Assembly: GCA_046483495.1 (NCBI GenBank)
Contig: JAWODC010000092.1
Span: 128,153-192,152 of the forward strand
DNA: 64,000 bases
Reading direction: 5' to 3'
From: Desulfobacterales bacterium
GTDB lineage: Bacteria > Desulfobacterota > Desulfobacteria > Desulfobacterales > UBA5616
Shown here: in pieces, positions 1 to 64,000 of the stretch
How positions within the stretch are numbered: the stretch's first letter is position 1
How the letters are laid out: each line of letters starts with the position of its first letter
The notes under the pieces: generated by a model
Databases searched by the model: none
Seen by the model: only the letters and a program-made list of their open reading frames with translations
What the model was told of the DNA's origin: nothing
Translations under genes and position numbers: made by a program

Positions 1-546
1 TTCCTGAGGGCGGCACGTCACCTGAAATCCGATGTCCAGGTGGTTTTATGCGCCAGTTCGCCGGATACGCCGGAGTTGATGAGTGACGTTTCGGACAGCG
101 TGTCCCGGACCGAAATGAAAAACGGCAATCCGATTATTTGGATCAAGGAAAGCGTTCCTGTTGACGACCTGATCGTGCTGTACAGTCATGCCGACGTGTT
201 TGTCTGTCCATCGGTCTATGAACCGTTCGGCATTACACTCCTGGAAGCGATGGCGTGCGGTTTGCCGGTTGTGGCATCGGCCGTCGGCGGCATCCCGAGC
301 GTCGTTGCAAACGGCAAAACCGGTCGGCTGGTGTCATTTGAAACCGCAGGCGATAACGGCTTCGAGCCGTCCGATCCGGGACGGTTTGCTCGGGATTTGG
401 CCGAGCAGATCGATGAACTGTTGAATTCTCCGGTACTGCTGTCCCAAATGGGAGTCGCCGCCCGGCAGCGGGTGATGAAATACTTTACGTGGAAAAGTAT
501 CGCCGAAAAGACATTCATCTTCTACAGCCGGTTAATCGAAGCATAA
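1..546 (+). CDS. GT4-family (GT-B) alpha-glucan synthase, C-terminal part only (5' end outside window); actinobacterial-type GlgA / GlgM-like
   Basis: Frame 1 is open from base 1 (FLRAARHLKSDVQVVLCASS...) to TAA at 544-546. The block VFVCPSVYEPFGITLLEAMACGLPVVASAVGGIPSVVANGKTGRLV is the typical GT4 C-terminal nucleotide-sugar binding region. The gene lies next to GlgE-pathway genes. Confidence 0.65.
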   Translation, partial: FLRAARHLKSDVQVVLCASSPDTPELMSDVSDSVSRTEMKNGNPIIWIKESVPVDDLIVLYSHADVFVCPSVYEPFGITLLEAMACGLPVVASAVGGIPSVVANGKTGRLVSFETAGDNGFEPSDPGRFARDLAEQIDELLNSPVLLSQMGVAARQRVMKYFTWKSIAEKTFIFYSRLIEA

Positions 547-568
547 CCGGTTATGTGAGACCCATGAC

Positions 569-3115
569 ATGAATCCGCCGATTGCCACTTATCGAATACA
601 ATTCAACAAAGATTTCGGTTTTGAACAAGCCGCCGAACAGGTGAGCTATCTCAAGGAATTGGGCATTTCGCATCTCTATGCATCGCCCTGCCTGGAGGCG
701 GTAAGCGGAAGCGGGCATGGGTATGATGTCGTAAATTTTTCCCGGGTGAATCCGGAGCTGGGGGGAAGGGCGCAATGGGAGCGGCTGTGCGGTGAATTGA
801 AGAAAGCCGGAATGGGGCTGATTCTGGACATCGTTCCCAATCACATGGCGGCTCACAGCCGACAGAATTCGATGTGGCGGGATGTGCTGGCGTTCGGAGG
901 GGTAAGTCCCTATGCGGGGTTTTTCGACATTGACTGGGAGACGCCGGACGCAAAAACGCGGCATAAAATTCTCCTTCCCATTCTCGGAGATCACTATGAC
1001 ACCTGCCTGAATGAGGGGCTTCTCCAGTTTAAGCGGCGGGACTCGGAAATCGTTTTGGCCTATTACGAGCATGACCTGCCGCTTTCGGCACAAACGAAAA
1101 ACAGGCTCCATGCGTCCGCCGTCAGGCAAAATCGCTCGAAGGAGGGTGCGGATCGAAACATAGGGGAAACCCCGGAGCCGATGGACGAGCTGCTGCATGC
1201 GATCAACCGGAATCCGGATCATATTCACGAACTGCTGGAGCAGCAGCATTATGTTCCGGCCTTTTGGCGAACCGCCGCCCACGATATCAACTATCGCCGC
1301 TTTTTCGATATCAATGATCTCATCGGTATTCGAATGGAAAAGGAAGCGGTGTTCAATAAATCCCATCGCCTGATTTTGAAATGGTACACCTGCGGTATGA
1401 TAGACGGTTTTCGAATCGATCATCCCGACGGGCTCAGTGATCCGGAAGAATACCTGAATCGTTTGGCAGCATGTGCACCCAACGCTTGGGTGGTGGTTGA
1501 AAAAATTCTGTCCGAAAACGAACGCCTTCCGGATAAATGGCCCGTGAACGGTACGACAGGATACGATTTTATTCACCATGTAAACGGGCTTTTTGTAGAT
1601 CCGGACGGGGAGAAGCCTCTGAGCCGTTTATACGAAGCGTTTACCGGTGAGTCGGTCGATTATACGGCGGTGGTCCGTGAAAAAAAACGACTCGTTCTCC
1701 AAAAGCGTTTTTCCGGTGACGTGGCGTCCCTTTCCCGCCGGTTGACGGCGATTCGGTGCCGGCACCGGCAATTTCGGGACCTGGTGTTTTCGGATCTTCA
1801 TGACGCGCTTCAGGAAATCATCGCGTGTTTTCCGGTGTACCGCACCTATTGCCGGCCCGCCTTGGGGGAGATTTCGCCGGATGATGTCCGGTGGATTGAA
1901 ACAGCCGTGTCCCGGGCGCGGGAACATCAGCCCCGCATCGATCCGGCAACGTGGGAATTTATCGAAAAGCTGCTGATGCTCGATCTGAAAGGCCCCTGCG
2001 AAGCGGATTTCGTGACGCGGTTTCAACAGCTTACCGGTCCGGCAATGGCAAAAGGCGTCGAGGATACCACTTTTTACTGCTACAACCGGTTGGTGTCTTT
2101 GAACGAAGTCGGAGGGTACCCCGGCGTGTTCGGAACTGCGGTGGACGAGTTTCATGACTTCTGCCGGTATATTCAGGCGCAGTTCCCGAAAGGGCTTTCG
2201 ACCACGGCTACGCATGATACGAAGCGGGGAGAGGATACCCGCCTCCGCATAAACATGCTCTCGGAAATTCCCGAGAAGTGGTCTGACGCCGTTCTGCGAT
2301 GGCACGACATGACGACCGGGTACGATTCCGACCAACGGGTGGACGCCAATACGCTGTACTTTCTTTTTCAAACCTTGGTGGGAACCTGGCCGATCGAACT
2401 CGAACGGATCACCGCTTATATGCAAAAGGCCGTGCGGGAAGCGAAAGTGCACACCTCCTGGACAGAAATCGATGACAATTACGAATCCGCCCTTTTGGCA
2501 TTCATTCGGCAAATCCTGCAGGATAAGGATTTCACCGATGATCTGGAAGCGTTCGTATCGGGGCTGCTGAAGACCGCCCGAATCGGCTCCCTTTCACAGA
2601 TACTGATTAAATGCACGGCGCCCGGAGTGCCTGACATTTACCAGGGAACCGAATTGTGGGATTTGTCCCTGGTGGACCCGGATAACCGGCGTCCTGTCGA
2701 TTACGGCCGCCTCCGGCGGTTATTGTCGGAAATCGATCATGTTCCGTCGGCCGATATCCTTTCCGGCTTCGAAACGGGGCTGGTCAAGCAGTATGTCCTC
2801 CGGTCCGCACTGGCGGTCAGGCGGTCGCTTCCGGCCTGCTTCAATGAAGAAGGCGACTATCACCCCCTGCGGGCGACCGGCGGAAAGGCCGGGCATGTTG
2901 TGGCCTTCATTCGCGGCGGATGCTGCATTACCATCGTTCCGAGGCTGCTTTTCGGCTTAAACGGTGATTGGGATACCACCGTTATCGATCTGCCCCAAGG
3001 TACGTGGAAAGATGTGTTTACGCAGCAGAATTATTCAGGGGGTGAAAACCGGCTGTCGGATATGACGGCCCGCTTTCCGGTGATGCTTTTGGTGCGTCAT
3101 CAGGCCCTTCCGTAA
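569..3115 (+). CDS. treY: Malto-oligosyltrehalose synthase (TreY)
   Basis: 848 aa. The N-terminus MNPPIATYRIQFNKDFGFEQAAEQVSYLKELGISHLYASP is the characteristic TreY start. GH13-like blocks GFRIDHPDG and ATHDTKRGED are present. The length is typical. Confidence 0.9.
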   Translation: MNPPIATYRIQFNKDFGFEQAAEQVSYLKELGISHLYASPCLEAVSGSGHGYDVVNFSRVNPELGGRAQWERLCGELKKAGMGLILDIVPNHMAAHSRQNSMWRDVLAFGGVSPYAGFFDIDWETPDAKTRHKILLPILGDHYDTCLNEGLLQFKRRDSEIVLAYYEHDLPLSAQTKNRLHASAVRQNRSKEGADRNIGETPEPMDELLHAINRNPDHIHELLEQQHYVPAFWRTAAHDINYRRFFDINDLIGIRMEKEAVFNKSHRLILKWYTCGMIDGFRIDHPDGLSDPEEYLNRLAACAPNAWVVVEKILSENERLPDKWPVNGTTGYDFIHHVNGLFVDPDGEKPLSRLYEAFTGESVDYTAVVREKKRLVLQKRFSGDVASLSRRLTAIRCRHRQFRDLVFSDLHDALQEIIACFPVYRTYCRPALGEISPDDVRWIETAVSRAREHQPRIDPATWEFIEKLLMLDLKGPCEADFVTRFQQLTGPAMAKGVEDTTFYCYNRLVSLNEVGGYPGVFGTAVDEFHDFCRYIQAQFPKGLSTTATHDTKRGEDTRLRINMLSEIPEKWSDAVLRWHDMTTGYDSDQRVDANTLYFLFQTLVGTWPIELERITAYMQKAVREAKVHTSWTEIDDNYESALLAFIRQILQDKDFTDDLEAFVSGLLKTARIGSLSQILIKCTAPGVPDIYQGTELWDLSLVDPDNRRPVDYGRLRRLLSEIDHVPSADILSGFETGLVKQYVLRSALAVRRSLPACFNEEGDYHPLRATGGKAGHVVAFIRGGCCITIVPRLLFGLNGDWDTTVIDLPQGTWKDVFTQQNYSGGENRLSDMTARFPVMLLVRHQALP

Positions 3116-4596
3116 ATGACGGCGATTTCCTTCAGCCGATTTCGTGTAAAAGAGGCCATCTGCGTTTTCGATAACCGCCACTGCCAGTTCGACCTGCTTT
3201 TCGCCGGCCGATTCAACCGGGCGTCCTCGCCCAGGCCCAGAAGATCCTGCATGGGAATGACGGTCAGATTCGCCCGGGACATCATCGCGAGACGAACCAA
3301 TTCCCAGGACACATCTTTTTCCGTCGTGCGCCGTCCGATATAGGTAAAGAGCCTTTCTTTATCCTTTTTCGACAACTCCGTTTTGAACCAGCCCCGAACC
3401 GTATTGGTATCATGGGTCCCGGTGTAGGCTACCGCATTCTGCGGAATATTATGGAACGCATTGGGATTTTCGGAAAGGTCGTTTGAAAAGCCGAAAACGA
3501 GAAGCCGCATGCCGGCAAAGGAGTAATTATGCATGATTTCCCGAACGTCGGGTGTAATGACACCCAAATCTTCCGCAATAATGGGCGGAGCAATGAAGCG
3601 CCGCATCAGATGGTCGAAAAACGTCCGGACCGGCAGCGAAACCCAATGGCCGTTTACGGCCGTTTTTTCGTTTGCCGGTATTTCCCAGCATGCGACCAGC
3701 CCGCGAAAATGGTCGATGCGCACCAGATCGAACAGCGAAAGGTTGTGGGCCATCCGGTCCAGCCACCAAGAGAAGCCGCTCTTTTTCAGGGCATCCCACC
3801 GGTACACCGGATGGCCCCAGCGCTGGCCGGTTTTGCTGAAATAATCTGGCGGAACCCCTGAAACCACGTAAGGGCGGTTTTCCGAGTCGAGTTTGAAAAT
3901 GTCCGTATTGGACCAGACATCGGCGCTTTCATAGGGGACATAAATAGGGATATCGCCGAAAATGTGAACGAGACGTTTATTTCCATATGCTTTAAGACGG
4001 CGCCATTGAGTAAATGCAACGAACTGCAGAAACTTGATGCCGTCGATTTCCTCTGCGAATTGCGCTGTATTCCGTTTCAGGGCTTTTGAGTCCCGTTTAC
4101 GAAGGTCTTCGGACCATGTGTTCCAGTCGTCGTTGTTGAATCGATTTTTCAGCACCGTAAACAAGGCGAAATCATCGAGCCATGCCGCGTTTTCGGTTAT
4201 GAACGTGTCGTATTCGGGCTGCCGTCCTGAACGTTTAAATGCCGCGAAGGCGGATTTGAACAATTTTTCCTTATATTTCAGCACGCGGGAGTAAACGACG
4301 CGATCCGTCCTGAACAGGGGCGGATTTGCAATGAGCTTTTTCTCGAGGAGGCCGTCGTCAACCATGATTTCAGGGCTGATGAGAAGCGGATTCAACGCGT
4401 AGGCGGATGCACTGTGATAAGGGGAATGCCCGTGGGCGGGCGATGTGGGATTCAACGGCAGCATTTGCCACACCCGCTGTCCGGTTTCTTTCAAAAAATC
4501 GACGAATGCATAGGCACCCGGTCCCATGTCACCGATGCCGAAATCGGATGGGAGGCTGAATACGGGGAGCAGGATGCCGCTGCTGCGGATTTTCAT
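3100..4596 (-). CDS. malQ: 4-alpha-glucanotransferase (amylomaltase, GH77)
   Basis: 498 aa. SGILLPVFSLPSDFGIGDMGPGAYAFVDFL, WGHPVYRW, VRIDHFRG and YTGTHDTNT are GH77 MalQ signature blocks. Confidence 0.9.
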   Translation of the reverse strand: MKIRSSGILLPVFSLPSDFGIGDMGPGAYAFVDFLKETGQRVWQMLPLNPTSPAHGHSPYHSASAYALNPLLISPEIMVDDGLLEKKLIANPPLFRTDRVVYSRVLKYKEKLFKSAFAAFKRSGRQPEYDTFITENAAWLDDFALFTVLKNRFNNDDWNTWSEDLRKRDSKALKRNTAQFAEEIDGIKFLQFVAFTQWRRLKAYGNKRLVHIFGDIPIYVPYESADVWSNTDIFKLDSENRPYVVSGVPPDYFSKTGQRWGHPVYRWDALKKSGFSWWLDRMAHNLSLFDLVRIDHFRGLVACWEIPANEKTAVNGHWVSLPVRTFFDHLMRRFIAPPIIAEDLGVITPDVREIMHNYSFAGMRLLVFGFSNDLSENPNAFHNIPQNAVAYTGTHDTNTVRGWFKTELSKKDKERLFTYIGRRTTEKDVSWELVRLAMMSRANLTVIPMQDLLGLGEDARLNRPAKSRSNWQWRLSKTQMASFTRNRLKEIAVIYGRA

Positions 4597-4606
4597 GACG
4601 GATTCC

Positions 4607-7039
4607 TTAGGTTTCGTCCGGTATTTCGATCGCCAGTTTTCGGCAAACCGATTGAAACAATTCGATCCAGGTGCGGTTTTTTTCGTCGGTTTCGGGTTTT
4701 TGCTTCACTTCCGGATACACCCGTGTCAACAGGTCATACACCGTGTTCTGAACACGCCGTAAATTCGTCTCGAATGGAAAATAGGATAAAATGGTCAGTA
4801 AAGCATCCAATTCCTGCAGCTGTTCGAGATCATCCGGTGCTCCATACAGGTGGATCGACATGTCTTCCAGGCGGCGACGGATCGCCATCTCCAGTGTGGG
4901 CGCATCCAGGGAGATGCCGGAGAGGTACGCCTCTTCGACGGCCTGATGAATCCGTTCCGGATCAACACCTTCCTGTTCGATCATGGTTTTAAGGTCGAGA
5001 TTGGATATGTATTCCGCGGCCGCCAAAAGGGATTTGGGCGCCGGCATTCCCGCATCCTTCAAAAATCGCAGCAAGGGGGCATTTGCCTCGTATATTTGCC
5101 GGTAAATGCCTTCCGTGGTCTCCAGTGTGGCGCTCAGAATTTGACCGGTTATCCGGCGCTGCTGATCCCGGAACAGGGTTCTTAGTGAATAGCCGGATAC
5201 ATCCAGCATTTTTTCAAGCAGTTGGAGGGTTTCCGGAAAAGCGGCCAGGTTGAAGGTTTCGAAAAGGCGGTGGGTGTCCTCTTCCTTGGGCTCGTCGGGC
5301 AGGCATATTCGAACACAGCCGCTGATGTTGTGATCGCCCCAATGGAGCACGCCGAAGCAGAACCGGTCATGTTCCAGAGTGGTGTCCGAACAGATTACCG
5401 CCCGCCCGAGCGCCAGTTTGGTGTTGCCGACTTCCGCCTTGGTGTAGGATTCCTGATCGACGGTATAGCAAAAAAGTTTTTCCGAACCGGGATTTTCATA
5501 AAACAGGGAGCTGATGGCGTAATGGGCGCAGACCGTTTTTAAATCCACCATTGCCGGTTTGACGAATTTTTCGTAGATGTACCGCCCGTTCTTATATTCG
5601 GGAATATTGGAAGGGACTTTTTGCATCAGCCTCAGAAAACCCGCCTCCAGTTCTTTGGTTACCATATCTTTTGCAATTTGAATCACCCTTCCGGCATACT
5701 GAATCACCTGCACGGTTTCGATCCCCGAAAGTTCGTCGAAAAACCAGCCGCAGCTCGTGTACATGAGCATGGCATGCCGCTGAAGTTCGAGCAGTTTGAG
5801 GGCGTGCCGCGTGTCCGCCTCAGTCATTTCGCAGGCGGCGTGCTTTCGCATGAAGGCGTCGATCGTTTCCGGCGTGCGGTTCAGGATAATGTCGATGTAG
5901 TCGTTTCGAGCCGCCCAGGCGTTTTTCAGGTTTCGTTCGATGCGGTGCTCATAAATCGGAGTCAACGTATCCCGGAGCCAGTCCAGGGCATCCCTCAATG
6001 GTTTGCGCCAGGACTGGTTCCAACCGGGATGGCCGCCGGAACTGCAGCCGCAATCCGCCCGCCACCGATCCACACCGTGGGGGCAGCTCCACGAGCTGTT
6101 CTCGAAAATCTCTACCTCATGCACCGGCGGGTGCTTTTCAAGGAATTCGCCGTAATTGGTCAGCTGGGCGAGTTTTTGAGATTCGATGTAGTGGAGCGCG
6201 TAAGCCAGTGCCATATCCCCGTGGTAGTGATGATGGCCGTAGCTTTCGCCGTCCGTGGCGATATGCAGCATCTGGGAATCCTCGCGCTCTTCTGAAAATC
6301 CGGACATGAGGCGTTCGGCAAACCACTCCCCCTTGCCCAGTATGCCCTCGAACGCAACGGCACGGGAAATGGCGCCGTCATAGAAAAACAGGCTGAATTC
6401 CCTGCCTGAGGGCAATGCAACTTTATAGGCGGTCGTGGGATCGATGCGTCCGCCGCTGACATCTTCCCAGTCATCCGCATCCTCCTTTTTCACCTGGTGC
6501 GCCTGAAAGGGTGAGAGAATGGTGAAGGCAATGCCGTAGTCGGCCATCAGATCCAGGGTGGCCAGGTCGACTGCAGTCTCGGGCAGCCACATGCCTTCGG
6601 GGAGTCGACCGAAGCGGTGCTTGAAATCCGCGATTCCCCACAAAATCTGGGTGGTCTTGTCGTTGTCGGAGGCCAGCGGCATGATCATGTGGTTGAATGC
6701 CTGCGCAAGAGCCGAACCGTGTCCTGAAAAACGTTCGCGGCTTTCCAAATCCGCCTCGAGGATTTTCCGGTAAACGCTCGGCGCATGATATTCCAGCCAG
6801 CTCAGAAGGGTCGGGCCGAAATTGAAGCTGATCCGGCTGTAATTGTTGACGATGTCGACGATGTTGCCGCTGTCGTTCAATATGCGGCTTGCGGCATTTG
6901 CAGCGTAGCATTCCGCTGAAATGCGTTCATTCCAGTCATGATACGGATAGGCGCTGTCCTGGACCTCGACTTCCTCGAGCCACGCATTTTCCCTCGGCGG
7001 CTGATAAAAATGTCCGTGAATGCATATGTATCGGTTCAT
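4607..7039 (-). CDS. GH57-family glycoside hydrolase with long C-terminal DUF3536-like region
   Basis: 810 aa. The N-terminus ICIHGHFYQPPRENAWLEEV is the GH57 signature start. The ATG overlaps the treZ stop (ATGA at 7036-7039). Confidence 0.8.
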   Translation of the reverse strand: MNRYICIHGHFYQPPRENAWLEEVEVQDSAYPYHDWNERISAECYAANAASRILNDSGNIVDIVNNYSRISFNFGPTLLSWLEYHAPSVYRKILEADLESRERFSGHGSALAQAFNHMIMPLASDNDKTTQILWGIADFKHRFGRLPEGMWLPETAVDLATLDLMADYGIAFTILSPFQAHQVKKEDADDWEDVSGGRIDPTTAYKVALPSGREFSLFFYDGAISRAVAFEGILGKGEWFAERLMSGFSEEREDSQMLHIATDGESYGHHHYHGDMALAYALHYIESQKLAQLTNYGEFLEKHPPVHEVEIFENSSWSCPHGVDRWRADCGCSSGGHPGWNQSWRKPLRDALDWLRDTLTPIYEHRIERNLKNAWAARNDYIDIILNRTPETIDAFMRKHAACEMTEADTRHALKLLELQRHAMLMYTSCGWFFDELSGIETVQVIQYAGRVIQIAKDMVTKELEAGFLRLMQKVPSNIPEYKNGRYIYEKFVKPAMVDLKTVCAHYAISSLFYENPGSEKLFCYTVDQESYTKAEVGNTKLALGRAVICSDTTLEHDRFCFGVLHWGDHNISGCVRICLPDEPKEEDTHRLFETFNLAAFPETLQLLEKMLDVSGYSLRTLFRDQQRRITGQILSATLETTEGIYRQIYEANAPLLRFLKDAGMPAPKSLLAAAEYISNLDLKTMIEQEGVDPERIHQAVEEAYLSGISLDAPTLEMAIRRRLEDMSIHLYGAPDDLEQLQELDALLTILSYFPFETNLRRVQNTVYDLLTRVYPEVKQKPETDEKNRTWIELFQSVCRKLAIEIPDET

Positions 7040-8895
7040 GCGGGTATCCCCTGTGTTTCTAAAAATACGAGACAGGCGTAAGCGCCCAAATTCATCCGCA
7101 CGCTTCCGTCCGAGGTCAGTTCATGGTTTTTGCCGGTATCTTTTGCATTTGCCGGGGTGATGGAATCCATCCTTTTTTGCCAATTACCGGCGGGTACGGG
7201 TATGCCGAGGCTTATGGGCCGGTCTGAAAGGTTGAAAATCATAAAGGCGCGGCCGGTCTGCCCCCGGACGGTGAGGCATATCACGGGGTGGGGGGAAATG
7301 AGTTCGCCCATTTTGCCGATTTTTACAGGTCCGGCCGGACCGTAAATGTCGCTTCTCAAGCGGATTAAATCCCGGTAATAGAAAAAGAGATGTTGGTGGT
7401 TTTCGGATGATTGCCGAAGGGTTTGGTTCAGAACGGCGCTGTCAAATGTGGCCCTGTCCTGGGGATCCGGCGGTTCCTCCCCCCATTTGAAGGATTCGAA
7501 TTCCCGTTTCCGGCCTTCCCTCACCGCTTGAACCAGATCGGGATCGGTATGGCTGACAAAATATGGAAAAGGTGCGGTTTCACCGTATTCTTCGCCCATA
7601 AACAGCAGCGGCAGGTAGGGGGACAGCAGAACCATGGCCGCAGCCGTTTTGACGGCGTTTTCCGGAACTAAACGGGTTAGGCGGTCTCCCTTTAAACGGT
7701 TGCCGATTTGATCGTGATTCTGAATAAACACCACGAATTTTTCGGAAGGCATCGATCGGGAGGAATTGCCGTGGCGGCGTTTTCGAAATTCGGAATAGAC
7801 GCCGTCGTATACGAACCCGTCATTCAATGACTTCACCATCTGCTCCGGACGGCCGAAATCCTGGTAATATCCCGCACGTTCACCGGTCAAAAGCGTATGC
7901 AGGGCGTGATGAAAGTCGTCGTTCCACTGAGCGTCCAATCCGTATCCGCCGGCTTCGGGCGGGCGCAGCAGGCGGACGTCGTTCAAGGCGCTTTCGGGAA
8001 TCAGGAAAATGCGGCGGTCGAGATGTTCTGCCAACGTGCCGATCGCATCTCCGAGTTCGTGCAGAAAGGGATAGGCGGAAAAATCGAGAATGGCATGCAC
8101 CGCATCGAGTCGAAGTGCATCCATGTGAAATTCGCTGAACCAGTAAACCGCATTCTCGATAAAATAGCGGCGGACTTCGTCGCTGTAAGCGCCATCGAAG
8201 TTGATGTGCTCCCCCCAGGGCGTTTTGTACCGGTCCGAGAAATAAGATCCGAAATCGCGAAGGTAGTTGCCTTCCGGACCAAGGTGATTGTAAACCACAT
8301 CCAGTACAACGGCCAGGCCTTTCCCGTGGCATGCGTTTACCAGGCGTTTCAAGCCGTTCGGCCCGCCGTAGGTATTTTGAACGGCAAACGGGTAGACCCC
8401 GTCATAGCCCCAGTTCCGGTCTCCGGGAAATTGGGCTACGGGCATCAATTCAACCGCTGTGACCCCCAGGTCCGCGATTTCATCCAGATGAGGAATAACG
8501 GCATCGAAAGTCCCCTCACGGGTAAAGGTGCCCACATGGAGTTCGTAGAAGATGTATCGGGACAACTCCGGTCCGCACCATGCCCCGTCCGTCCAGTCGA
8601 ACCGGGGATCGGTTACCTCGGAAGGGTCGTGTATGCCGTCGGGCTGACTGCCTGAAGCCGGGTCCGGCCTTTCGATGCGCTTGTCCAGGCGGTAGAGGTA
8701 CCGGGTGCCGGGTGAGATCCCGTCGAACTCTCCGGAGAAATAGCCCCGATCTTCCGGTTGAAGAGCGCGGATATCCTCGACGGGGCCGGTAATGTGCACC
8801 TCCGCCGTTTCGGCCGCCGGCGCCCAGACGCGAAATCGGGTTTTGCCGCTTTTAAGGCGAACGGCGCCCAAGGTCCTTGGGGAATACGTTTTCAT
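7036..8895 (-). CDS. treZ: Malto-oligosyltrehalose trehalohydrolase (TreZ)
   Basis: GH13 blocks YELHVGTFT, GVTAVELMPV, DVVYNHLGPEG, ALRLDAVHAI and IQNHDQIGNR are present. I prefer the start at MKTYSPR (ATG 8893-8895), 4 nt after the glgB stop, over the track start at 8943. Confidence 0.9.
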   Translation of the reverse strand: MKTYSPRTLGAVRLKSGKTRFRVWAPAAETAEVHITGPVEDIRALQPEDRGYFSGEFDGISPGTRYLYRLDKRIERPDPASGSQPDGIHDPSEVTDPRFDWTDGAWCGPELSRYIFYELHVGTFTREGTFDAVIPHLDEIADLGVTAVELMPVAQFPGDRNWGYDGVYPFAVQNTYGGPNGLKRLVNACHGKGLAVVLDVVYNHLGPEGNYLRDFGSYFSDRYKTPWGEHINFDGAYSDEVRRYFIENAVYWFSEFHMDALRLDAVHAILDFSAYPFLHELGDAIGTLAEHLDRRIFLIPESALNDVRLLRPPEAGGYGLDAQWNDDFHHALHTLLTGERAGYYQDFGRPEQMVKSLNDGFVYDGVYSEFRKRRHGNSSRSMPSEKFVVFIQNHDQIGNRLKGDRLTRLVPENAVKTAAAMVLLSPYLPLLFMGEEYGETAPFPYFVSHTDPDLVQAVREGRKREFESFKWGEEPPDPQDRATFDSAVLNQTLRQSSENHQHLFFYYRDLIRLRSDIYGPAGPVKIGKMGELISPHPVICLTVRGQTGRAFMIFNLSDRPISLGIPVPAGNWQKRMDSITPANAKDTGKNHELTSDGSVRMNLGAYACLVFLETQGIPA

Positions 8896-8899
8896 GATG

Positions 8900-10849
8900 C
8901 TACTCTCTTTTAAAGAAAACAGCGGCCAGCGGCGGCAGAACAAGGCTCAGGGAATAGGGATGACCGTGGTAGGGAACGGGCGTGGCGGAAACACCCCCCA
9001 GGCTGCCCTGTCCGCTTCCGCCGTATAGGCCGGCATCGCTGTTCAGCAGTTCTTTCCAGAAACCCGATTTCGGCGCCCCCACACGGTAATTATGCCGGGG
9101 TATGGGCGTGAAATTAAAAATGCCGATAATCGCTTCGCCGCCCGCTCCGGCTTTTCGAAGCAGACTGACGGTGCTTTGAATGTTGTCATTGCAGTCGATC
9201 CAGCTGAATCCCTCAGGGCTGAAATCCCTGTCGTGCATGGCCGGTTCGGTTATGTAGAACCGGTTCAAATCTTCCACCCACCGCTTCAGGCATGCATGCA
9301 TGGGGTATTCCAATAGGTGCCAGTGGATACTGCCGTCATGGTGCCATTCATCCCACTGTCCGATTTCATCGCCCATGAACAGCAGTTTTTTTCCGGGCTG
9401 GGCGGCCATGTATCCATAAAGAAGCCTCAGGTTGGCAAATCTCCGCCAGTCGTCCCCGGGCATTTTGCCGATCAGGGAGGATTTTCCGTGGACCACCTCA
9501 TCGTGGGAGAGGGGAAGCATGAAATTTTCACTGAACGCGTAAAGCATGCGGAAATTCAATTTGTTGTGATGGTAACTCCTGTGTATCGGATCCTTGGACA
9601 TGTACTCCAGCGTGTCGTGCATCCATCCCATGTCCCATTTCATCGAAAAACCGAGCCCCCCCACATAGGCGGGACGCGAAACCATGGGCCATGAGGTGGA
9701 CTCCTCGGCGATGGTCTGGACACCGGGATAATGTTGGTGAAGCACTTCGTTCAATTCGCGGAGAAAATCGATGGCGTCCAGGTTCTCCCGTCCGCCGTGA
9801 ATGTTGGGGACCCATTCCCCCTCCTCGCGCGAATAGTCCAGGTACAGCATCGATGCCACCGCATCCATTCTCAGGCCGTCCACGTGATACTTGTCAAGCC
9901 AGAACACGGCGCTGCTGATGAGAAAACTTCGAATTTCATTTCGGCCGTAGTTGAAAATGAAGCTCTTCCAGTCCGGATGGAAGCCCTGGCGGGGATCTTC
10001 GTGTTCAAAAAGATGCGTGCCGTCAAAATATCCGAGCCCGTGTTCATCCGATGGGAAGTGGGAAGGGACCCAGTCCAGTATTACCCCGATGCCGGCCTGG
10101 TGAAGTGTGTCCACCAAAAACATGAAATCCTGGGGTGTGCCGTAGCGGCTGGTCGGTGCGAAATACCCAAGGGTCTGATACCCCCAGGAGCCGTAAAACG
10201 GATGTTCCATTATCGGCAGAAATTCGACATGAGTAAAGTTCATCTGCTGAAGATACGCCGCCAGCTTCGGTGCCGCCTCCCGATAGGTCAGGAAGCGGTT
10301 GTTTTCTTCAGGCACCCGCATCCATGAGCCCAAATGAAGTTCATAAACGGCGATGGGCGATCGGGATGCATCGAAACGGGTTCTCTGCGCCATCCATTCG
10401 CCGTCATGCCATTCATAGGAAAGGTCCCATGTGACTGAAGCCGTTTTAGGGGAAATTTCGTAGAAAAAGCCGTAGGGGTCTGTTTTATCCACCTGATAAT
10501 TCCTTGCATGCGATACGATATGGTACTTGTACAGGGTCCCTTGTTCCATACCGCTGATAAAGCATTCCCAAATGCCGGAATGCCCCCGCTGCTGCAGGGG
10601 ATCGGCATCGTGGCGCCAGTTGTTGAAATCTCCGATTACCGAAACACTTCGAGCATTGGGCGCCCAAACGGCAAAATACATTCCCCGGCGGGCGCCGTCG
10701 GAAATCGGATGGGCACCGAGCTTTTCGTACAGCCGGAAATGGCTGCCCTCATTGAAGAGGTATAGATCGTCCTCCGAGAGCAACGAAAAATATTGCCCCT
10801 TTTCATCTTGTGCGGCTGCTTCCATCGGCGTTTCGTCTGACATATGCAC
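8900..10849 (-). CDS. glgB: 1,4-alpha-glucan branching enzyme
   Basis: 649 aa. YELHLGSW, FTHVEFLPIMEHPFYGSWGYQ, VILDWVPSHF, DGLRMDAVASMLY and SHDEVVHGK are canonical GlgB/GH13_9 blocks. Confidence 0.92.
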   Translation of the reverse strand: MHMSDETPMEAAAQDEKGQYFSLLSEDDLYLFNEGSHFRLYEKLGAHPISDGARRGMYFAVWAPNARSVSVIGDFNNWRHDADPLQQRGHSGIWECFISGMEQGTLYKYHIVSHARNYQVDKTDPYGFFYEISPKTASVTWDLSYEWHDGEWMAQRTRFDASRSPIAVYELHLGSWMRVPEENNRFLTYREAAPKLAAYLQQMNFTHVEFLPIMEHPFYGSWGYQTLGYFAPTSRYGTPQDFMFLVDTLHQAGIGVILDWVPSHFPSDEHGLGYFDGTHLFEHEDPRQGFHPDWKSFIFNYGRNEIRSFLISSAVFWLDKYHVDGLRMDAVASMLYLDYSREEGEWVPNIHGGRENLDAIDFLRELNEVLHQHYPGVQTIAEESTSWPMVSRPAYVGGLGFSMKWDMGWMHDTLEYMSKDPIHRSYHHNKLNFRMLYAFSENFMLPLSHDEVVHGKSSLIGKMPGDDWRRFANLRLLYGYMAAQPGKKLLFMGDEIGQWDEWHHDGSIHWHLLEYPMHACLKRWVEDLNRFYITEPAMHDRDFSPEGFSWIDCNDNIQSTVSLLRKAGAGGEAIIGIFNFTPIPRHNYRVGAPKSGFWKELLNSDAGLYGGSGQGSLGGVSATPVPYHGHPYSLSLVLPPLAAVFFKRE

Positions 10850-10923
10850 GTCCTTTATCTTTCTTCCCTTTTCGGGAAAATCAAGTGGTCAATCACCGCA
10901 AACACGGGCTTGACTCATGGCAT

Positions 10924-13900
10924 TTACTCCGTATGCTCCCGCATCAATTCGAGGAGACCTTTTAACGGGATTCTCAACCACTCCGGTCGATTGTTTAATT
11001 CGTAGGCCAGTTCGTAGAGGGCTTTATCCAGCAGATAAATTTCAAGCAGAATTCTGAATTCGCCGATATTTTCAGGCAGAAATGCTTCCTCCCCGGCTTC
11101 GGACAAATAGGCCTGGAGAAACAGGATGCGAACCCATTGGTACCATCGCATTGCACAGGATTTCAAAAATGCTTCATTTTCGGCGCCATCCGTAATTCCC
11201 CGGCTTTTGATTGAAAAAAGCGCCGCATATGCCGCGTAGTGAAAGGAACGAAGCATACCGGCCACATCCCGAAGGGCGCTTCGCTTGATTCTTCTTTCCG
11301 ATACCGGCCGGGCCGGCTCGCCTTCGAAATCGATAATCTGGAAGTCCTTGCCGGTGTACAAGACCTGGCCCAGGTGGTAGTCGCCGTGGCAGCGGATGCG
11401 CATGGCCGTAAATTTTCGGGTCAGCAGGAGTTGATACCGTTTAAAGATATCCGCTTCGAGACGCACCACGGCATTTGCGTCTTCCTGAAGATCGGCAGGA
11501 AGTTTACCCATGGTTTTCTTTAAAAGCGGCAGCGTTTTTAATGCAAGGGAACGAACGGACTGGTAGAGGCTCCGTTGATAGAGTTTTGTAAACGGCTCCG
11601 GCGAGAAGACGGATCCCTTCGATGCCGATGCCAGCGTGATGTGCAGCTGCGCCGTTCGAATGCCGATCAAGCGGGCCGAGTCCATATACGATCCGATCAA
11701 TTCCAGGGGTTCGGGAGGAAGTGATTCGGATATCAAACTCAATGAGGGCGACTCTGACGATATAAAGGTCAAAAAACGCTCTTTTTCGGCAAGCGCATTT
11801 TCGAACATGGCATTGAGCCGGCTCAGCGTATGGCGCCATGCATCTCCCTGATTTGCGACGTATTCATGAAGGGTCGACAAGGTCATGGGTTCTTCTTTTT
11901 CAGGGTAAAATGCAATGGCCCCCGCCAGGTGCGGCGTGTGGGGAAAATTTTTGCGTGTTAAAAACTGCCCGATTTCGAAGTCCGGATTTATTCCGGGAGT
12001 AAGCCGCCGGATCAGTTTAAGAATCAGCTGATTTCCGAATATGACGGATGTATTGCTTTGTTCCGAAGCGCTGACCATCGTGATCACCGTTTCGGGCAAT
12101 TGCTTTTTCAAATGTGCAAATGCCGAAGTCTTCACCGCCGCGACGGCGCCTTTGCCGACTTTAATGCGTTTGCGCCGTTCGATCATCCGCAGCAACAGAA
12201 CACATACCCGGGTTGCCGCCATACCGTCATGGAGAAGACAAACCGTCTTCTTGCTTTTGTGCTTCAGCCAGGCAATGGCCGCCCATCTGTTCTGCTGGAG
12301 AATTTCGTCGGATTCGGGGGCTTCCGAAAAGGTGACCGGCAGGACGTAAGTCTCGGAGTCGCCTTGCGTATAATCCACCTCTACGAACAAGACGGCAATC
12401 GGCGTTTCCGACCTCCCGACGGGAAAAACATCCCGGATGGTCGTCTGCTTTATGACACGCGCCTTTCCGCCGAACCATCGGGCTTTTTTGATGTATTGTG
12501 AAAGCACTTCTTCCAGCATGGCCTTTTGTGGACCGGAGAAAATGCTGTTGAGTTTTCCACTGATCGTCAACTCCGGTATTGCTGAAGCCGGGGGCTCGGC
12601 GGCAGCCGCTTCGGCCGGTTGTCGGGTTAAATAAAACCAAAAAAAACTATGAGGCCCCAACGACAGAAAATAGGGGGCGGGGCCTATGAATGGAAAAGCG
12701 GTACGGCCGAAAAGTTCCACCGGCACAGCTCCTTGATACGCGGACAGATCGAGTTCCACATATTGCACGAAGCGTGACAGGTTGACTACCACCAGAATGT
12801 TTTCTTCTTCATAGCTTCTGATAAAGGCCAGAATATGATTATTTTCCGGGCGCAAGAACGTAATGGTTCCCCTGCTGAATGCCTTGAATCGCTTCCGCAG
12901 CGTGATAATTCGCTTCATCCACCATAGAACGGAGTGGGGGTTTTGCTGTTGAACTTCTACATTGATGACTTCGAAATGGTATTCCGGTGAAATATTGACC
13001 GGCAGATACAGGGCTTGGGGGTTTGCACGGGAAAAGCCGGCATTCCGGTCACCGGACCACTGCATGGGGGTGCGGACTCCGCCCCTGTCGCCGAGGTGGA
13101 TATTGTCTCCCATGGCGATTTCATCCCCGTAGTAAATAATGGGTGTTCCGGGCATCGAAAACAGCAGCGCATTCATTAATTCGATGCGGCGGCGATGATT
13201 GCCCAGAAGTGGGGCAAGGCGCCTGCGGATTCCCAGGTTCAGCCGCATTTTCCGATCATGCGCATACACCCGGTACATGTAATCGCGCTCTTCGTCGGTA
13301 ACCATTTCAAGGGTCAATTCATCGTGATTGCGAAGAAAAATCGCCCACTGGCAGGAACTGCAGATTGCCGGAGTTTGTTCCAGAATGTCCAGAATGGGAA
13401 AACTGTCTTCCATCTGCAGCGCCATGTAAAGCCGGGGCATAAGGGGAAAATGAAAGGCCATTTGAAATTCATCGCCCTCGCCGAAATAGGCGGCGGCATC
13501 TTCCGGCCACTGGTTGGCTTCCGCCAACAGCATGCGGTTTTTGTATTTTTCATCGACATGCGCCCTGATTTCTTTTACAAATGCATGGGTTTCCGGCAGG
13601 TTTTCGCAGTTGGTCCCTTCACGTTCATATAGATAGGGAACAGCGTCCATTCGAAAACCATCCACGCCCTGGTTCAGCCAAAATTCCAGCGCGTTCAAGA
13701 TGGCTTTGCGGACTTGCGGGTGATCATAGTTGAGATCGGGCTGATGGGAGTAAAAGCGATGCCAGAAGTAGGCCTTTGCAACCGGGTCCCATGTCCAATT
13801 CGATGATTCAAAATCCTGGAAAATGATTCGGGTTTCCGTATAGCGATCCGGTGTCTCGCTCCAGACGTACCATTTCCGGTATTTGCTGTGGGGGGGGCTT

Positions 13901-14280
13901 TGCCGGGCCCTTTGAAACCAAGGGTGCTGATCGGAGGTGTGGTTCACCACCAGTTCTGTGATCACCCGAATGCCCCGTTGGTGGGCGCTTCGAAGAAACA
14001 ACCTGAAATCGGAAAGCGAACCGTAATCCGGGTGGATATCCTTGTAGTCGGAAATGTCGTACCCGTCGTCTTTTTGGGGGGAGGGATAAAACGGCAGCAG
14101 CCAAATGGCCGTTATGCCGAGGTCCTGAAGATAATCGAGCTTTTGAGAAAGCCCTTTGAAATCACCGATTCCGTCGGCATCGCCGTCGAAATAGCTTTTG
14201 ACGTGAAGTTGGTAAATAACGGCATCCTTGTACCAGTATGGATCATTGCTCAATAGCGATTCGCTTTTAGCTGTCTGCAT
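10924..14280 (-). CDS. treS: Trehalose synthase / maltokinase fusion (TreS-Pep2/Mak)
   Basis: 1118 aa. The N-terminal half (WYKDAVIYQLHVKSYFDGDADGIGDFKGL..., DGFRMDAVPYL, FLRNHDELTLE) is TreS. The C-terminal half (RCHGDYHLGQVLYTGKDFQIIDFEGEP...RSALRDVAGMLRSFHYAA) is the maltokinase (aminoglycoside-phosphotransferase-like) domain. Confidence 0.9.
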   Translation of the reverse strand: MQTAKSESLLSNDPYWYKDAVIYQLHVKSYFDGDADGIGDFKGLSQKLDYLQDLGITAIWLLPFYPSPQKDDGYDISDYKDIHPDYGSLSDFRLFLRSAHQRGIRVITELVVNHTSDQHPWFQRARQSPPHSKYRKWYVWSETPDRYTETRIIFQDFESSNWTWDPVAKAYFWHRFYSHQPDLNYDHPQVRKAILNALEFWLNQGVDGFRMDAVPYLYEREGTNCENLPETHAFVKEIRAHVDEKYKNRMLLAEANQWPEDAAAYFGEGDEFQMAFHFPLMPRLYMALQMEDSFPILDILEQTPAICSSCQWAIFLRNHDELTLEMVTDEERDYMYRVYAHDRKMRLNLGIRRRLAPLLGNHRRRIELMNALLFSMPGTPIIYYGDEIAMGDNIHLGDRGGVRTPMQWSGDRNAGFSRANPQALYLPVNISPEYHFEVINVEVQQQNPHSVLWWMKRIITLRKRFKAFSRGTITFLRPENNHILAFIRSYEEENILVVVNLSRFVQYVELDLSAYQGAVPVELFGRTAFPFIGPAPYFLSLGPHSFFWFYLTRQPAEAAAAEPPASAIPELTISGKLNSIFSGPQKAMLEEVLSQYIKKARWFGGKARVIKQTTIRDVFPVGRSETPIAVLFVEVDYTQGDSETYVLPVTFSEAPESDEILQQNRWAAIAWLKHKSKKTVCLLHDGMAATRVCVLLLRMIERRKRIKVGKGAVAAVKTSAFAHLKKQLPETVITMVSASEQSNTSVIFGNQLILKLIRRLTPGINPDFEIGQFLTRKNFPHTPHLAGAIAFYPEKEEPMTLSTLHEYVANQGDAWRHTLSRLNAMFENALAEKERFLTFISSESPSLSLISESLPPEPLELIGSYMDSARLIGIRTAQLHITLASASKGSVFSPEPFTKLYQRSLYQSVRSLALKTLPLLKKTMGKLPADLQEDANAVVRLEADIFKRYQLLLTRKFTAMRIRCHGDYHLGQVLYTGKDFQIIDFEGEPARPVSERRIKRSALRDVAGMLRSFHYAAYAALFSIKSRGITDGAENEAFLKSCAMRWYQWVRILFLQAYLSEAGEEAFLPENIGEFRILLEIYLLDKALYELAYELNNRPEWLRIPLKGLLELMREHTE

Positions 14281-14294
14281 ACTCCGATTTCCGT

Positions 14295-16295
14295 TTAGAG
14301 GTAGTAATCAAAATCTTTCTCCGTTCTGACTTTTCGTCGAATCGCAAAAATATGAGCCGGTATAATCCGGGGATCGAGTTCCACATAATTGCGGTCACCG
14401 TACCAGAGGAAGCGTGCGTCACTCAAAAGATCGTGCATTTGAAAGGATTTTGCCGGATCCAGATGCATTGCGGAAAGCGGGAGATCCACCCAACCGGCAT
14501 GCGTGTGGTGGGGGTCTAAATTAACCACGACAAGGATGGTATTGGACCGGTCGTCGGAACGTTTGCTATAGCAGATCATTTGTTCATTATCCACCGGAAG
14601 AAAGGCCAGACTTCGGTTGTTGTGCAGGGCAGGGTTTTCCTTCCGGATGTGGTTTACCCGGGCGATGAGCTCCTTTAAGCTCATCGGAGAGGAAATATCC
14701 CACGTTTTGGTTTCGTATTTTTCCGAATCGAGGTACTCCTCGCTGCCCGGCTCCTTGGGTTCATTCATGCACAACTCGAAAGCGGGTCCGTAAATGCCGT
14801 AGCTTGCACCCAGTGTGGCGGCCAATACCAGACGGACGATAAAGGCCGCTCTTCCCCCCGTCTGCAGGTATTCGGTCAGAATGTCCGGCGTGTTCGGCCA
14901 GAGATTGGGTCTGAAATAGTCACGAACCTCTGTCCGGGTCAATTCCGTGAAATACTTTTGGATATCATAAGCGGTGTTTCGCCATGTAAAGTAGGTGTAG
15001 GATTGGCTGAATCCAGCCTTCGCCAACCGGTACATGACCTTGGGCCGGGTGAATGCTTCGGACAAAAAGATCGTTTCCGGATACCTGGACCTGACGTTTC
15101 CGATCAGCCATTCCCAAAACGCGAAAGGTTTGGTATGCGGGTTATCCACACGGAAAATCCGTATCCCCTGCTCTATCCAATAGAACGTAACCCGCATCAG
15201 TTCCCGGGCCAGTTCCCGCCATCGGTCCGATTCGAAATCCAATGGATAAATATCCTCATATTTTTTTGGGGGATTTTCCGCGTATTGAATGGAGCCGTCC
15301 GGCCGATGACGAAACCACTCGGGATGTTCACTTACGTAAGGATGATCCGGGGAGCATTGGAATGCCAGGTCCATGGCGATTTCGATCCCGTATTCTTCAG
15401 CCTTTTTGACCAAATTTCTAAAATCCGCCAATGTCCCCAACAAGGGGTGTATTTCCGTGTGGCCGCCCTCACGGACTCCGATGGCCCAGGGGCTCCCCGG
15501 GTCTTCCGGGCCGGCAACAGGAGTGTTGTTTTTCCCTTTCCGATGGGTTCGGCCGATGGGATGGATCGGAGGCAGGTATAAAATGTCGAATCCCATATCC
15601 GCAATATAGGGGAGCCGTTTTTCGCAATCGTCAAAGGTCCCGTGTCGCCGTTCTTCCCCGGCACAGGAACGCGGAAACATTTCATACCAACTGCCGTACA
15701 ACGCCCGTTTGCGCTCGGCCAGGACCAACAGTTCTTTTTCATAAAAGGAGGCTTTTTTTCTGTCGGTGTGTTTTTGCATCAGGTGCAGCAGGCCTTTACC
15801 GAGCGCAAGTGCAATTCGTCCTTTTTGGGGCTTGTCTGAGCGGATATCGCTTGCCCGGCTTCGCAGCCAATCGCCGTCGGATTTGGGTGCCGGATCCGCC
15901 GTTTTTTCGATCAGTGCGGCACCTGTGAGAAGATCGATTTCCACATCCTGGCCGGCGGCTGTTTTTTTGGCCAGATCCCGGCGCCAGGTTTTGAATTCGT
16001 CAATCCATGCGCACAGGGTGTAGACGTAACCCCCGATCTCCTCGATCGAAAAAGCGGCATACCAGCGGTCGTTCAGGAGAAGCCGCAAGGGGGTTTCTTC
16101 CCATTGAACACCGTCTTTCGGGCGATGCATTAAAACGCCGGAAATCAAGTCATGGCCGTCGGTAAAAATATCGGCCGACACCGCCAGTTTTTCACCGAGG
16201 GTTCGCTTAACGGGAAACCGGCCGCCGTCGATTTCGGGTGACACCCTTTCAATGATGACGCGGGGCAAGAAGGTCTCGGTTTGGATGTCAATCAT
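14295..16295 (-). CDS. glgE: Alpha-1,4-glucan:maltose-1-phosphate maltosyltransferase (GlgE)
   Basis: 666 aa. The N-terminus VIIERVSPEIDGGRFPVKRTLGE is typical of GlgE. GH13_3 blocks SWYEMFPRS, DILYLPPIHPIG and IFRVDNPHTKPF are present. Confidence 0.88.
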   Translation of the reverse strand: MIDIQTETFLPRVIIERVSPEIDGGRFPVKRTLGEKLAVSADIFTDGHDLISGVLMHRPKDGVQWEETPLRLLLNDRWYAAFSIEEIGGYVYTLCAWIDEFKTWRRDLAKKTAAGQDVEIDLLTGAALIEKTADPAPKSDGDWLRSRASDIRSDKPQKGRIALALGKGLLHLMQKHTDRKKASFYEKELLVLAERKRALYGSWYEMFPRSCAGEERRHGTFDDCEKRLPYIADMGFDILYLPPIHPIGRTHRKGKNNTPVAGPEDPGSPWAIGVREGGHTEIHPLLGTLADFRNLVKKAEEYGIEIAMDLAFQCSPDHPYVSEHPEWFRHRPDGSIQYAENPPKKYEDIYPLDFESDRWRELARELMRVTFYWIEQGIRIFRVDNPHTKPFAFWEWLIGNVRSRYPETIFLSEAFTRPKVMYRLAKAGFSQSYTYFTWRNTAYDIQKYFTELTRTEVRDYFRPNLWPNTPDILTEYLQTGGRAAFIVRLVLAATLGASYGIYGPAFELCMNEPKEPGSEEYLDSEKYETKTWDISSPMSLKELIARVNHIRKENPALHNNRSLAFLPVDNEQMICYSKRSDDRSNTILVVVNLDPHHTHAGWVDLPLSAMHLDPAKSFQMHDLLSDARFLWYGDRNYVELDPRIIPAHIFAIRRKVRTEKDFDYYL

Positions 16296-16359
16296 AAATC
16301 CGCCCTATTGGATGTGTCGGCGTTGGCATTGTATTGTGTGCGATGGACAACCTCCCGTT

Positions 16360-17904
16360 TCAGACGTAGGGTGAAGCCGGGTAGTTTTGGATGGGCGGCC
16401 GGGGTGCGGCCGGAGCCTTCGTTGCCGGTTTATATTCGACCAGAGGGAAATCCTTTACTTCGTGTATGAATACGGAATTCAGAAAAGCTTCCACCCAATA
16501 GTAAATGTCCTGTCTGCGAATGGCTTTTCTCATCATTTTCATGCGGTATTGGCGCTGGGCCGGCTCCATTTGCGTGGCGGTAAAAAGGGTTTGGGCCACC
16601 GATTCGACATGGTAGGGATTGACCAGCAGCGCGCCCCGTTGAAGCTGGGCGCTGGCGCCTGCGAATTCGCTCAAGATAAGCACCCCGTTTTCTTCCACGT
16701 TTGAGGCGCAGTATTCTTTTGCCACAAGGTTCATACCGTCCTTCAACGGTGTGATGAATGCGACATCCGAAGCGCGGTAAAATGCCAACAGCTCTTGCCG
16801 GTCAATGGAGCGGAACATGTAATGGATCGGCGTCCACCCGGGGCGTCCGTATCGCCCGTTTATTTCACTGATCTTGCGTTCGAGCTGTTCTTTCAGCTCC
16901 AGGTACTTGGGAATCGTAACCCGGCTGGGAACGACGAGCTGAAGCAGTGACATGTTGCCCCGAAGTTGCGGGTACCTGTCGAGGGCCATTTCAAAAGCCG
17001 CCAGTCTTTCCGGAATTCCCTTGGTGTAATCCAGACGATCGATTCCCAGAACGATGTGTTCGACATCGAGTTCTTCTTGAACTTCCCTGACCCTGTCTTC
17101 CACTTCCCGCTTTTCCGCGTTTCTGGCAAATTCATCGAAATCGATGCTGATGGGGAAATTGCCGATGCGGATTTCCCGATCGTTCACCTGGGCGGTGATC
17201 ACCTTGCCCCGCTCCCGGATGACGACATCCCGAAAAAGGGCGCGGATGCACCGAATAAAATTCCTCCGGTCCCGCATGGTCTGAAATCCGACCAAATCGT
17301 AGGACAGCAGGCCTTCCATGACTTCGTACCGCCAGGGCAGTTTGAAAAAGAGATCCGGAGAAGGGAAGGGGATGTGAAGGAAAAATCCGATTTTGGAGGT
17401 CACTCCCATCTCCCGAAGGTTTTTGCCGGCCATCATCAAATGATAGTCATGGATCCAGATATGGTCGCCGTTGATGATGCTTTCATGCGTGCTTTGTGCA
17501 AATTTACGGTTTACCGCCTGATAAGCCTTCCAGTAGGAGGGGTCGAAATTGCAGCGGGTCTGAAGATCATGAAACAGGGGCCATATAATTTCATTGGCGA
17601 ATCCATAATAAAAACTGTCCACTTCCTCGGGCGTGAGCATCACCGGTTCGAAGCTGTACCCGGTGCCGTCCGTCGTTTCATTGAGCAGTTTTTTAATGAG
17701 GTGTTTTTTGCCTTTGGTCGTTCCCGGCCATCCGATCCATAATCCTCCCCGGTTCCGAAGAACCGGCACCATGGCTGTCACCAATCCGCCGGAGCCGTCT
17801 TTTACCTCAAATCTTCCCGAGTCATCCTGCGATATTGTCGAAGGCAGCCTGTTCGATATGATGATGAGACGATTTTTTGCCGTTTTTTCAGTGATTAGAC
17901 TCAT
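16360..17904 (-). CDS. otsA: Alpha,alpha-trehalose-phosphate synthase (GT20)
   Basis: 514 aa. [38 protein letters not shown] and [14 protein letters not shown] are OtsA/GT20 blocks. A Pro-rich tail of about 40 aa follows. Confidence 0.88.
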
Positions 17905-18277
17905 TTGTTCCTTTCCAATTCAAAAATAAACGCATTCATCCCGGGCGCGATATCAACCGGGAAAAACGATTCGGGTCTTCCGGAACAATGCCTCGGCTCA
18001 GTGGCGGTCATCATAATCTCGATCAAGCCGTTTCCGGGTAGACCTTGTCAAACCTGTCGGCGTGAAAAAAGGGCCCGACCTTTGAAAACATCCATTCCGG
18101 GTGCGTCTGTTGCTTAGGTTGTAACCTCGTGAAGACGGGAGCCCCACCGAAAAAAATAAATTTTCAAATCCCTGCCGCTTTTTTCAACGCGATTTTGAAG
18201 GCAACTATAGCAAACAGGTATTTATCCGGTAATGGGGTCAATTATGTATTTTTTGCCGGTGAAATCCCCCTGAGTCG

Positions 18278-18345
18278 GGATCGCTGGGATCGTTGGGTAC
18301 GATCAAAACAATCAAAACGATCAAAACGCTCTAAACGATCAAAAC
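18278..18345. repeat. 9-nt periodic tandem repeat (gggatcgct/gggatcgtt ... then 5 x gatcaaaac-type units), GATC-rich
   Basis: Read directly: gggatcgct gggatcgtt gggtac gatcaaaac aatcaaaac gatcaaaac gctctaaac gatcaaaac. It lies immediately 3' of the ZIP gene stop (18350) on the minus strand. Confidence 0.8.
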
Positions 18346-18349
18346 GCGT

Positions 18350-19066
18350 TCAGGTGTGAGTTGTCAGATGGAGGATGGCGCCCAGGAGTATACCTGCAAA
18401 AAAGGTTGTGATTTTTCCGGTCGTTTGTTGCCTGATGACCATCGGGAGCAGGTGGACGGCTCCAAGGTAAATAAGAAATCCTGCGGAAACGGCCAGAAGC
18501 CGGCCTAATACCGCCGAGGACAGGCGGGAAATGAATGGAAATGAAAATAAAGCCCCCGCGGGGGTGGTCAGGGCCGTGGCCAAAAAGGCGAATACAATCG
18601 ATTTTTTGCGGCTATACCCTCCTTCCTCAAGCAGGGTGAAGATAATCACGCCCTCGGGAAATTCATGCAAGACCATACCGAGAGCGGTCAACGTGCCCGT
18701 AAGCATATCTATGGTAAATGTGATCGAATAAATGGTTCCGTCGATCAGTGAATGAAAGCCCATGGCGGTGATGACCAGTATTCCGATGGGCTGCTGACGT
18801 TTCTCTCCTTTGTCGGCGATCAGTTCGAGCACGAAAAGACCGATAAATCCCCCCAGAAAAAACGCCCCGGCTGAATGGTCCATGGTCAAGGCCTTTGGGA
18901 CGAGGTGAAGAAAGGAAATGCCGATCAGCACACCCGCCGCAAATGCGATGAAATAGGGAGACCATAAACGGGATTTCACTTCGAACCGGCTGATGGTCAG
19001 AATCCCTGCGGTGGTGGCGGCGCACGCTGCTATACCGGCAATAAGTATGGCGGAAAAAAGGCTCAT
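18350..19066 (-). CDS. ZIP-family divalent metal (Zn/Fe) transporter, ZupT-like
   Basis: Multi-TM protein with the ZIP signature HEFPEGVIIFTLL and a HSLIDG block. The start MSLFSAIL (ATG 19064-19066) overlaps the stop of the upstream CDF gene (TGATG). Confidence 0.8.
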   Translation of the reverse strand: MSLFSAILIAGIAACAATTAGILTISRFEVKSRLWSPYFIAFAAGVLIGISFLHLVPKALTMDHSAGAFFLGGFIGLFVLELIADKGEKRQQPIGILVITAMGFHSLIDGTIYSITFTIDMLTGTLTALGMVLHEFPEGVIIFTLLEEGGYSRKKSIVFAFLATALTTPAGALFSFPFISRLSSAVLGRLLAVSAGFLIYLGAVHLLPMVIRQQTTGKITTFFAGILLGAILHLTTHT

Positions 19067-19974
19067 CAGGGGTTTTTTTCCGGTTCGAATTGACACCCCG
19101 TTGCCGGGCACATGGTTTCGCAGTTTTCGATTTCAATGGTCGTATGGCTGATGCCGAAGCGCTCCCGGATAAGTGTTTTTGCACGCTCGAGGCAGAACGC
19201 CCAATGATTTCGTCGGCAGCATTCATCGGAAAGGCCGATATGGACGGTCAAAACCGGCATCCCCGACGTGATGGTCCAGATATGCAGGTCGTGAACATGT
19301 TCGACATGGTCAATGGACAACAGGGAGTCCCTCACTTCATTGTAATCGATATCCTCCGGTGTCGACTCGAGGAGAATGGCGATAGAGCGCTTGATGAAAT
19401 TCCATGTATTCCATAATATGATTACACCCACACAGACGGAGGCCACCAGGTCGGCGATATACCAGCCGGTAAACCAGATGATGATTCCGGCGGCAATAAC
19501 CCCCACGGAACCGAAAGAATCCGCCAGCATGTGCAAGAAGGCCCCCTGAATATTGATGTTTTCCTTCCGGCTTTTCCACAGAACCATAGTGCTGCCCAGG
19601 TTGGCGGCCAAGCCGAGCAGTGCGATGATCAGCATCATGGGCCCGTCGATCGGCTGTTCGGTTCCCAGCCGTTCCCATGCTTCCTTGAAAATAAAAATCG
19701 TTATAACCAGGAGTCCGGCGCCGTTTACAAATGCACCCAGTACTTCGGCGCGGAGCAGGCCGTACGTCCGTTGTTCGGAGGGTGACTTGACGGCCAGTCG
19801 GCCGACCACCAGGGCAAGGCCCAAGGCGGCCACATCACCGGTCATATGCCCGGCATCCGCCAGAAGCGCCAATGAATTGGCCAGGATGCCGCCGATGAGT
19901 TCAACGACCAGAAATGTCAGATTGATGACCAGCGCCCATATGAGTCGATTCTGAGATGTTTTTCGATCGAGCAT
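19066..19974 (-). CDS. Cation diffusion facilitator (CzcD/ZitB-type) metal efflux transporter
   Basis: 302 aa. LLADAGHMTGDVAAL and HMLADSFGSVGV (the TM2/TM5 HxxxD pairs) are present, as is the C-terminal cytoplasmic domain VHDLHIWTITSG. The tail is Cys-rich (CETMCPATGC). Confidence 0.88.
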   Translation of the reverse strand: MLDRKTSQNRLIWALVINLTFLVVELIGGILANSLALLADAGHMTGDVAALGLALVVGRLAVKSPSEQRTYGLLRAEVLGAFVNGAGLLVITIFIFKEAWERLGTEQPIDGPMMLIIALLGLAANLGSTMVLWKSRKENINIQGAFLHMLADSFGSVGVIAAGIIIWFTGWYIADLVASVCVGVIILWNTWNFIKRSIAILLESTPEDIDYNEVRDSLLSIDHVEHVHDLHIWTITSGMPVLTVHIGLSDECCRRNHWAFCLERAKTLIRERFGISHTTIEIENCETMCPATGCQFEPEKNP

Positions 19975-20038
19975 AACACGCTGCTATGAAAAAATGACGG
20001 CTTAAGGCACCTCGATATGAGTAAAAAGGTGAAAGCGG

Positions 20039-20260
20039 CTATCGGACGGCGGAAAGCGGGATATCCGGCAGAATCGCCTCGATTGACCGGACCATGCCGG
20101 CGGCGGTTTCTTCCACGCGGTCAAAATCCTTCTCCCTGCCGGAAAAATGCGACCATTCCCAGAAGTGCTCTTTTCCGTCCGCTTCCTTGTAAAACACATA
20201 ATTGCCTCGGGAAATCTGAATCTCCCGACCGTCGTCACATTTGATCTCTATTTTTGCCAT
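20039..20260 (-). CDS. Hypothetical small protein (73 aa)
   Basis: ORF MAKIEIKCDDGREIQISRGNYVFYKEADGKEHFWEW... lies on the same strand between gap and the CDF gene. No family recognised. Confidence 0.4.
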   Translation of the reverse strand: MAKIEIKCDDGREIQISRGNYVFYKEADGKEHFWEWSHFSGREKDFDRVEETAAGMVRSIEAILPDIPLSAVR

Positions 20261-20334
20261 ACGAAAATGTGCTCCGTTTTTTGTTCTTCATGCCCCGGAT
20301 TCCGAAGTTTTCGTCATCCCATCTTTTGTTTTTT

Positions 20335-21339
20335 TTACAATTGGCTTCCCATCATGGCGGCGAGGTCGACCATTCGGCAGGCATATCCGAATTCGTTGTC
20401 ATACCATGAAAGCACTTTTACCATATCATTGATGACATCCGTGCTGGGCCCGTCCACAATCGAGGACAGCCGGTTGCCTTTGAAATCCATGGAAACCAGA
20501 GGTTGATCGCAATACCCCAGAATGGCCGGAATCTTGTTTTGTGCGGCTTCCTTGAGTGCTTCATTCACATCGGTCACGCTGATGCCGGATTTTTCCACTA
20601 CGGCAACGAAATCCACGACCGAAACCGTTGGCGTGGGGACCCGAATAGCCATGCCGTTCAGCTTTCCGGTAAGCTCGGGCAGCACGAGAGAAACGGCCTT
20701 TGCCGCCCCCGTCGAGGTGGGCACAAGTGAAAGCGCCGCCGCTCTAGCCCGCCGGTAGTCTTTATGCGGAAAATCGAGGAGGCGCTGATCGCTGGTGTAA
20801 GAATGAATGGTCGTCATCAGACCGCTTTTTATCCCGAAATTTTCAAGCAGGACTTTGGCAACCGGCGCCAGGCAGTTGGTGGTGCAGGAGGCGTTTGACA
20901 CGATATGGTGCTTTACCGGGTCATATTGATTGTCATTAACACCTAAAACGATCGTGATATCCGGGTTTTTAGCCGGAGCGGAAATGATGACTTTTCGGGC
21001 TCCGGCCGTCAGATGTCCCGACGCCTTTTCGGCCTCCCGAAAGATTCCGGTGCATTCACAGACAATCGTCACACCGTGGTTCTTCCATGGAATCCGTTCC
21101 GGCTCTCTCTCATTATACAGTGCGATCGAATTTCGATCCACGCGTATCGCATTCTGGTCGGATTCCACCTCCCGGTCCAGAATGCCGTATGTTGAGTCAT
21201 ATTTCAGCAAATGGCCCATCATGGCGCTGTCGGAAAGGTCGTTTATCGCCACGATGTTTACCTCGGGGTGATCCAGTGCCGCCCGCATGATCATCCGCCC
21301 GATCCGGCCGAACCCGTTAATACCGACGTTTATACTCAT
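20335..21339 (-). CDS. gap: Type I glyceraldehyde-3-phosphate dehydrogenase
   Basis: 334 aa. INGFGRIGR, the active site SNASCTTNCLAP, and WYDNEFGY at the C-terminus are all present. Confidence 0.93.
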   Translation of the reverse strand: MSINVGINGFGRIGRMIMRAALDHPEVNIVAINDLSDSAMMGHLLKYDSTYGILDREVESDQNAIRVDRNSIALYNEREPERIPWKNHGVTIVCECTGIFREAEKASGHLTAGARKVIISAPAKNPDITIVLGVNDNQYDPVKHHIVSNASCTTNCLAPVAKVLLENFGIKSGLMTTIHSYTSDQRLLDFPHKDYRRARAAALSLVPTSTGAAKAVSLVLPELTGKLNGMAIRVPTPTVSVVDFVAVVEKSGISVTDVNEALKEAAQNKIPAILGYCDQPLVSMDFKGNRLSSIVDGPSTDVINDMVKVLSWYDNEFGYACRMVDLAAMMGSQL

Positions 21340-21810
21340 AGGTGCTCCTTTTCATTTTCTTGGCAAGCGGTATAGGAATTCACCCGAAAACCGCAGCGCC
21401 GTTCATGCAGTCCGGATTTGAGGGACAGGCATTCGATTCCAGCCGTATCCGTCACATTTCCTTTTAGAACTACGGCAACGGGTTGTCATTTTCAATGGAT
21501 CAAATCGGGTATCCATCGTGAAAAAGCTATGTATAAACCATTACAAGCGGTGGGGCTGCGGCATGGCCGTCGGCTGAAAAGATAAAACATACATGTGGAC
21601 GGCCGCGGGAATGCATGAATAAGCGTATTGTTTCGATTTTGACGCTGTGACAGCATTGCAGTAAATTGCGCTATCGGAAATTATATTTTTTTATGCCGGC
21701 AATCCTGGTGGAAATTGTAAAGACCGGTGAGCGGCAATCATCGGCGGCCGAACTTCGGAAAGACAGGCACCGGGATCGAGGATTTAACCGAAAACAGACG
21801 GGAAAACGAT

Positions 21811-23178
21811 ATGCCGACAAAAAGACTAGTCGTAATCGGAGGCAATGCGGCCGGAATGGGGGCTGCCTCCCAGGCGAGGCGTCAGCAGAACGATTTGATC
21901 ATAAAGGCATTCGAAAAGACGCCCTATCCGTCCTATTCACCATGAGGCATTCCGTACCTGATCGGCCGGGTAGTCGATAATCCTGAAAAATTGATCGTCC
22001 GAACCCCCAGAGTTTTCAGGGAAAAACAAAATATTGAAACCTACGTATCCCATGAGGTCCGGGAAATCGATATCGAGCGTCAGCGAATCCGCGTCCAGCG
22101 CAAGGAGGATGGAAAAACCTGGTGGGAGCCTTACGATCACCTGATGATCGCAACGGGGTCCGTTCCCATACGCATTCCGGTGCAAGGATCGGATTCAGAA
22201 GGCATTTTCGGCGTCAACACCTATGAAAGCGGAATTAAGCTGAATCGGTTCCTGGATGACGCGTCGGCTAAGAACGCCGTGGTGATCGGCGGCGGTTATA
22301 TCGGACTGGAAATGGCCGAGAATCTGATCAAAAGGGGACTGAGCGTTTCATTGGTCGAATTGAACAAAGAGGTGATGTCAACGCTGGATCCGGACATGGG
22401 AAAACTCGTATCCGATGCGCTGATCGAGATCGGTGTGAAACTTTTTCGGGAGGAACGGTTCGAGGGTTTTGAAACGGACAACGGGCGCGTCAGGGCGGTG
22501 GTCACCGATAAACGGACATTGCCCGCCGATGTTGTTGTACTGGGTATGGGGGTTCGGCCGAATACGGAACTCGCCCAAAAGGCCGGTATCCCCATCGGTC
22601 CGTCAAAGGGGATCAGGGTGAATCCGCTCCTGCAGACGGACGTGGAAAACGTATGGGCGGGAGGGGATTGCGCGGAGTCCATTCACCTGGTCAGCGGCAA
22701 ACCTGTTCATATCCCCCTTGGGACGGTGGCGAACAAACATGGCCGGGTGGCGGGGATCAACATCGGCGGCGGGTATGCCACCTTTCCCGGCGTAGTCGGG
22801 ACGGCTATGAGCAAAATATGTGCGGTCGAGGTCGCCCGAACGGGTCTTGGAGAAAAAGAGGTGCAACGTATCGGGCTGCACTATATCACCTCGGTTACAC
22901 GGACCAGGACACGTGCGGGTTACTACCCGAATGCGGATTCTATTTCAGTAAAATTGATTGCCGAAAAAAACACCGGCAGATTACTCGGTGCCCAAATCGT
23001 CGGCAGAGAAGGGGCTGCCAAACGAATCGATATTCTGGCAACCGCCCTGCATCGAAGAATGAACCTCCAGGAAATTATGGATTTGGACCTGAGTTATGCG
23101 CCTCCGTATTCACCTGTTTGGGACCCGGTGGCATTGGCGGCACGGGTGGCCTTGAAAAAACTTCAGCCCGATACATAA
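21811..23178 (+). CDS. CoA-disulfide reductase / NADH oxidase-family flavoprotein with in-frame UGA (predicted selenocysteine) at 21943-21945
   Basis: Track ORFs 21727..21945 and 21991..23178 share one frame and are separated only by TGA, with no other stop. The joined sequence MPTKRLVVIGGNAAGMGAASQARR...FEKTPYPSYSP-U-GIPYLIGRVV matches the family redox-centre motif S(F/Y)xxC(A/G)(L/I)PY(V/L)IG, with U in place of the Cys. Downstream FAD/NAD(P) motifs VVIGGGYIGLEMAE and AGGDCAE are present. ATG 21811 was chosen as the start. Confidence 0.75.
21955..21972 (+). promoter_or_regulatory. Candidate SECIS-like hairpin downstream of UGA 21943-21945
   Basis: UACCUG-AUCGGC-CGGGUA: 6 bp including one G-U pair, with a 6-nt G-containing loop. 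It begins 9 nt after the UGA. An imperfect lower extension is possible. This is the weakest of the three hairpins. Confidence 0.35.
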
Positions 23179-23261
23179 GGCAACCCGCACCGAGCACCGA
23201 AGCGGGGTCCGGAAATCATCGCGCTTTTGGAAATATCCCCGAAAGCTGAGGGAGGGTATGG

Positions 23262-23870
23262 ATGAGAATATGTTGGGCTATTGCCGCCGTCCTGATCGTA
23301 ACGGCCCTTGCGGGTACGGCATATATCTGGTCGGGAGCATACAATATATCGGCAAACGTGCCTCATTACCGGGTCACCTTTCGGCTGATGGAAGCACTCA
23401 AGAATCGATCCGTAAAATATCATGCCTCGGATATTCCGAATGTGCTGTTCGCCGGTCCGCTCGACGGTGCGCATAATGCCGCAATCACTTATTATCACGA
23501 CATGTGCCGTCGGTGCCATGGCGGTCCCGGTATATTGCGGGATACCTATGCCTTTGGACTGAATCCTGTTCCGCCGGACTTGACCACGGGAGAAGAACAA
23601 AAGCGATGGACGGATATTCAGCTCTTCTGGATCGTGGTCAACGGAATTAAATTGACCGGTATGCCGTCGTTCGGAGAAACGCATACCGAAGCTGAAATCT
23701 GCGATATCATCAATTTTCTCAACAGGCTGCCGCAGATGAGCGCCGCAGAATACCTGGCTCTTTCGGGAGCGTTGGAAAAAGAAAAACCCGAACCCCGCGA
23801 TCACCATGAATTCAGGCCGTTTCCACTGGAGCCGGAAATCGGCAGAAGTATCGATTACTTTATTCTATAG
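23262..23870 (+). CDS. Membrane-anchored/secreted mono-haem c-type cytochrome
   Basis: 202 aa with an N-terminal hydrophobic segment (MRICWAIAAVLIVTALAGTAYIW). There is a single CxxCH (CRRCH) and a distal Met block (GMPSFG). Confidence 0.7.
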   Translation: MRICWAIAAVLIVTALAGTAYIWSGAYNISANVPHYRVTFRLMEALKNRSVKYHASDIPNVLFAGPLDGAHNAAITYYHDMCRRCHGGPGILRDTYAFGLNPVPPDLTTGEEQKRWTDIQLFWIVVNGIKLTGMPSFGETHTEAEICDIINFLNRLPQMSAAEYLALSGALEKEKPEPRDHHEFRPFPLEPEIGRSIDYFIL

Positions 23871-24022
23871 AGAAGGAGAGCCGGCTGTCGAGGCTGTTGC
23901 AGACTCCCCGCCGATACGTTAAAATGGCAATACGAAAAGACAAGCCATTGTTTTGATTGATAGAGCTATTCGGCAAAATAATGATTCACGGGTGAAGACA
24001 AAAAGCAAGGAGAAGAGAAGCT

Positions 24023-24931
24023 ATGAAGGAACAGGCATTCGATGTCATCATATTGGGAGCCGGACCGGCGGGATTTCAGGCGGCGCTGCATGCGGTGCGC
24101 AGGAAAGCATCGGTTCTTCTGCTTGGCAAGGCCGCAAAAAGCAGCGCCCACGGTTCTCATATCGAAAATTTTTGCTGCATCCACGGCACGTCCGGTACCG
24201 AAATGCTGAAGCTCGCGAGTGAGCAGGCCCGGAAGGCGGGAGCCGTCGTTTCGGATGAGGATGTCATCGATGTGGAAACCGTCGACGGACGATATGCCGT
24301 TTATGGAGAACGCGGCGGAAAATATACGGCCGCGGCAATCGTTCTGGCGATGGGCATTTCACGCAACAGCTTGAAACTTCCCGGAGAAAAGAAGCTGATC
24401 GGCCGCGGTATCAGCTACTGTGTCGATTGCGATGGGCCGCTGTTTAAAAACGAGCCGGTGGCGGTTGTCGGATGCGAAAGTGCAGCAGGGAGCGGCGCGT
24501 TGACTTTGATGTTTTTCACTCCTGAAGTGCACCTGATCTGCGAGGCGCTTCACATGGATGACTATTTGGCGGAGAAAATCAAAAGCAGCGATATCCGGTT
24601 GCACGAAGGCCGAAAAGTGACGCATATCACCGGTGAAACGGAACTCGCCGGGATCGCATTGGATGATGGGACAAAATTGGACATCAAAGGAATGTTCATC
24701 GAACTCGGGGCAAAGGGCGCCGTCGGATTGGCCGGAAAGCTGGGCGTCAGGATGGATGAAGAAAATATGAAGTATGTAGCCGTCACGAGAAAGCAGGAAA
24801 CGAATCTTCCCGGCGTATATGCCGCCGGTGATATATGCGGGCCGCCATGGCAGGTAGCCAAAGCTGTAGGGGAGGGGTGCGTTGCCGGGCTTGAAGCGGC
24901 GGCGTATGCACGAAAGCCTAAATCCGGATAA
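24023..24931 (+). CDS. Thioredoxin-reductase-like FAD disulfide oxidoreductase lacking canonical NADPH motifs
   Basis: 302 aa. The FAD motif DVIILGAGPAGFQAA, the redox CxxC (SYCVDCDG, compare CATCDG) and the C-terminal GVYAAGDI are present. The second dinucleotide motif reads VVGCESAAGSGA instead of GGGxSA, and no HRRxxxR is present. Confidence 0.75.
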   Translation: MKEQAFDVIILGAGPAGFQAALHAVRRKASVLLLGKAAKSSAHGSHIENFCCIHGTSGTEMLKLASEQARKAGAVVSDEDVIDVETVDGRYAVYGERGGKYTAAAIVLAMGISRNSLKLPGEKKLIGRGISYCVDCDGPLFKNEPVAVVGCESAAGSGALTLMFFTPEVHLICEALHMDDYLAEKIKSSDIRLHEGRKVTHITGETELAGIALDDGTKLDIKGMFIELGAKGAVGLAGKLGVRMDEENMKYVAVTRKQETNLPGVYAAGDICGPPWQVAKAVGEGCVAGLEAAAYARKPKSG

Positions 24932-25066
24932 ACGGAACAGGCGAAGGAATCAAGTTTGGTCAAAAAGTGGACATAAACGCATGGCAAGCAGATGGATTTT
25001 TCCGGTTTTTCAAACGATATATGAAAAAAACCGGCTTGCATCGAAATACGATGGGGTATTTGGCGT

Positions 25067-25468
25067 ATGAGAGAATCACTCGAAGGGGCGGTCAGACTGG
25101 GGCGCCGCATGGGACATATCTTTGTGGCGACGGCCGATGCCCGTGGCGTTCCACACATGGCCTCCTCTGCAAATATCAGAATTGAAGGGGAAGGACTTAT
25201 CGGCATTTCCGAATGGTTTTGCCCTGTAACGCTTTCAAATGTGAGGGTAAATCCCAAAATCGCCCTGCTGGCATGGGACCCCGAGACCGATATAGGGTAT
25301 CAGATGATCGGCACTTGCCGGGAAGTGCAGGAAACATCCATGATGAACGGTTTTTCAGAAGAATTGGATGAAGAGCAGCCGATTCCCCAGGCGGAAAACA
25401 CGCTCCTCGTCTCCATAGAAAAAATCATTCAGTTCAGCCATGCGCCTCACAGTGATGCGGGAACATGA
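25067..25468 (+). CDS. Pyridoxamine-5'-phosphate-oxidase-like (split-barrel flavin-binding) family protein
   Basis: 133 aa. The pattern ...HIFVATADARGVPHMASS...NVRVNPKIALLAWD resembles the PPOX-class split-barrel family. This is a weak assignment from motif memory only. Confidence 0.45.
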   Translation: MRESLEGAVRLGRRMGHIFVATADARGVPHMASSANIRIEGEGLIGISEWFCPVTLSNVRVNPKIALLAWDPETDIGYQMIGTCREVQETSMMNGFSEELDEEQPIPQAENTLLVSIEKIIQFSHAPHSDAGT

Positions 25469-25552
25469 TAACCCGCTTCCAATGGATGTTGTATCCTGTG
25501 GTTCAATTCCCTCCCTGGGTCGAGTGATTTTGCCGCGCTATAACGCAGATAT

Positions 25553-26338
25553 TCAGGATTTCTGGCACGCGGGGCAATAGTAGGCGGACCTGCCTGAAAT
25601 TTTTATACGATGAACCTTACCATTGCATCCGGGGCAGTCGGCATCTTCCTTCCGATGGGAAATCAGAAATTTTTCAGGCATTTTTTCCGGATCGGCACGG
25701 CGCTCGATCGCCGTTTCCAGAACCGATTTCATGGACTCGTACAGCTTTCGGGATTCTTTTTTATCGAGGCCGTTTGTTTCCTTTTGGGGGTGTATCCGTG
25801 CCTGAAAGCAAACCTCGTCCGAATACACATTTCCAATTCCGCACAACGTATTCTGCTTCATTAAAAACGATTTGACCCCTGAGCGGTTTTCGGCCAACAT
25901 TTTTTGAAAAGCATCGTATGTCACGTCCAGTGCATCGACACCCAGTTTCTTTTTTTTCACGAACGTGTCGATGTCTTTTGTCCACCCGATTTTCCCCAAT
26001 TTCCGGGTACAGTCATAGGCCAGGTGGTTTTCGCCGTCAAAATCAATCAGCAGCCGTACGTGCTTGGGCATGCCGTCTTCCGCTTGAACAAACGTGACAA
26101 ACCCGGTCATGCCGAAATGAAGGGTCATCCACTCCCCTTTTTTCAACCGCGCCAGGGCATATTTCCCATAGCGGGCGGTTTCCTCGAATGCGTTGCCCTT
26201 CAATTCGGATTGAATTTTGGTTTTGGAAACGGACTCGAGAATTCCCGCATCGAGTACTCGGCACCGTTCGATGGTCCTGTTAAGGGAGGTGTCGTCGATG
26301 ATTCGTCTGAAGATCTCAACGTCCGGCAGTTCAGGCAT
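25553..26338 (-). CDS. Fpg/Nei-family DNA glycosylase/AP lyase
   Basis: 261 aa. The N-terminal MPELPDVE carries the catalytic Pro2/Glu3. An H2TH region is present, as is the C-terminal zinc finger CPGCNGKVHRIKISGRSAYYCPACQ. Confidence 0.85.
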   Translation of the reverse strand: MPELPDVEIFRRIIDDTSLNRTIERCRVLDAGILESVSKTKIQSELKGNAFEETARYGKYALARLKKGEWMTLHFGMTGFVTFVQAEDGMPKHVRLLIDFDGENHLAYDCTRKLGKIGWTKDIDTFVKKKKLGVDALDVTYDAFQKMLAENRSGVKSFLMKQNTLCGIGNVYSDEVCFQARIHPQKETNGLDKKESRKLYESMKSVLETAIERRADPEKMPEKFLISHRKEDADCPGCNGKVHRIKISGRSAYYCPACQKS

Positions 26339-26445
26339 TTTTACTTCCTTTCGTCACCATCAGTTCGTGGGCTTCGTTTTCGGCTTTTGTATCGCCGATA
26401 GAGAAGTTCTGCCCGTAGTCGGCGCCGGGAAATACATTTCCCGTT

Positions 26446-26943
26446 TTACCCTTTTTCGGACAGCATCTGTTTCAGTTTTTGCTCATCGGTGTGGGCCAAG
26501 GATGCTTTCATGACCTTTCCATCGAATTTTTCGAGCTCCCCGAGAATGTCTGATGCATGTTCGCCGTGAAAAATGAGAAACAGCGCCGATGTGCCGGGCC
26601 GAAGCTCGTCGGCCAGCCTGCGCATGAATCCCTCATCCAGGCCGATGTCCTCGGTCGCCCCGACAGCCGCTCCTGCTATGCCGCCGACGATTCCCCCGAA
26701 CAATGCGAGCAGCGGATTGATAATGATCAAACCGGCCAGAAAACCCAAAAACCCGCCACTCAAAGCGCCGGGGAAGGTGAACTGATGCGAATGATGAAAA
26801 TGAACGCGGTGTTTATTGTCGATTTCCACAATAACGGATTCCTCGAGGTCGACCCCTTTTTCTTCCATGACCCGGTTGATATGCTTTCGAATGTTTTCTG
26901 CTCTTTCCAAGGATTGCGACGTCTTGATGATAAGATCGGGCAT
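26446..26943 (-). CDS. DUF1269-like membrane protein (Gly-zipper TM segments)
   Basis: 165 aa. The central segment GALSGGFLGFLAGLIIINPLLALFGGIVGGIAGAAVGA is followed by DIGLDEGFMRRL...GTSALFLIF, as in DUF1269 proteins. Confidence 0.6.
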   Translation of the reverse strand: MPDLIIKTSQSLERAENIRKHINRVMEEKGVDLEESVIVEIDNKHRVHFHHSHQFTFPGALSGGFLGFLAGLIIINPLLALFGGIVGGIAGAAVGATEDIGLDEGFMRRLADELRPGTSALFLIFHGEHASDILGELEKFDGKVMKASLAHTDEQKLKQMLSEKG

Positions 26944-27616
26944 ACTTCACCTGTTTTTTTTCGCTTCAGATTCAACTTGAGAACCAATGATAATTATTTC
27001 TTTAAAATACTTCGTATCTGTACTCGAAGCATTTGGAAATGGGGTGAATACGTTATTTTGAAAGCGGCCGGCATGTAAATCACGGTGAGAAGACCGGTTG
27101 ACGCGTTTCGCTGTGCTTTACCCATCATGGGATGCCTGTTTTTAAATCGCGATCAGGTTCGATGGCGACACCTATGTCGACACCGATATCGATATTGAAA
27201 CGTCAAAGCGCCGATGGTTCGACGTTCACTGATTCAAAGGATTTCAAAAAAGCGAAAACCTTGCTCTCAGCCGCAAAATGTTTCTGAATGGACACCGAAA
27301 TAATCGGAGTTCGACCACGCCTTACATGGTTTCCCCCATTGTCCGTTTTCAACATCGCAGGTAATAATTACAGCAAGATGTTCGGGACCGGACCGATGAC
27401 GTTTTTTGCCCGGCGGCATTGGGGAAAAGAAATGACGGAAAGAAACCCAACGTAATGCATTACGGTGAGGAGGTGATTCGAAACCCGGATGGGAAAACGG
27501 CAGACAAGCTTTAATGATATGCAGGTGCAGCGGTCATCCGCCAATGGTTTACTTCGAGCGGTCGCCGCGATTTCCAAGCGTCACCAACCCAAAACTCGAA
27601 AGGGAGGAATTTTATC

Positions 27617-28186
27617 ATGAAAACGACATTAATGGGTCTGATTGGCGGCCTTGCAGTGATTTTTTTGGTGACCATTGCAGTGCACTTCGATGGTCCGGCC
27701 ATATCCGCAGAAAACTACCCCGCTCCGGATGCTCAGGAAGTTTGGGAATACATGCAGGAGAAAAATTACACGGAGTGGCAGTCCATACCGGGTTATCCGG
27801 GCATTTTCGGGAAAACAAATGCGGAGAGCCCTCACGGCGCTTTCTTGAAGCTGCATCTCAATGATGTCGCAATATTTTCCCTGCAGAAAGATTTTGAGGA
27901 AATGATCCACCGTTCCATGTTTGTCATGGAGAATTTCTCGAAAGATGATGATGAAACCCCGGAGTTCGTCACGGTACAATATAAATACGAAGGGTACAGC
28001 CCGGATGGCGGAGACTGGTTTTGGGCACAATATGAACCCGATGGCACGGTGATCAATGCCGGAAAAGTAGAAAGCTGCATCCAATGCCATTCCCAGACCG
28101 ATTACAAAGACTATCTGCTTGTCGTGCCGGACCAGAAAATCTGGGAACCGAGTCCTCCTGTCGGCGCTACGGGCGGCGGCCTGTAA
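27617..28186 (+). CDS. Cytochrome P460-family haem protein (secreted)
   Basis: 189 aa with a signal/anchor segment (MKTTLMGLIGGLAVIFLVTIAV). The C-terminal GGDWFWAQYEPDGTV...CIQCH arrangement is typical of the P460 family. Confidence 0.6.
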   Translation: MKTTLMGLIGGLAVIFLVTIAVHFDGPAISAENYPAPDAQEVWEYMQEKNYTEWQSIPGYPGIFGKTNAESPHGAFLKLHLNDVAIFSLQKDFEEMIHRSMFVMENFSKDDDETPEFVTVQYKYEGYSPDGGDWFWAQYEPDGTVINAGKVESCIQCHSQTDYKDYLLVVPDQKIWEPSPPVGATGGGL

Positions 28187-28357
28187 AAGGCATATATAAC
28201 GCGAACACGGCATTCTCGAATACATCGGAACGCCGGACTGAAGGGGCGCCTTTTATTCCGGCACGCCTGCAGGTGACCGAAAATAGGGATGCGGCGACTG
28301 CATGGACGCCGAACGTGCACGGCACAGCGGAAAGGAAAACCGGATGCTCAAAAAGGA

Positions 28358-29110
28358 ATGAATGAAATGAAAGCGGATATCGGTGCAAAAACAGGTGACG
28401 CACTGCTGATTATCGATGTTCAAGTTGATTTCTGCCCGGGTGGAGCGCTGGCGATTCAAGAAGGGGACCAGGTGGTGCCGGTCATCAATGAGTGGATTCA
28501 AACGGCTCTGGAAAGGCGTGTACCCATATGTGCATCCCGCGACTGGCACCCCGGGCAGCACATCAGCTTTCAGGACGAGGGTGGAAACCGTCCCCCGCAC
28601 TGTTTGCAGGACAGCAAGGGCGCATTTTTTCATGAAGATTTGGCCCTTACCGACCAGACCGTGATCATTACAAAGGGCGTTCGGTTCGACAAAGATCAAC
28701 ATTCGGTCTTCGACGAAACCGGTTTCGATGCTTTTCTGAAGCGGCAAGGCATCGAGCGGCTGCTTATATGCGGCCTCGCCTTGGATGAATGCGTCCTTGC
28801 TACGGCCATGGATGCCCGGAAGCTTGGGTTTGGGGTCCATCTCATCCTGGACGGAACCCGTCCCGTGGATTATCACAACGGGTTTGAGGCGGTGGAAAAA
28901 ATGAAATCCGCAGGAGTCGTCATGCACGGATCCTTTCATGCCCCAAAGCCGGAAGAAAAGGGGTATGGATCTACGGAAACGGCCTTGGACATATCCGAGG
29001 AAATCCCCGTCTGTACAAAGGCGCCCGAATGGGCGGAGCATGAGCGGTTGGAGGATGATGATCAACCTTGCGATGACGGGCGCACCGGCAAACTTGACAG
29101 GGACGGGTAG
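28358..29110 (+). CDS. pncA: Nicotinamidase/pyrazinamidase (isochorismatase family) with acidic C-terminal extension
   Basis: ALLIIDVQVDFCPGGALA, SRDWHP and ERLLICGLALDECV (catalytic Cys) are present. The start at ATG 28358 is preceded by AAAGGA. About 60 extra C-terminal residues follow. Confidence 0.75.
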   Translation: MNEMKADIGAKTGDALLIIDVQVDFCPGGALAIQEGDQVVPVINEWIQTALERRVPICASRDWHPGQHISFQDEGGNRPPHCLQDSKGAFFHEDLALTDQTVIITKGVRFDKDQHSVFDETGFDAFLKRQGIERLLICGLALDECVLATAMDARKLGFGVHLILDGTRPVDYHNGFEAVEKMKSAGVVMHGSFHAPKPEEKGYGSTETALDISEEIPVCTKAPEWAEHERLEDDDQPCDDGRTGKLDRDG

Positions 29111-29588
29111 CGGTTCATCATGTGGACCGGGGCAGAAGACGACCGGCGAGATTCTTATCCGGTGCTCTATTACCTCCCAATTGCGGCCTGATGGCGAAAT
29201 ACCTGAAATGCTCGCCGGATCGAAAAGAGGCCGCACCGGGCACAGCTTTGCGTCGCTAAAGTGTTTGGGGGTCACCGTAAATTCCAATAACCCGATTCGG
29301 CCGAAGGTAAGCCGGCCCGTCGGGTTAACCTATTCCATATCGGAATCCTCCGAAGCTTGGTCGATATCCTTCCAAGAATCATCCTTCCAGTCGGCTTTTC
29401 GGCTCGAGCCTGTATGGTTCGATCGAGCCGATGCATAAAAGATCGCTTTACCCGGGAACGAATAGCCGTTAAAATTAAGAGTTATTCAAATTTCAACGTT
29501 GATGTCGAAAGGCGGAACGTTTTGGCCCATCCGCCGGCGTTGGATGCTGTCTGAGCTGAATGGGCTCTAACCGGAGCGCATTAAGGGG

Positions 29589-31448
29589 ATGAATATTTTC
29601 CACAAAGGAGCCGATCTGTATAACAAGTGTAAAGCGGGTTGCGGCATGAGCATGCCGTCCGTCCTATTCATGACCGGATATGTCTTGGGGATCGTATGCA
29701 TGATGGCGGGTTTTCCCGGATTCGGAGCGGCCCAGGATGGCATGATTCGTTACGAGGTTCTGTTTAAAGGGCTTCCCACCGATGATATCAGAGACATTCT
29801 GCGCCAGGTCTCCGATACCGCCGGTCGACAGGATGAGCCGGCATTGTCCCTGGGATTTCTGAAACGGCGCATGCAGCAGGACCTTCCGGCAATAGAAAAG
29901 GTTTTTCGATCCAAGGGGTATTACGGAGTCCGGATCGATACCGAAGTCGACACCGAAGAACGACCGGCGCGTGCCGTTTTCCGGATTGCGCCAGGACCCG
30001 TCTACAGGCTGAAAAAGGTCGAAATCGATCTTGCCGGCCCGCCGGATGAACCATTGCCAGCGCCGCCCGATGTCGACAGGCCGGCGCTTCAACCCGGCCG
30101 TCCGGCGGAGGCCGAATCCATCATCGCGTTCCGCTCTTCGATTACCCGGTATTTCCAAAATCGGGGTTTTCCCCTGGCAAAAACGGCTGAACCGGACGTG
30201 GTCGTCGATCATCAGGACCATGCCGTCTCAGTGACGTATGCGGTCACTACCGGGCCGCGGGCCGTTTTCGGAGCGACTGAAATCACGGGGGCGGAAACGG
30301 TCGAATCCTCGTTTATTCGGGAAAAATTCCCCTGGAAGCCGAGAGATCCCTTCAAAGCCGATCTTCTGGACAGGGTCAGGGCCGACCTTCTTGAAACCGG
30401 TCTCTTCAGTGTCGTGGTGTTCAGCACCGGAGACCGCGTCGATGCACAAGGCCGTTTGCCGCTCACACTGCGGGTGAGGGAACGGAAGCACAGAACCCTC
30501 AAGCTCGGACTCGGATATACGACGGACGAGGATTTCATTGCCCGGGTCAATTGGGAGCACCGCAATTTACTTCACCGGGGAGAATCACTGAGTTTCCGCA
30601 GCCATGTATCGGGAATACGCCTGACACTCCAAGGGGCTTTTGAAAAGCCGAACGTCTTTCGGCCGGATCAGTCCTTTATTTTTGATCTGCGCCTGTCGGA
30701 TGAATATCCCGAGGCTTATACCAGCCGCAGTTTGACCGGATCGGCCGTTCTTAAGCGGAAGCTTGGATCCGGTATGGAGGCCGGCCTTGGTGTGGCGCTT
30801 ACCTACTCGGAAATCGAACAGTTTGACCAGACCGACACCTTTCAGTTGGTTTCCCTGCCGGCCACCTTTAACCGGGATCGGCGAGACAGCATTCTCGATC
30901 CCGCTTCGGGAGGAAACCTCGCGCTTCGAGCCGCCCCGTTCTATGACTTTATCGGCGGGGAAACCGGATTTGTAAAGGGCTCGGGTCTTTACAGCCATTA
31001 TTTGAGGATCTTTTCAAAACCGCGGGCTGTCCTTGCCCTGAAGGGGGTGGCCGGATTTATCGGCGGGAGCCCCTTGGAGGATGTTCCGGCGGATATCCGG
31101 TTTTATGCCGGAGGGGGGGGCTCCATCCGGGGATATGCATATCAATCCGCTGGAAACGTCATGGGAGAAGACAATGATCCGGTGGGCGGGCGATCCCTGC
31201 TCACCCTGTCTTCCGAGTTGAGAATCCGCATCACCGAGAGCATTGGTTTGGTTCCCTTCCTGGACGGGGGGAACGTTTTCGAATCGGCGTACCCGGATTT
31301 CGACCGCAGCCTGCTCTGGGGGGCCGGTCTGGGCCTGCGCTATATAACCGCTGTCGGCCCGCTGCGCCTCGATTTGGCGTTCCCAATAAACGAGCGTTCA
31401 TTTGATGATCCGTTTCAACTGTACATCAGTATCGGTCAGGCATTTTAA
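29589..31448 (+). CDS. tamA: TamA/BamA-family outer-membrane protein (Omp85; POTRA + beta-barrel)
   Basis: 619 aa. The N-terminal hydrophobic signal is followed by POTRA-like repeats and a C-terminal barrel (RFYAGGGGSIRGY...LRLDLAFPI...LYISIGQAF). It lies directly upstream of a TamB-like gene. The exact start is uncertain (several Met in the first 22 codons). Confidence 0.8.
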   Translation: MNIFHKGADLYNKCKAGCGMSMPSVLFMTGYVLGIVCMMAGFPGFGAAQDGMIRYEVLFKGLPTDDIRDILRQVSDTAGRQDEPALSLGFLKRRMQQDLPAIEKVFRSKGYYGVRIDTEVDTEERPARAVFRIAPGPVYRLKKVEIDLAGPPDEPLPAPPDVDRPALQPGRPAEAESIIAFRSSITRYFQNRGFPLAKTAEPDVVVDHQDHAVSVTYAVTTGPRAVFGATEITGAETVESSFIREKFPWKPRDPFKADLLDRVRADLLETGLFSVVVFSTGDRVDAQGRLPLTLRVRERKHRTLKLGLGYTTDEDFIARVNWEHRNLLHRGESLSFRSHVSGIRLTLQGAFEKPNVFRPDQSFIFDLRLSDEYPEAYTSRSLTGSAVLKRKLGSGMEAGLGVALTYSEIEQFDQTDTFQLVSLPATFNRDRRDSILDPASGGNLALRAAPFYDFIGGETGFVKGSGLYSHYLRIFSKPRAVLALKGVAGFIGGSPLEDVPADIRFYAGGGGSIRGYAYQSAGNVMGEDNDPVGGRSLLTLSSELRIRITESIGLVPFLDGGNVFESAYPDFDRSLLWGAGLGLRYITAVGPLRLDLAFPINERSFDDPFQLYISIGQAF

Positions 31449-31469
31449 GGCGATGCTTAAAACAGGAGG

Positions 31470-34400
31470 ATGCAAATATTTCATATGGCTCCACGTCCGG
31501 GTTTTTATTTGAAAAAAAGTGCAAAATGGCTGGGCGTGGGGCTTTTGATAATCATGATCCTGATGTCCATTCTCTTTTTCCTGGTGCAAACGGATACGGC
31601 CAAGAACACCCTCGCCCGGATGATTTCTGAAAGCCTCAGCAGTGACGAAATCGCCATTCACATCCGTGGGTTGGACGGATGGATTCCCTTCAGCATCACC
31701 GTGGATCATCTGACGGTGGCCGACTCTGGAAAAGAAGCGGTCAGCGCGAGGGATGTGCGGCTGCACTGGGATCCCTTTTCGCTGATTGACCGCCCCCTGC
31801 GTATTACCGAAGTAAGCGCCTCATCGGTCCGGGTGGAAAGAATCCCCGAAGCCGGGAAGGATCAGGCTGAAGAGGAGGAGTTTCCTCCCTCTCGTCCCCT
31901 TTCACTGCCGGGGCTTGCCGTCGAGGATCTGCACATCGAACAGTTATATCTGGGTGAACCGGTCATCGGAATGCAGGCGGAATTTACAATCCGCGGGGAA
32001 CTGACATCTTCCGAACGGCGAGGCGAATTCATGAGCCGCCTGATGGTGAAGCGAACGGATCAGCCCGGTACCCGGCTCGATTTTGATCTCAGCGTCCGGG
32101 GAAAGGCGCCTGTCATGACGTTGGATTTCCGGTTTCGGGAACCCGAAGACGGGGTGCTTCACCGTCTGATCGGGTTGAGGGATGTCGGGCCGCTGGATGT
32201 CGAGCTCACCGGGAAAGGCCCGCTTGCCGAATGGCCCGGACGATTGGCCGCACATTTACAGGGAGCGGGTTCCTTGAAGTCCGATATCATGTTGCATGCG
32301 GAAAAGACGTTCACCATCGACAGCGAGGGCACGCTCCAATTGCGGGAAACCATCCTCCCGAGTGCCTTATCTCCTCTTTTTGACACGAACGGTCTGCCGT
32401 TCGAACTGAACCTGGATCTCGGTACGACCGAAAACATTTTCCCGCATGAGGTGCATTTCCGAACCCCTTGGGCGCGAACCCAATGGGTCCTCCATTCTGC
32501 AGAAAAAGGACCGGTGGCCGGCCGCTATGAGCTGGCGGTGCCGGACCTGTCCGTTTTTTCGAGCCTCACGGCGGGGGATGCCGGCGGCAGCCTGCAGCTT
32601 GAAGGGAGCTTCTCCGGCCCCCTCGATCAGCCCGAGCTCGATTTTGCCCTGGCGCTTGCGGATGTGACATTTGGTGATTACCAGGCCGAGGCCCTGCACA
32701 TGAACGCCGTGATCACCCGCCCGCAAAACGGATTGTCGGCGACCCCCCGCATGTTGGTCGATGCAAGCGGGCGCATAGCGGACCTGCGGCAGGTTGAACA
32801 AAAAAAGTTGCTTTTTCCGGATCCTTTCACATGGCGGGTGAGTGCCGATATCACGCGTTCAGCCCCGAAGACCTGGCAGGTGGATTCATTGATCCTGGCG
32901 GCTGAAGAGCAGCGGCTTTCCTTTTCCGGCCGGATCGACACCGACCTTTCCAATGTTGAAGGAAAACTGACGGCGGATTTTAATAACCCTTTATCCGCAG
33001 CTCCCTTCCTTGCCCCGGACGTACAGGGGAACATACACATTGCGGCGGACGTGCGGGCCAATCCGGCTGCACTCAAAATTTTCTCGGACTTCAACGGATA
33101 CACCCAAAACATCAGCGGCCTTCATGCTGAACTGGATCCGCTGCTGAAAGAGCGGGCGGAATTCGGCGGACGGATTGCCTTCGTTGCAGATGAATACGTC
33201 GAAATCGAAGGATTTGAGGTTCAGACGAAATGGGCCCTGCTTTCCGGCCGCTCCGGACTCAACCTGGATACGGAAAGCATTTCGGGATCGTTCGACATTG
33301 CATTCCCCGGGCTTTCACCCTTTTCACCCCTTGTCGGAGCGGAACTCTCGGGCGCTCTGGATATCGACGCAAGCATCGAGGGACCCATCGCGAAACCCAT
33401 GGTGCATATCCATGCAGCATCCAGGGGGCTGTCCCTTAATGGCCGACAGGTAGAACAGGTCGAAGCTTCGGTGAATGTCCGCGGCCTTGGCGCCGAAACG
33501 AAAGGTGCTTTTGCCGTGAATGCCGTTCTCGATCAGAAAGCCATTACGGCACGCGGCGATGTCGGCATGTCTGATGATTGGGTGGACATTTCCGGACTGC
33601 AATTTGCCGCCGACGGGGCGGCTCTTCAGGGGCGGATGAGAATCGGTTTGGATCAACCGGCCTTAATCGGAAGGCTGCAGGGTCGGGCCATGCCGCTTTC
33701 ATCGATATCATCGCTGTATGGATATGCTGCATCCGGTTCGGCGGATCTTTCAATTGAATTGCAAAATCCGCGGGGGGCCCAGGAGGCGATGTTCGAAGTA
33801 TTGGTGGATGCCCCGGCTTCCGAATTCGGTACAGCGGACAACATAACTTTATCCGGCAGCGTGACGGATCTTTTCGGCGAACCTCTGGCCGACATATCGG
33901 CGAATGTGCAAAATTTCAGCAAGGATGACGTGAAAGTCGACAGTCTTTCTTTTTCCGCAAAGGGAAGGGCCGCCGAATCCTCCTTTCAATTGCGTTTCGA
34001 AGGGGCCCATGCGGGAAGGCCCCTTAACCTTGAAACACTGGGATCATTTCGACGGGACAATGCGGATCTCATGCGAGTGCGCCTTGACCGCTTCGGAGGT
34101 AATATAGGGCAATCCGAATTCGGGCTGTCCGAACCCCTTGTATTTAAAAAGCAAGGACCCGAATATGAATTGGAGCCGCTGATCATCGATCTGGGTGGGG
34201 GAACGATTACCGCGGCGGGGCTTTACGGTCCCGAAACGCTCAGAACCGACGTTCGTATTGAATCCGTGCCCCTGACCGTCCTGGCGAATTTCGGCCTGCC
34301 AACATTTCAAGGGGACGTCAGTGGGGTGCTGAATCTTTCCGGTCGGCCCGAAAAACCGAGGGCGGATTTCAATATGCGCCTGCGGAAAGTGCGGCTGAAA

Positions 34401-35873
34401 ATTACGGAAACGGATCTGCCCCCGGTGCGTGTCGATGTCGACGGCCGATATGCCGACGATGCCCTCAGTGTCATTTTGAGTGCGGCGGGATTAGAGGACA
34501 TGGCGATATCGGCCGAGATCCGGGCACCGGTGCGCATCGCTGTAAGTCCGGAAAATTTCATTACCGAGCCCCGCGGGGATTTGGAAGGCCGGCTGTTCGG
34601 GCAGGTGGGGCTCGACAATTTGCCGGCTGTTTGGCATCTGGAAAACCAGGATCTGGCGGGCAGCCTCACAGCGGATCTCGACGTAAGCGGCTCATTTGGA
34701 GCGCCCCGCCTGAGCGGAGCCGTCCGGCTTGAAAACGGAAAATATGAAAATTTAAAAAACGGTATTCTTCTGCGGGAGGTGCGGGTCTCGGCCGAAATGG
34801 CCGGTCGGGAGATTGTACTGGAGGAGTTCGCCGCCACGGACGGTGAAGACGGGAGAATATCGGCCGGTGGGCGGGTTGTCCTTGACCGCGCATCGCATTT
34901 TCCGCTTGACTTGAAGATCCGCCTGGATGACGCCACCCTGGTCCGCCGCACCGACCTTACGGCCGAATTCGAAGGAGGGCTGAATTTTTCCGGCAATCTT
35001 CAGGAATTGACACTTACCGGGCAGCTGGAGGTGGGGCCGGCCGAGTACCGCCTGCCTGAGGAGCTGCCCGTCGATGTTCCGGAGCTGGATGTACGGGAAA
35101 TCAATATCCCGCCCGAGCGGGAACCGGAAAAAGCAAAAGCACCCGAAGATGGAACCCGATTGAACCTGGATATCCGGGTGAGGTCAAAAGGGCAGGTGTT
35201 TATCCGCGGCCGCGGCTTGACATCGGAATGGCAGGGTAAGCTCGAAGTCGGCGGAACCGCCCGGGCACCCGTCCTTATCGGGCAACTCTCGATTGTCAAG
35301 GGCCGCTATATATTTTACGACAAGCCCTTCGAACTCACCGAAGGCGAGATCCGGTTTTCCGGGGGCATTCCTCCTTTGCCGCGATTCAACGTCACCGCAG
35401 TGCACGAACGTCCCGATCTCACGGTTCGAATCATAATATCCGGAACTCCCGACAGTCTGGATGTGGAATTCTCATCGGATCCTGCTCTGCCCAATGACGA
35501 AATTCTTTCCCGGCTTCTCTTCGGAAAAAGCGTTGCGGACATTACCCCTTTGCAGGCACTTCGATTGGCAAACGCCATCGGGTCGCTGGCCGGTGCGGGG
35601 GGCGGGGGTGTTATGGGTTTTGTGGACAGTACGCGCAGGCTGATCGGCGTGGACGAATTGAGCATCTCGCCCGATGCGGAAGGGGACACTACGGTGCGCA
35701 TCGGAAAGTATTTAACCGAAGATGTGTTTGTGCAGGTGGAGAAAGGTTTCGGTCCTGAAGACCGGGAAACGGTTTCCGTGGAAGTCCGGTTATCATCCAA
35801 TCTCACCCTGGAAAGCGAGGCCGGGGTCCAGGGGGAGGGGGGCGCCATCCTGAACTGGCGATGGGATTACTAG
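31470..35873 (+). CDS. tamB: Translocation and assembly module protein TamB (DUF490 C-terminus)
   Basis: 1467 aa with an N-terminal TM anchor and a long beta-rich repetitive body. The C-terminal region (DELSISPDAEGDTTVRIGKYLTEDVFVQV...ILNWRWDY) is typical of DUF490/TamB. Confidence 0.85.
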   Translation: MQIFHMAPRPGFYLKKSAKWLGVGLLIIMILMSILFFLVQTDTAKNTLARMISESLSSDEIAIHIRGLDGWIPFSITVDHLTVADSGKEAVSARDVRLHWDPFSLIDRPLRITEVSASSVRVERIPEAGKDQAEEEEFPPSRPLSLPGLAVEDLHIEQLYLGEPVIGMQAEFTIRGELTSSERRGEFMSRLMVKRTDQPGTRLDFDLSVRGKAPVMTLDFRFREPEDGVLHRLIGLRDVGPLDVELTGKGPLAEWPGRLAAHLQGAGSLKSDIMLHAEKTFTIDSEGTLQLRETILPSALSPLFDTNGLPFELNLDLGTTENIFPHEVHFRTPWARTQWVLHSAEKGPVAGRYELAVPDLSVFSSLTAGDAGGSLQLEGSFSGPLDQPELDFALALADVTFGDYQAEALHMNAVITRPQNGLSATPRMLVDASGRIADLRQVEQKKLLFPDPFTWRVSADITRSAPKTWQVDSLILAAEEQRLSFSGRIDTDLSNVEGKLTADFNNPLSAAPFLAPDVQGNIHIAADVRANPAALKIFSDFNGYTQNISGLHAELDPLLKERAEFGGRIAFVADEYVEIEGFEVQTKWALLSGRSGLNLDTESISGSFDIAFPGLSPFSPLVGAELSGALDIDASIEGPIAKPMVHIHAASRGLSLNGRQVEQVEASVNVRGLGAETKGAFAVNAVLDQKAITARGDVGMSDDWVDISGLQFAADGAALQGRMRIGLDQPALIGRLQGRAMPLSSISSLYGYAASGSADLSIELQNPRGAQEAMFEVLVDAPASEFGTADNITLSGSVTDLFGEPLADISANVQNFSKDDVKVDSLSFSAKGRAAESSFQLRFEGAHAGRPLNLETLGSFRRDNADLMRVRLDRFGGNIGQSEFGLSEPLVFKKQGPEYELEPLIIDLGGGTITAAGLYGPETLRTDVRIESVPLTVLANFGLPTFQGDVSGVLNLSGRPEKPRADFNMRLRKVRLKITETDLPPVRVDVDGRYADDALSVILSAAGLEDMAISAEIRAPVRIAVSPENFITEPRGDLEGRLFGQVGLDNLPAVWHLENQDLAGSLTADLDVSGSFGAPRLSGAVRLENGKYENLKNGILLREVRVSAEMAGREIVLEEFAATDGEDGRISAGGRVVLDRASHFPLDLKIRLDDATLVRRTDLTAEFEGGLNFSGNLQELTLTGQLEVGPAEYRLPEELPVDVPELDVREINIPPEREPEKAKAPEDGTRLNLDIRVRSKGQVFIRGRGLTSEWQGKLEVGGTARAPVLIGQLSIVKGRYIFYDKPFELTEGEIRFSGGIPPLPRFNVTAVHERPDLTVRIIISGTPDSLDVEFSSDPALPNDEILSRLLFGKSVADITPLQALRLANAIGSLAGAGGGGVMGFVDSTRRLIGVDELSISPDAEGDTTVRIGKYLTEDVFVQVEKGFGPEDRETVSVEVRLSSNLTLESEAGVQGEGGAILNWRWDY

Positions 35874-36155
35874 AAAAATGGGTTGACATGATAATCATCA
35901 CATCCGATCGGTCTTCCAGACATCGCATAGCGTAAGTGAGAGGTTAAGCCCATTTTCGCATCACTTTACCGGCTGTTTACGATCAAAATTACGGATTAAC
36001 CGTATATCAAACATATTCGTATGCTGATAAAGCCTTCTTAAGGAATTATGCGGTAAGGGAACGGCTGCTTCGCGCATGGGTTTGATCGGGCGCAAGGCCG
36101 CTTGAGTGCACGAAAGGTGCACTGCTTATCAGGATCGAAACGAAAGGAGTCATCC

Positions 36156-36491
36156 ATGCCCCGATTCTCGGTTATTCTCAGCTTCTTAATTATCCTTTTC
36201 CTGGTTATTGCCGGGTTTCAAAATATCGAAGAGGTGTCGATTCAGTTTTTGTGGTGGAACACGCAAATGGCGCTTACCGGGGCGCTGTTTCTGTCCGCCG
36301 TGGCGGGTGCCGCAGCGGCAGCTTTCTTGAGTCTTCCCAAACTGTTCAGAAAACACCGGGAATCCAAGCGGCTGCGCAGTGATGTGGACCGGTTGGAAAA
36401 GCTTTGCGAATCCAACAAAGCGCGTGCACAGGAGCATCCGACAACCGAACCTTCTCAAAAAAGGGAAATCCGTACCGGGCAGACATCATGA
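36156..36491 (+). CDS. LapA-family (DUF1049) inner-membrane protein
   Basis: Start ATG 36156 is preceded by AAAGGAG. There are two TM helices (FSVILSFLIILFLVIAGFQN, MALTGALFLSAVAGAAAAAFL) followed by a charged coiled tail. Confidence 0.6.
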   Translation: MPRFSVILSFLIILFLVIAGFQNIEEVSIQFLWWNTQMALTGALFLSAVAGAAAAAFLSLPKLFRKHRESKRLRSDVDRLEKLCESNKARAQEHPTTEPSQKREIRTGQTS

Positions 36492-37414
36492 ACATTCTGG
36501 TTACAGGGGGCTTGGGATTTATCGGCCGTCATCTCTCGAATCTTCTGTTGGACCAGGGCCATGAGGTGACGGCGATCGGCACCCGACCGAATCCGCGGAT
36601 GATCGAACACCCGAAGTTTCACTATATTGCCGCCGATACTCAAAAAGAAGGCGATTGGCAGGAGTCGGCGCGGCAAGCCGACGCTGTCGTGAATCTGGCG
36701 GGAAGATCCATTTTTCGGTACTGGTCGAAAAAAAACAAACGCGAAATCCATGACAGCCGGATTTTAACCACCAGGAACCTGGTGAAGGCGATATCCGGCG
36801 GGAATTGCGGGGTCTTGTGCAGCACGTCCGCCGTCGGTTTTTACGGCGACGGCGGTGAAAAAGTACTTACGGAGGACGCGGATCCGGGAGATGATTTTCT
36901 GGCACGACTGTCCCTGGATTGGGAGAGAGAGGCTAAGGCCGCTGAAAACCATGATGTCCGAGTGGTCATCATGCGGTTCGGCATCGTTCTTGCGCATGAC
37001 GGCGGCGCCATGAGCAAAATGATCCCGGCGTATCGGCTGTTCTTAGGGGGGTCGATGGGAAGCGGTCGGCAATGGTTTTCGTGGATTCATATGAAGGATT
37101 TGATCGATGCCGCGGCCTTTGCCGCATCCCGGAAAAATTTCAGAGGGACGTACAATTTCTGCTCCCCCGTACCTGTCCGTCAGAAGGATCTGGCAAAAAC
37201 GCTCGGCAGCTTTCTTCGTAGACCGGCGGTTCTGCACATTCCCGGCTTTTTCATCGAACTTCTGCTCGGTGAATTCGGCCGAATGCTGCTCAACAGCCAG
37301 CGGGCGGTGCCCCGCAACCTGCAGCAGCAGGAATTCGAATTTCAATATCCTACCCTCGATGCGGCTCTTCACCAAGTGGTGGAAAAGGGATTCTGGGTTG
37401 CCGGAGTGGGATAG
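36488..37414 (+). CDS. TIGR01777/YfcH-family NAD-dependent epimerase/dehydratase-like protein (DUF1731 C-terminus)
   Basis: MNILVTGGLGFIGRHL is the Rossmann start. The ATG overlaps the upstream stop (ATGA 36488-36491). GSGRQWFSWIHMKD and the C-terminal FEFQYPTLDAAL match the family. Confidence 0.8.
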   Translation: MNILVTGGLGFIGRHLSNLLLDQGHEVTAIGTRPNPRMIEHPKFHYIAADTQKEGDWQESARQADAVVNLAGRSIFRYWSKKNKREIHDSRILTTRNLVKAISGGNCGVLCSTSAVGFYGDGGEKVLTEDADPGDDFLARLSLDWEREAKAAENHDVRVVIMRFGIVLAHDGGAMSKMIPAYRLFLGGSMGSGRQWFSWIHMKDLIDAAAFAASRKNFRGTYNFCSPVPVRQKDLAKTLGSFLRRPAVLHIPGFFIELLLGEFGRMLLNSQRAVPRNLQQQEFEFQYPTLDAALHQVVEKGFWVAGVG

Positions 37415-37476
37415 CCCATGTTACCCGTTTAAATAGTGCCCATCCATAAATGGCCCTTCCACGCGATTTCTGCGGT

Positions 37477-37536
37477 GGACGCAAGATCGAAATCCTCAAA
37501 ATAGCACACTATTCCTGCGGTTTCGATCTTGCGTCC
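37477..37536. repeat. Long inverted repeat (16 bp perfect, 19 bp with one mismatch) between convergent genes
   Basis: ggacgcaagatcgaaa (37477-37492) and tttcgatcttgcgtcc (37521-37536) are separated by a 28-nt spacer. No flanking U-run. Confidence 0.85.
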
Positions 37537-37559
37537 GCCTTGAACTCGCGCGAAATTGC

Positions 37560-38801
37560 CTATTTCTGGATGGACACTAAATAACCCTCCGGTGCCAGGC
37601 TGGTTGCCAGCATCACGCGGTTGATGTCCTCGTGGTCCATCCAGGTTTTCGAATTCCTGTTCCGGGAATCGAGCCAGAATTGTTCGATTGTTTCGCTCAA
37701 TTCCATGTAAGGCGAAAAACGGTCGATGCGCATGTGCAGCGGATGATCGGCAGGGAACACTGCGATGTTTTCCGAGAGCGTATCCTGAATCCCGGGTACC
37801 GCATGCAGTCCGATCGCCATTCCCAGCTCTCTGAAAGCCAACCGGTAATCGGCCGAAAGTGCCGTGAATCGGCTTTCGGCGACGGCGGTTAACCCTTCCA
37901 GTGCGGCGTCCAGCAGATCGCTCAGCAGGGCGGTTCCGGAAAACGTGCCCTTGACAATCAGCTTCGACACCTTATCGGCATCTCCCAACAGCCCTCCGAT
38001 GCCCAAGGGGTCGTCCGTGGCCCAGTTTTTCCCCCTGCAAAGCGTTTCGAGGTCGGCGATTTCCGATTCGAGCGACGGTGTCGGGGGGTTTGAAAATTCC
38101 AGTGCCGTTGCGCTCAACTGATGATACGTAATCAGGCCATCGAGCGGGTCGTGATGCCCCATCGAGGGCACCAGCGGATAAGTGAGATCGATGCTCATTT
38201 TCCAGAACATTCGCTTTGCGCCCGCCGGTGCCGGGTGAACAAAGCCGGTATGCGCGGCCTTGGCGAGTTCAAGGGCCCAGGTATTGAACATCGGGTTGTT
38301 CGTTTCCCGGCTCACCCGGTTCAGCGCATGCATCCATTTGGTCAGATAGTGGTAGTACTGCCCGTCGCGGTCCCACTCCATTCGATGGTCATAGGCCTCA
38401 TGGGGTCCGCGTTCAGGCAAAGATTTGCCGATCCGCAAGCCACCCCGCGTTGGATGGCGCTTTCCCTCTTCTTCATCGAGGCCGCTGATCCATCCGGTCC
38501 GACGGTCATCCGGGCGATGGCGCCCCAGGACATGATGGACCTGGTCGACAAGGGCCAGGGCGAGCCGGAGGTGGTTTTCATCCGCAGTTTGCCGGTACAG
38601 CTCCAGTAAATTGCATACCGCGAAGGCATCGGTCCACAGATAGCGCCTCGGATTGTGTCGAGGCGGCTCGAGTCCGGTGTCGTGTGCATATGCATGCATC
38701 AATTGCGCAACGGTCGGTAGAGCGTTTTTCGGATCGCTTCCGAGGCCGGTACCGCCGTTATTTGAATTTTTCTTCCGGTCTTCGTTCCGGGACATATTCA
38801 T
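37560..38801 (-). CDS. Conserved-looking hypothetical protein (about 410 aa), family not recognised
   Basis: Long ORF with protein-like composition (YLWTDAFAVCNLLELYRQ..., GQYYHYLTKWMHAL...). The start is uncertain: ATG 38801 or 38795 would overlap the upstream FTR-like gene by about 40 nt, and the next Met is at 38699. Confidence 0.55.
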   Translation of the reverse strand: MNMSRNEDRKKNSNNGGTGLGSDPKNALPTVAQLMHAYAHDTGLEPPRHNPRRYLWTDAFAVCNLLELYRQTADENHLRLALALVDQVHHVLGRHRPDDRRTGWISGLDEEEGKRHPTRGGLRIGKSLPERGPHEAYDHRMEWDRDGQYYHYLTKWMHALNRVSRETNNPMFNTWALELAKAAHTGFVHPAPAGAKRMFWKMSIDLTYPLVPSMGHHDPLDGLITYHQLSATALEFSNPPTPSLESEIADLETLCRGKNWATDDPLGIGGLLGDADKVSKLIVKGTFSGTALLSDLLDAALEGLTAVAESRFTALSADYRLAFRELGMAIGLHAVPGIQDTLSENIAVFPADHPLHMRIDRFSPYMELSETIEQFWLDSRNRNSKTWMDHEDINRVMLATSLAPEGYLVSIQK

Positions 38802-39087
38802 GCGGAATCGTTCCATCGTTCCATGCTCTTGAAACGTAGAGATTGCAGTAGCAGCTGCCGTACTCCTCCACATCCGGCTTTCGGTAAATGCAGGGACAGA
38901 TGATGTCTTTGTCCCATTCCCTGTCACCGGACGCCAGCCTGCAGGGGCAGCACATGTAGCCATACCGGTCCTTGTTCGTTATCAGCCCTTCCAACAGTTC
39001 AAGCGTTCGTTTCCTGTCGGCATTGAAGACGTATCCCCTGGCCTCCTGAATCGGTCGAAGCCTTTCATAAAGCTCTTGAGCATTCAT
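38758..39087 (-). CDS. Ferredoxin:thioredoxin reductase catalytic-subunit-like protein (FTR-like)
   Basis: 109 aa. The cysteine pattern CPC-x14-CPC-x12-CYC (YMCCPCRLASGDREWDKDIICPCIYRKPDVEEYGSCYC) resembles the CPC...CPC...CHC pattern of the FTR catalytic chain. Confidence 0.7.
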   Translation of the reverse strand: MNAQELYERLRPIQEARGYVFNADRKRTLELLEGLITNKDRYGYMCCPCRLASGDREWDKDIICPCIYRKPDVEEYGSCYCNLYVSRAWNDGTIPHEYVPERRPEEKFK

Positions 39088-39172
39088 CGTCGATTACTCC
39101 TGTGTGAAAAATCGCTTCAGCTGTTTGACCCTGTTCTTGTGTCCCAATCATTTCGTTAAAACCACTTGCGGT

Positions 39173-39487
39173 TTATACCGCGGACCGGGACAGCTTCTTT
39201 CCCACTTTCTCCTCGATGGATCGCACGTTCATGGTCAATTTATCCTGTTGACCTTCCTCATCCTCGATTTTTATCGTCGTAATCACGTGGGAAGACCGCT
39301 CGCGTACGGCTTTATGGCATTGTTGGATAAGCGGCAGGACATCATCCCATTCACCCTCTATGGAGGTTCCCGAGGGCGTCAACTGGTACGGCAATCCCGA
39401 CCCGTCCACGATTTTCATGACCTCGGCAAGTTCGATGCTGATGTGGCTGTCGCCGCCGACCGGAATGATGCTCAATTCAAACAGCAT
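39173..39487 (-). CDS. MTH1187/YkoF-family (DUF77, UPF0045) thiamine/HMP-binding-like protein
   Basis: 104 aa. MLFELSIIPVGGDSHISIELAEVMKIVDGSGLPYQLTPSGTSIEGEWDDV is the typical ferredoxin-like DUF77 fold sequence. The RBS GGAAAGGAG lies upstream. Confidence 0.75.
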   Translation of the reverse strand: MLFELSIIPVGGDSHISIELAEVMKIVDGSGLPYQLTPSGTSIEGEWDDVLPLIQQCHKAVRERSSHVITTIKIEDEEGQQDKLTMNVRSIEEKVGKKLSRSAV

Positions 39488-40170
39488 GATGGTTGCTCCT
39501 TTCCTTTTTATCCGGCAATGATTTCGGCCTTTGACTGAGGCCGGAGAAGCGCCGGTTCCTATAAAAAAACGGATCGTTTAAAAAAAAGATTATTGCATAA
39601 CGTCTGAATCGTACTATTTCCGCCAACCGGGTCCGGCATAATGATACGTTTTCCTCTTGACCTGATCGTTGACCCGCCGCTTCGGATGCCGGGTAGACGA
39701 CCGGTTCAGTCACTTCCATGGGGTCTCTCAGAAGGCCCATGGTTTTGTAATCGACGAAAACGTTCGTATATGGGCATTCCGAGCACGAATAATGGCCCAG
39801 GCTGTCTGAAAAACATTTTGGAATCATATAGGTGCAGCCCTCGATTCTCAATACTGTTTTGCGCCTATTTTAAAATGGATTTTTCAGTATGCTTTTTTAT
39901 CCCGCTGTTTGGTCCGGAACGGCTTTTATGGGACAAAGTGCCGGCAAAAAGAACCTGATCGGATGAACGTATCGGACAGGAACCCTGCAGTGACGGAAAA
40001 CGTTTAGAGTTCATTTTCATGCACAATAGGGGTTTCGTCCTATAGTGAAAGGGTTGGGGAGGGTTTATGGTAACTTAAAAGGGAAAAATTGAAATGGAAG
40101 AGTATGACGAACCCATTCAGCCTACGGAACCCGGAGGCCTGTTGACGAAGTAAGCGACAGCCGATGCGCG

Positions 40171-41817
40171 GTGGAACGAATGGGGGCCGGCGTTCCATCG
40201 CTGCTTTTGAAAACAACCGGAGTCGAATCAGTGCGTAACAGATCGTTCAAGGAATACGGCGATGATGCGGCCGAGGAGCATGTCCGTGAGGTCAGAACCG
40301 TCATGTTAAAAGACATGACGGCGATCGGCAGGGTCGGTCGCAGGTGGGCCCAGATTTGGGTGCGCTCCCATATGCCGGGGCAATTGGAGGCCGTCTGGCG
40401 GCCCGAAGACGGCGATCGACCGGAAGCGAAAAAAATTGTAGAAATTCCTGAGAAAAACCATCGCGACAACACCTGTACGTTCAGGATCACCGTCGCAGCT
40501 CCTGAAAACCTGAAGACGCCTGCGCCGCGAAGGTACAGGTTTACCATACGTCACCTGACCGACCGCCATATCATCGGCGAAGGAACCTTTGAAACGGCGC
40601 CGGAAGACATCGACAGCATGCCGAAAAAGTTTTCGGTCGCCATGGTGAGCTGCAATCAGCCGTTCGATAACAACGGCCGACTGCATCGAAAATCGGTTGA
40701 AATGCTGCGTGCGTCGCTGCGCTGTCTTCGCGAGCATGACACGAAATTCGTCTTCATGATGGGAGATCAACTCTACTCGGATTATCCGGAATCGCTTTCC
40801 CTGTTCCATGACGGTTATTTTGAACGGGTTGCGCCGAAGGGTCGCCGGCACATACTCGACTGCTCGGCCGCGGAAGTCCGCAGCATTTACCATCACCGGT
40901 ATCGGTGGTTCTGGAATCTGGCGGACTGGCGTACATTGCAAAATGAATTTCCATGCTATCCGATACCGGACGACCATGACTTGATTGACAACCGGGGTTC
41001 GAAACCCGAGCATCAGGAGTCTGCCTGGCGCACTATCGGCGAAGGGGCTCGATCAGCGTATTATGACTACCAGGGCAGCCGGGTTCTGGCCTGGTCCGAA
41101 CGGCTGCCGAGTTCCTTTCACTATTCATTTTCCTACGGCCATACCGCTGGTTTTGTTATGGACCTGCGCTCCCGAAGGCGTGCCGGAGAAAACGGACGTT
41201 TATACGACGATCGGCAGGAATCGGACCTGTATGCTTTTTTTCAGCGACACCGTGACAAGCATATACTGCTGATCGTTCTCAGTGTTCCGGTGATTCATCT
41301 GCCGCGGATGTTTGCTCGATTCATGGCGCGGCTGCCCCATTCCGCTGAGGATTTTTCAGATCGTTGGTCCTCCGGCGCTCATCTCGCGGACCGTGACCGA
41401 TTTATACGGATCATCCACACGCATCTGAGCGAAAATCCATCCCAGCGCATTATCCTGTTGAGCGGGGATATTCATATCGGCTGTGCGCATCGAATCGAGT
41501 GGAAAGACGGCACCCGCCCGGTTTATCAATTGATATCCAGCCCTATAACACATGTGACCCCCTGGTATATTCAGTCGGGCTCGAAAATTCTGATCCGCTT
41601 GAATCAACGGATTGTGACCGCCGACAGCCGTCTAGATGCAAGGGTGAGACTGCTTAAAGGCGTAAAAGGCGCAAGGAAAAACCCGGTTTGTGGACTGAAC
41701 CTCGGTTTGCTGGAGATCGAAACGCCCTCAAAAGAATCTGAACCCCGGCTGCGGTTTTCACTTTACGGCAATGACGGTATGCGGCCGGTCTGCCGATTCT
41801 GTACGGAATTAGTATAA
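40171..41817 (+). CDS. PhoD-like alkaline phosphatase / metallophosphatase family protein
   Basis: FVFMMGDQLYSDYP, PIPDDHDLIDN and LSGDIHIGCAH are the PhoD-like metallophosphatase blocks. The true start may be downstream (Met at 40303 or 40315). Confidence 0.7.
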   Translation: MERMGAGVPSLLLKTTGVESVRNRSFKEYGDDAAEEHVREVRTVMLKDMTAIGRVGRRWAQIWVRSHMPGQLEAVWRPEDGDRPEAKKIVEIPEKNHRDNTCTFRITVAAPENLKTPAPRRYRFTIRHLTDRHIIGEGTFETAPEDIDSMPKKFSVAMVSCNQPFDNNGRLHRKSVEMLRASLRCLREHDTKFVFMMGDQLYSDYPESLSLFHDGYFERVAPKGRRHILDCSAAEVRSIYHHRYRWFWNLADWRTLQNEFPCYPIPDDHDLIDNRGSKPEHQESAWRTIGEGARSAYYDYQGSRVLAWSERLPSSFHYSFSYGHTAGFVMDLRSRRRAGENGRLYDDRQESDLYAFFQRHRDKHILLIVLSVPVIHLPRMFARFMARLPHSAEDFSDRWSSGAHLADRDRFIRIIHTHLSENPSQRIILLSGDIHIGCAHRIEWKDGTRPVYQLISSPITHVTPWYIQSGSKILIRLNQRIVTADSRLDARVRLLKGVKGARKNPVCGLNLGLLEIETPSKESEPRLRFSLYGNDGMRPVCRFCTELV

Positions 41818-41850
41818 GAATAAACCAATCATTATTAAAGGAGAGTTAAC

Positions 41851-42009
41851 ATGCGGAAAAAAATGCTTATGATGCTGATTGCACTGTCAATGGCGCTGTC
41901 TGCGATAACAGGCTGCCATACCATGGGCAAGGCAACCGGAGAAGCCGCCGAGGAAGTTGAGGAGGGAGCCCAGGAATTTGAAAGGGGATACGAGGAAGGA
42001 AAAGATTAA
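41851..42009 (+). CDS. Small acidic lipoprotein (52 aa), not in the ORF track
   Basis: ATG 41851 lies 5 nt after AAAGGAGAG. MRKKMLMMLIALSMALSAITGC gives a signal peptide plus a lipobox-like ITGC. The mature part is acidic (GEAAEEVEEGAQEFERGYEEGKD). TAA at 42007-42009. Confidence 0.5.
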   Translation: MRKKMLMMLIALSMALSAITGCHTMGKATGEAAEEVEEGAQEFERGYEEGKD

Positions 42010-42084
42010 TCGCCGTTCTCGATAACCTGGAAAATGTGGACAGATCCGGGCTCCGGGGGGCCCGGATTCTGCTTTCAGAGGTGC

Positions 42085-42624
42085 TCACCTTCGTTCCGGT
42101 CTGGCTTCCTGTTCTTCCGCCGCTCCTTTGCGCATTTCATCGTAAATGCGGTTTTCCTGACGGGTCTCCGGAAACGACATCCCGATCAGCATTCCAATAC
42201 CCGCTAGAGCACCGGCAAGATAAAAGGGATTTTTTGTCGCAATTGCTTTTGATTTGTCTTTCCTCTTCAGAGAACTCTCCCGTGCGCGTTGGGTAAATTG
42301 TTTGGCTTTCTCACCGAATCCGGATGCCGTTTCCCGAATTGCGCTTTCGGGGCCGGCTTCGGATGCTGATTCGGAATGCCTGCGCATCAGAGCCGCTGTC
42401 AGCCAGGCAGCTCCCATTCCGATCAACAGTATCGGAAGCAGGTGTTCCTGGACAGCATCATTTACAGAAACGCCGATATCCCGTGCTCCCTGTACGGCTT
42501 TTTCTGCGGCATTCCTTCCCCGTTCACCGGCCGTTCCGACCGTTTCGGAAAATTTCTCGGAAAATTGTTCTTTCATTTCCGCTGCTTTCATTTCAACGTT
42601 CTTTTTCAATTCCTCCTTTTCCAT
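42085..42624 (-). CDS. Hypothetical membrane protein with charged coiled N-terminus and two TM segments
   Basis: The start at MEKEELKK (ATG 42622-42624) is preceded by GGAGG. TM segments are LLPILLIGMGAAWLTAALM and FYLAGALAGIGMLIGMSF. Confidence 0.5.
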   Translation of the reverse strand: MEKEELKKNVEMKAAEMKEQFSEKFSETVGTAGERGRNAAEKAVQGARDIGVSVNDAVQEHLLPILLIGMGAAWLTAALMRRHSESASEAGPESAIRETASGFGEKAKQFTQRARESSLKRKDKSKAIATKNPFYLAGALAGIGMLIGMSFPETRQENRIYDEMRKGAAEEQEARPERR

Positions 42625-42678
42625 GTTTAACCTCCTGAAGGTATTGTTTGGGTTGACCTGCACCGATTCGGACATGCT

Positions 42679-43104
42679 TTACCGGCGATTCTGTGAAGCC
42701 TTTAAGACGCGGGCAAGCACGATGCCGGACGCGAGACTGGCGCCCATGAAAAGCCATGGTTGTTTCGATGACACGTCACGGGCGTCTTCTTTTATGCGTT
42801 CGAGAGGCGTATCCTGCAGGTATGAAGACATTCGATCGATGCGATCGGCTGCCTTATTGATATATTCTCCGATCACCCGCTGATCATCTTCACTGAAACA
42901 GTTTCCCGCGTCGTGGAGACTTTTCGCCGCCTTTCTCATTTTGACGCCGGTCAAGATCACCTGGTCCGACATGCGGGACTTGAGATAAGCCGTTATTCTG
43001 CTTTGAATATCATCCTCCCGTTCCCGTCTGTATGTTCTCTGCGCACCGGACTCCGGTGACGCGGCCTCTTCGAATGCCTGTTCGCCCTGAATATAATCGG
43101 CCAT
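42679..43104 (-). CDS. DUF883 (ElaB/YqjD)-like tail-anchored stress protein
   Basis: 141 aa. A charged helical body is followed by the C-terminal PWLFMGASLASGIVLARVLKASQNRR anchor typical of DUF883. Confidence 0.55.
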   Translation of the reverse strand: MADYIQGEQAFEEAASPESGAQRTYRREREDDIQSRITAYLKSRMSDQVILTGVKMRKAAKSLHDAGNCFSEDDQRVIGEYINKAADRIDRMSSYLQDTPLERIKEDARDVSSKQPWLFMGASLASGIVLARVLKASQNRR

Positions 43105-43239
43105 CTTCCATTCCTCCTTTTCTGAATAGGTTGGATTCGACTTTTATCGTATTCATAATACATGCAATTTTACCTGCAAATACATGGCATTCCCTATTCT
43201 AATGCCCAAAAGCAGGTAATTTTTCGTAAACGATGACAA

Positions 43240-43398
43240 TCAGAATTTCGTTATGACCCATACGGCATGTACGATGCCGGGAATATAACCGAGAAGGGTC
43301 AGCAGTATGTTCAGCCAGAAGTGTTTCCCAAAGCCGACCTGAAGAAAGACACCGAGCGGTGGAAGAAATATGGCAAATATAATGCGAAGAATATCCAT
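43240..43398 (-). CDS. Pmp3/YqaE-family (UPF0057) small hydrophobic membrane protein
   Basis: MDILRIIFAIFLPPLGVFLQVGFGKHFWLNILLTLLGYIPGIVHAVWVI is a textbook Pmp3 sequence. ATG 43396-43398 is preceded by AAAGGAG. Confidence 0.8.
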   Translation of the reverse strand: MDILRIIFAIFLPPLGVFLQVGFGKHFWLNILLTLLGYIPGIVHAVWVITKF

Positions 43399-43809
43399 AT
43401 TTGGCTCCTTTCGTAGACAGGGATCAAAGGAAATGGTGTGCATCCGGAAGTGGGAAAAATCGATTCGGTTCAGGCTTCCGGATCAGCACTGAATACAAAT
43501 TATCGTTAACCATACCCATGGCATCGGCAATACCGCAAAATGTGTAAATACGGCTGAAAAACCCTTATGCCCGAACATGGAAAATCTGATTTGGCCCTTC
43601 GGGCGAAACTTATACCTGCCGGATCCGATTAAAATAAGGGGAAGTTACCATTTCCAACCGACGATATAATGTACAGATTCATTTTTTAAGGTTAATTGCA
43701 ACGAAACTCAGGCCATTCGGCGATGGAGGAGTATCGAGACGGCTGAGACGGGATGCGGGCTTGAATTGAATTTTCGGCATTACCTTGACAACAGGAAACA
43801 GACACTTGC

Positions 43810-44919
43810 ATGATGAATAGGATCGACCAAAACGCCGTCTTTTATGCGGTTCTCATTGTAGTGGGTATTTATTTTGCCGTATCCGGAGTGGTCGCGGCCA
43901 AGGGCGTTCTGATGCCGATCACCGTTGCAGGGCTTTTGGCGATGCTGCTGCTGCCGGTTTCCGGGAAGCTCGAGGCGTGGGGGGTGAACCGTGCCGTGGC
44001 CGCCCTTCTTTCAACGTTCATTCTGTTGATATTGACATTGGTGTTCATTTTTTTCATGACCTTTCAGATCGAAAATTTCAGCGATGATCTGCCGGAAATG
44101 ATCGAAATCGTGCAATCGAAAATAGCAGATCTCGAAGCATGCATTTATGCGAAAACCGGGATTTCTCCGGAAAGACAGGAAGATCGATTCGTATCGATGC
44201 TGCGCGAGCGTGTCAGTATGCTGTTTTCCAATGCGGTCGGGCTCATCGGATCCGTACCGGGTTTTTTGTTCACGACCCTGCTGATCTTCGTTTATACCTT
44301 TTTTTTCGTTTTGTCCCGGCACAAGTTCACGGCCTTTCTGTTAACAATCGTGCCGGAACACAATCGTGATCAAGCAGAGGAAATCATCCTGAATTCGAGC
44401 AAAATCGCCCGGCATTACCTTTACGGGCGTTTGTTGTTGATCCTTTTTTTGTTTGTCATTTATTATGCCGGATTCGTCGTTTTGGGTCTTAAACATGCCT
44501 TGTTCATTTCCGGCCTGGCGGCCGTACTCTCGCTGGTTCCGTATATCGGCAATATCATTGCGCTGTTTGTGGCGCTCGGTATCGGGCTGTTGACCGGTTT
44601 CGGGGGCAGCGGGATGCTGGGGGTGGTTGGCGTTTTCCTTGCCGCGCAATTCATTGAAAGCTATATACTGGAACCGTATGTCGTTGGATCACAGGTCGAT
44701 ATCAATGCCGTAATGACGATTTTGGCGATTGTAATCGGAGGAGCCTTGTGGAATGCCGTCGGCGTGATTATCGCCATTCCGGTCGTTGGTATTGTCAAAG
44801 TGATCTGTGACAGAATTCCTGCGCTGCATCATTTCGGATATCTTTTGGGCGATTCGAAATCGTCGTCTTCCTGGTTTGAAAAACTGAAAACACGGATAAA
44901 GCGTAAGAGGGCTCACTGA
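43810..44919 (+). CDS. AI-2E family (PerM/UPF0118) transporter
   Basis: 369 aa, about 8 TM segments. The C-terminal blocks SLVPYIGNIIA and AIPVVGIVKVI are typical of the family. Confidence 0.85.
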   Translation: MMNRIDQNAVFYAVLIVVGIYFAVSGVVAAKGVLMPITVAGLLAMLLLPVSGKLEAWGVNRAVAALLSTFILLILTLVFIFFMTFQIENFSDDLPEMIEIVQSKIADLEACIYAKTGISPERQEDRFVSMLRERVSMLFSNAVGLIGSVPGFLFTTLLIFVYTFFFVLSRHKFTAFLLTIVPEHNRDQAEEIILNSSKIARHYLYGRLLLILFLFVIYYAGFVVLGLKHALFISGLAAVLSLVPYIGNIIALFVALGIGLLTGFGGSGMLGVVGVFLAAQFIESYILEPYVVGSQVDINAVMTILAIVIGGALWNAVGVIIAIPVVGIVKVICDRIPALHHFGYLLGDSKSSSSWFEKLKTRIKRKRAH

Positions 44920-44932
44920 ACAGAACGGATAT

Positions 44933-45313
44933 TTAGAAAGATCGATTTCGTCTGTTCAGATGTTTTTTCAGAAGACGCAGATTCTTTCGATTCGCCTTGA
45001 ATCCCACATCGAATACATCGCCGAAAAGCGGAATGCTCCCCACCAGCGTATCCAGCACTATGTTCCCGAGCATCCTGGCCTGAGTGGGTTTTGGGGCACC
45101 CATGCGGCGGGCCTCCCAGATGAGATAGAGGGAGAGCAGGGAAGTGGCTGCATCACCGGCTCCCGGGATCAGGCCGACCAAGCCGTCCAATCCGAATCGC
45201 CGGCGGGTGCCGGGTATTCGAAACAGGTCATCCAGGATGAACGACAACTTTTCCAATCGCGATAAGGATGCTCGATGTTTGTCGGAGTTCGATGAGTTTT
45301 GGCGGTTTTCCAT
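44933..45313 (-). CDS. DUF4112 domain membrane protein
   Basis: LDDLFRIPGTRRRFGLDGLVGLIPGAGDAATSLLSLYLIWEA...DTLVGSIPLFGDVFDVGFKAN matches the DUF4112 pattern. Confidence 0.7.
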   Translation of the reverse strand: MENRQNSSNSDKHRASLSRLEKLSFILDDLFRIPGTRRRFGLDGLVGLIPGAGDAATSLLSLYLIWEARRMGAPKPTQARMLGNIVLDTLVGSIPLFGDVFDVGFKANRKNLRLLKKHLNRRNRSF

Positions 45314-45369
45314 GTTTTACGCTTGAAATAAACGTTTTTTTGCGGCCGAAAAGCCGGTAATCGCCGCCA

Positions 45370-45951
45370 TTATAGAAAATAATATATCCCGGTCCCAATG
45401 ATTCCTGCCGCGCATGCAAACGCCAAAAGCGCCAAAAGACCGTCACGCGCAATCAGAGAGAGCCCGAAAGCGGTTAAGGCGGCGCCGGCCAGATTGGCGC
45501 TGAAGGGGATCACTTCCATTACCGGCATGACCGCACCGATGAAAAGACAGGTTGCGGCAATGATCATCGTTCCGGCATCACCGGTCAATTTCACCAGGCG
45601 TGGTCGGGTCATGCGATCTAAAAACCGGCCGACAGGCAGCAGCCATTTTATGGATTTTCGAAGCTTATCACGTGAAACCGAACGTCTGAGAAGCCACCCG
45701 GGCAGCCATATGTGCTTTCGATGAAGCACCAACTGGCCTGCCGTCAGCAGGACAAACACGCCCATGATGGTGGGCATGCCGGGAATGTCGCCGATTATCG
45801 GCGCCAGCGTCACCAGGCCGGGCAGAAGCAGAAAAGGACCGAACGACCGCTGTCCCACCCTCTCGATAACCGAACCCAGGGAAACCGGGTTCATCTCGAT
45901 ACTGCAAACCCGGGTCAGCAGCTGCTCCAGACTCGTAAATTCCTCGCTCAT
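45370..45951 (-). CDS. ExoD-family (exopolysaccharide synthesis) membrane protein
   Basis: 193 aa. RSFGPFLLLPGLVTLAPIIGDIPGMPTIMG...HIWLPGWLLRRSV matches the ExoD family pattern. Confidence 0.75.
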   Translation of the reverse strand: MSEEFTSLEQLLTRVCSIEMNPVSLGSVIERVGQRSFGPFLLLPGLVTLAPIIGDIPGMPTIMGVFVLLTAGQLVLHRKHIWLPGWLLRRSVSRDKLRKSIKWLLPVGRFLDRMTRPRLVKLTGDAGTMIIAATCLFIGAVMPVMEVIPFSANLAGAALTAFGLSLIARDGLLALLAFACAAGIIGTGIYYFL

Positions 45952-46336
45952 GGATGCCTCTGAAGGTTTTCAAAGGAATTTTACACGTACCCGCTCCACA
46001 TGCCGGTTCCCATACCGTCTCGCTCGTCGCAGTCCGTCTCGCCCATCCGTCGCCGAATGGAAAAAAATCGCTCTGCCGTCGAAACCAGAAATACTATCAT
46101 ATACGAAACGGCCGGCCGGAAAAATGGCGTCAAACACCCAACCCGTTCCGATTTCGATGGTAAATCAAACGGCGGCTGCGGATATGCCCATATGAAATAC
46201 ACCGGCGGTCGAATCCGTATAAATGATCTTACCCATTTTACTGCGGACTTATTTTTGAAAACATGGATTCACTTCTGAATTCAACTGAGCGGACAATGAA
46301 TGAAATTCGAATAAAGTACCAAAAAACGGGTGATAT

Positions 46337-46861
46337 ATGAATCTAATGAACAAAAAATCATGGTCCCCCTATTGGGTAGGGGGTGCCATCGGCATTCTGG
46401 AGACGGTGGCGATGCTTACCGCAAAAAGGCCGTTGGGCATTACGACCGCTTTTGAAAACGCCGCAGCCATGGCGGCCGGCAAGCTGGCACCGAAAAAATT
46501 GGGGATCGAGGAATATCGACACCAGAGTGGCCAGACGCCGAAAATCGACTGGGAGACGGGGCTCGTCGGCGGGGTTATGCTTGGAAGTCTGATCAGTGCC
46601 CGCTTGTCCGAAGACTCGAAACCGCCTGAAGTGCCGACTGCCTGGCAGGAGAAAGTCGGCCGGTCAAAGGCGCTCCGATTTGCGGCCGCCACCGGCGGAG
46701 GCGCGCTCATGATGATCGGCGCCCGAATGGCAAAGGGGTGCACGAGCGGTCACGGCATCAGCGGGACGATGCAATTCGCAGCTTCCAGTTGGCTCTTCGA
46801 TCCGATTATCTTTGCATCCGGGGCGGTGGTGTCCAGGGCGCTGTTCGGGAGGAAAACATGA
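46337..46861 (+). CDS. YeeE/YedE-family sulfur-compound transporter component (first half-type protein)
   Basis: 174 aa membrane protein. PLGITTAF and MAKGCTSGHGISG are the YeeE/YedE Cys-containing motifs. Confidence 0.75.
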   Translation: MNLMNKKSWSPYWVGGAIGILETVAMLTAKRPLGITTAFENAAAMAAGKLAPKKLGIEEYRHQSGQTPKIDWETGLVGGVMLGSLISARLSEDSKPPEVPTAWQEKVGRSKALRFAAATGGGALMMIGARMAKGCTSGHGISGTMQFAASSWLFDPIIFASGAVVSRALFGRKT

Positions 46862-47418
46862 CACGAGAATCCATTGGAAGACTTTTGCTCGGGTTCGGGA
46901 CAGGCGCGGCATTCGGTTTTCTGTTGCATAAGGGGCGGGCTTCGGAATATGAGGTCATTTCCGGTCAATTGCTCGCAACCGACGCATCCGTCGTTAAGAT
47001 AATGGCTACCGCGTCCGCTGTCGGCGCCTTTGGAACCCAACTTCTCAACCGGCATGAAAAGGCGGATATCAAAATCAAGCCGCTCAATGCCGGGGGCGTT
47101 GCCGTTGGGGGGACACTTTTCGGGATAGGAATGGCGCTCCTGGGGTATTGTCCGGGGACCGATATGGCGGCCTTGGGTGCCGGCCATACGGATGCGGCCT
47201 TCGGCGCGGTCGGAATGTTCGGCGGTGCACTGGCCTTTGTGGGGCTTTACCCCTATATAAAACCGGTGATCGAAAAAGGTGCCGTCGGAAAACGAACACT
47301 GCCGGAGCTCACCGGCACCTCTCCCTGGCTTTGGGTTTCCGGAATCGCGGCTGCAGCGGCGGTGACTGCCGGGTTTTTGGAGAAAAACGGTTCCCGCCGC
47401 CAATCCGCTGTCGAGTAG
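46858..47418 (+). CDS. YeeE/YedE-family sulfur-compound transporter component (second half-type protein)
   Basis: ATG 46858 overlaps the upstream stop (ATGA). GFGTGAAFGFLLHKG and LLGYCPGTDMAALG are YeeE/YedE-type motifs. Confidence 0.75.
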   Translation: MTRESIGRLLLGFGTGAAFGFLLHKGRASEYEVISGQLLATDASVVKIMATASAVGAFGTQLLNRHEKADIKIKPLNAGGVAVGGTLFGIGMALLGYCPGTDMAALGAGHTDAAFGAVGMFGGALAFVGLYPYIKPVIEKGAVGKRTLPELTGTSPWLWVSGIAAAAAVTAGFLEKNGSRRQSAVE

Positions 47419-47486
47419 GGACACGACGATAAGCCGGACCATTCAGTTCTAAAGATAACCATGCATTTCCCGAAAGGAGGCAAGAC

Positions 47487-48869
47487 ATGGGAAAATTGTT
47501 TCTTGAAACCATACGTTCGGAGGGCCTGTCCCACCTGTCCTATATTATCGGCCATGGCGGGAAAGCGGCTGTCATCGATCCACGTCGTGACAGCCGGGTT
47601 TACGTCGATATCGCATATGAAAAAGGGGCATCGATCACCCATATTTTCGAAACCCACCGGAACGAAGACTACGTGATCGGTTCACTCGATTTGGCCGGGC
47701 GGACAGGTGCGGAAATTTATCACAGCCATGCCACCGAATTCGACTATGGAAATGCGGTATCCGAGGGAAGCCGTTTTCAGTTGGGCAGCCTCGAATTCAG
47801 GGTGCTGGAGACGCCGGGGCATACCTACGACAGCCTGTCGCTTGCCCTTGTCGACAAGAGTTTCGGGGAGGACCCTATTGCAGTCTTTACCGGCGATGCC
47901 CTGTTTATCGGAGACGTGGGCAGAACCGATTTTTTCCCCGACCGCAAGGAGGAGGTCGCCGGCCTGCTGTATGACAGCATTTTTAATAAACTACTGCCCC
48001 TTGGCGACTATGTTATTCTATATCCGGCCCATGGCGCGGGATCGGTCTGTGGCGCCGGTATGGCCGATCGCGAGTTTTCGACACTCGGATTTGAACGGCG
48101 GCATAATCCCGTGCTGCAGAAAACGGACAGGGAGGCGTTCATCCGGTACAAGGTCAACGAGCATCATTACAAGCCCCCGTATTTCAGCCAAATGGAAAAA
48201 TTCAACCGTGAAGGGGCGCCGTCCCTTTGCGAAATTCCGAAACCGCCGCCGTTGGGGCCGTCGGCATTCGAAGAGCGAATGAATAACGGCATGATTGCCG
48301 TCGATACACGAAGCGCGGAAGCCTTTGCCGGCTCCTTTATCCCCGGAAGCATCGCACTGCCGCTTGAAATGATCCCGGCATTTGCGGGATATTTTATTCC
48401 CTACGACCGGGAAATCGGTCTGATCACGTCGGGATATGAGCATGTGGACAGGGCCGTGCGCTTCCTGATCCGCATGGGCTATGATACCATCGCCGGCCAT
48501 CTCGATGAAGGGCTTCATTCCTGGCAGGTCAGCGGACGGAAATACGACCGGATTCCCGCCGTTCACGCCAAGGAGCTTGTCCGGCGTATTCAATCCAATG
48601 AAGACTTCACGCTTTTGGATGTTCGGCGGATTGACGAGGTTCAAAAGGGCCACCTGCCGGGAGCCGTTCACATCTATCTTGGAGATCTCCCGGACCGGCT
48701 GAACGATGTTCCGAAAGAGCGGCCCGTCACCACTTTTTGCGGGAGCGGTCAGCGGGCGATCATCGCCGCGTCCATTCTCAAGCAAAACGGATTTGAGCTG
48801 GTCGAGGACAGTTTAGGATCCATGGCGGCGTGCAACGTCATCGGGTGTCCGATTATAACCAAGGAATAA
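47487..48869 (+). CDS. MBL-fold hydrolase fused to two rhodanese domains (persulfide-dioxygenase-like architecture)
   Basis: 460 aa. The MBL core carries the variant metal motif ETHRNEDY and the block TPGHTYDS. The first rhodanese domain lacks Cys. The second has the active loop FCGSGQRA. Confidence 0.8.
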   Translation: MGKLFLETIRSEGLSHLSYIIGHGGKAAVIDPRRDSRVYVDIAYEKGASITHIFETHRNEDYVIGSLDLAGRTGAEIYHSHATEFDYGNAVSEGSRFQLGSLEFRVLETPGHTYDSLSLALVDKSFGEDPIAVFTGDALFIGDVGRTDFFPDRKEEVAGLLYDSIFNKLLPLGDYVILYPAHGAGSVCGAGMADREFSTLGFERRHNPVLQKTDREAFIRYKVNEHHYKPPYFSQMEKFNREGAPSLCEIPKPPPLGPSAFEERMNNGMIAVDTRSAEAFAGSFIPGSIALPLEMIPAFAGYFIPYDREIGLITSGYEHVDRAVRFLIRMGYDTIAGHLDEGLHSWQVSGRKYDRIPAVHAKELVRRIQSNEDFTLLDVRRIDEVQKGHLPGAVHIYLGDLPDRLNDVPKERPVTTFCGSGQRAIIAASILKQNGFELVEDSLGSMAACNVIGCPIITKE

Positions 48870-48878
48870 GGAAGGGGT

Positions 48879-49658
48879 ATGGACGGGTTTTCGCATGATG
48901 CATCGCACGTTTTCAGTTCCGCAGAAGAGGAGATTTATGCGCAATGGCTGAAAATTCTGGAATCCGCCGAAATCGAATATGCCGTCGGCGGGGCCTACGC
49001 GTTGGGGTTTCACACGAACATCTGGCGCAATACCAAAGACTTGGATATTTTCGTAACGCCGGCCGATCTTCGGAAAACACTTAAAACCATGCAGGAATCC
49101 GGTTTTTGGACCACCGTGAAAAACACGTCCTGGCTGGCCAAATTTCGGTCCGAAAATTACTTCATGGACCTTATTTTCGGCCTGTCCAACCACGCCAATA
49201 AAATCGATCGGTCCTGGATCGAAAATGCCGTACCGGCGGAGATCTTCGGCATTTCCTCCCGGGTGCTTCGGCCGGAGGAATTTCTGGCATCCAAGGTGTA
49301 CGTCATGCGTCGGGAACGGTTCGACGGATCCGACATCGCCCATCTCATTCGGGCGGTGAAAGGCAGGCTGAATTGGGAGCGCATCCTGGAAATTCTTCAA
49401 CAGGACCGGCAGCTGCTCTTATGGCATTTGCTCTTTTTCGATTACGTCTATCCGGGGCACTCGAACTATCTGCCGACCGATCTTATGGCGTACCTTTTCG
49501 ATAAGGCGAAGCGGCGATGGCAGGATGGAAACATCCCCAAAGAGGCGTTTTTCGGCATGCGGGTGGATCCGAAACAGTTTGAAATCGACTTGGACCGCTT
49601 CAGCTACAAGGGCGAAAAGCGGGGCCCGTTGGTGGATGAAAAAGGCAAGGAAATATGA
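48879..49658 (+). CDS. Hypothetical protein with minimal nucleotidyltransferase-fold motif
   Basis: 259 aa. VGGAYALGFHTNIWRNTKDLDIFV fits the hG[GS]-x(9-13)-DhD pattern of pol-beta-superfamily NTases. The rest is not recognised. Confidence 0.45.
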   Translation: MDGFSHDASHVFSSAEEEIYAQWLKILESAEIEYAVGGAYALGFHTNIWRNTKDLDIFVTPADLRKTLKTMQESGFWTTVKNTSWLAKFRSENYFMDLIFGLSNHANKIDRSWIENAVPAEIFGISSRVLRPEEFLASKVYVMRRERFDGSDIAHLIRAVKGRLNWERILEILQQDRQLLLWHLLFFDYVYPGHSNYLPTDLMAYLFDKAKRRWQDGNIPKEAFFGMRVDPKQFEIDLDRFSYKGEKRGPLVDEKGKEI

Positions 49659-50359
49659 AAATTGCGGCGCTTGGAGACCTGCACTACACATCACGTTCAG
49701 CCGGACTCCTGAAGCATCTGCTTAATGGGATGGAGGGCCGGGCGGATGTCCTGGTGCTTGCCGGCGATCTCACGAATATGGGGCGGATGGTCGAAATCGA
49801 ACTTCTGATCAAAGACCTTCGGCAGATTACTATACCGATTATCGCCGTGGTGGGGAACCACGACCATGAAAGTGACCAGCAGCAGGAACTGGTTCAATTG
49901 ATGGAAAAAGCGAACGTCTGTGTACTCGACTGCACATCATGTGTAATCGAGGGCATCGGATTTGTCGGATCGAAAGGGTTCTGTGGCGGGTTTGGGGAAC
50001 GCATGGTCAGTGTGTTCGGGGAGCGGGCCATCAAATCGTTTGTCCAGGAAAGCATTTCAGAAACCGAACGGCTGGCCCGGGCGCTTGCTTCGATGACGGT
50101 CAAGCGCCGGGTGGCCGTTCTCCACTATGGGCCGGTCAAGGGGACGCTCGCCGGCGAACCCGAGGAAATCATTCCGTTTCTCGGCACATCCCGGCTTGCC
50201 GAGGTCTTGGACCAGTATGGGGTGGACATGATCTTTCACGGTCACGCCCATCACGGACGGTACGAATCCAAAACCCCCGGAGGCATTCCCGTGTACAACG
50301 TCGCTCGATTCGTACTGGCGCGCGAAGGGGAGAAACCGTTTCGAATTTTCGAGATGTAA
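49655..50359 (+). CDS. Calcineurin-like metallophosphoesterase
   Basis: MKIAALGDLHY, VLAGDLTNMG, VVGNHDHE and HGHAHHG are the metallophosphoesterase motifs I-V. The ATG overlaps the upstream stop (ATGA 49655-49658). Confidence 0.75.
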   Translation: MKIAALGDLHYTSRSAGLLKHLLNGMEGRADVLVLAGDLTNMGRMVEIELLIKDLRQITIPIIAVVGNHDHESDQQQELVQLMEKANVCVLDCTSCVIEGIGFVGSKGFCGGFGERMVSVFGERAIKSFVQESISETERLARALASMTVKRRVAVLHYGPVKGTLAGEPEEIIPFLGTSRLAEVLDQYGVDMIFHGHAHHGRYESKTPGGIPVYNVARFVLAREGEKPFRIFEM

Positions 50360-50382
50360 ATTTTGGGAAAAGGAGAATGCAA

Positions 50383-50769
50383 ATGGTGAAAATAATGATC
50401 TTCACGGTGTTGGGAATGTTGTGGCTTGCCGGTTCCGTTAATGCAGGTGAACCTGCAGGAAAAAGCGAGATTCCGCGAATCTCTCCCGAATCGGCCCATG
50501 AACAGGTGCAGTCCGGTGAGGCCCTCCTCGTCTGCGCCTATGATGATGAACGATGCAGACAACTCCTCCTGGAGAATGCCATTCTCCGCAGTGAGCTGGA
50601 ATCCCGGCTTCCTTCCATCGATAAGGACCGGGAAATCATTTTCTACTGCGGCTGACCGAGCGAAAAAACGTCCGCCCGTGTGGCGGCCCAATACAGGGAA
50701 AAAGGGTACACCCATGTGAAGGCCCTTGCCGGGGGAATAGACGCCTGGAAGGCCAAGGGATACGAGTGA
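50383..50769 (+). CDS. Exported single-domain rhodanese with in-frame UGA (predicted selenocysteine) at 50653-50655
   Basis: ATG 50383 lies 7 nt after AAAGGAG. The signal peptide is MVKIMIFTVLGMLWLAGSVNA. The frame continues through TGA: ...REIIFYCG-U-PSEKTSARVAAQYREKGYTHVKALAGGIDAWKAKGYE, then TGA at 50767-50769. The post-UGA sequence is a typical rhodanese C-terminus (SARvA...GY..V..L.GG..AW). Confidence 0.7.
50670..50688 (+). promoter_or_regulatory. Candidate SECIS-like hairpin downstream of UGA 50653-50655
   Basis: CCGCC-CGUGU-GGCGG (50672-50686): 5 bp of G-C pairs, plus one more pair after a mismatch, with a G/U-containing pentaloop. The stem starts 16 nt after the UGA. Confidence 0.45.
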
Positions 50770-50851
50770 GGCCCCGGGCCGGCTCGCCGGCTTTGCGGCA
50801 GGACCTGACGTCCATGCCCTGCAAGCCTGAGCCGATGCGAAGCGGGTTTAA

Positions 50852-50894
50852 GCCGTGCTGCGGGCGGGTTTTACCCGCAGGCACGGCCGGTTTT
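50852..50894 (+). terminator. Rho-independent-type terminator between convergent genes
   Basis: gccgtgctgcggg (50852-50864) pairs with cccgcaggcacggc (50874-50887): 13 bp with one bulged G and a 9-nt loop, followed by cggUUUU. Confidence 0.55.
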
Positions 50895-50901
50895 AACCGA
50901 G

Positions 50902-51243
50902 TCAATCATTGTTCCGGTCGTAAGGCGGCTGCCGAACGCCGTGGCGGTCCTCCCAGAAATCCGGATCGTAATCGCCGTCGCCGCGTCCTTGCTCATCTTC
51001 CCAATAATCCTCCTGATCCTCTTCGTCGACACCATAGTAAGCCCTGCCGCGGCGGTCTTCCGTATCATAAGGCGGCTGTCGAACACCGTAACGGTCCTCC
51101 CAGAAATCCGGATCATAATCGCCGTCGCCGCGTTCCTGCCGATCCGCCCTACTATCGGTTCCGTCCTGTCCGAATGCGGGCATGGCGGCAAACAGCGTCA
51201 AGGCTAAAAGAGTGAAGAAAATTGACGTTAGTTGCCCTCTCAT
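50902..51243 (-). CDS. Secreted acidic repeat protein (113 aa), unknown function
   Basis: Signal peptide MRGQLTSIFFTLLALTLFAAMPAFG. The mature part carries two copies of RGDGDYDPDFWEDR(Y/H)GVRQPPYD separated by an acidic linker. Confidence 0.6.
   Translation of the reverse strand: MRGQLTSIFFTLLALTLFAAMPAFGQDGTDSRADRQERGDGDYDPDFWEDRYGVRQPPYDTEDRRGRAYYGVDEEDQEDYWEDEQGRGDGDYDPDFWEDRHGVRQPPYDRNND
50917..51132. repeat. Intragenic direct repeat, 2 x 69 bp (50917-50985 and 51064-51132), 147-bp period
   Basis: The two DNA copies are nearly identical (for example cggtcctcccagaaatccggatc[g/a]taatcgccgtcgccgcg). They encode the duplicated 23-aa module of the secreted protein. Confidence 0.85.
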
Positions 51244-51432
51244 CCTTCAAATCCTCCTTTCATGTATTTCCGTTATCCCGTTAAAGCCGCCCGTGCAGGC
51301 AAATGGGTCGCATTTCACCCCCAAAAACCAGGTAGCGCGTTCGGCCACTACTCCTTACCTATGATATTTCTTCCTAACCGGACAATACCTTCGAGAGGGT
51401 ATTCACGGATGCTGATTCCCTAACTTTTTAGG

Positions 51433-51461
51433 TTGACACAATCTGTTGTATGTTATAAAAA
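51433..51461 (+). promoter_or_regulatory. Candidate sigma-70 promoter (TTGACA ... TGtTATAAA extended -10)
   Basis: TTGACA at 51433-51438 and TATAAA at 51454-51459 (15-nt spacer), preceded by TGt (extended -10). Alternatively TAAAAA at a 17-nt spacing. It lies about 220 nt upstream of the DUF1329 gene in an AT-rich region. Confidence 0.35.
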
Positions 51462-51682
51462 ATAAATGCGATTCATGAGTTGTAATGGGTTCTATTTTTC
51501 CCCTTTATTACGCTGTCTCTTCCAACAACCTCCTATGCTACAGCACCTGAGAGAAAAAAATTATTTCATGTGATGATTTAAATGGCTTCACGATCAAAGA
51601 AGAGGGGTAAATAAATGTTGGACAGTTATTATCTAAACAGGGCATTGAATTAAAAAAAAACCGACATAGAAAGGAGTTTCCA

Positions 51683-52915
51683 ATGACCAAAAAATGGCAT
51701 ATTACAAAAATTCTTTTTATTTTTGTGCTGGCACTGGTCTCCATCTATTTTTCTTCTCGTTCGGCAGCCAGTGCTGAGCCCAAAGCTGGTGATGTTATCG
51801 ATGCCGGTAATGTCGGACAATTTAAAAATTACCTCCCCTATTTTATGGTTCGATGGGTTGAGGGATCTTGGGGATTTGAATCGCCCATCGCTATTACGGT
51901 AAAGAAGCCCGAAGATTGGCCGATAACCAGTGCATTCCGGAAAGCATCGGAGCAAAATATCGGCAAAGTCACACTCACATCCGAAGGGTTGATCGAAGGC
52001 TATACGGGTGTCGGTGTTCCTTTTCCGAATCCTAAAGAGCCGGATCTCGCACTTAAGATTATGTGGAACAAATTTTATATGGATCTGCCCGAAGACTGGA
52101 GCCTTCCGGATAGTTTCCTGGTATTTTCAAAAAGAAAGGGGGGAAGCGTTAGTGTATACAACAGCATTTATGACTGTCTCAAGTTCTCAGGCCGCACAAT
52201 ACGACCGCCCCTTCCGGAGCTTGACAATCCAAACGGTCTTTATTGGGCTACCATTCTCAATTCTAAAACGCCCCCGCTAAAAGATATGGCAACCTTAACA
52301 TGGCGATATAAAGATCCTACAAAATATGATGACATGTGGACCTATGTACCCACATTGCGGAGGACCTTGAGAATGATGTCTTCCGAGAGGGCGAACCCCA
52401 TCCAAGGTTCTCCAAGCACGTGGGATGAGATTTGGGGCTTTGATGGGCTTATCCCCCTGTTTACCTATAGGCTGCTCAGGAAAGAAAAAACGTTAATGAT
52501 AGCAAATATGCACACAACCGCCGATAAGCTCCCCGACGGGATGTACAATCATCCAATTCTCTTCGGTCAAAATGATCCCTATGAACTCGTAGACGCTTAT
52601 GTAATTGAAATCACATCCAAGGATCCCCGATACCCCAGTTCAAAGTGGGATTTTTGGGTCCGGGACAGGCACTGGGCAGGCTTTTATGCAGAGATATATG
52701 ATAAGCGAGGTGAGTTTTGGAAAAGCAATACCACTTCCTTTATCGTCAGGCCGCTCGGCAATTCAAAAACTGATTTTTACGCCCTCAGGTTGGGTGGTGG
52801 GGCTGTAGACTACAAGACCCAATATTGGACCATAAACTTTGTCGGTGATCTTAACACGAATACCGGACTAGACCAAGAGCGTTTTGATCCAAGTATTTTC
52901 GGCGGGGGATGGTAG
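51683..52915 (+). CDS. DUF1329-family exported protein (LolA-like outer-membrane lipoprotein-sorting fold family)
   Basis: 410 aa. The signal peptide (ILFIFVLALVSIYFSSRSAASA) is followed by WRYKDPTKYDDMWTYVPTLRRTLRMMSSERANPIQGS, which matches the conserved DUF1329 core. The RBS AAAGGAG lies upstream. Confidence 0.75.
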   Translation: MTKKWHITKILFIFVLALVSIYFSSRSAASAEPKAGDVIDAGNVGQFKNYLPYFMVRWVEGSWGFESPIAITVKKPEDWPITSAFRKASEQNIGKVTLTSEGLIEGYTGVGVPFPNPKEPDLALKIMWNKFYMDLPEDWSLPDSFLVFSKRKGGSVSVYNSIYDCLKFSGRTIRPPLPELDNPNGLYWATILNSKTPPLKDMATLTWRYKDPTKYDDMWTYVPTLRRTLRMMSSERANPIQGSPSTWDEIWGFDGLIPLFTYRLLRKEKTLMIANMHTTADKLPDGMYNHPILFGQNDPYELVDAYVIEITSKDPRYPSSKWDFWVRDRHWAGFYAEIYDKRGEFWKSNTTSFIVRPLGNSKTDFYALRLGGGAVDYKTQYWTINFVGDLNTNTGLDQERFDPSIFGGGW

Positions 52916-52974
52916 AAAGTCAATTCCCGAAACAGTAGATGTGAATGTGTGTAATGGGTTAGTCTCCAGAACTA

Positions 52975-55284
52975 TTAGAGATTCAGGGCGGCCCTGCCGA
53001 TCACCAGATCCTGCATGTCTTGCGGCAGTTCCACGAATCGAGCACTGAAGCCTGCAACCCGCACCAGCAAATCGGGGTATTTTTCGGGGTTTTTTCTGGC
53101 ATCCATGAGCATCTCCTGCGATAGGAGGTTGCACATCAGATGGGTCCCCCCCATGGAGACCAGGTATGTTTTAAAGAGATTGGCCAGCATTTCGGTTTCC
53201 CCGTCGATGGTCAATGTCAAGGAACCGGTCCAGCTTCTTGCGTGATCCAATTTTGCCGCTGATCGAAAAACGTCGGTCGGACCGCCGTGAAAGGCGCTTT
53301 TTGCCGGGGCGATCCCGTCACTGAGCGGCTCGTGTGCCCTTCGTCCGTCGGCCGTTGCCGCCGTGGCTTCTCCGAAGTTCAAGGCGAATGTCAGGGAGTG
53401 GAAACCGGGAATGGAAGGCCCCGGACGGTCGGGCAATATACGGCATCGATGTTTATCCGCTTCATCGAGCCAGAAGTCAGCCACTTCCAATGCCAGATCA
53501 TCGACATAGTCGTCATCGTTCCCCCATTTGGGCGCATCGTGGAGTTTTTGTCTTAACCCGGCGTATCCTTCGAAATTCCGGTCCAAGGCGTTCAGCAAAT
53601 CGGAAATGGAACTGCTCTTTTCATCGAAGATCACCTTTTTTATCGCCGCCAATGAATCGGCGGCGGTGCCCAGCCCCACGGCATGCATGCCGATCCAATT
53701 GTCTCGTCCGCCGCCGGCCAAAACATCGAGCCCCTTTTCCATACACCCCCGCACGTTGATCGACGCATACGGAAGACATGTTTCATTGCGGAGAACGGCA
53801 TCAGTAAACTCGGATTCCGTGTTCAACATCGTGATGCCGTAGGCAATCTGCTTTTTGAAGGCATCCATTACATGGTCAACATCACGAAACGTCCGGGGAT
53901 CACCCGTTGAAAGCCCGATCCGTTTGCCCGTCAGCCGGTCGACACCGTCATTAAGGGCGAGGTCCAGCATTTTTACCAGATTGACCCAGGCACTGTGATC
54001 CTTCCGGGCATATGTCGTGAAATGCTGACAGCCGTCGATCGAATAATCGCGGGCTTCTTTCAATGGTATGCCGCGGCGCAGCAAGGCCGGAATAACGGCA
54101 TCGTCGCTGTTCAGTTGGGGCCGTCCTCCGCTGACCCGCATAACGTCGATGGCGCGCTTGAGAAGGTGATCCGGCGTCTTCTTGTTGATTCTGAGTCCGA
54201 ACTGCGGCTTGGGAATGCGCACAAGTTCGAGAGCGTCGAGCAGCATATACGTCATTTCATTGGTGGCATCCTGCCCGTGTTCGGTCTGACGTCCGATGGT
54301 GATGCCGTTGACATGCGAATCGAGATCGCTGATCGGGGAGCTGTTCTCGCCGAATTTAAACAGAAAATGGGCCAGCAGTTCAACGGCTTTTTCCCGGGTG
54401 ATTACGCCTTGGTCACGATCGGTTTTGTAATAAGGATAAAGGATAGCATCCAATCCGCCCATGGATATGGAATCCCCTCCGGATTCGATGCTGCCTACAA
54501 GAAAGGCGAACCATGAGGCCTGAAGGGCTTCATAAAAAGAGCGGGCCGGGTTGGAAGGCACGTGTTCACATATGCGTGCGATTTCTTCCAGCTCCTCTTT
54601 GCGCCGATGCTCCGCGTGACGGGATGTTTCCCGCGCCAATCGAGCATAGCGCAAGGAAAAATCGGCAACCGCATCGCAGACGATTGCTATTGCCTTGTAG
54701 AAAAACTGCTTGTAGACGGCATCCGTCGATTCGAGATCGATGCTTTCAAGCTTTACTTCCGCATCCTGCTTGATGCCGGAAAATCCCTTGGCGAGAATCG
54801 TCGGCAGATCGATAAGATAGCGCCCCCTTCGATTGCCCGCAACACCCATGTGCCAATACCACAAAGAAGCCTCTCTTCCGGCTTTCACGTTTGCCGGCAA
54901 ATGCGCACACAGCCTGTCCGTGCAGTTTTTTCCATTCCAGTAAGCCATCAGGGATTCGATTTCCTGTCTGGCTTGATCCGTTATGACAGGCATCAATGCG
55001 GGATTGACGTGAAACCCCATCTGGTCGGGTGTGGCGCCGAATTCCGGCCACAGGGGAATTCCGCGAAAGAAGCTTGCCCAGTGTCCGAGCAACCGTTCGT
55101 CATCCAAAATCCAAACGCTCATGCAGTCAAGAACAGCCTCGAGCATTCGGGCCGCCCGAATGACGCCCGGTTCGGAAGCATAACGCTTGTGGGCATCCAT
55201 GGCAATCAGCGCCCTTTGGGTGCAGAGCTGGGGCTTTTTTTCCCGGTAATGCTGCAGTAAGGAAAATATTCCGCTGTTCATCAT
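52975..55284 (-). CDS. Glycyl radical enzyme (PFL2/glycerol-dehydratase-like clade), substrate unknown
   Basis: The C-terminal glycyl radical motif is LVRVAGFSARFVEL. Family blocks include GGLDAILYPYYKTD. The Cys loop reads DYSIDGCQHFTT. The start was chosen at MMNSG (ATG 55282-55284) after GGAGG; the track ORF extends to 55701 without support. Confidence 0.88.
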   Translation of the reverse strand: MMNSGIFSLLQHYREKKPQLCTQRALIAMDAHKRYASEPGVIRAARMLEAVLDCMSVWILDDERLLGHWASFFRGIPLWPEFGATPDQMGFHVNPALMPVITDQARQEIESLMAYWNGKNCTDRLCAHLPANVKAGREASLWYWHMGVAGNRRGRYLIDLPTILAKGFSGIKQDAEVKLESIDLESTDAVYKQFFYKAIAIVCDAVADFSLRYARLARETSRHAEHRRKEELEEIARICEHVPSNPARSFYEALQASWFAFLVGSIESGGDSISMGGLDAILYPYYKTDRDQGVITREKAVELLAHFLFKFGENSSPISDLDSHVNGITIGRQTEHGQDATNEMTYMLLDALELVRIPKPQFGLRINKKTPDHLLKRAIDVMRVSGGRPQLNSDDAVIPALLRRGIPLKEARDYSIDGCQHFTTYARKDHSAWVNLVKMLDLALNDGVDRLTGKRIGLSTGDPRTFRDVDHVMDAFKKQIAYGITMLNTESEFTDAVLRNETCLPYASINVRGCMEKGLDVLAGGGRDNWIGMHAVGLGTAADSLAAIKKVIFDEKSSSISDLLNALDRNFEGYAGLRQKLHDAPKWGNDDDYVDDLALEVADFWLDEADKHRCRILPDRPGPSIPGFHSLTFALNFGEATAATADGRRAHEPLSDGIAPAKSAFHGGPTDVFRSAAKLDHARSWTGSLTLTIDGETEMLANLFKTYLVSMGGTHLMCNLLSQEMLMDARKNPEKYPDLLVRVAGFSARFVELPQDMQDLVIGRAALNL

Positions 55285-55658
55285 CCGGCCTCCTTTTGTT
55301 GGGGGATATCGAACAGTAAACGTTATGGGGATCTGCATTACAGAATACGTTTTTAAGAGAGATGTCTTATTAGTCACATTATCATCACTTGCCGCCTCGA
55401 TCAAATCCTTTTCTACGTTCAGCACGTGGTATGCTCGATAATCGGCTTTTCGGCATTCGGCATGAACGGCGGTTCGAATTAAAGGAGTGTTGACAAGAGC
55501 ACCCGGAAAAGTGGTATTAAACCGAAAACGGTTGGACGGCGCCGCTCTCTTTCCCGTTGACGTTCGTTCCATGGCGCCGGCGAATGGCCCAAACCGCTTT
55601 GCCTTCGATGAGAAAGCCGAATCATTTCTTATAACGCGTGTAAAAAAGGAGTGTGGTG

Positions 55659-56471
55659 ATGCAGGTAAATGATAAAGTGATCGTCGTGACCGGCGGCGCA
55701 AACGGGATCGGCGAGTCCCTCTGCCGGCGATTCGTTAAAGAAGGTGCACGTGCGGTTGTGGCCGCCGACCTCGACGAGGAACGGGTGAAAGCCCTGGCGG
55801 ATGAATTGGGCATCCTGGGGATGAAAACGGACGTGGCCGACGAGTCGGACATCGTTCACCTGGTTCAAACAACCGAAAAACAGTTCGGTCCGATCGACCT
55901 TTTTTGTTCGAACGCCGGCATCACTTCATCCGACGCGCCCGGTTGGACCGCCGCTTCCGCAGAGAACGAAATCTGGCAAAAATCCTGGGAAATTCATGTC
56001 ATGGCCCATGTCTACGCCGCAAGGGCGGTGCTGCCGGGAATGATTGCACGGAAGAGCGGATATCTTCTGAATACATCTTCGGCAGCCGGTCTTCTCAACC
56101 AGATCGGAAGTGCTCCATATTCTACGACCAAGCATGCCGCTATCGGTTTTGCCGAAGCGTTGGCCATCACCCATGGGGATGACGGCATCAAGGTCTCGGT
56201 GCTGTGCCCCCAAGCGGTCCGGACCCGCATGATTGCGGGCGCCGAGGAAGGGTCGGCCGCGGTAGACGGCATTCTGGAGCCCGAAGAGGTGGCCGATTGC
56301 GTGATTCGGGGGCTTGCTGAAGAAACGTTTCTCATTCTGCCCCATCCGGAGGTGAAAACGTACTACCAGCGAAAAGCCTCCGACTACGATCGCTGGATCA
56401 ACGGAATGCTTCGGTTTGCCCGAAAAATCCTTCCCTACATGAAAGGGCGCAGCGAAAACACGCGTGAATAG
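55659..56471 (+). CDS. Short-chain dehydrogenase/reductase (classical SDR)
   Basis: VIVVTGGANGIGESL (TGxxxGIG), NAGI and the catalytic YSTTKHA (YxxxK) are present. ATG 55659 lies 6 nt after AAAGGAG. Confidence 0.85.
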   Translation: MQVNDKVIVVTGGANGIGESLCRRFVKEGARAVVAADLDEERVKALADELGILGMKTDVADESDIVHLVQTTEKQFGPIDLFCSNAGITSSDAPGWTAASAENEIWQKSWEIHVMAHVYAARAVLPGMIARKSGYLLNTSSAAGLLNQIGSAPYSTTKHAAIGFAEALAITHGDDGIKVSVLCPQAVRTRMIAGAEEGSAAVDGILEPEEVADCVIRGLAEETFLILPHPEVKTYYQRKASDYDRWINGMLRFARKILPYMKGRSENTRE

Positions 56472-56559
56472 GCTCCATCAGTAAACGGGAAAATTCGATC
56501 CCGATCATGCTGAAAAAAAATAGAACCAATGGTGCCGTAACGCCCCATGAGGGCTGAAT

Positions 56560-57363
56560 TTATCTGCGAACCAGGTTTTCCAGCTTTTTTCTGCCATCGG
56601 CACTCAATCCCAGGAGGTCGATTTCGCGCGACAACTGATCGGCGGTTCCGTTTCCGCCCGCATATCCGTTGAGGTGCGCCACGGCCGTAGAGTCAATAAA
56701 ATCCATATGATCCGGATAGATATTCGCCATTTCGCTATGCAGGACGCGATGGGATTTCAGCAGGTACTTTTGGTGATAATCCTCGGCCGTCGTAAATGAG
56801 CGGACCGGCAGCACCTCGGTTTTTACGGCACGGCCGAAGTCGTTTTCAACGCCGGTCTTGGAGGCCAGTGCCTGCCGGCGCTGCTCTTCAGTGTGATGGA
56901 AGACAGCCCGCCTATACTGCGGCGAACGGTGCTGCCGGTTCGGATTGTGGCTTTTCCAGAAAATGTCCAGTAGTTGGTCATAACTGATGCGCTGAGGATT
57001 ATAGTCCACCTGAACGGTTTCGGTATGGTCCCCCATATGGTAATACGTCGGCGAATCGATCGAGCCGCCGGCATAGCCCACACGTGTTCTCACGACCCCC
57101 TCGATGATCCCGAACCGGGATTCGATTCCCCAGAATCAACCAAGGCCGAAATAGGCCGTTTCAAGGACCTGAGGTACGGCCGCATCGATTGGTGGAAGCT
57201 TCGCCGACTCGGTTTCGAGACGATATGCAAGGTTCATGGAACGCTCCTTTTCATCAAAAGCAAGATCCGCCTGTGCCGTTGTCGGCGTTACGGCAACGAG
57301 CAGCGTCGATATGATGCCGAATAATAACCCCATAAGGTCATGTGCAACGTTTCTTCGTGTCAT
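56560..57363 (-). CDS. msrA: Exported peptide-methionine (S)-S-oxide reductase MsrA with in-frame UGA (predicted selenocysteine) at 57136-57138
   Basis: Track ORFs 57136..57369 and 56560..57093 share one frame and are separated only by TGA. The joined sequence ...ETAYFGLG-U-FWGIESRFGIIEGVVRTRVGYAGG matches the MsrA motif G-C-F-W-G..E..F....GV..T.VGYAGG, with U at the catalytic Cys. The N-terminal signal MTRRNVAHDLMGLLFGIISTLLVAVTPTTAQA is present. ATG 57361-57363 overlaps the receiver-gene stop (ATGA); GTG 57369 is the alternative start. Confidence 0.8.
57101..57125 (-). promoter_or_regulatory. Candidate SECIS hairpin downstream of UGA 57136-57138
   Basis: Minus-strand RNA: UCGA-AUCCCG-GUU-CGGGAU-CA-UCGA. 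The upper stem is 6 bp with a GUU apex (or 5 bp with a GGUUC loop), there is a 2-nt bulge, and the lower stem is 4 bp. It begins 10 nt after the UGA. Confidence 0.55.
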
Positions 57364-57830
57364 CTGCACGTCTTTCTTTTGCTGCTTATATCGGAAAGGT
57401 TCGATTGCACCTTTTGTGCAAATTCGATCAACTCATTGAAGCTGCCCGGTTTGGTGACAAAATCCGAGACGCCGAGTTCGGAACAGTACATCCGGTCCTG
57501 TGGTGAATCCGACGTTGTCAATACGATGACGTCCAAATCCTGAAATTCCGGGATCGTTCGGATTTCTTTCAGCGCTTCCCGGCCGTCTTTTCGAGGCATG
57601 TTCAGATCGAGTAAAATGCACAGCGGTTTCGGATGCGAGCCGGTCCCGTTGTTTTTCAAATAGAGATCAAGCCGGTCCACCAACTCTTCACCGTCACCCA
57701 CGAAATGCAGTTCCACGGAAAGCCCGCTCTCCGCGAAAGCCTCCTTGATCAATAATTGATCGTCCGGATCATCTTCAGCGACTAATATCGGATACCGGCC
57801 GAAATCAATGTGTCGTTTTTCCCGGTTCAT
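57360..57830 (-). CDS. Stand-alone response-regulator receiver protein (CheY-like, no output domain)
   Basis: ILVAEDDPDDQLLIKEAF, ILLDLNMPRKDG (phospho-acceptor Asp) and VIVLTTS...KP are present. ATG 57828-57830 overlaps the kinase stop (ATGA). Confidence 0.85.
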   Translation of the reverse strand: MNREKRHIDFGRYPILVAEDDPDDQLLIKEAFAESGLSVELHFVGDGEELVDRLDLYLKNNGTGSHPKPLCILLDLNMPRKDGREALKEIRTIPEFQDLDVIVLTTSDSPQDRMYCSELGVSDFVTKPGSFNELIEFAQKVQSNLSDISSKRKTCR

Positions 57831-59497
57831 TTGTTTTGCCTCCTGGGCAATGTTACGATAAACCGTGCACCTTCTCCAGGCCTGCTTTGGGCCGTGATGG
57901 TACCATTGTGGCGTTCGGCGATCCTTTTGCAAATCGCCAGTCCCATGCCGGTGCCTTCATACTCGCTGCGTCCGTGAAGCCGTTCAAAGGGCAGAAATAT
58001 TCTGTCGAGATATTGCATGTCGAAACCGATGCCGTTATCTTCCACACACAATTGGCAATGTTTGTTCTTGTTTTTTGCCGTACACGAAATTTTGATGTTC
58101 GGCCCCTTGTCTTTTTTGGAATACCTGACCCCATTTGCAATCAGGTTTTGCAGAAGTTGGGCAATTTGAACGCGGTCTGCTTCTATTTCGGGCAGGTCAC
58201 CGATTTCGACAACCGATTTTGTGAAATCATACGGCAACGCCAAATCGTTGACCACTTCTGATGCAATCGTTTTCAAATCAATGCGTTCAAAAGGATTGGG
58301 CTTCGTGCTGATACGGGAATATGCGAGCAATGCCCTTATCAAGTTCTGCATTCGTTCGGCTGATTTTACCATGCGTAATAGATAATCCCTGGCGGTTTCG
58401 GGCAATTCCTCGGCAAATTTGTATTCGAGCAGGTTGCCGAAGGACTGGATCTTGCGCAGGGGTTCCTGCAGGTCATGGGAAGTGATGGAGGCAAAATTCT
58501 GCAAGTCCCGGTTCCGTGCTTCAAGCAGATCGATATAGTGATCGATTTCTCTTTCGGCTGCCTTGCGATCTGCGATGTCGATACCGATGCCGATATATGT
58601 TCCATCCGAAAGCCGAATATTCGCCCAGGAGCTTTCCAGCGTCTTGCCCTCTGCAACATGCATGGTGATATCTTTCCAGCCGGGCGCTGCAGCCGCCATA
58701 AAGTCCCATACTTCCCGGCGATACTGCTCGTCAGGGTAGCAGTATTTCATAATATCGATATTCCGTGCTTCTTCGAGGCTCAGGCCGAGCACGCGCTCCG
58801 CTTCGGGATTGATGAAGCTCAAATCGCCGTTGGAATCGTAAAAAACGATCATCACCGGTATATTGTCGATGATTTTTTCGGTTTTTTCTTTTCGGGCCGC
58901 CAGTTCCGCCCTATTTTTTCTAACATCTTTTTGAAGCTCGGCGCGGGACCTGCGAAGTTCCTCCTCCATTTCTTTGGTCTCGGAAATATCCGTCAATGCC
59001 AGGTGGAACCGAACCAATCGACCATCATCAAAATGGGCGCCGATATAAAGACGGACATACAGCACCGCATTCCGGTCCCTCACAATCCGGAGTTCGATCG
59101 ATTCTCTGGCCCCGTTTTTTTTCGAACGGGCGATCTTGTCGATGGCGTGTAAAAACGCCGGCAGGTCTTCCGAAAAGATCAGAACTGAAAATTTCAGTCC
59201 CCTTAGCCGCCGCTCCGGAAGATGAAGAATATCCAGGGCGGCGGCATTGAGCCGCTGTATCACCCCTTTTTCATCCAGGGTGATAAATCCCACGGGAGTG
59301 AACTGGTACAGCTCGGCATAGTCATTGCGGGATGATTCCAGATTTCGAAGAGCGATTTGAAGCTCCTCTTTTTGCTGATCGAGCTCTATCTGATATACCT
59401 CGTGATCATTGGAAACGTCATCGGTTTTTTCTCCGCTCCGGTCAGGAATTGGGTCAGCCATTTTCCGCAACTCGGCATTGCGACGATTTGCGGTCAT
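57827..59497 (-). CDS. PAS-domain sensor histidine kinase (cytoplasmic)
   Basis: An N-terminal coiled-coil is followed by two PAS-like regions, the H-box ITSHDLQEPLRKI, the N-box NLIANGVRYS and the G-boxes DNGIGF/GTGMGLAICK. Start ATG 59495-59497 follows AAGGAGG. Confidence 0.85.
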   Translation of the reverse strand: MTANRRNAELRKMADPIPDRSGEKTDDVSNDHEVYQIELDQQKEELQIALRNLESSRNDYAELYQFTPVGFITLDEKGVIQRLNAAALDILHLPERRLRGLKFSVLIFSEDLPAFLHAIDKIARSKKNGARESIELRIVRDRNAVLYVRLYIGAHFDDGRLVRFHLALTDISETKEMEEELRRSRAELQKDVRKNRAELAARKEKTEKIIDNIPVMIVFYDSNGDLSFINPEAERVLGLSLEEARNIDIMKYCYPDEQYRREVWDFMAAAAPGWKDITMHVAEGKTLESSWANIRLSDGTYIGIGIDIADRKAAEREIDHYIDLLEARNRDLQNFASITSHDLQEPLRKIQSFGNLLEYKFAEELPETARDYLLRMVKSAERMQNLIRALLAYSRISTKPNPFERIDLKTIASEVVNDLALPYDFTKSVVEIGDLPEIEADRVQIAQLLQNLIANGVRYSKKDKGPNIKISCTAKNKNKHCQLCVEDNGIGFDMQYLDRIFLPFERLHGRSEYEGTGMGLAICKRIAERHNGTITAQSRPGEGARFIVTLPRRQNK

Positions 59498-59561
59498 TTT
59501 CCTCCTTATTGAGTGTTGTATTATGAAATACGGGTTCTCCGCTGCTGGTTGATGCCGCAAT

Positions 59562-60461
59562 TCATTCTATACATTTTTTTTGTTTTGCCGTGAACGCCAT
59601 CATGCGTTCTATGATCTGAAACCAGGGACCGTCGTGGGGCACATCATGGCCCATGCCGTCGATGATCATAAGTTCGGCATCCGGAATGGCGGCTGCAATA
59701 TCATGGCTCGCATCCACCGGTACGATGGGGTCCTCGGTGCCGTGGATGACAAGCGCGGGCACCGTTACCGAGGCCAAAGCCGCCTTTCGGCTGCCTGCCG
59801 TTATGACCGCTGCCAGATTTCGTGACGTTCCCTCGGGATAATAGCCCCGGTCAAACGCCCGAGCGGCCAAATCGCGGTGCCACGGCTCATCGAATGGAAA
59901 ACCGGAGCCCGCCAGGATCTTGAAATCACGCACAAGCCTCTCGACAAAGGCGTCTTTTTCGTCGGGAATCGGTTCGAAAAAGATGTTCATCGCTTCGGGA
60001 TCGGGGCCGGGAAGACCGGGGTCGCCGGATGATCCGTAAATCGGAATCAGGCTCAATGTTCTTGCCGGATACCGAACCGCGAAATCCATAGCGATGTTCG
60101 CTCCCATGGACATCCCGCAAATATGAGCCTTTTCGATACCCAGTGCATCCAGAAGACCGGCGGCATCATCCACCATATCATTCAACGTATAGGCCGTATT
60201 CGCGGATTTGCCCTGCATCAGGGCCTTCATGATCGCCTCCATATCCGGTTCACCCGCGTCGTCGAACCGTGTCGACAGGCCGGTGTCTCGGTTGTCATAG
60301 CGAATCACGAAAAGGCCGCTTTCCGCCAGCCTTCTGCAAAGCGGCTCGTCCCAGTATATCAACTGGCATCCGAGACCGATGGTCAGCAGCAGTGCGGGAT
60401 CGGATGGGGCTCCATAGGTTTCATATTCGATACGAATACCGTTGACCCTTGTGTTTGGCAT
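59562..60461 (-). CDS. Alpha/beta-fold hydrolase
   Basis: 299 aa. The nucleophile elbow HICGMSMGANIA (GxSxG), the C-terminal GMGHDVPH (catalytic His region) and the N-terminal LLLTIGLG oxyanion region are present. Confidence 0.8.
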   Translation of the reverse strand: MPNTRVNGIRIEYETYGAPSDPALLLTIGLGCQLIYWDEPLCRRLAESGLFVIRYDNRDTGLSTRFDDAGEPDMEAIMKALMQGKSANTAYTLNDMVDDAAGLLDALGIEKAHICGMSMGANIAMDFAVRYPARTLSLIPIYGSSGDPGLPGPDPEAMNIFFEPIPDEKDAFVERLVRDFKILAGSGFPFDEPWHRDLAARAFDRGYYPEGTSRNLAAVITAGSRKAALASVTVPALVIHGTEDPIVPVDASHDIAAAIPDAELMIIDGMGHDVPHDGPWFQIIERMMAFTAKQKKCIE

Positions 60462-60775
60462 AGGTTTCTCCTTTTGTTTACTTGTTTTAACCCAATAAAG
60501 AAGAGACAGTCAATAATGAACGGCCGCATTCGGGATCTTGGACCTGATTGATGGTTTTGAAACCACTCAATCCATTTCTGAATGGGCACCGGTAAAAATT
60601 GCTGGAACCGAATGGAAAATAGGTTTAATGGATGAAAAGCGGCCTAAACGGCTCGGACGGCATCCGGCGCCGGATAGCGGCCGTCCGCCCTTCGGCGGGA
60701 AAGCCGAAAATGAATTGAAACATGGATTGCGAATGGTCCGCGAGTTCGTTTGAAGGCATTCGAGAAAGGTTGAAT

Positions 60776-61189
60776 ATGGCGATTTGCATGGAACCCATCG
60801 GCGTTGTCCATACGGATTCGAGCCGTGTTCCCCGGCATTGGACATTATCCGATGTCAAGGGAACGCTTGTCATCGATGAGAAATACCGCGAAGGAATGAA
60901 AGACATCGAGGTCGGCCAACGGATCGTGGTTATTTTCTATTTCCACAAAAGTCCGAAGTTTATACCTGAAATGCTTGCCCAGCAGCCGCCGCACCGCGAT
61001 CGAAAGCTGGGGGTGTTCAGCATTTGTTCACCCCAAAGGCCGAATCCGGTGGGAATGTCGATTGTGGATGTGCTTGACGTGGAAGAAAACAGGATCCATG
61101 TGCAGGGGCTCGATATGTTCGACGGCACTCCGATTCTGGATCTGAAGCCGTTTGTAACCGGGAAGCACGATTGCCCAAGCCATGGATGA
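60776..61189 (+). CDS. trmO: TsaA/TrmO-family tRNA (m6t6A37) methyltransferase-like protein (YaeB/UPF0066)
   Basis: MEPIGVVHTD...GVFSICSPQRPNPVGMSIVDVLDVEENRIHVQGLDMFDGTPILDLKPF is the TsaA-like beta-barrel domain. The start was chosen at ATG 60776. Confidence 0.8.
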   Translation: MAICMEPIGVVHTDSSRVPRHWTLSDVKGTLVIDEKYREGMKDIEVGQRIVVIFYFHKSPKFIPEMLAQQPPHRDRKLGVFSICSPQRPNPVGMSIVDVLDVEENRIHVQGLDMFDGTPILDLKPFVTGKHDCPSHG

Positions 61190-61386
61190 AAAGCTCCTGC
61201 CTGCACATCGACTTCGATAAATCACCGGTTGACCCGGTTGCTTCCGATATTTACAGGTGGATCTTGGAAAGGGACATCGCGAAGCTCAATGTCGCCGGCC
61301 CCAGAGCATCCACGGATCCACGCATTAACGAAGCGGTCAGGCACACTATAGAGGAGGTCATCCGCTTATCGCAATCGGGATCATGA
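61171..61386 (+). pseudogene. Possible remnant of a 'putative molybdenum carrier'/YpsA-like (SLOG-type) gene, C-terminal third only
   Basis: A 71-aa ORF overlaps the trmO 3' end. ...IAKLNVAGPRASTDPRINEAVRHTIEEVI resembles the conserved LN(V/I)AGPRES..PGI C-terminus of that family. The N-terminal two-thirds of the family domain is absent. Confidence 0.3.
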
Positions 61387-61498
61387 GTGGGGCGGCTTCC
61401 GAGCGGACGCCGCGCAGACGAACCCCGCCTTGATGTTTTCAACGCCATTTATTTCCTGGATACCCTGCCATCGGGCATATACCGCCGGGCAACATGCG

Positions 61499-62221
61499 TC
61501 ATGTGGGCGGTTCGGCACCCGTGGACATCGCCTCGTGAACGTGGGACGCATCATTGAACCGCCGCACACGGATCATGCCTTCATGAATGACGATGTGGCT
61601 GATGGAGGCGTTGTCGGCTCCCAGAAAGGCGAAGGGGCGGGCGCCGGTCGCGTGGGCCATGATGCGGCCGATCACACCGCCGTGCACCACGGCGACCACC
61701 ATCCGGTCCGGATGATTATCGGCGATATGATGGACTCCCCGCTGAATGCGCTCGTCGAAGACCTCCGGGGGTTCGGCACCGGGAATAATGTCCCAGCGCT
61801 CCTCAAGCATCATTCGAACATACAGGGGATCGTTTTGGGCGGCCTTGATGCGAAAAAGGCCGCCTTCCCAGTCTCCGAGAAACACTTCGTGCAGGTTCGG
61901 CTCGACAATGGGATTCAAACCCAGGTATCGGCAGAGGGGTGCCGCTGTTTCCTGGGTGCGCCTGAGTTTGGTGACATAAACGGCCTCGATCGGCAGGTGC
62001 CTCAATCGTTCGCCTACGAGCACCGCCTGCCGTCGGCCTTCCTCCGACAGTTCCGGGTCGCCATGGCCGTCGACCAGTGGGAATGGATTCCCAGGTCTTG
62101 CGGCACGTGATTCGCCATGACGCACCAACAGTATTTCCGCGGCACCTGCCGGCCGCTCGAAGCGCGCCTGTGGATATTCTTTTTCCGTCACGGGTTCCTC
62201 TTGCACATGTGGAATAGGCAT
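61499..62221 (-). CDS. Histidine phosphatase (phosphoglycerate-mutase-like) family protein
   Basis: ILLVRHGESRA carries the RHG catalytic motif, followed by PELSEEGRRQA and VVAVVHGGVI. The start was chosen at Met 62221; the track ORF starts at 62341. Confidence 0.75.
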   Translation of the reverse strand: MPIPHVQEEPVTEKEYPQARFERPAGAAEILLVRHGESRAARPGNPFPLVDGHGDPELSEEGRRQAVLVGERLRHLPIEAVYVTKLRRTQETAAPLCRYLGLNPIVEPNLHEVFLGDWEGGLFRIKAAQNDPLYVRMMLEERWDIIPGAEPPEVFDERIQRGVHHIADNHPDRMVVAVVHGGVIGRIMAHATGARPFAFLGADNASISHIVIHEGMIRVRRFNDASHVHEAMSTGAEPPT

Positions 62222-62585
62222 CACGGTTTCTATCCTTGATGCGTCACTGTTGTCAACGCAATTATTCAGTGCCCATTCAGAAATGGCTGATTCGCTCCAT
62301 TTCGGCGTTGGCCGGTAAATTTTAATCCTCAAAATACTCAATGTAGTCCTGTGGTTTAAATGTACCGGCCGCCTTGAACGGAATCGAATTTTCTCATTTC
62401 CGGATGGGCAATATTAAAAAAATTCGCTTAGGCGTTTCACCCCGGTTGGCATTTCAGGGTTCGCCTGTCGTTTTGCCTTGCCGCAGATATTGATAATATA
62501 TTCCATTGAAAATTCTGCATAAATAATATATATACCAGAAAATTGTGTATATATTGAGCAAATTATACCTTTTAAGCGCCTGATC

Positions 62586-63614
62586 ATGTCAATCGGAGGC
62601 TGCGTGGAAAGACACGGTTTTGTCGAATCGTTCGAGGGAAAAGATCGCCGGAAAAATTGGCGGCTCAAAAACATCATTGGGCGGGATGTCAAGATGCTCG
62701 ACATCTTCGAAAAAATCGCAGGCGTCGCCGCAACCGACAGCCTTGTCCTGATCACCGGTGAGACCGGGACAGGCAAGGAACTCGCAGCAGAGGCGATTCA
62801 CTTCGAGAGCCCCAGAAAATCCGGCCCCTTAGTGCGGGTCAACTGTGCGGCGTTTACCGAGAGCCTGGTCACCAGTGAACTTTTCGGGCACGAGAAAGGG
62901 TCTTTTTCCGGTGCCATCGCCCTGAAAAAGGGGTGCTTCGAACGGGCCGGAAACGGCAGTATTTTTTTAGACGAAATCGGTGACATTCCTGTTCGAACCC
63001 AGAGCTGCCTGCTGCGGGTCCTGGAATCGCGCACCTTTCAGCGGGTCGGCGGCAGTGAAAGTCTGAACGTCGACGCCCGGATCATTTGCGGCACGAACAA
63101 GAACCTCTGGCATGAAGTCAAGCAGAAGCGCTTCAGGGAAGATCTCTTTTACCGGATCAATGTGGTTCCGATTCACCTGCCGCCCCTGCGGCAGCGAAAA
63201 ACGGACATTCCCCTTCTGGCATCGTACTTTTTGAAACGATACGCCGACCAAAACGGAAAGGAGATTCGCCGCATATCCGGACCGGCCGTCGAGATGCTGC
63301 TCAAACACGATTGGCCGGGAAACGTGAGAGAGCTGGCCAATGCCGTTGAGCAGGCGGTCGTTTTCTGCAAAAAAAGGAAAATCACCCCGGTGGATCTTCC
63401 CCGAAAACTGCATGAAGGCGCTTCATCCAAGCCGTTTGCCCTCACCCTTACGTCCCGGTCGCTTCCGCAGGCGGAAGCCGCCCTGATCGTGAACGTCCTG
63501 GAAGAATTCAACTGGAATCTGAAGCAGGCGGCCGAAAAGCTGGATATCGCCAGGGGCACCCTTTACAGCAAGATCAAAAAACACGGGATAGCAAAACCCT
63601 TTTCCGTTGATTGA
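62586..63614 (+). CDS. Sigma-54-interaction-domain transcriptional activator (AAA+ plus Fis-type HTH), no N-terminal sensory domain
   Basis: Walker A GETGTGKE, ELFGHEKGSFSGA (a variant of GAFTGA), Walker B IFLDEIG, RFREDLFYRINV, and the C-terminal HTH NLKQAAEKLDIARGTLYSKIKK. Only about 35 residues precede the AAA+ core. Confidence 0.85.
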   Translation: MSIGGCVERHGFVESFEGKDRRKNWRLKNIIGRDVKMLDIFEKIAGVAATDSLVLITGETGTGKELAAEAIHFESPRKSGPLVRVNCAAFTESLVTSELFGHEKGSFSGAIALKKGCFERAGNGSIFLDEIGDIPVRTQSCLLRVLESRTFQRVGGSESLNVDARIICGTNKNLWHEVKQKRFREDLFYRINVVPIHLPPLRQRKTDIPLLASYFLKRYADQNGKEIRRISGPAVEMLLKHDWPGNVRELANAVEQAVVFCKKRKITPVDLPRKLHEGASSKPFALTLTSRSLPQAEAALIVNVLEEFNWNLKQAAEKLDIARGTLYSKIKKHGIAKPFSVD

Positions 63615-64000
63615 TATTGAACATGGAAGAAGGGCCGGGGTTCATCCCGGGATATCATCAGGTGTATGCCTCCCGCCAAAAACCGATGCACAACCCCCAT
63701 GCCCGGATTTAAACACCCTTGCCGCTTTTCACGTCCTTTAGCGCGGCAATGCTTCACAGCCCCATCAGCCTTATCCTGAACCCATCTAAATTACCGGCAT
63801 TCCACGATCGACAACGGCAGCCTCGCTGAGAGGTCCTGTTCCGGATTAAGCGCCTATCCCGTTGTTTTGAGCCCGGCCGGTGTCCTGTTTTGAACATGAA
63901 CCCCCTTTGCGGAATAAAACTTGAGTGGATCTCTATGCGGGGAGTCAGTGAATAAGTTCACAAGTACCCGATATTTATAATAAAACCGGTTATACTTGCG

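What the first reader, a model, noticed from the sequence alone, without database searches (positions are those of the whole stretch)
21811..23178. CoA-disulfide-reductase/NADH-oxidase-like flavoprotein with UGA at the redox-active Cys position (predicted selenoprotein)
The ORF track shows a 72-aa ORF ending in TGA (21943-21945), then a 395-aa ORF in the same frame. No other stop lies between them. Reading through gives YPSYSP-U-GIPYLIGRVV. This aligns residue for residue with the single redox-active Cys motif of this flavoprotein family (for example DMSFANCALPYVIGEVV in staphylococcal CoADR, recalled from memory). A stop codon falling exactly on the one catalytic Cys, with a full-length conserved protein on both sides, is the hallmark of Sec recoding rather than a pseudogene. 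A short hairpin (21955-21972) follows the UGA.
Basis: partly seen in the sequence, partly recalled or inferred. Interest (0 to 1): 0.72.

Follow-up and report, generated by a model that had tools for sequence, protein, structure and literature searches.

The report
Selenocysteine flavoprotein gene, mis-annotated as truncated
This is one gene for a CoA-disulfide-reductase-like flavoenzyme whose catalytic cysteine is replaced by selenocysteine encoded by UGA; the call is almost certainly right, but this selenoprotein family was predicted in 2004, so it is a new, mis-annotated member, not a new kind.

Summary
ATG 21811 to TAA 23178 is one reading frame, interrupted only by TGA 21943-21945. The joined 455-aa protein is a full-length CoADR/Nox-type flavoprotein, and the TGA sits on the Cys of the 'CG(I/L)PY' redox motif in the solved homologues.

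The TGA is not an error or a pseudogene lesion:
- 39 other distinct loci from independent assemblies (55-70% protein identity) carry TGA at this same codon.
- Both sides of the TGA are under purifying selection.
- 108 of 109 full-length database relatives have Cys at this column.
- TGA is an ordinary stop for 13 of 35 other genes in the window.

A hairpin 15-18 nt after the TGA codon is conserved only in the TGA forms and shows compensatory changes.

A second gene in the window, msrA, has TGA on its catalytic Cys (GUFWG). This supports Sec decoding in this genome.

The family ('NADH oxidase'/'CoA-disulfide reductase', motif UGxP) was predicted as a selenoprotein in 2004 and is listed in the 2022 and 2026 reviews. 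It is still uncharacterised biochemically. No sel genes or tRNA-Sec lie in the window, and the rest of the genome could not be reached.

The parts
21811..23178 (+). Complete coding sequence of the selenoprotein: 455 residues with Sec at position 45, ending in stop TAA. It has Pyr_redox_2 and Pyr_redox_dim domains and is CoADR/Nox-like.
   Evidence: There is a single frame with one internal TGA. Pfam PF07992 covers residues 5-294 and PF02852 covers 335-436. PDB 6ruz matches at 2e-109 and 3cgb at 1e-100, both over the full length. NCBIfam TIGR03385 aligns over profile positions 1-439 of 439 at 444.6 bits.
21943..21945 (+). UGA codon read as selenocysteine (residue 45). It lies in the column of the single redox-active Cys; the motif is U-G-I-P.
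   Evidence: It aligns to the Cys of CG[IL]PY in four solved structures. The same codon is TGA in 39 other distinct loci and TGC/TGT in 88. The published family motif is UGxP (PMC13188914).
21961..21978 (+). Candidate bacterial SECIS stem-loop. The stem is 21961-21966 paired with 21973-21978 (AUCGGC/GUCGAU). The apical loop is 21967-21972 (CGGGUA). The loop begins 21 nt after the UGA codon.
   Evidence: The helix at alignment columns 18-25/30-37 is 93.1% paired in 40 Sec loci. It has 37 double-sided changes, and 0 of 500 shuffles reach the observed value. Register pairs average 7.45 of 8 in Sec genes against 4.5 of 8 in Cys genes. In the window itself it is only -6.1 kcal/mol.
21838..21855 (+). 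FAD-binding Rossmann motif GGNAAG (residues 10-15). It lies upstream of the UGA, so it is lost in the truncated database annotation.
   Evidence: The motif is invariant in the Sec-clade alignment A1. The upstream 38 codons have dN/dS of about 0.18 against L001 and L003.
22288..22305 (+). Second dinucleotide-binding motif GGGYIG (residues 160-165), for NAD(P)H.
   Evidence: Pfam PF00070 covers residues 156-232. The motif is invariant in A1.

Best explanation
Positions 21811-23178 form one gene for a homodimer-type, FAD-dependent pyridine-nucleotide oxidoreductase of the single-cysteine CoADR/Nox/Npx group. Its one redox-active Cys is replaced by selenocysteine.

Inferred translation mechanism: UGA 21943-21945 is recoded by SelB·GTP·Sec-tRNA(Sec), which is recruited by a short stem-loop inside the coding sequence (21961-21978, loop CGGGUA). 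The stem-loop overlaps the codons for the conserved peptide (I/V)-G-x-x-V-D.

Inferred chemistry: NAD(P)H reduces FAD. Reduced FAD then reduces a selenenyl-sulfide (Sec-Se-S-CoA) or selenenic-acid centre at residue 45. This releases CoA-SH or CoA persulfide/sulfide, or reduces a peroxide or O2. Which substrate is used is not settled.

Shown here: the intact frame, the homology, the Sec/Cys column, conservation of the UGA, and the Sec-specific covarying hairpin.
Inferred only: actual Sec insertion, the SelB interaction and the substrate.
For: Frame and homology:
- One frame with one internal TGA.
- Full-length homology to solved Nox/CoADR enzymes, with the TGA on their CG[IL]PY Cys.
- Best NCBIfam model is CoA-disulfide reductase TIGR03385, aligned end to end.

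The TGA is a conserved, selected feature:
- The closest database relatives (65-70% identity) are all called as 395-406-aa truncations. The four whose DNA was fetched (of ten such) carry TGA at the same codon.
- 11 GTDB species genomes (10 labelled as Deltaproteobacteria/Desulfobacterota lineages, 1 Anaerolineaceae) and 27 metagenome contigs do the same. That gives 40 distinct sequences in all.
- These sequences form a mostly-Sec clade.
- dN/dS is 0.18-0.3 both upstream and downstream of the TGA.
- TGA terminates 13 of 35 Pfam-supported genes in the window, so UGA is not reassigned genome-wide.

The hairpin:
- Columns 18-25/30-37 are 93.1% paired.
- Compensatory pair types are CG/UA/GC at 18-37, GC/AU at 19-36 and AU/CG/GC at 25-30.
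- At 25-30 the changes include synonymous Arg CGG/AGG paired with synonymous Val GUG/GUU.
- 0 of 500 shuffles reach the observed value, and slid controls pair at 65% or less.
- Cys homologues average 4.5 of 8 pairs against 7.45 of 8 in Sec genes. On the first set of loci (16 Sec, 61 Cys; means 7.0 and 4.75) the Mann-Whitney p was 1.4e-8.
- Loop size, G in the first two loop positions and 21-nt spacing fit the published bSECIS model (PMC13188914).

Independent support:
- A second Sec-type gene lies on the same contig. msrA has TGA on the GCFWG Cys, and its best PDB match is the Clostridium oremlandii MsrA family.
- The family is a published predicted selenoprotein with motif UGxP.
Against: - No selA, selB, selD or tRNA-Sec lies in the 64-kb window. 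The rest of the genome could not be retrieved.
- The window's own hairpin is weak. It is -6.1 kcal/mol alone and -6.9 when enforced, above the -7.5 limit of the published model.
- It is not favoured in the predicted ensemble, and folding of the region is no better than shuffles.
- There is no Rfam match.
- Scores are below the equivalog cut-offs of all CoADR and Nox models, so the substrate is open.
- Part of the helix (GUC/GAC, GGC/GUC) is favoured by the encoded V-G..V-D peptide itself.
Confidence: 0.9

Rival explanations
1. Pseudogene or assembly/sequencing error. On this view a TGC/TGT Cys codon was hit by a nonsense change, or misread, and the gene is dead or really encodes Cys.
For: The TGA differs from TGC/TGT by one base. 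The source is a metagenome-assembled genome. NCBI annotates only the 395-aa downstream part (P0001).
Against: The same codon is TGA in 39 other distinct sequences from independent assemblies at 55-70% protein identity. Both flanks are under purifying selection. A hairpin specific to the TGA forms co-varies.
Confidence: 0.02
2. Termination at the UGA followed by re-initiation. The functional product would be the annotated 395-aa protein starting at TTG 21991, perhaps together with a separate 44-aa peptide.
For: This is the current database gene call. TTG 21991 is an available start codon.
Against: The 395-aa product would lack the FAD-binding GGNAAG motif, the redox-centre column and the conserved GIPYLIGRVVD segment. 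The 15 codons between the TGA and the TTG are conserved as protein, at 67-73% identity and dN/dS of about 0.17-0.34. In homologues the gene callers pick different starts (395, 398, 402 and 406 aa), so no start codon is conserved.
Confidence: 0.03
3. UGA read-through by a standard amino acid (Trp or Cys, by near-cognate or suppressor tRNA) rather than by selenocysteine, or a local change of the genetic code.
For: One JGI gene call translated the homologous TGA as W (P0081). The Sec machinery was not seen.
Against: TGA is the stop of 13 of 35 genes in the window. The position is the catalytic Cys column of a family already listed as a selenoprotein. A SECIS-like hairpin is conserved only in the TGA forms. 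A second TGA lies on the catalytic Cys of msrA. The lineages are Desulfobacterota and Chloroflexota, the phyla that supply six of the ten largest bacterial selenoproteomes listed in BSepDB (PMC13326102).
Confidence: 0.04

Closest known systems
[quoted passage not shown] Its exemplar is Geobacter metallireducens WP_011365774.1 (Kryukov & Gladyshev 2004), as listed in PMC1794560, PMC9312934 and PMC13188914.
   Same: The fold family is the same (COG0446/TIGR03385). The Sec motif is the same (UGxP; here U-G-I-P). The host group is the same (Deltaproteobacteria/Desulfobacterota). MAGs labelled Geobacteraceae and Geobacterales (L016, L014) carry the TGA form in the same clade as the window.
   Different: It is about 59% identical to the Geobacteraceae and Geobacterales MAG forms. 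It belongs to a GGNAAGM subclade with a TrxR-like neighbour gene, seen only in its two closest relatives.
Solved Cys-containing homologues: Thermus thermophilus NADH oxidase 6ruz, Bacillus anthracis CoADR 3cgb, Archaeoglobus NoxA-3 6pfz, and Pyrococcus horikoshii CoADR 4fx9/5l1n.
   Same: They align over the full length (E = 1e-91 to 2e-109). They share the N-terminal GG(D/G/V)A(A/G)G(M) motif, the CG(I/L)PY redox motif and the C-terminal (S/A)YAPP(Y/F) motif.
   Different: They use Cys where the window gene has UGA. The window protein scores below the NCBIfam equivalog cut-offs for CoADR and for H2O-forming Nox.
Bacterial SECIS consensus (bSECISearch model, Zhang & Gladyshev 2005), as summarised in PMC13188914.
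   Same: It is a stem-loop inside the ORF just after the UGA. Here it has a 6-nt loop with G at the second position followed by G, a 6-bp stem, and 21 nt between the UGA and the loop.
   Different: The window copy is less stable than the model's -7.5 kcal/mol limit. Most homologues are between -8 and -14 kcal/mol.
Selenoprotein MsrA of Clostridium (Alkaliphilus) oremlandii (PDB 4u66, 4lwj-4lwm).
   Same: This is the best match to the second TGA-containing gene in the window. The GUFWG motif has the UGA on the catalytic Cys.
   Different: It is a different protein family. It is relevant only as independent evidence that this genome decodes UGA as Sec. The window copy has an extra N-terminal signal-peptide-like segment.

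Membership tests
[quoted passage not shown] | In-frame UGA at the column of the single redox-active Cys, with Cys in non-Sec homologues | tested here: met
   The TGA aligns to the Cys of CG[IL]PY in four PDB alignments. 108 of 109 full-length relatives have Cys. 88 distinct loci have TGC/TGT and 40 have TGA.
[quoted passage not shown] | Sec motif UGxP | tested here: met
   The window reads U-G-I-P. The motif is as listed in PMC13188914.
[quoted passage not shown] | Belongs to the TIGR03385/COG0446 flavoprotein fold family | tested here: met
   TIGR03385 is the best NCBIfam hit, at 444.6 bits and aligned over profile positions 1-439 of 439. Pfam finds Pyr_redox_2 and Pyr_redox_dim.
[quoted passage not shown] | UGA conserved in orthologues from other genomes | tested here: met
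   There are 40 distinct TGA-bearing sequences, including 11 GTDB species genomes. They form a mostly-Sec clade.
[quoted passage not shown] | Direct similarity to the family exemplar WP_011365774.1 (G. metallireducens) | not tested
MAGs labelled Geobacteraceae and Geobacterales with TGA (L016, L014) are in the same clade.
Any bacterial selenoprotein | Sec-decoding machinery (selA, selB, selC/tRNA-Sec, selD) in the same genome | not testable with these tools
   There is no tRNA in the window, and none of the roughly 40 proteins scanned is a Sel protein. The source contig is not retrievable. The indirect support is a second Sec-type gene, msrA, in the window.
Any bacterial selenoprotein | Selenium actually incorporated at the UGA | not testable with these tools
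   This needs 75Se labelling or mass spectrometry.
Bacterial SECIS (bSECISearch consensus, as in PMC13188914) | Apical loop of 3-9 nt on an upper stem of 4-16 bp | tested here: met
   In the window the loop is 6 nt (CGGGUA) and the stem is 6 bp. In homologues the loop is 4-6 nt and the stem 6-8 bp.
Bacterial SECIS (bSECISearch consensus, as in PMC13188914) | G in one of the first two loop positions, usually followed by G or U | tested here: met
   The window loop is C-G-G-G-U-A. Homologue loops are GGGU, GGUU, AGGU, CGUGUC and GGAU.
Bacterial SECIS (bSECISearch consensus, as in PMC13188914) | 16-37 nt between the UGA and the apical loop | tested here: met
   It is 21 nt in the window (21946-21966) and 21-22 nt in homologues.
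Bacterial SECIS (bSECISearch consensus, as in PMC13188914) | Minimum free energy of -7.5 kcal/mol or lower | tested here: not met
   The window value is -6.1 kcal/mol for the hairpin and -6.9 when the hairpin is enforced in a 48-60-nt context. Eleven of the 15 other sequences are between -8.3 and -13.7.
Bacterial SECIS (bSECISearch consensus, as in PMC13188914) | Structure supported by covariation and specific to the Sec-encoding genes | tested here: met
   The helix is 93.1% paired with 37 double-sided changes, and 0 of 500 shuffles reach that. Sec genes average 7.45 of 8 pairs and Cys genes 4.5 of 8.
CoA-disulfide reductase sensu stricto (EC 1.8.1.14) | Score above the NCBIfam equivalog cut-off (TIGR03385, NF007123, NF010037) | tested here: not met
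   Scores against cut-offs are 444.6 against 578.8, 395.5 against 458, and 254.8 against 394.
CoA-disulfide reductase sensu stricto (EC 1.8.1.14) | Active-site Tyr equivalent to S. aureus Tyr419 (1yqz; C43 and Y419 as cited in PMC1924876) | tested here: inconclusive
   Tyr429 in 'LSYAPP' is invariant in the Sec clade. It corresponds to 1yqz residue 419 only by the offset of the alignment ends. No residue-level alignment was printed.
CoA-disulfide reductase sensu stricto (EC 1.8.1.14) | NAD(P)H-dependent reduction of CoA disulfide | not testable with these tools
   This needs an enzyme assay.
H2O-forming NADH oxidase / NADH peroxidase | Score above the NCBIfam equivalog cut-off (NF046103) | tested here: not met
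   The score is 227.7 against a cut-off of 600. PDB Npx and Nox matches are much weaker (1e-35 to 1e-50) than the CoADR-type matches.

The most novel reading that the evidence does not exclude
The Sec form may be an old, predominantly-Sec lineage of CoADR-like enzymes spread through Desulfobacterota and some Chloroflexota, not a sporadic variant. In this lineage the SECIS is built into the codons of the conserved (I/V)-G-x-x-V-D peptide and co-evolves with them. The enzyme would use selenenyl-sulfide chemistry for a job that Cys enzymes do poorly in anaerobes. Examples are CoA-persulfide/polysulfide or peroxide reduction, possibly with the neighbouring TrxR-like flavoprotein and c-type cytochrome. 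No member has been characterised, so the substrate could turn out to be new.
Probability: 0.3. Interest if true: 0.45.

Novelty: new member of a known kind. Interest (0 to 1): 0.27.

Why it matters
- It corrects an annotation. The public record holds only a 395-aa fragment that lacks the FAD-binding motif and the catalytic residue.
- The corrected gene and a Sec-MsrA in the same window flag this Desulfobacterales MAG as a Sec user.
- It supplies 40 aligned examples of the family's in-ORF SECIS, with synonymous-site covariation. These could seed a covariance model, since Rfam currently has nothing that detects the element.
- It does not open a new biological question. The family has been a 'high-confidence predicted' selenoprotein since 2004. 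The open point is its biochemistry: substrate, Se-S against Se-OH chemistry, and why Sec is used.

Tried and rejected
- Rfam scans of the whole window (gathering thresholds) and of 21880-22080 (E up to 10) gave no SECIS-like hit.
- Single-sequence folding of 21943-22010 and 21930-21990 was no better than shuffles (z = +1.4 and +0.8). Single-sequence thermodynamics alone cannot identify the element.
It can still form in the window and in its two closest relatives.
- I tried to reach the rest of the source contig (193 kb) to look for selA, selB, selC and selD. Five look-ups failed: four window genes, and P0001 itself.
- A metagenome scan with the single protein found no relatives. The alignment-based scan worked.
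- I searched the window for further split ORFs around a TGA and inspected the candidates. Only msrA is convincing.
- Conserved gene neighbourhood was tested as a clue to function. The GAPDH and cytochrome c neighbours are shared only with L001, and the TrxR-like neighbour only with L001 and L002. The neighbourhood therefore says little.
- The original 2004 paper (PMC1299047) is not held.
- I considered a further database search to fetch the G. metallireducens exemplar. I dropped it as not worth the cost.

Full report
**Observation.** The window holds a 72-aa ORF (21727-21945) that ends in TGA and a 395-aa ORF (21991-23178) in the same frame. Translating 21811-23178 gives 455 codons with one internal stop: MPTKRLVVIGGNAAGM...YPSYSP*GIPYLIGRVVDNPEK.... 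With Cys put at the stop, the protein matches Pfam Pyr_redox_2 (residues 5-294, E = 1e-59), Pyr_redox and Pyr_redox_dim.

The joined protein also matches solved structures over its full length:
- Thermus thermophilus NADH oxidase 6ruz, E = 2e-109.
- Bacillus anthracis CoADR 3cgb, E = 1e-100.
- Archaeoglobus NoxA-3 6pfz, E = 2e-99.
- Pyrococcus horikoshii CoADR 5l1n/4fx9, E = 1e-90.

In all four printed alignments the TGA column is the Cys of 'CG(I/L)PY'. S. aureus CoADR 1yqz also matches (E = 1.8e-54). By the offset of the alignment ends, its Cys43 falls on the same column; Cys43 is named as the redox cysteine, with Tyr419, in PMC1924876.

**Is the TGA real and selected?** The identical 395-aa fragment is in the public databases as 'MAG: FAD-dependent oxidoreductase [Desulfobacterales bacterium]', on a 193-kb contig (P0001). 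The closest relatives of the joined protein (65-70% identity) are all called as truncated 395-406-aa proteins. Relatives at 64% identity or less are full length, and 108 of 109 of them have Cys at the column.

The evidence from DNA is as follows:
- DNA fetched for four truncated relatives shows an in-frame TGA at exactly this codon, preceded by a conserved M-x(3-4)-[LF][VI]VIGGNA(A/G)GM N-terminus.
- The one relative with 'W' at the column (P0081) also has TGA in its DNA. Its gene caller read the codon as Trp.
- A scan of one genome per GTDB species found 11 more TGA loci: 10 in genomes labelled as Deltaproteobacteria/Desulfobacterota lineages and 1 in Anaerolineaceae. It also found 61 TGC/TGT loci.
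- A metagenome scan added 27 further TGA loci.
- In total, 40 distinct sequences carry the TGA.
- In a neighbour-joining tree, 13 of the 16 TGA forms fall in one clade with only two Cys forms nested inside (L015, L018). The other three (L013, L041, L044) form a separate small clade.
- dN/dS against three relatives is about 0.18 for the 38 codons upstream of the TGA. It is about 0.17-0.34 for the 15 codons between the TGA and the annotated TTG start, and about 0.16-0.22 further downstream.
- TGA is the ordinary stop of 13 of 35 Pfam-supported genes in the window.

Sequencing error, pseudogene, split gene and a reassigned stop codon are therefore all very unlikely.

**The recoding signal.** Folding the window sequence alone gives nothing significant, and Rfam gives no hit. 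The comparative evidence is clear.

In the 48 nt from the TGA onwards, alignment columns 18-25 pair with columns 30-37. Across 40 distinct sequences, 93.1% of cells are paired and 37 cells have changes on both sides. The pair types seen are:
- columns 18-37: CG, UA, GC and UG;
- columns 19-36: GC, AU and GU;
- columns 25-30: AU, CG and GC.

No shuffle out of 500 reaches the observed pairing or covariation, and slid registers pair at 65% or less. Several of these changes are synonymous on both sides. Arg CGG against AGG at column 25 goes with Val GUG against GUU at column 30. The I/V first base at column 19 goes with Asp GAU/GAC at column 36.

The helix is specific to the Sec genes. Sec genes average 7.45 of 8 register pairs, against 4.5 of 8 in 88 Cys genes. 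On the first set of loci (16 Sec, 61 Cys; means 7.0 and 4.75) the Mann-Whitney p was 1.4e-8.

In window coordinates the stem is 21961-21966 paired with 21973-21978, and the loop is CGGGUA (21967-21972). Checked against the bSECIS model quoted in PMC13188914:
- Loop size (3-9 nt): met, at 6 nt.
- Stem length (4-16 bp): met, at 6 bp.
- G in the first two loop positions: met.
- Spacing of 16-37 nt: met, at 21 nt.
- Stability of -7.5 kcal/mol or lower: not met by the window copy (-6.1 alone, -6.9 when enforced). Most homologues are between -8 and -14.

It pairs in only 60% of cells across the family, no better than slid controls. [quoted passage not shown] It can form in the window's two closest relatives, so a role there is not excluded.

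**Does this genome decode Sec?** The window has no tRNA gene. None of the roughly 40 proteins scanned is SelA, SelB or SelD. The rest of the contig could not be fetched.

There is indirect support from a second gene. On the minus strand, 57363-56560 encodes a MsrA that passes the NCBIfam TIGR00401 cut-off (134.8 against 108.1 bits). It has an in-frame TGA at 57138-57136 on the catalytic Cys of GCFWG...AYFGLG*FWGIESRFG. Its best solved match is the MsrA set 4u66/4lwj-4lwm/7c13 (E = 2e-50). I take this set to be the Clostridium oremlandii selenoprotein MsrA. GUFWG is the published Sec motif of that family (PMC13188914). A hairpin AUCCC-GGUUC-GGGAU follows 14 nt after the TGA codon, and its loop starts 19 nt after it. 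Two TGA codons on the catalytic Cys of two known selenoprotein families, both on one contig, are hard to explain otherwise. Desulfobacterota and Chloroflexota supply six of the ten largest bacterial selenoproteomes listed in BSepDB (PMC13326102).

**Function.** The best NCBIfam model is CoA-disulfide reductase TIGR03385, aligned end to end. However, the score of 444.6 bits is below the equivalog cut-off of 578.8. The other CoADR models and the H2O-forming NADH oxidase model also fall below their cut-offs. The N-terminal GG(N/D)AAGMSAA motif and the C-terminal (S/A)YAPP(Y/F) motif resemble the B. anthracis and P. horikoshii CoADRs.

I therefore place the protein in the single-Cys CoADR/Nox group without fixing the substrate. 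The inferred mechanism is NAD(P)H to FAD to a Sec45 selenenyl-sulfide or selenenic acid. This follows the established Cys-S-S-CoA and Cys-SOH chemistry of the group, which I state from prior knowledge; it was not tested here.

The gene is followed by a small c-type cytochrome (23262-23870) and a TrxR-like flavoprotein (24023-24931). That arrangement is shared only with the two closest relatives, so it says little about function.

**Comparison with what is known.** 'NADH oxidase' appears as a selenoprotein family of Geobacter metallireducens in PMC1794560 and as a single-copy selenoprotein family in the Olavius algarvensis symbiont metagenome in PMC1976440. [quoted passage not shown] They give COG0446/TIGR03385, motif UGxP and exemplar WP_011365774.1, and credit Kryukov & Gladyshev 2004. 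The 2026 review places the family among the families 'predicted with high confidence', that is, not verified experimentally.

The window gene has the fold, the motif (U-G-I-P) and the host group of that family. MAGs labelled Geobacteraceae and Geobacterales carry the TGA form in the same clade. I did not align the protein with the exemplar itself.

**Verdict.** It is a new, mis-annotated member of a known predicted selenoprotein family, so interest is low to moderate. This analysis adds three things:
- corrected coordinates for the SECIS;
- covariation evidence that the hairpin is under selection specifically in the TGA forms;
- the Sec-MsrA found in passing.

Noticed in passing
window 56560-57363, minus strand; TGA at 57138-57136; hairpin 57121-57107: This is a second candidate selenoprotein gene. 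It encodes a MsrA with a signal-peptide-like N-terminus and an in-frame TGA on the catalytic Cys of GCFWG (giving GUFWG). The ORF lists show only the 177-aa part downstream of the TGA. The best PDB matches are the 4u66/4lwj MsrA set (E = 2e-50). A stem-loop with loop GGUUC follows; the loop starts 19 nt after the UGA.
   Followed up: partly
L085 812-814 (protein P0081): A JGI gene call gives Trp at the redox-Cys column of a homologue, but the DNA codon is TGA. The contig was evidently translated with a code that reads UGA as Trp. This hides a selenoprotein under a full-length 'W' protein.
   Followed up: yes
loci L015 and L018 against the TGA clade (tree): Two Cys-encoding genes are nested inside the otherwise TGA-encoding clade. 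This suggests occasional Sec-to-Cys replacement. In both, the downstream helix is degraded, to 5 and 4 of 8 register pairs.
   Followed up: partly
window 21946-21990 against L001 and L002: The synonymous divergence of the 15 codons just after the TGA (dS 0.49-0.80) is lower than in the flanking segments (dS 1.2-1.6, or saturated). This would be expected if an RNA structure constrains silent sites. The sample is very small.
   Followed up: no
window 569-17904: This is a long run of alpha-glucan and trehalose genes: an alpha-amylase-family protein, MalQ (GH77), a GH57/DUF3536 protein, two CBM48/alpha-amylase proteins of isoamylase or branching-enzyme type, a TreS-maltokinase-like fusion (1118 aa), GlgE, and a GT20 trehalose-phosphate synthase. 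Together they look like a GlgE-type glucan pathway cluster.
   Followed up: no
window 46337-48869, plus strand: Two adjacent or overlapping half-size YeeE/YedE 'sulphur transport' ORFs (46337-46861 and about 46738-47418) are followed by a metallo-beta-lactamase-rhodanese fusion (47487-48869). YedE-type proteins have been linked to selenium metabolism in the literature (from memory). This was not examined.
   Followed up: no
window 52975-55701, minus strand: A 908-aa glycyl-radical enzyme (PFL-like plus Gly_radical domains) of unknown specificity. No activase was identified among the proteins scanned.
   Followed up: no
window 23262-24931, plus strand: A small membrane-anchored or secreted c-type cytochrome and a TrxR-like flavoprotein (CVDC motif; below the TrxR equivalog cut-off) follow the selenoprotein gene. 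The order GAPDH / selenoprotein / cytochrome c / TrxR-like is repeated in L001 (70% identical protein). In L002 only the TrxR-like gene is repeated.
   Followed up: partly

Follow-up and report, generated by a model that had tools for sequence, protein, structure and literature searches.

The window analysed here, a 64-kb stretch of DNA from a Desulfobacterales MAG, raises the question of whether three thiol/sulfur redox genes, each split by an in-frame TGA and all lying within 36 kb, end at these codons or read them as selenocysteine (Sec), and what their density says about the source organism. Our analyses suggested, with high confidence, that they are three ordinary bacterial selenoprotein genes, each with one in-frame UGA read as Sec; they are unlinked, and unrelated genes lie between them. 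An exhaustive scan of the 64 kb for TGA-bridged open reading frames (ORFs) recovered exactly three plausible genes, confirming the places given in the initial annotation, and a second scan for a SECIS-like hairpin with an open frame on either side returned the same three sites. Neither scan found a further selenoprotein gene in the remaining ~28 kb of the window, and none of selA, selB, selC (tRNA-Sec) and selD was found in the 64 kb.

Table 1. Positions in the 64-kb window of the three selenoprotein genes, their recoding elements and their neighbours
Feature	Position	Strand	Basis or remark
Gene 1, FAD/NAD(P)H pyridine-nucleotide-disulfide oxidoreductase, CoA-disulfide reductase (CoADR)/NADH oxidase (Nox) group	21811..23178	+	Pfam, PDB match
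Gene 1 UGA (Sec45) codon	21943..21945	+	translation
Gene 1 probable SECIS stem-loop, AUCGGC / loop CGGGUA / GUCGAU	21961..21978	+	15 nt after UGA; conservation
Membrane-anchored c-type cytochrome, downstream of gene 1	23262-23870	+	Pfam Cytochrome_CBB3
Thioredoxin-reductase (TrxR)-like flavoprotein, downstream of gene 1	24023-24931	+	Pfam Pyr_redox_2
Gene 2, predicted exported single-domain rhodanese	50383..50769	+	translation; Pfam Rhodanese spans TGA
Gene 2 predicted signal peptide, MVKIMIFTVLGMLWLAGSVNA then GE	50383..50445	+	read from sequence, by eye
Gene 2 UGA (Sec91) codon	50653..50655	+	translation
Gene 2 SECIS stem-loop, CCGCC / loop CGUGU / GGCGG	50672..50686	+	16 nt after UGA; covariation
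Gene 3, predicted exported 1-Sec methionine-S-sulfoxide reductase A (MsrA)	56560..57363	-	translation; Pfam PMSR
Gene 3 SECIS stem-loop, AUCCCG / loop GUU / CGGGAU	57107..57121	-	14 nt after UGA; covariation
Gene 3 UGA (Sec76) codon	57136..57138	-	translation
Gene 3 predicted signal peptide, MTRRNVAHDLMGLLFGIISTLLVAVTPTTAQA then DL	57268..57363	-	read from sequence, by eye
Response regulator, upstream of gene 3	57360-57932	-	Pfam Response_reg
PAS histidine kinase, upstream of gene 3	57827-59560	-	Pfam HATPase_c, HisKA, PAS

A hairpin behind each TGA had been part of the case for recoding, and this criterion is weak alone, since a 5-bp hairpin follows 6-18 nt past 19.7% of the 2146 TGA triplets in the window. 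A stricter SECIS-like pattern, in which a stem of 5 bp or more begins 11-18 nt past the TGA and encloses a loop of 3-7 nt with GU, was found at 2.5% of these triplets, and all three gene sites carry it. More weight comes from relatives. The TGA occupies the same codon in 80 of 80 rhodanese, 69 of 72 MsrA and 5 of 5 DNA-checked Nox-clade loci, which are independent and come from many phyla and samples. Homologues with Cys opposite the UGA occur in all three families (108 close Nox homologues; three MsrA loci, with TGC, and many database proteins; the rhodanese P0004). The downstream reading frame is kept in relatives of all three, and in every family a stem-loop with GU in its loop follows at 14-16 nt past the UGA. 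Such a stem-loop would act as a bacterial SECIS and recruit SelB/Sec-tRNA(Sec) to the ribosome. The stem-loops are family-specific, and the proposed covariance model across the three hairpins proved uninformative, as the SECIS model of one family fails to detect the other two. From these sequences we infer Sec insertion in the source organism, and likewise the substrates and reductants of the three proteins.

First, the product of gene 1 (455 aa) carries Sec at residue 45 in the motif SYSP-U-GIPY. Pfam Pyr_redox_2 (residues 5-294) spans the TGA and Pyr_redox_dim is also present. The protein matches PDB 6ruz with E=2e-109, and the TGA falls on the redox-active Cys of SY-x-x-C-G-x-P-Y in 6ruz (SYGACGLPY) and 3cgb, the Sec of U-G-x-P replacing the single redox Cys as in the selenoprotein form of the CoADR/NADH oxidase family. 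Scores lie below the cut-offs of TIGR03385 (CoA-disulfide reductase equivalog; 444.6 against 578.8 bits) and NF007123 (395.5 against 458 bits); therefore CoA-disulfide specificity is not established, and we place the protein in the broader Nox/Npx/CoADR group only, for which both Pfam domains pass. The DNA-checked loci that keep the TGA (L161-L165) belong to a minority clade of Nox proteins. About 12 Nox homologue entries are truncated at the N-terminus, and one other shows W where the DNA has TGA. The protein has no N-terminal export signal; it would be a cytoplasmic flavoprotein with one redox centre, Sec45 standing for the single redox-active Cys; in this group that Cys cycles via sulfenic acid or a mixed disulfide, which here would become selenenic acid or a selenenylsulfide. 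Downstream lie the cytochrome and the TrxR-like flavoprotein, the latter under the cut-off of TIGR01292, and the gene order GT20, GAPDH, Nox, cytochrome c, TrxR-like is repeated at the syntenic locus L161.

The initial annotation had placed the hairpins 9, 16 and 14 nt after the TGAs of the flavoprotein, the rhodanese and MsrA, respectively. All three are present, but the conserved hairpin of the flavoprotein starts at 15 nt: the five DNA-checked Sec homologues all share the stem-loop of Table 1, with GGGU, AGGU or GGUU in their loops, rather than the UACCUG/CGGGUA of the initial annotation (21955-21972, 9 nt past the TGA). The two overlapping structures are mutually exclusive and nearly isoenergetic (-6.1 kcal/mol for the conserved one, -6.7 for the other). 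Among the six sequences on which this comparison is based, one A-U to G-C exchange is seen in the stem.

Second, gene 2 encodes a rhodanese of 128 aa with Sec at residue 91 in the motif EIIFY-C-G-U-P (IIFYCG-U-PSEKTS). It scores 35.9 bits with Pfam Rhodanese (cut-off 22.2) and 62.4 bits with NF041203 (rhodanese_LYCAU), the best-matching family, whose cut-off is 115; eight tested relatives reach 40.8-72.7 bits with the same model. As the window copy and these relatives all lie under the cut-off, the EIIFYCxUP proteins form a sister family that the NCBI model misses. The related genomic loci comprise 78 C-x-U and 2 U-x-U forms, characteristic of CxU/UxU rhodanese-related sulfurtransferase selenoproteins, and Cys homologues are rare; P0004 is such a form, with the codon TGC. 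Three database proteins (P0005, P0048, P0020) read S, G and L at the Sec position in their protein entries. The SECIS helix is 86% paired over 61 sequences, compared with 28-52% in slid controls; pair 21-33 is UA in 33, CG in 16 and UG in 7, with compensatory changes at synonymous wobble positions, the GU of the loop is invariant or nearly so, and the covariation score was reached by none of 500 shuffles.

That each TGA sits at a catalytic or conserved Cys had been claimed for all three genes. In the flavoprotein and MsrA it is the redox-active and the catalytic Cys, respectively. For the rhodanese, the alignments are split between Sec and the Cys two residues upstream as the catalytic residue. 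Ungapped profile alignments with GlpE (1gmx) and domain 2 of 6mxv put Sec opposite the catalytic Cys; domain 1 of 6mxv puts the upstream Cys in the canonical catalytic position, as does the AlphaFold model for P0004, a Cys form, in which strand EIIFY leads into loop CACPHE and then a helix. The small protein would cross the inner membrane via a cleavable signal peptide, and the invariant Cys-x-Sec in its active-site loop most likely accepts sulfane sulfur/selenium or cycles through a selenenylsulfide.

Third, the product of gene 3 (267 aa) carries Sec at residue 76 in GLG-U-FWG and has no Cys in the whole protein. In alignment with Clostridium oremlandii MsrA its TGA falls on Cys16, the catalytic residue, and the protein scores above the cut-offs of TIGR00401 (134.8 against 108.1) and PF01625 (143.7 against 23.7). 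These scores, the G-[CU]-FWG motif and the missing resolving Cys are those of the 1-Cys selenoprotein type of MsrA. PDB 4lwj, 4u66 and 7c13 match residues 65-265 (E=2e-50), the alignment including the C-terminal helical domain typical of the C. oremlandii enzyme. The SECIS helix is 80% paired in 70 sequences, with pair 18-32 as CG 34, AU 15, UG 6 and GU 4 and pair 23-27 as GC 53 and AU 6; loop positions G24, U25 and U26 are invariant, and 0 of 500 shuffles reached the covariation score. As an exported 1-Cys-type MsrA, the protein would attack methionine-S-sulfoxide in envelope proteins through Sec76, giving a selenenic acid, and it would need an external thiol as reductant because it has no resolving Cys. 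The histidine kinase, the response regulator and gene 3 are apparently co-transcribed, judging from their common strand and their overlapping or abutting ends.

The density of the three genes had been taken as a sign of an expanded selenoproteome. The competing view, that three genes in 36 kb have clustered locally by chance in a genome typical of Sec-using deltaproteobacteria, has in our judgement an even chance of being right. The genes are unlinked, the rhodanese family has no conserved gene neighbourhood, the rest of the window adds no selenoprotein gene, and ordinary Desulfobacterales already have about 30 selenoproteins (PMC2702500). Against chance, we estimate that less than one gene would be expected per 36 kb if a genome of 5-8 Mb has about 30-60 selenoprotein genes, and all three families occur together in the delta-1 symbiont of Olavius, which is very rich in selenoproteins (PMC1976440). 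The lineage is known for large selenoproteomes and selABCD (PMC2702500, PMC1976440), and by analogy with it an expanded selenoproteome in the source organism is plausible.

Export signals had been proposed for two of the three proteins, and our inspection upheld them as predictions for the rhodanese and MsrA, judged by eye from the n-, h- and c-regions, the cleavage site and conservation in homologues. In the rhodanese leader, a short n-region with basic character is followed by a hydrophobic core of 13 residues, and V-N-A stands just ahead of the predicted cleavage site; in that of MsrA the n-region contains RR, the hydrophobic core is 16 residues long and A-Q-A comes before the predicted site. 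It is unlikely that both are selenoproteins whose leaders serve as uncleaved membrane anchors, or that a downstream start keeps them in the cytoplasm. An internal ATG (MNLAYR...) does lie in the MsrA leader, and the characterised C. oremlandii MsrA (PMC4479559) is cytoplasmic, as are most rhodaneses of this family (neither signal peptide nor lipobox in 47 of 60 scored genome homologues). However, the 13 rhodaneses that have one are the closest relatives, and nearly all 72 metagenomic MsrA homologues carry an in-frame N-terminal hydrophobic signal or lipobox, some with RRxLMK twin-arginine motifs; these closest homologues keep n-, h- and c-regions with A-x-A sites or lipoboxes in frame, and Cys-form MsrA homologues are annotated at full length including the leaders. 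The start sites agree, as the MsrA ATG (57363) overlaps the stop of the response-regulator gene in ATGA, and the rhodanese ATG (50383) stands 7 nt behind a Shine-Dalgarno GGAG (50372-50375). Even an uncleaved anchor would put the domain outside the cytoplasm. Signal-peptide cleavage and a periplasmic location are thus predicted for both proteins. Exported selenoproteins are already known, and the principle of periplasmic Sec has precedent.

That the TGAs are real stops, and the genes pseudogenes, assembly errors or pairs of short genes, is extremely improbable. The z-scores of minimum free energy over 60 nt were not significant for any of the three hairpins, and GenBank agrees with real stops, ending or starting all three proteins of this MAG at the TGA: MFO7965904.1 (90 aa) holds only the first 90 aa of the rhodanese, MFO7965909.1 (188 aa) only residues 80-267 of MsrA and MFO7965876.1 (395 aa) only residues 61-455 of the flavoprotein. 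Such products would be missing either the catalytic residue or the greater part of the domain, whereas the TGA recurs at the same codon throughout the loci counted above, followed by strong in-frame conservation and a conserved stem-loop. With Sec recoding as the preferred reading, these entries bear out the warning that stop-to-stop calling mis-annotates the genome. Equally negligible is an alternative code in which TGA encodes Trp or Gly: several database homologues do show W at the position (P0002, P0008, P0078, P0081, P0093, P0140, P0277), but in the three examples checked, the MsrA P0078 among them, the codon is TGA and translation of the loci with table 11 differs from the database protein, which attributes the W to a gene caller's TGA=Trp table on short contigs, while in the window TGA is the commonest ordinary stop (it ends 16 of 37 long ORFs, among them genes with Pfam support and, at 50767-50769, the rhodanese gene), no in-frame TGA was seen at Trp/Gly positions of housekeeping genes, the homologues carry Cys rather than Trp or Gly, and the organism belongs to the Desulfobacterales.

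In the SECIS of E. coli fdhF, the stem-loop lies within the coding region right after the UGA and has G-U in its apical loop. The three stem-loops of the window are likewise inside their genes, with the loop G-U ~20-26 nt beyond the UGA (at 24-29 when numbering begins with the U of UGA). They differ from fdhF in their unrelated, family-specific sequences and short stems of 5-8 bp.

Apart from the database truncation, the finding is correct but ordinary, and all three families stand in published selenoprotein catalogues, with the same motifs UGxP, CxU and GUFWG (PMC13188914). Gene 1 shares fold, domain order and Sec in S-x-U-G-x-P with the CoADR/NADH oxidase selenoproteins (PMC13188914, PMC1794560, PMC1976440) and differs in its sub-cut-off TIGR03385 score and its conserved cytochrome c and TrxR-like neighbours; among solved structures, the Thermus NADH oxidase 6ruz is nearest to it. 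Gene 2 resembles the CxU selenoprotein "rhodanese-like form 3" (PMC1976440, PMC13188914) in its single rhodanese domain and Y-C-x-U motif, and its family includes U-x-U variants, as in Olavius symbionts (PMC1976440). In contrast to NF041203, the window copy lies in a subclade with signal peptide or lipobox, and what is modestly new, as judged from sequence, is an FYCxU rhodanese family that is almost always Sec-encoded and falls under the NCBIfam cut-off.

Gene 3 is closest to CoMsrA of Clostridium (Alkaliphilus) oremlandii OhILAs (PDB 4LWJ-4LWM, 4U66, 7C13), the closest solved MsrA, which is natively a selenoprotein (PMC4479559). Both are of the 1-Cys type with catalytic Sec in G-U-FWG and possess the extra C-terminal helical domain, and the window protein aligns over CoMsrA residues 5-205 (E=2e-50). 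Unlike CoMsrA, which is cytoplasmic and regenerated by glutaredoxin (Grx), not thioredoxin (PMC4479559), the product of gene 3 is extended at its N-terminus by 64 residues, which include a predicted signal peptide and a conserved PPIDAxxP linker, and is therefore predicted to act outside the cytoplasm; its gene also lies behind those of the histidine kinase and the response regulator. Modestly new here is a widespread clade of Sec-MsrA, predicted to be exported, that resembles a Grx-dependent cytoplasmic enzyme.

After two window-wide searches were combined, one for frames that run through a lone TGA and the other for a SECIS-like hairpin 3' of a TGA with open frames on both sides, exactly three credible cases were left in the 64-kb window. 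They are the three TGA-split genes that the initial annotation had proposed, namely a flavoprotein (gene 1), a rhodanese (gene 2) and an MsrA (gene 3). The finding is real and its interpretation as UGA recoding to selenocysteine (Sec) essentially right: the three genes are mis-annotated additions to selenoprotein families already known, from a lineage in which such proteins are known to be numerous. The upstream pieces of other TGA-bridged candidates (upstream of GlgB, a GH57 enzyme and others) were non-coding or shadow frames, and these candidates were rejected.

Features of the window, with the three TGA-bridged genes and their stem-loops
Feature	Coordinates	Strand	Details
Alpha-glucan/trehalose cluster	569-17904	mostly -	Large; GlgE-type maltosyltransferase, TreS-maltokinase fusion, branching enzyme, GH77 4-alpha-glucanotransferase, other amylase-family genes, GT20, GH57-like ORF (named from translation only)
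Gene order around gene 1	16360-24931		GT20 trehalose-phosphate synthase, GAPDH, Sec-flavoprotein, c-type cytochrome, TrxR-like flavoprotein
Gene 1	21811-23178	+	455-residue flavoprotein (translation); TGA at 21943
Gene 1 probable SECIS	21961-21978	+	AUCGGC / CGGGUA / GUCGAU; matches conserved stem-loop
Cytochrome P460-like protein	27617-28186	+	Exported (predicted)
Omp85/POTRA protein, then TamB-like protein (1467 residues)	29589-35873	+	TamA/TamB translocation and assembly module pair
Split YeeE/YedE-type sulfur-transport pair	46337-46861 and 46858-47418	+	ATGA overlap
YeeE/YedE pair, then metallo-beta-lactamase-rhodanese fusion	46337-48869	+	Whole stretch
Gene 2	50383-50769	+	128-residue rhodanese, N-terminal signal peptide (predicted), EIIFY-C-G-U-P-S-E; TGA at 50653
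Gene 2 SECIS	50672-50686	+	CCGCC / CGUGU / GGCGG; fits family consensus
Small secreted protein	50902-51243	-	Just 3' of rhodanese, opposite strand; signal peptide (predicted); two copies of motif (G)DGDYDPDFWEDR(Y/H)GVRQPPYD
Pyruvate-formate-lyase-like glycyl radical enzyme	52975-55701	-	PFL domain begins only at residue 148 of longest ORF, so real start probably downstream
PAS histidine kinase, response regulator, Sec-MsrA	56560-59560	-	Head to tail, overlapping ends
Gene 3	57363-56560	-	267-residue MsrA, signal peptide (predicted), GLG-U-FWG; TGA 57138-57136
Gene 3 SECIS	57121-57107	-	AUCCCG / GUU / CGGGAU; window copy of conserved helix

A hairpin shortly after each TGA, the criterion of the initial annotation, is by itself weak evidence; the window holds 2146 TGA triplets, and 19.7% of them have a 5-bp hairpin that starts 6-18 nt further on. 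A strict SECIS-like pattern (5 bp or more in a stem whose start lies 11-18 nt past the TGA, and GU in a loop of 3-7 nt) is passed by 2.5% of these triplets, and the three gene sites all pass. Folding energies (MFE) of 60 nt at the three sites were not significant against shuffles, a test that is uninformative for hairpins as short as SECIS. The decisive support for Sec recoding is comparative.

First, for the rhodanese, one genome per species was scanned with a narrow alignment, the broad one having no sufficiently conserved stretch, and 80 loci were found in Desulfobacterota, Geobacterales, Nitrospirota, Acidobacteriota, Planctomycetota and other groups. Every locus carries TGA at the same codon (78 as C-x-U, two as U-x-U), followed by approximately 38 conserved in-frame codons. 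In a 51-nt ungapped alignment starting at the TGA, columns 18-24/30-36 form a helix that is 86% paired, with compensatory exchanges at synonymous third-codon positions (pair 21-33: U-A 33, C-G 16, U-G 7) and a loop in which G26 is invariant and U27 nearly so. The covariation score was reached by none of 500 shuffles, and pairing with slid partners was 28-52%. Second, among 72 metagenomic loci of the MsrA subfamily the catalytic codon is TGA in 69 and TGC in three; helix columns 16-23/27-34 are 80% paired (pair 18-32: C-G 34, A-U 15, U-G 6, G-U 4; pair 23-27: G-C 53, A-U 6), and the G-U-U of the SECIS loop is invariant. Gene 3 passes the cut-off of the MsrA model TIGR00401, and its best solved relatives are the structures of Clostridium oremlandii MsrA (CoMsrA; E=2e-50, residues 65-265), natively a selenoprotein (PMC4479559).

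Third, in gene 1 the Pfam domain Pyr_redox_2 (residues 5-294) runs across the TGA, which aligns to the redox-active Cys of S-Y-x-x-C-G-x-P-Y in the structures 6ruz (Thermus NADH oxidase; E=2e-109) and 3cgb (Bacillus CoA-disulfide reductase), bearing out its proposed placement at a catalytic or conserved Cys. The Cys form predominates among homologues (108 of the top matches). The database entries of the closest relatives (65-70% identity) all lack the N-terminus, and TGA occupies the codon in five relatives, comprising four truncated loci and L165, whose full-length protein reads 'W'. All five loci have a common stem-loop, 14-15 nt past the UGA, of the form (A/G)UCGGCC / GGGU, AGGU or GGUU / GGUCGA(U/C), with an A-U to G-C exchange. 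A hairpin does lie near the TGA of gene 1, but the conserved one (21961-21978, -6.1 kcal/mol) is not the one initially named (UACCUG/CGGGUA, 21955-21972, -6.7 kcal/mol), which was rejected; the two overlap, are mutually exclusive and are nearly isoenergetic. That the conserved SECIS differs from the most stable local hairpin is modestly new, and with six sequences only, the alignment is supportive rather than conclusive for this putative SECIS. Gene 1 carries the Sec-form motif despite scoring below the CoADR equivalog cut-off of TIGR03385 (444.6 vs 578.8). In this one-redox-centre flavoprotein of the Nox/Npx/CoADR group, Sec45 would stand in for the Cys whose cycle includes a sulfenic acid or mixed disulfide. 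Downstream, both here and in a syntenic relative, come genes for a membrane-anchored c-type cytochrome and a thioredoxin-reductase-like protein; the same order from GT20 to the TrxR-like gene recurs at L161, which belongs to a relative of 70% identity in a different metagenome bin.

Across the three families the conserved stems begin 14-16 nt after the UGA and the loop G-U falls at nucleotides 24-29, counted from the U of UGA. Such a layout is the general architecture of bacterial SECIS, for example in E. coli fdhF. The SECIS of the three families share no sequence, and a covariance model of the rhodanese SECIS, run on the window with filters off, found its own site only (51.9 bits). It misses the MsrA and flavoprotein sites, so the single model of all three hairpins that had been suggested is no useful test. 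Each stem-loop would recruit SelB with Sec-tRNA(Sec) to decode the UGA. Scanning the window for tRNA and Rfam families gave zero matches, and selA, selB and selD are absent from these 64 kb.

An alternative genetic code is excluded, given that TGA ends 16 of the 37 long ORFs, including Pfam-supported genes and the rhodanese gene itself. Where database proteins show 'W' at the Sec position, the DNA reads TGA in all three cases checked, one per family (loci L165, L166 and L167 for proteins P0277, P0002 and P0078), and the 'W' is evidently an artefact of gene callers applying a TGA=Trp table to short metagenomic contigs. Nor can pseudogenes or errors explain a codon, a frame and an RNA helix kept across dozens of independent loci.

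Sec recoding also bears on annotation. The gene fragments match, at 99-100% identity, GenBank proteins of a Desulfobacterales metagenome-assembled genome on one 193,114-bp contig, and all three deposited proteins are truncated, confirming the proposed mis-annotation by ORF calling: MFO7965904.1 (90 aa, 'hypothetical protein', locus R6U50_18400), MFO7965909.1 (188 aa) and MFO7965876.1 (395 aa). In the databases, most homologues of the rhodanese and of the MsrA clade are likewise broken at the TGA or wrongly show Trp there; those of gene 2 mostly stop at ...EIIFYC[GASQK] after 94-96 residues, and those of gene 3 are mostly N-terminally truncated just past the TGA. Catalogues built on such proteins therefore miss or mis-size them, and TGA=Trp calling disguises selenoproteins as apparent Trp variants.

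The Cys-x-Sec pair of the rhodanese is essentially invariant (position 1, Cys 78 and Sec 2; position 2, Sec 80/80). Ungapped profile alignments to GlpE and to one domain of 6mxv place Sec91 on the catalytic Cys. Another alignment, conflicting with the GlpE result, puts the upstream Cys89 there, and in an AlphaFold model (pLDDT 85) of the homologue P0004, with strand EIIFY, the six-residue loop CACPHE and a helix, the upstream Cys holds the catalytic position. Whichever residue is the nucleophile, we infer that the pair would suit sulfane-sulfur or selenium transfer or a selenenylsulfide cycle. P0004 (L168:1158-1481; FYCACP, codon TGC) represents the rare true Cys form. It keeps a SECIS-like hairpin (UCCGCC-CGGCG-GGCGGA) at the usual distance with GU gone from the loop, which looks like a fossil SECIS and fits an origin from a Sec form, a course described in other families (PMC1794560). 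Gene 2 and eight relatives score 41-73 bits, below the cut-off of 115 of the rhodanese model NF041203; the EIIFYCxU rhodanese is a sister family uncaptured by this curated NCBIfam selenoprotein model. That it is Sec-encoded almost without exception (80/80) and systematically truncated in databases is modestly new. Clustering of the genes flanking the 80 loci gave no conserved neighbourhood. In the window, the YeeE/YedE pair and the fusion gene constitute a thiosulfate or persulfide handling module approximately 1.5 kb upstream of the Sec-rhodanese; YedE-type genes are linked to selenium metabolism as well.

The predicted export of the products of genes 2 and 3, also part of the initial annotation, is well supported by the conservation of their leaders among homologues. 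The rhodanese begins MVKIMIFTVLGMLWLAGSVNA/GE, with GGAG 7 nt 5' of the ATG, and the MsrA MTRRNVAHDLMGLLFGIISTLLVAVTPTTAQA/DL, its ATG overlapping the stop of the upstream response-regulator gene. Of 60 scored rhodanese homologues, the 13 with signal peptides or lipoboxes, mostly from Desulfobacterales and Desulfatiglandales, are the closest to the window copy, and the other 47 are leaderless. In nearly all 72 MsrA loci, whether Sec or Cys forms, the N-terminus holds a hydrophobic signal or lipobox, and a conserved linker, (I/L)PPID-x-x-x-P, comes after it. Several carry RRxLMK twin-arginine-type lipoprotein signals (e.g. LSRRSLMKLIGLSAFGMGLWISAC; loci L104, L112, L124, L148-L150 and L159), which suggests Tat export of some Sec-MsrA homologues; in the window MsrA and those most closely related to it, the n-region contains RR or KR and the site is A-x-A. 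Exported selenoproteins with signal peptides have been described elsewhere (bioRxiv 10.1101/2022.07.06.499078; PMC13510729). In addition, the overlapping ends of the kinase, regulator and MsrA genes, with ATGA between the last two, suggest that they form a single operon and that the exported MsrA is under regulation.

Having no Cys at all, the product of gene 3 is a 1-Sec MsrA like CoMsrA; the latter yields a selenenic acid, and glutaredoxin rather than thioredoxin regenerates it (PMC4479559). The enzyme type from which the exported clade derives depends on glutaredoxin/glutathione in the cytoplasm. To our knowledge, neither glutaredoxin nor glutathione is available in the periplasm. An exported 1-Sec MsrA clade that is widespread and predominantly Sec-encoded is modestly new; our literature search, of limited coverage, found no open-access description of an exported Sec-MsrA. 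We consider it unlikely that this MsrA and the exported Cys-x-Sec rhodanese belong to an undescribed selenium-based redox and sulfur-transfer chemistry of the Desulfobacterales cell envelope. Under such a chemistry, because this MsrA type needs glutaredoxin/glutathione, the reductant would have to be another, extracytoplasmic one, perhaps sulfide/polysulfide, a thiol protein linked to a cytochrome, or a carrier of sulfur (the exported rhodanese, for instance), and the FYCxU rhodanese, with Sec in 80/80 species representatives, would perform a step impossible for Cys.

Our results point to a predicted exported Sec-dependent methionine sulfoxide repair enzyme and extend the view that Desulfobacterales rely heavily on Sec for thiol and sulfur redox chemistry; the current understanding of Sec decoding is unchanged. 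The Olavius delta-1 symbiont is Desulfosarcina-like. It possesses NADH oxidase, MsrA and 'rhodanese-related sulfurtransferase' selenoproteins together (PMC1976440), and Desulfobacterium autotrophicum has at least 31 selenoproteins, periplasmic ones included, together with selABCD (PMC2702500). In a 2026 review of selenoproteins in prokaryotes all three families appear, with identical motifs: UGxP for the CoA-disulfide reductase/NADH oxidase form, CxU for rhodanese-like form 3 (NF041203) and GUFWG for MsrA (PMC13188914). In the Olavius symbiont, a UxU form of the rhodanese and its lack of Cys homologues were already noted (PMC1976440), and the double-TGA rhodanese homologues with FY-U-A-U-P at L012 (TGA 3265-3267 and 3271-3273) and L077 (TGA 3232-3234 and 3238-3240) are a double-Sec form like that UxU variant.

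Follow-up and report, generated by a model that had tools for sequence, protein, structure and literature searches.

The gene at positions 50383-50769 (+ strand) of the analyzed window, a stretch of 64,000 nucleotides from a Desulfobacterales bacterium, very probably encodes the exported precursor of a single-domain rhodanese-fold selenoprotein, in which the UGA at 50653-50655 would be decoded with the help of a downstream hairpin. The complete coding sequence comprises 128 aa with selenocysteine (Sec) at residue 91 and is closed by a TGA stop. From the comparison of related loci and homologues, the internal "stop" on the + strand almost certainly encodes selenocysteine, U91 in the motif C-G-U-P-x-E. 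The protein belongs to an already catalogued, predicted class of CxU rhodanese selenoproteins, and its novelty is less than the first-pass annotation of this DNA had implied.

The reading frame and its internal UGA

The frame opens with ATG 50383, runs into the TGA at 50653-50655 and continues for 37 sense codons, which translate as PSEKTSARVAAQYREKGYTHVKALAGGIDAWKAKGYE, until the terminal TGA at 50767-50769; on re-reading of the sequence, the frame and the TGA coordinates given in the first-pass annotation were exact. The good ribosome-binding site mentioned there was directly read as a Shine-Dalgarno AGGAG at 50371-50375 (+), 7 nt before the ATG, and the NCBI protein P0001 begins with MVKIM at the same start. 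Another in-frame ATG at 50377 was rejected as start codon, because it is situated just 1 nt past the GGAG core (50372-50375), a spacing that is too short. Ahead of the Sec codon, the invariant Cys89 in IIFYC is encoded by TGC at 50647-50649 (+), two residues before U91, with the GGC of residue 90 lying between both codons. A further family-invariant column is that of Cys51 (50533-50535, +, in ALLVCAY); in the alignment it falls on the Asp in LVDI of GlpE and takes the place of the Asp that canonical rhodaneses have in their 'vlvDvR' strand.

The support for Sec at this codon comes from cross-species comparison and not from the open run or the local fold energy alone. Among 80 related genomic loci the same codon is TGA in 79 and TGC in one, the frame continues beyond it, and the loci with TGA are spread over several phyla including Desulfobacterota, Nitrospirota, Acidobacteriota and Planctomycetota. 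Measured against the window protein, mean identity is 48% in the 37 aa that precede the TGA and 51% in the 36 aa that follow it, i.e. an end of conservation at the TGA, which the first-pass annotation had named as evidence against its reading, did not occur. An exhaustive search returned 422 relatives, the majority of which end exactly at ...FYC[AG], while the full-length relatives mostly carry Cys at the TGA column (FYCxCPxE); at this position, the retrieved proteins divide into 60 Cys forms, 170 truncated forms and 16 'W' forms. The YCxCPxE motif that had been named in the first-pass annotation thus exists among the homologues, with Cys in the predicted column. In a handful of relatives the place of Sec or Cys is taken by Ser, Asp or a different residue, hence these two are not indispensable in every member. 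Taken as a whole, the gene displays what characterizes bacterial selenoprotein genes, a UGA with conserved coding on both sides and Cys in homologues. The Sec reading is also supported by the presence of a second UGA gene in the window (21811-23178), which is of the CoA-disulfide-reductase/NADH-oxidase type, an already catalogued selenoprotein type, and has the UGA on its redox Cys. Pfam scans of about 40 ORFs from the 64-kb window revealed no selA, selB or selD, and ARAGORN found no tRNA, hence no tRNA-Sec (selC), in the same 64 kb.

The downstream hairpin and other readings of the UGA

A SECIS-like hairpin is found at 50670-50688 (+), as judged from covariation and fixed register in the Sec forms. 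Its core CCGCC-CGUGU-GGCGG (50672-50686) begins 16 nt past the TGA and consists of the stem CCGCC/GGCGG (50672-50676 paired with 50682-50686) and the apical loop CGUGU (50677-50681), in which G and U are located at +26 and +27 counted from the U of UGA. Across the family the hairpin extends from +18/+20 to +34/+36. It keeps one and the same register throughout the 80 Sec forms, with the core completely paired (5/5) in 72 and paired at four of five positions in eight of them; in the loop, G26 never varies and U27 is conserved in at least 90%. Paired cells make up 85% at the hairpin compared to 28-56% in slid controls. The pair 21-33 is UA in 40 and CG in 30 sequences and unpaired in none, and the switch falls at wobble, i.e. 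synonymous, positions. Hence, the G-C-rich hairpin pointed out in the first-pass annotation at 50672-50686 represents a conserved and covarying element across the Sec forms, and the alignment-based structure has the downstream stem-loop with loop G and U that is expected of a SECIS. The Cys-form FYCxCPx[ED] homologues, which are rhodanese-like proteins, are 40-55% identical to the window protein, with a loop of equal length and the Glu or Asp retained, but Cys replaces Sec; of five examined forms with Cys or Ser, four have no hairpin and one Cys form retains a degenerate copy. Sec decoding is very probably directed by this small hairpin 16 nt 3' of the UGA with its loop G and U, the type of element that is bound by SelB-GTP-Sec-tRNA. 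Rfam scans of the window and of the gene region, with gathering and E-value thresholds, gave no match. The hairpin copy of the window gene has a short stem of 5 bp. A pattern scan additionally flagged the hairpin as a minus-strand terminator-like structure, CCGCCACACGGGCGG followed by ACGTTTTTTC.

If the TGA were a genuine stop, the gene would code for a 90-residue truncated protein or be a pseudogene, and the downstream frame would be fortuitous. P0001 has indeed been deposited as a 90-aa 'hypothetical protein', an open run of 37 codons is by itself within chance expectation, and the window sequence taken by itself folds locally no better than shuffled sequences (z = +0.66). However, 79 species would have to share such a truncation at one and the same codon, ahead of 36 aa that are as conserved as the upstream part, the truncated product would lose two fifths of the rhodanese domain with the GGxxAW strand included, and full-length Cys-containing homologues exist, which renders a genuine stop very improbable. 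It is also highly unlikely that the UGA specifies one of the standard amino acids, such as Trp, Gly or Cys, through a reassigned code or through SECIS-independent read-through. The 16 database relatives deposited with W at this position (e.g. P0028) and the lack of visible Sec machinery within the 64-kb window are in line with such a reading, but translation with table 4 by gene callers accounts best for the W entries. Moreover, TGA is the true terminator in 31 of the 80 genes, the window's own among them, therefore TGA serves as stop in these genomes and the genetic code is not reassigned. Relatives without TGA have Cys and not Trp or Gly at the column, and the covarying hairpin with its G/U loop at fixed distance, which is lost in Cys/Ser forms, is a signature of Sec, to which the second gene with UGA on a redox Cys can be added. 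Finally, the hairpin at 50672-50686 could be a minus-strand terminator, as the call in the pattern scan would have it, or a coincidental GC-rich palindrome instead of a SECIS. This is extremely unlikely, given that no minus-strand gene ends there, that the T-run corresponds to Lys-Lys codons of the window genome alone and is missing in relatives, and that the stem-loop occurs in every Sec form in codon register with compensatory changes.

Rhodanese fold, active-site loop and predicted export

Past the TGA, the first-pass annotation had recognized a rhodanese C-terminus, and the Pfam Rhodanese profile PF00581 matches aa 70-125 on both sides of this codon (36 bits with a cut-off of 22.2, E = 1e-8). 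For structural comparison, the Cys-form homologue P0182 (53% identical to the window protein) was modelled in place of the window protein with its internal stop. The AF2 model (pLDDT 82) gave TM values of 0.70-0.78 with the solved rhodanese domains 3nhv, 3o3w, 6mxv and 3ilm, and the modelling thereby predicts a rhodanese fold for the family of the window protein. The catalytic loop of active sulfurtransferases of the GlpE/PspE type typically consists of six residues, C-x-x-G-x-[R/S/T], with Gly plus basic or hydroxyl residues. The window family does not have this loop; its own reads [C-G]-U-P-x-E-x-T-S, in which Pro is near-invariant and Glu invariant, and neither Gly nor Arg or Lys is conserved. 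The strand-to-helix loop holds a nucleophile, but the methods are split over the residue that is equivalent to the catalytic Cys. The family profile alignment places U91 on the catalytic Cys65 of GlpE, and the NCBIfam GlpE model aligns residues 30-125 with its profile positions 4-99, two stretches of equal length, whereas phmmer against 6mxv pairs FYC with FYC, leaving a 2-residue gap, and in the secondary structure of the P0182 AF2 model the strand ends at Tyr and the helix begins right after the second Cys, both of which favour Cys89 as the catalytic equivalent.

In the proposed mechanism, the U91 selenolate would reside in the short link that joins the central beta-strand (IIFY) to the next helix (P-x-E-x-T-S...) and act as the nucleophile that takes sulfane sulfur (or selenium) from a donor of the persulfide, polysulfide or thiosulfate type. 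Cys89, which is invariant, would then attack and form a selenenylsulfide, while the sulfur is released or passed on. The protein would hence operate as a relay or reductase with a redox-active C-x-U pair rather than as a plain thiosulfate:cyanide transferase, with the invariant Cys51 probably placed on the neighbouring strand. The invariant Glu94 would acidify the loop, therefore a classical anion-binding rhodanese site appears less likely. This mechanism, with U91 as nucleophile and Cys89 as resolving residue, is tentative, and we regard it as falling somewhat short of probable. The E. coli proteins GlpE, PspE and YgaP and Sud from Wolinella have the same fold and size, and their HMM matches are consistent although weak. 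Two of them, PspE and Sud, are periplasmic single-domain rhodaneses and provide a precedent for exported proteins of this kind that handle sulfane sulfur. However, all four possess one catalytic Cys, whereas the window family has C-x-U, an invariant Pro and Glu and the extra invariant Cys51, and is without the basic loop residue. Alr3790 (PDB 3hix, 3ilm), a direct homologue like the Cys forms, differs by being without both Cys and having Ala in place of Sec.

Type I signal peptides comprise a positive n-region, a hydrophobic core of 10-15 residues and small residues at -3 and -1. By rule and by hydropathy heuristic, residues 1-21 of the window protein (50383-50445, +) exhibit the charged n-region, the hydrophobic core and the small -3/-1 residues: the N-terminal sequence MVKIMIFTVLGMLWLAGSVNA, followed by GE, is composed of the n-region MVK, the h-region IMIFTVLGMLWLAG (hydropathy 2.43 over 12 residues) and the c-region SVNA, with predicted cleavage between VNA and GE. 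The signal peptide proposed in the first-pass annotation is thus canonical and also common to the nearest clade. It is predicted to function in the Sec pathway, and the mature domain of ~107 residues would act outside the cytoplasm. A signal peptide or a lipobox occurs in many relatives; sister sequences carry AxA sites or lipoboxes (LLSC, LLAC), some relatives are hence presumably lipoproteins, and the export is supported because lipoboxes make sense for exported proteins only. The cytoplasmic relatives start exactly at the mature-domain start (..RISPE), and the wider family appears to be mostly cytoplasmic (197 of 313 members are without signal peptide according to the hydropathy heuristic), with the export apparently limited to the clade of the window protein. 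It might be argued from this majority that the N-terminus is an uncleaved anchor or non-functional and that the selenoprotein works in the cytoplasm, or tethered to the membrane, as a classical thiosulfate sulfurtransferase instead of a periplasmic redox relay, all the more as the nearest functional annotations are the sulfurtransferases GlpE, PspE and YgaP. This is unlikely, because the n-h-c architecture with V-N-A before G suits signal peptidase I, the sister lipoboxes imply export, and the loop U-P-x-E-x-T-S with its invariant Glu and without Arg/Lys is unlike thiosulfate-binding rhodanese loops. That selenoproteins can be exported with a cleaved signal peptide has been experimentally demonstrated for MccSep (PMC13510729). 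MccSep/ExtKL of Geobacter sulfurreducens resembles the predicted window protein as a Sec protein with cleaved signal peptide and periplasmic sulfur chemistry, however, it is a multihaem cytochrome c with no sequence relationship to rhodanese (PMC13510729).

Gene neighbourhood, known class and significance

According to Pfam/NCBIfam matches, the genes upstream on the + strand encode two YeeE/YedE (Sulf_transp) half-proteins (46337-46861 and within the ORF 46738-47418, the latter being ORF bounds and not a fixed start), an MBL-fold plus rhodanese protein (47487-48869), a nucleotidyltransferase (48879-49658) and a metallophosphoesterase (49655-50359). These genes (46337-50359) are co-directional with the rhodanese gene and separated by short or overlapping intergenic gaps. 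On the 3' side, a GC-rich hairpin (50852-50887) followed by UUUU (50891-50894) shows a strong fold (z = -2.3), and this element (50852-50894, +) probably serves as terminator for both the rhodanese gene and the convergent gene at 50902-51243 (-). The description as last gene of a sulfur operon is therefore consistent with the gene order in the window and with the convergent gene and terminator behind it, but the neighbours are not conserved in the 80 related loci. The BLASTP comparison of 8 window neighbours with the ORFs around these 80 loci gave no match, in the all-against-all clustering of the neighbours from the 80 loci every neighbour family was confined to 7 loci at most, and a Pfam census of 57 neighbours from 12 exported-clade loci found no family in more than 2. 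A functional assignment from the sulfur neighbours by guilt-by-association was dropped, since none of them is conserved across the 80 loci, and for the same reason the link to the upstream sulfur genes represents weak functional evidence. In the source genome, the gene would be transcribed behind the halves of a YeeE/YedE-type sulfur-compound transporter and the MBL-rhodanese gene, a position that fits with the handling of reactive sulfur at the envelope. It is conceivable, though on the present sequence data rather unlikely, that the exported C-x-U clade represents an unrecognised periplasmic selenol relay at the cell envelope for persulfide/polysulfide capture or reduction, or for selenium scavenging, in which Sec would be the nucleophile and Cys89 the resolving residue and the atom would be passed to the co-transcribed YeeE/YedE halves and the MBL-rhodanese.

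Reviews define selenoprotein subfamilies by domain plus Sec motif (PMC9312934). The CxU form of the rhodanese (COG0607/PF00581) selenoprotein is included in the catalogues (PMC9312934, PMC13188914), which credit it to Zhang & Gladyshev 2005, and the window protein combines a rhodanese domain with Sec in C-x-U (C89-G90-U91). The best NCBIfam match of the window protein and of 10 out of 10 relatives is NF041203 'rhodanese-related (seleno)protein, LYCAU' (rhodanese_LYCAU), however, 62.4 bits for the window protein and 44-72 bits for the ten relatives stay below the equivalog cut-off of 115 bits, and the entering of Sec as Cys for scoring cannot explain a 50-bit gap. The protein shares with the CxU class and NF041203 the single rhodanese domain of ~105-130 aa, the Sec two positions past a conserved Cys (…[FL]YC[AG]U…), the Sec motif at the end of the central strand and a function that is predicted. 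In contrast, its FYC[AG]U-P-x-E clade is not covered by the NCBI equivalog, and its sub-clade adds a signal peptide or lipobox to the CxU class, a feature that goes unmentioned in the consulted parts of PMC9312934, PMC13188914 and PMC1976440. In the delta-symbiont of Olavius algarvensis, 'rhodanese-related sulfurtransferase' selenoproteins are described with 8 genes and a UxU variant, which implies a CxU parent motif; by description these proteins belong to the same named family, which is abundant in Deltaproteobacteria, but the consulted part of that paper reports no export signal or SECIS covariation (PMC1976440).

The window gene and most of its several hundred relatives have been deposited as 'hypothetical proteins' of 65-95 residues that end at the Sec codon, some relatives have been mis-translated with Trp, and one has been named ArsR regulator. 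The annotation of the clade as short hypothetical proteins is due to NF041203 scores of about 60 bits compared to the cut-off of 115. Since the existing NCBI model misses the clade, a model built specifically for it would allow a widespread selenoprotein to be recovered. The family also illustrates how a SECIS hairpin constrains its protein, since the Ser-Ala-Gly-x-Ala codons form stem and loop, as well as a Sec-to-Cys conversion that leaves a fossil hairpin. In the literature searched, no biochemically characterised rhodanese selenoprotein was found, and the reviews list the class as predicted (PMC9312934, PMC13188914). The exported C-x-U form may thus become a compact and tractable candidate to study the role of selenium in the extracytoplasmic sulfur transfer of anaerobes.

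UGA as a probable sense codon in gene 50383-50769

It is highly probable that the gene at 50383-50769 on the forward strand encodes a genuine rhodanese selenoprotein. A Shine-Dalgarno box AGGAG (50371-50375) stands 7 nt ahead of the ATG at 50383, from where the frame translates as MVKIMIFTVLGMLWLAGSVNAGEPAGKSEIPRISPESAHEQVQSGEALLVCAYDDERCRQLLLENAILRSELESRLPSIDKDREIIFYCG up to a TGA at 50653-50655 and then goes on as PSEKTSARVAAQYREKGYTHVKALAGGIDAWKAKGYE until a second TGA at 50767-50769. With the first TGA entered as Cys, the Pfam Rhodanese match spans it (residues 70-125, E = 1e-8, 36 bits versus a cut-off of 22.2), and a GC-rich hairpin CCGCC-CGUGU-GGCGG (50672-50686) follows on the same strand 16 nt 3' of the TGA. 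The ribosome-binding site, start, internal TGA, end, hairpin and 37 codons of rhodanese C-terminus proposed by the first-pass annotation were all recovered exactly on re-reading. Viewed in this one sequence, the 37 open codons and the hairpin are both within what chance can produce (local fold z = +0.66); the case was built on the comparison with relatives.

A word-indexed protein search returned 25 relatives, 23 of them ending exactly at ...IIFYC[G/A/S]; the window gene itself is entered, under a Desulfobacterales MAG, as a hypothetical protein of 90 aa. When these N-terminal 90 aa were used as query, exhaustive HMMER searching gave 422 relatives, most of which end at query residue 89-90. Public databases thus hold the family members, as a rule, cut short at the Sec codon. 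Among 289 retrieved proteins, 170 are cut at the Sec column, 60 carry Cys, 16 Trp, 12 Ser and a few others. The 60 Cys forms share the motif FYCxCPx[ED]; therefore, the 'YC-x-C-P-x-E' subgroup named in the first-pass annotation is real and U takes the place of its second Cys. The Trp in 16 entries is probably due to gene calling with translation table 4. Mis-deposited relatives with Trp at the Sec position, or fragments, include the database proteins P0028, P0180-P0201 (16 entries) and P0263, and one 65-aa cut fragment bears the name 'ArsR family transcriptional regulator'.

At the DNA level, a survey of genomes, one for each species, identified 115 encoding loci, 80 of which were fetched for analysis. 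The codon directly after IIFYC[AG] is TGA in 79 and TGC in one (L071), and in all 80 the frame stays open for about 37-45 further codons with the consensus U-P-x-E-x-T-S-A-G-x-A-x-x-Y-x-x-x-G-Y-x-N-V-K-A-L-x-G-G-V-x-A-W-K-x-A-G-Y. Conservation does not end at the TGA, the mean identity to the window protein being 51% over the 36 residues 3' of it versus 48% over the 37 residues 5'. A reassigned genetic code was ruled out, because 31 of the 80 genes, the window gene included, terminate in TGA (TAA 32, TAG 17), which is thus an ordinary stop in these genomes. At three loci from Smithellaceae and Syntrophus (L060:5845-7392, L062:4067-5458 and L070:2191-3462) the Sec-rhodanese frame runs into a C-terminal extension of ~320-400 residues, in which patatin-like phospholipase motifs (GGGxxG … GTSAG) were read by eye; at locus L024 the extension has ~120 residues and is YHS-like in look.

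The downstream hairpin and probable Sec decoding

Going by the fdhF element of E. coli and the consensus used in bSECISearch, SelB recognises a short upper stem whose apical loop carries G/U, ~20-30 nt past the UGA. Counted from the U of UGA, the 45-nt alignment is gap-free over all 80 Sec forms, and columns 20-24 pair with 30-34 (C[UC]GCC / GGC[AG]G), often lengthened to 18-36, around a five-base apical loop that is mostly GGUCN, and CGUGU in the window and several others; in this loop G26 is invariant and U27 is conserved in at least 90%. The 7-bp helix has 85% of its cells paired; in controls with the 3' arm displaced by 1-3 columns the value is 28-56%. Positions 21 and 33 form U-A in 40 cases, C-G in 30, U-G in 7, A-U in 1, G-C in 1 and are never unpaired. 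Both columns are third codon positions (Ser/Ala UCU/UCC/GCU/GCC and Ala GCA/GCG, respectively), so protein selection cannot account for the covariation. All five core pairs form in 72 Sec forms and four in the other 8. The DNA of five non-Sec homologues served as control: L082, L083 and L084 (two Cys, one Ser) and the TGC locus L071 have just 1-3 of the five pairs. The Cys form L081 (1501-1824, P0184; TGC) keeps a hairpin at the SECIS position, GCUGCC-GAUCA-GGCAGC, in which A replaces the loop G; it looks as if Sec gave way to Cys here recently, leaving a fossil SECIS behind. Moreover, Gly at U+8, encoded by the loop GGU, is frequent in Sec forms and variable in Cys forms; the amino-acid sequence is here shaped by the RNA element. 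Judged by this conservation and covariation, the hairpin 50672-50686 is a conserved SECIS-like element. A 'terminator-like' signal called there on the minus strand was rejected as artefactual, being produced by the Lys-Lys codons of the window.

No tRNA genes and no selA, selB or selD were found in the 64-kb window. A second selenoprotein-type gene lies at 21811-23178 (+), with ATG at 21811 and an in-frame TGA at 21943-21945. The listed ORF 21991-23178 matches Pyr_redox_2 only from profile position 61, and the N-terminus across the TGA reads MPTKRLVVIGGNAAGMGAASQARRQQNDLIIKAFEKTPYPSYSP-U-GIPYLIG (…PSYSP-U-GIPY…). The full product is a flavoprotein of the CoA-disulfide-reductase/NADH-oxidase type (TIGR03385, 445 bits; 6ruz, E = 2e-109), its U aligns with the redox-active Cys of ...SYGACGLPY..., and it fits the catalogued 'UGxP' FAD-dependent oxidoreductase (CoADR) type of selenoprotein. 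A small hairpin, UACCUG-AUCGGC-CGGGUA, was seen at about 21955-21972, 3' of this TGA. Since two independent genes with UGA on a redox Cys share the window, Sec decoding in this genome is very likely.

Active site, probable export and possible mechanism

The comparison with relatives shows a predicted SECIS-directed Sec codon, a rhodanese fold, and a C-x-U pair together with a third invariant Cys. The AF2 model (pLDDT 82) of P0182, a Cys-form homologue, has a rhodanese fold with TM 0.70-0.78 to 3nhv, 3o3w, 6mxv and 3ilm. The invariant residues include Cys51 (ALLVCAY), Cys89 (FYC), Glu94 and Trp122, and Cys51, Cys89 and Sec91 make up three conserved chalcogen residues. Cys51 (codon 50533-50535), invariant family-wide, stands where the canonical rhodanese 'vlvDvR' strand has Asp.

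The comparisons disagree on which of U91 and Cys89 corresponds to the catalytic Cys of classical rhodaneses. The family profile places U on Cys65 of a manually entered GlpE sequence, with one single-residue gap in the matched region, and the NCBIfam GlpE model matches residues 30-125 to its positions 4-99 at equal lengths; both speak for U91. In favour of Cys89, phmmer pairs FYCG with the identical four residues in 6mxv by opening a two-residue gap, in agreement with the strand boundary of the P0182 model, where the strand Q-I-I-F-Y is followed by the three-residue coil C-A-C and a helix from Pro. Whichever is the counterpart, both residues lie in the active-site segment that joins strand and helix. 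In place of the usual rhodanese C-x-x-G-x-[RST] loop there is an acidic one, P-x-E-x-T-S.

Residues 1-21 (n-region MVK, a 14-residue hydrophobic core, V-N-A|G) form a textbook signal peptide by sequence, as first proposed, and the window protein is likely exported. Its nearest relatives (L001-L006, L008, L010, L011, L013, L015, L043; P0002-P0023) all possess a signal peptide or a lipobox (LLSC, LLAC). Most genomic relatives are ~105-aa cytoplasmic proteins beginning M-x-E-P-I-R-I-S-P-E, at the same point as the window's mature domain; the exported clade is nonetheless large: a heuristic based on hydropathy and lipoboxes scores 116 of the 313 family members as exported. The precursor would leave through the Sec translocon and lose its signal peptide; the selenolate at the strand-helix junction might then act as nucleophile on sulfane sulfur or selenium, and Cys89 might resolve the adduct via a selenenylsulfide. 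On this view its role would be that of a redox-active relay or a reductase, not of a thiosulfate:cyanide transferase, and we put forward this C-x-U relay only tentatively.

Genomic neighbourhood and relation to the known class

The gene closes a co-directional, tightly spaced run. Ahead of it lie two half-size YeeE/YedE (Sulf_transp) proteins in overlapping listed ORFs (46337-46861 and 46738-47418, +; the Pfam match of the second starts at residue 66 of its ORF), followed by an MBL-fold protein of 460 aa (47487-48869, +) that contains two rhodanese stretches, a nucleotidyltransferase and a metallophosphoesterase ending 24 nt upstream. The MBL-rhodanese architecture resembles the solved Alicyclobacillus beta-lactamase plus rhodanese protein 3tp9 (473 aa) and also persulfide-dioxygenase-rhodanese fusions. 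The position as last gene of a 'sulfur operon' holds for the gene order in the window, but the arrangement is not conserved: homologues of eight window neighbours were not found near any of 80 loci, no neighbour family is shared among 2,151 clustered ORFs around the loci, and no Pfam family is common to more than two of 12 exported-clade loci. Hence, the 'sulfur operon' is a local arrangement and weak as functional evidence. Downstream, a strong hairpin plus U-run (50852-50894) is followed by a convergent gene (50902-51243, -), whose 113-aa product has a signal peptide and contains RGDGDYDPDFWEDR[YH]GVRQPPYD in two copies, visible in the DNA as a 92-nt direct repeat (50918-51009 / 51065-51156, 84% identity). 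Unrelated to the Sec-rhodanese, a large alpha-glucan/trehalose block occupies 1-17904, with a GlgE-type maltosyltransferase, TreS/maltokinase-like protein, branching enzyme, GH57, 4-alpha-glucanotransferase and GT20 trehalose-phosphate synthase.

Rhodanese is able to carry selenium (Ogasawara et al. 2001, as cited elsewhere). Rhodanese selenoproteins with a CxU motif (NCBIfam NF041203) are included in two reviews (PMC9312934, PMC13188914), which attribute them to Zhang & Gladyshev 2005, and a study on Olavius symbionts (PMC1976440) reports eight genes of this kind, along with a UxU variant. NF041203 ('LYCAU') is the top NCBIfam match for the window protein and all ten relatives tested, at 44-72 bits versus a cut-off of 115. 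The FYC[AG]U clade thus lies inside the known class by its literature definition, domain plus Sec motif, and outside the NCBI equivalog by score, as a sister group missed by the annotation pipeline. The two reviews make no mention of a signal peptide or periplasmic location for CxU rhodanese selenoproteins; MccSep (PMC13510729), an exported selenoprotein with a cleaved signal peptide, provides an experimental precedent. The function of CxU rhodanese selenoproteins is predicted only. Collectively, the relatives, the hairpin and the signal peptide support the initial reading of an exported selenoprotein rhodanese with UGA in the active-site loop, and what is new is an exported, mis-annotated member of a selenoprotein kind already predicted, not the kind itself.
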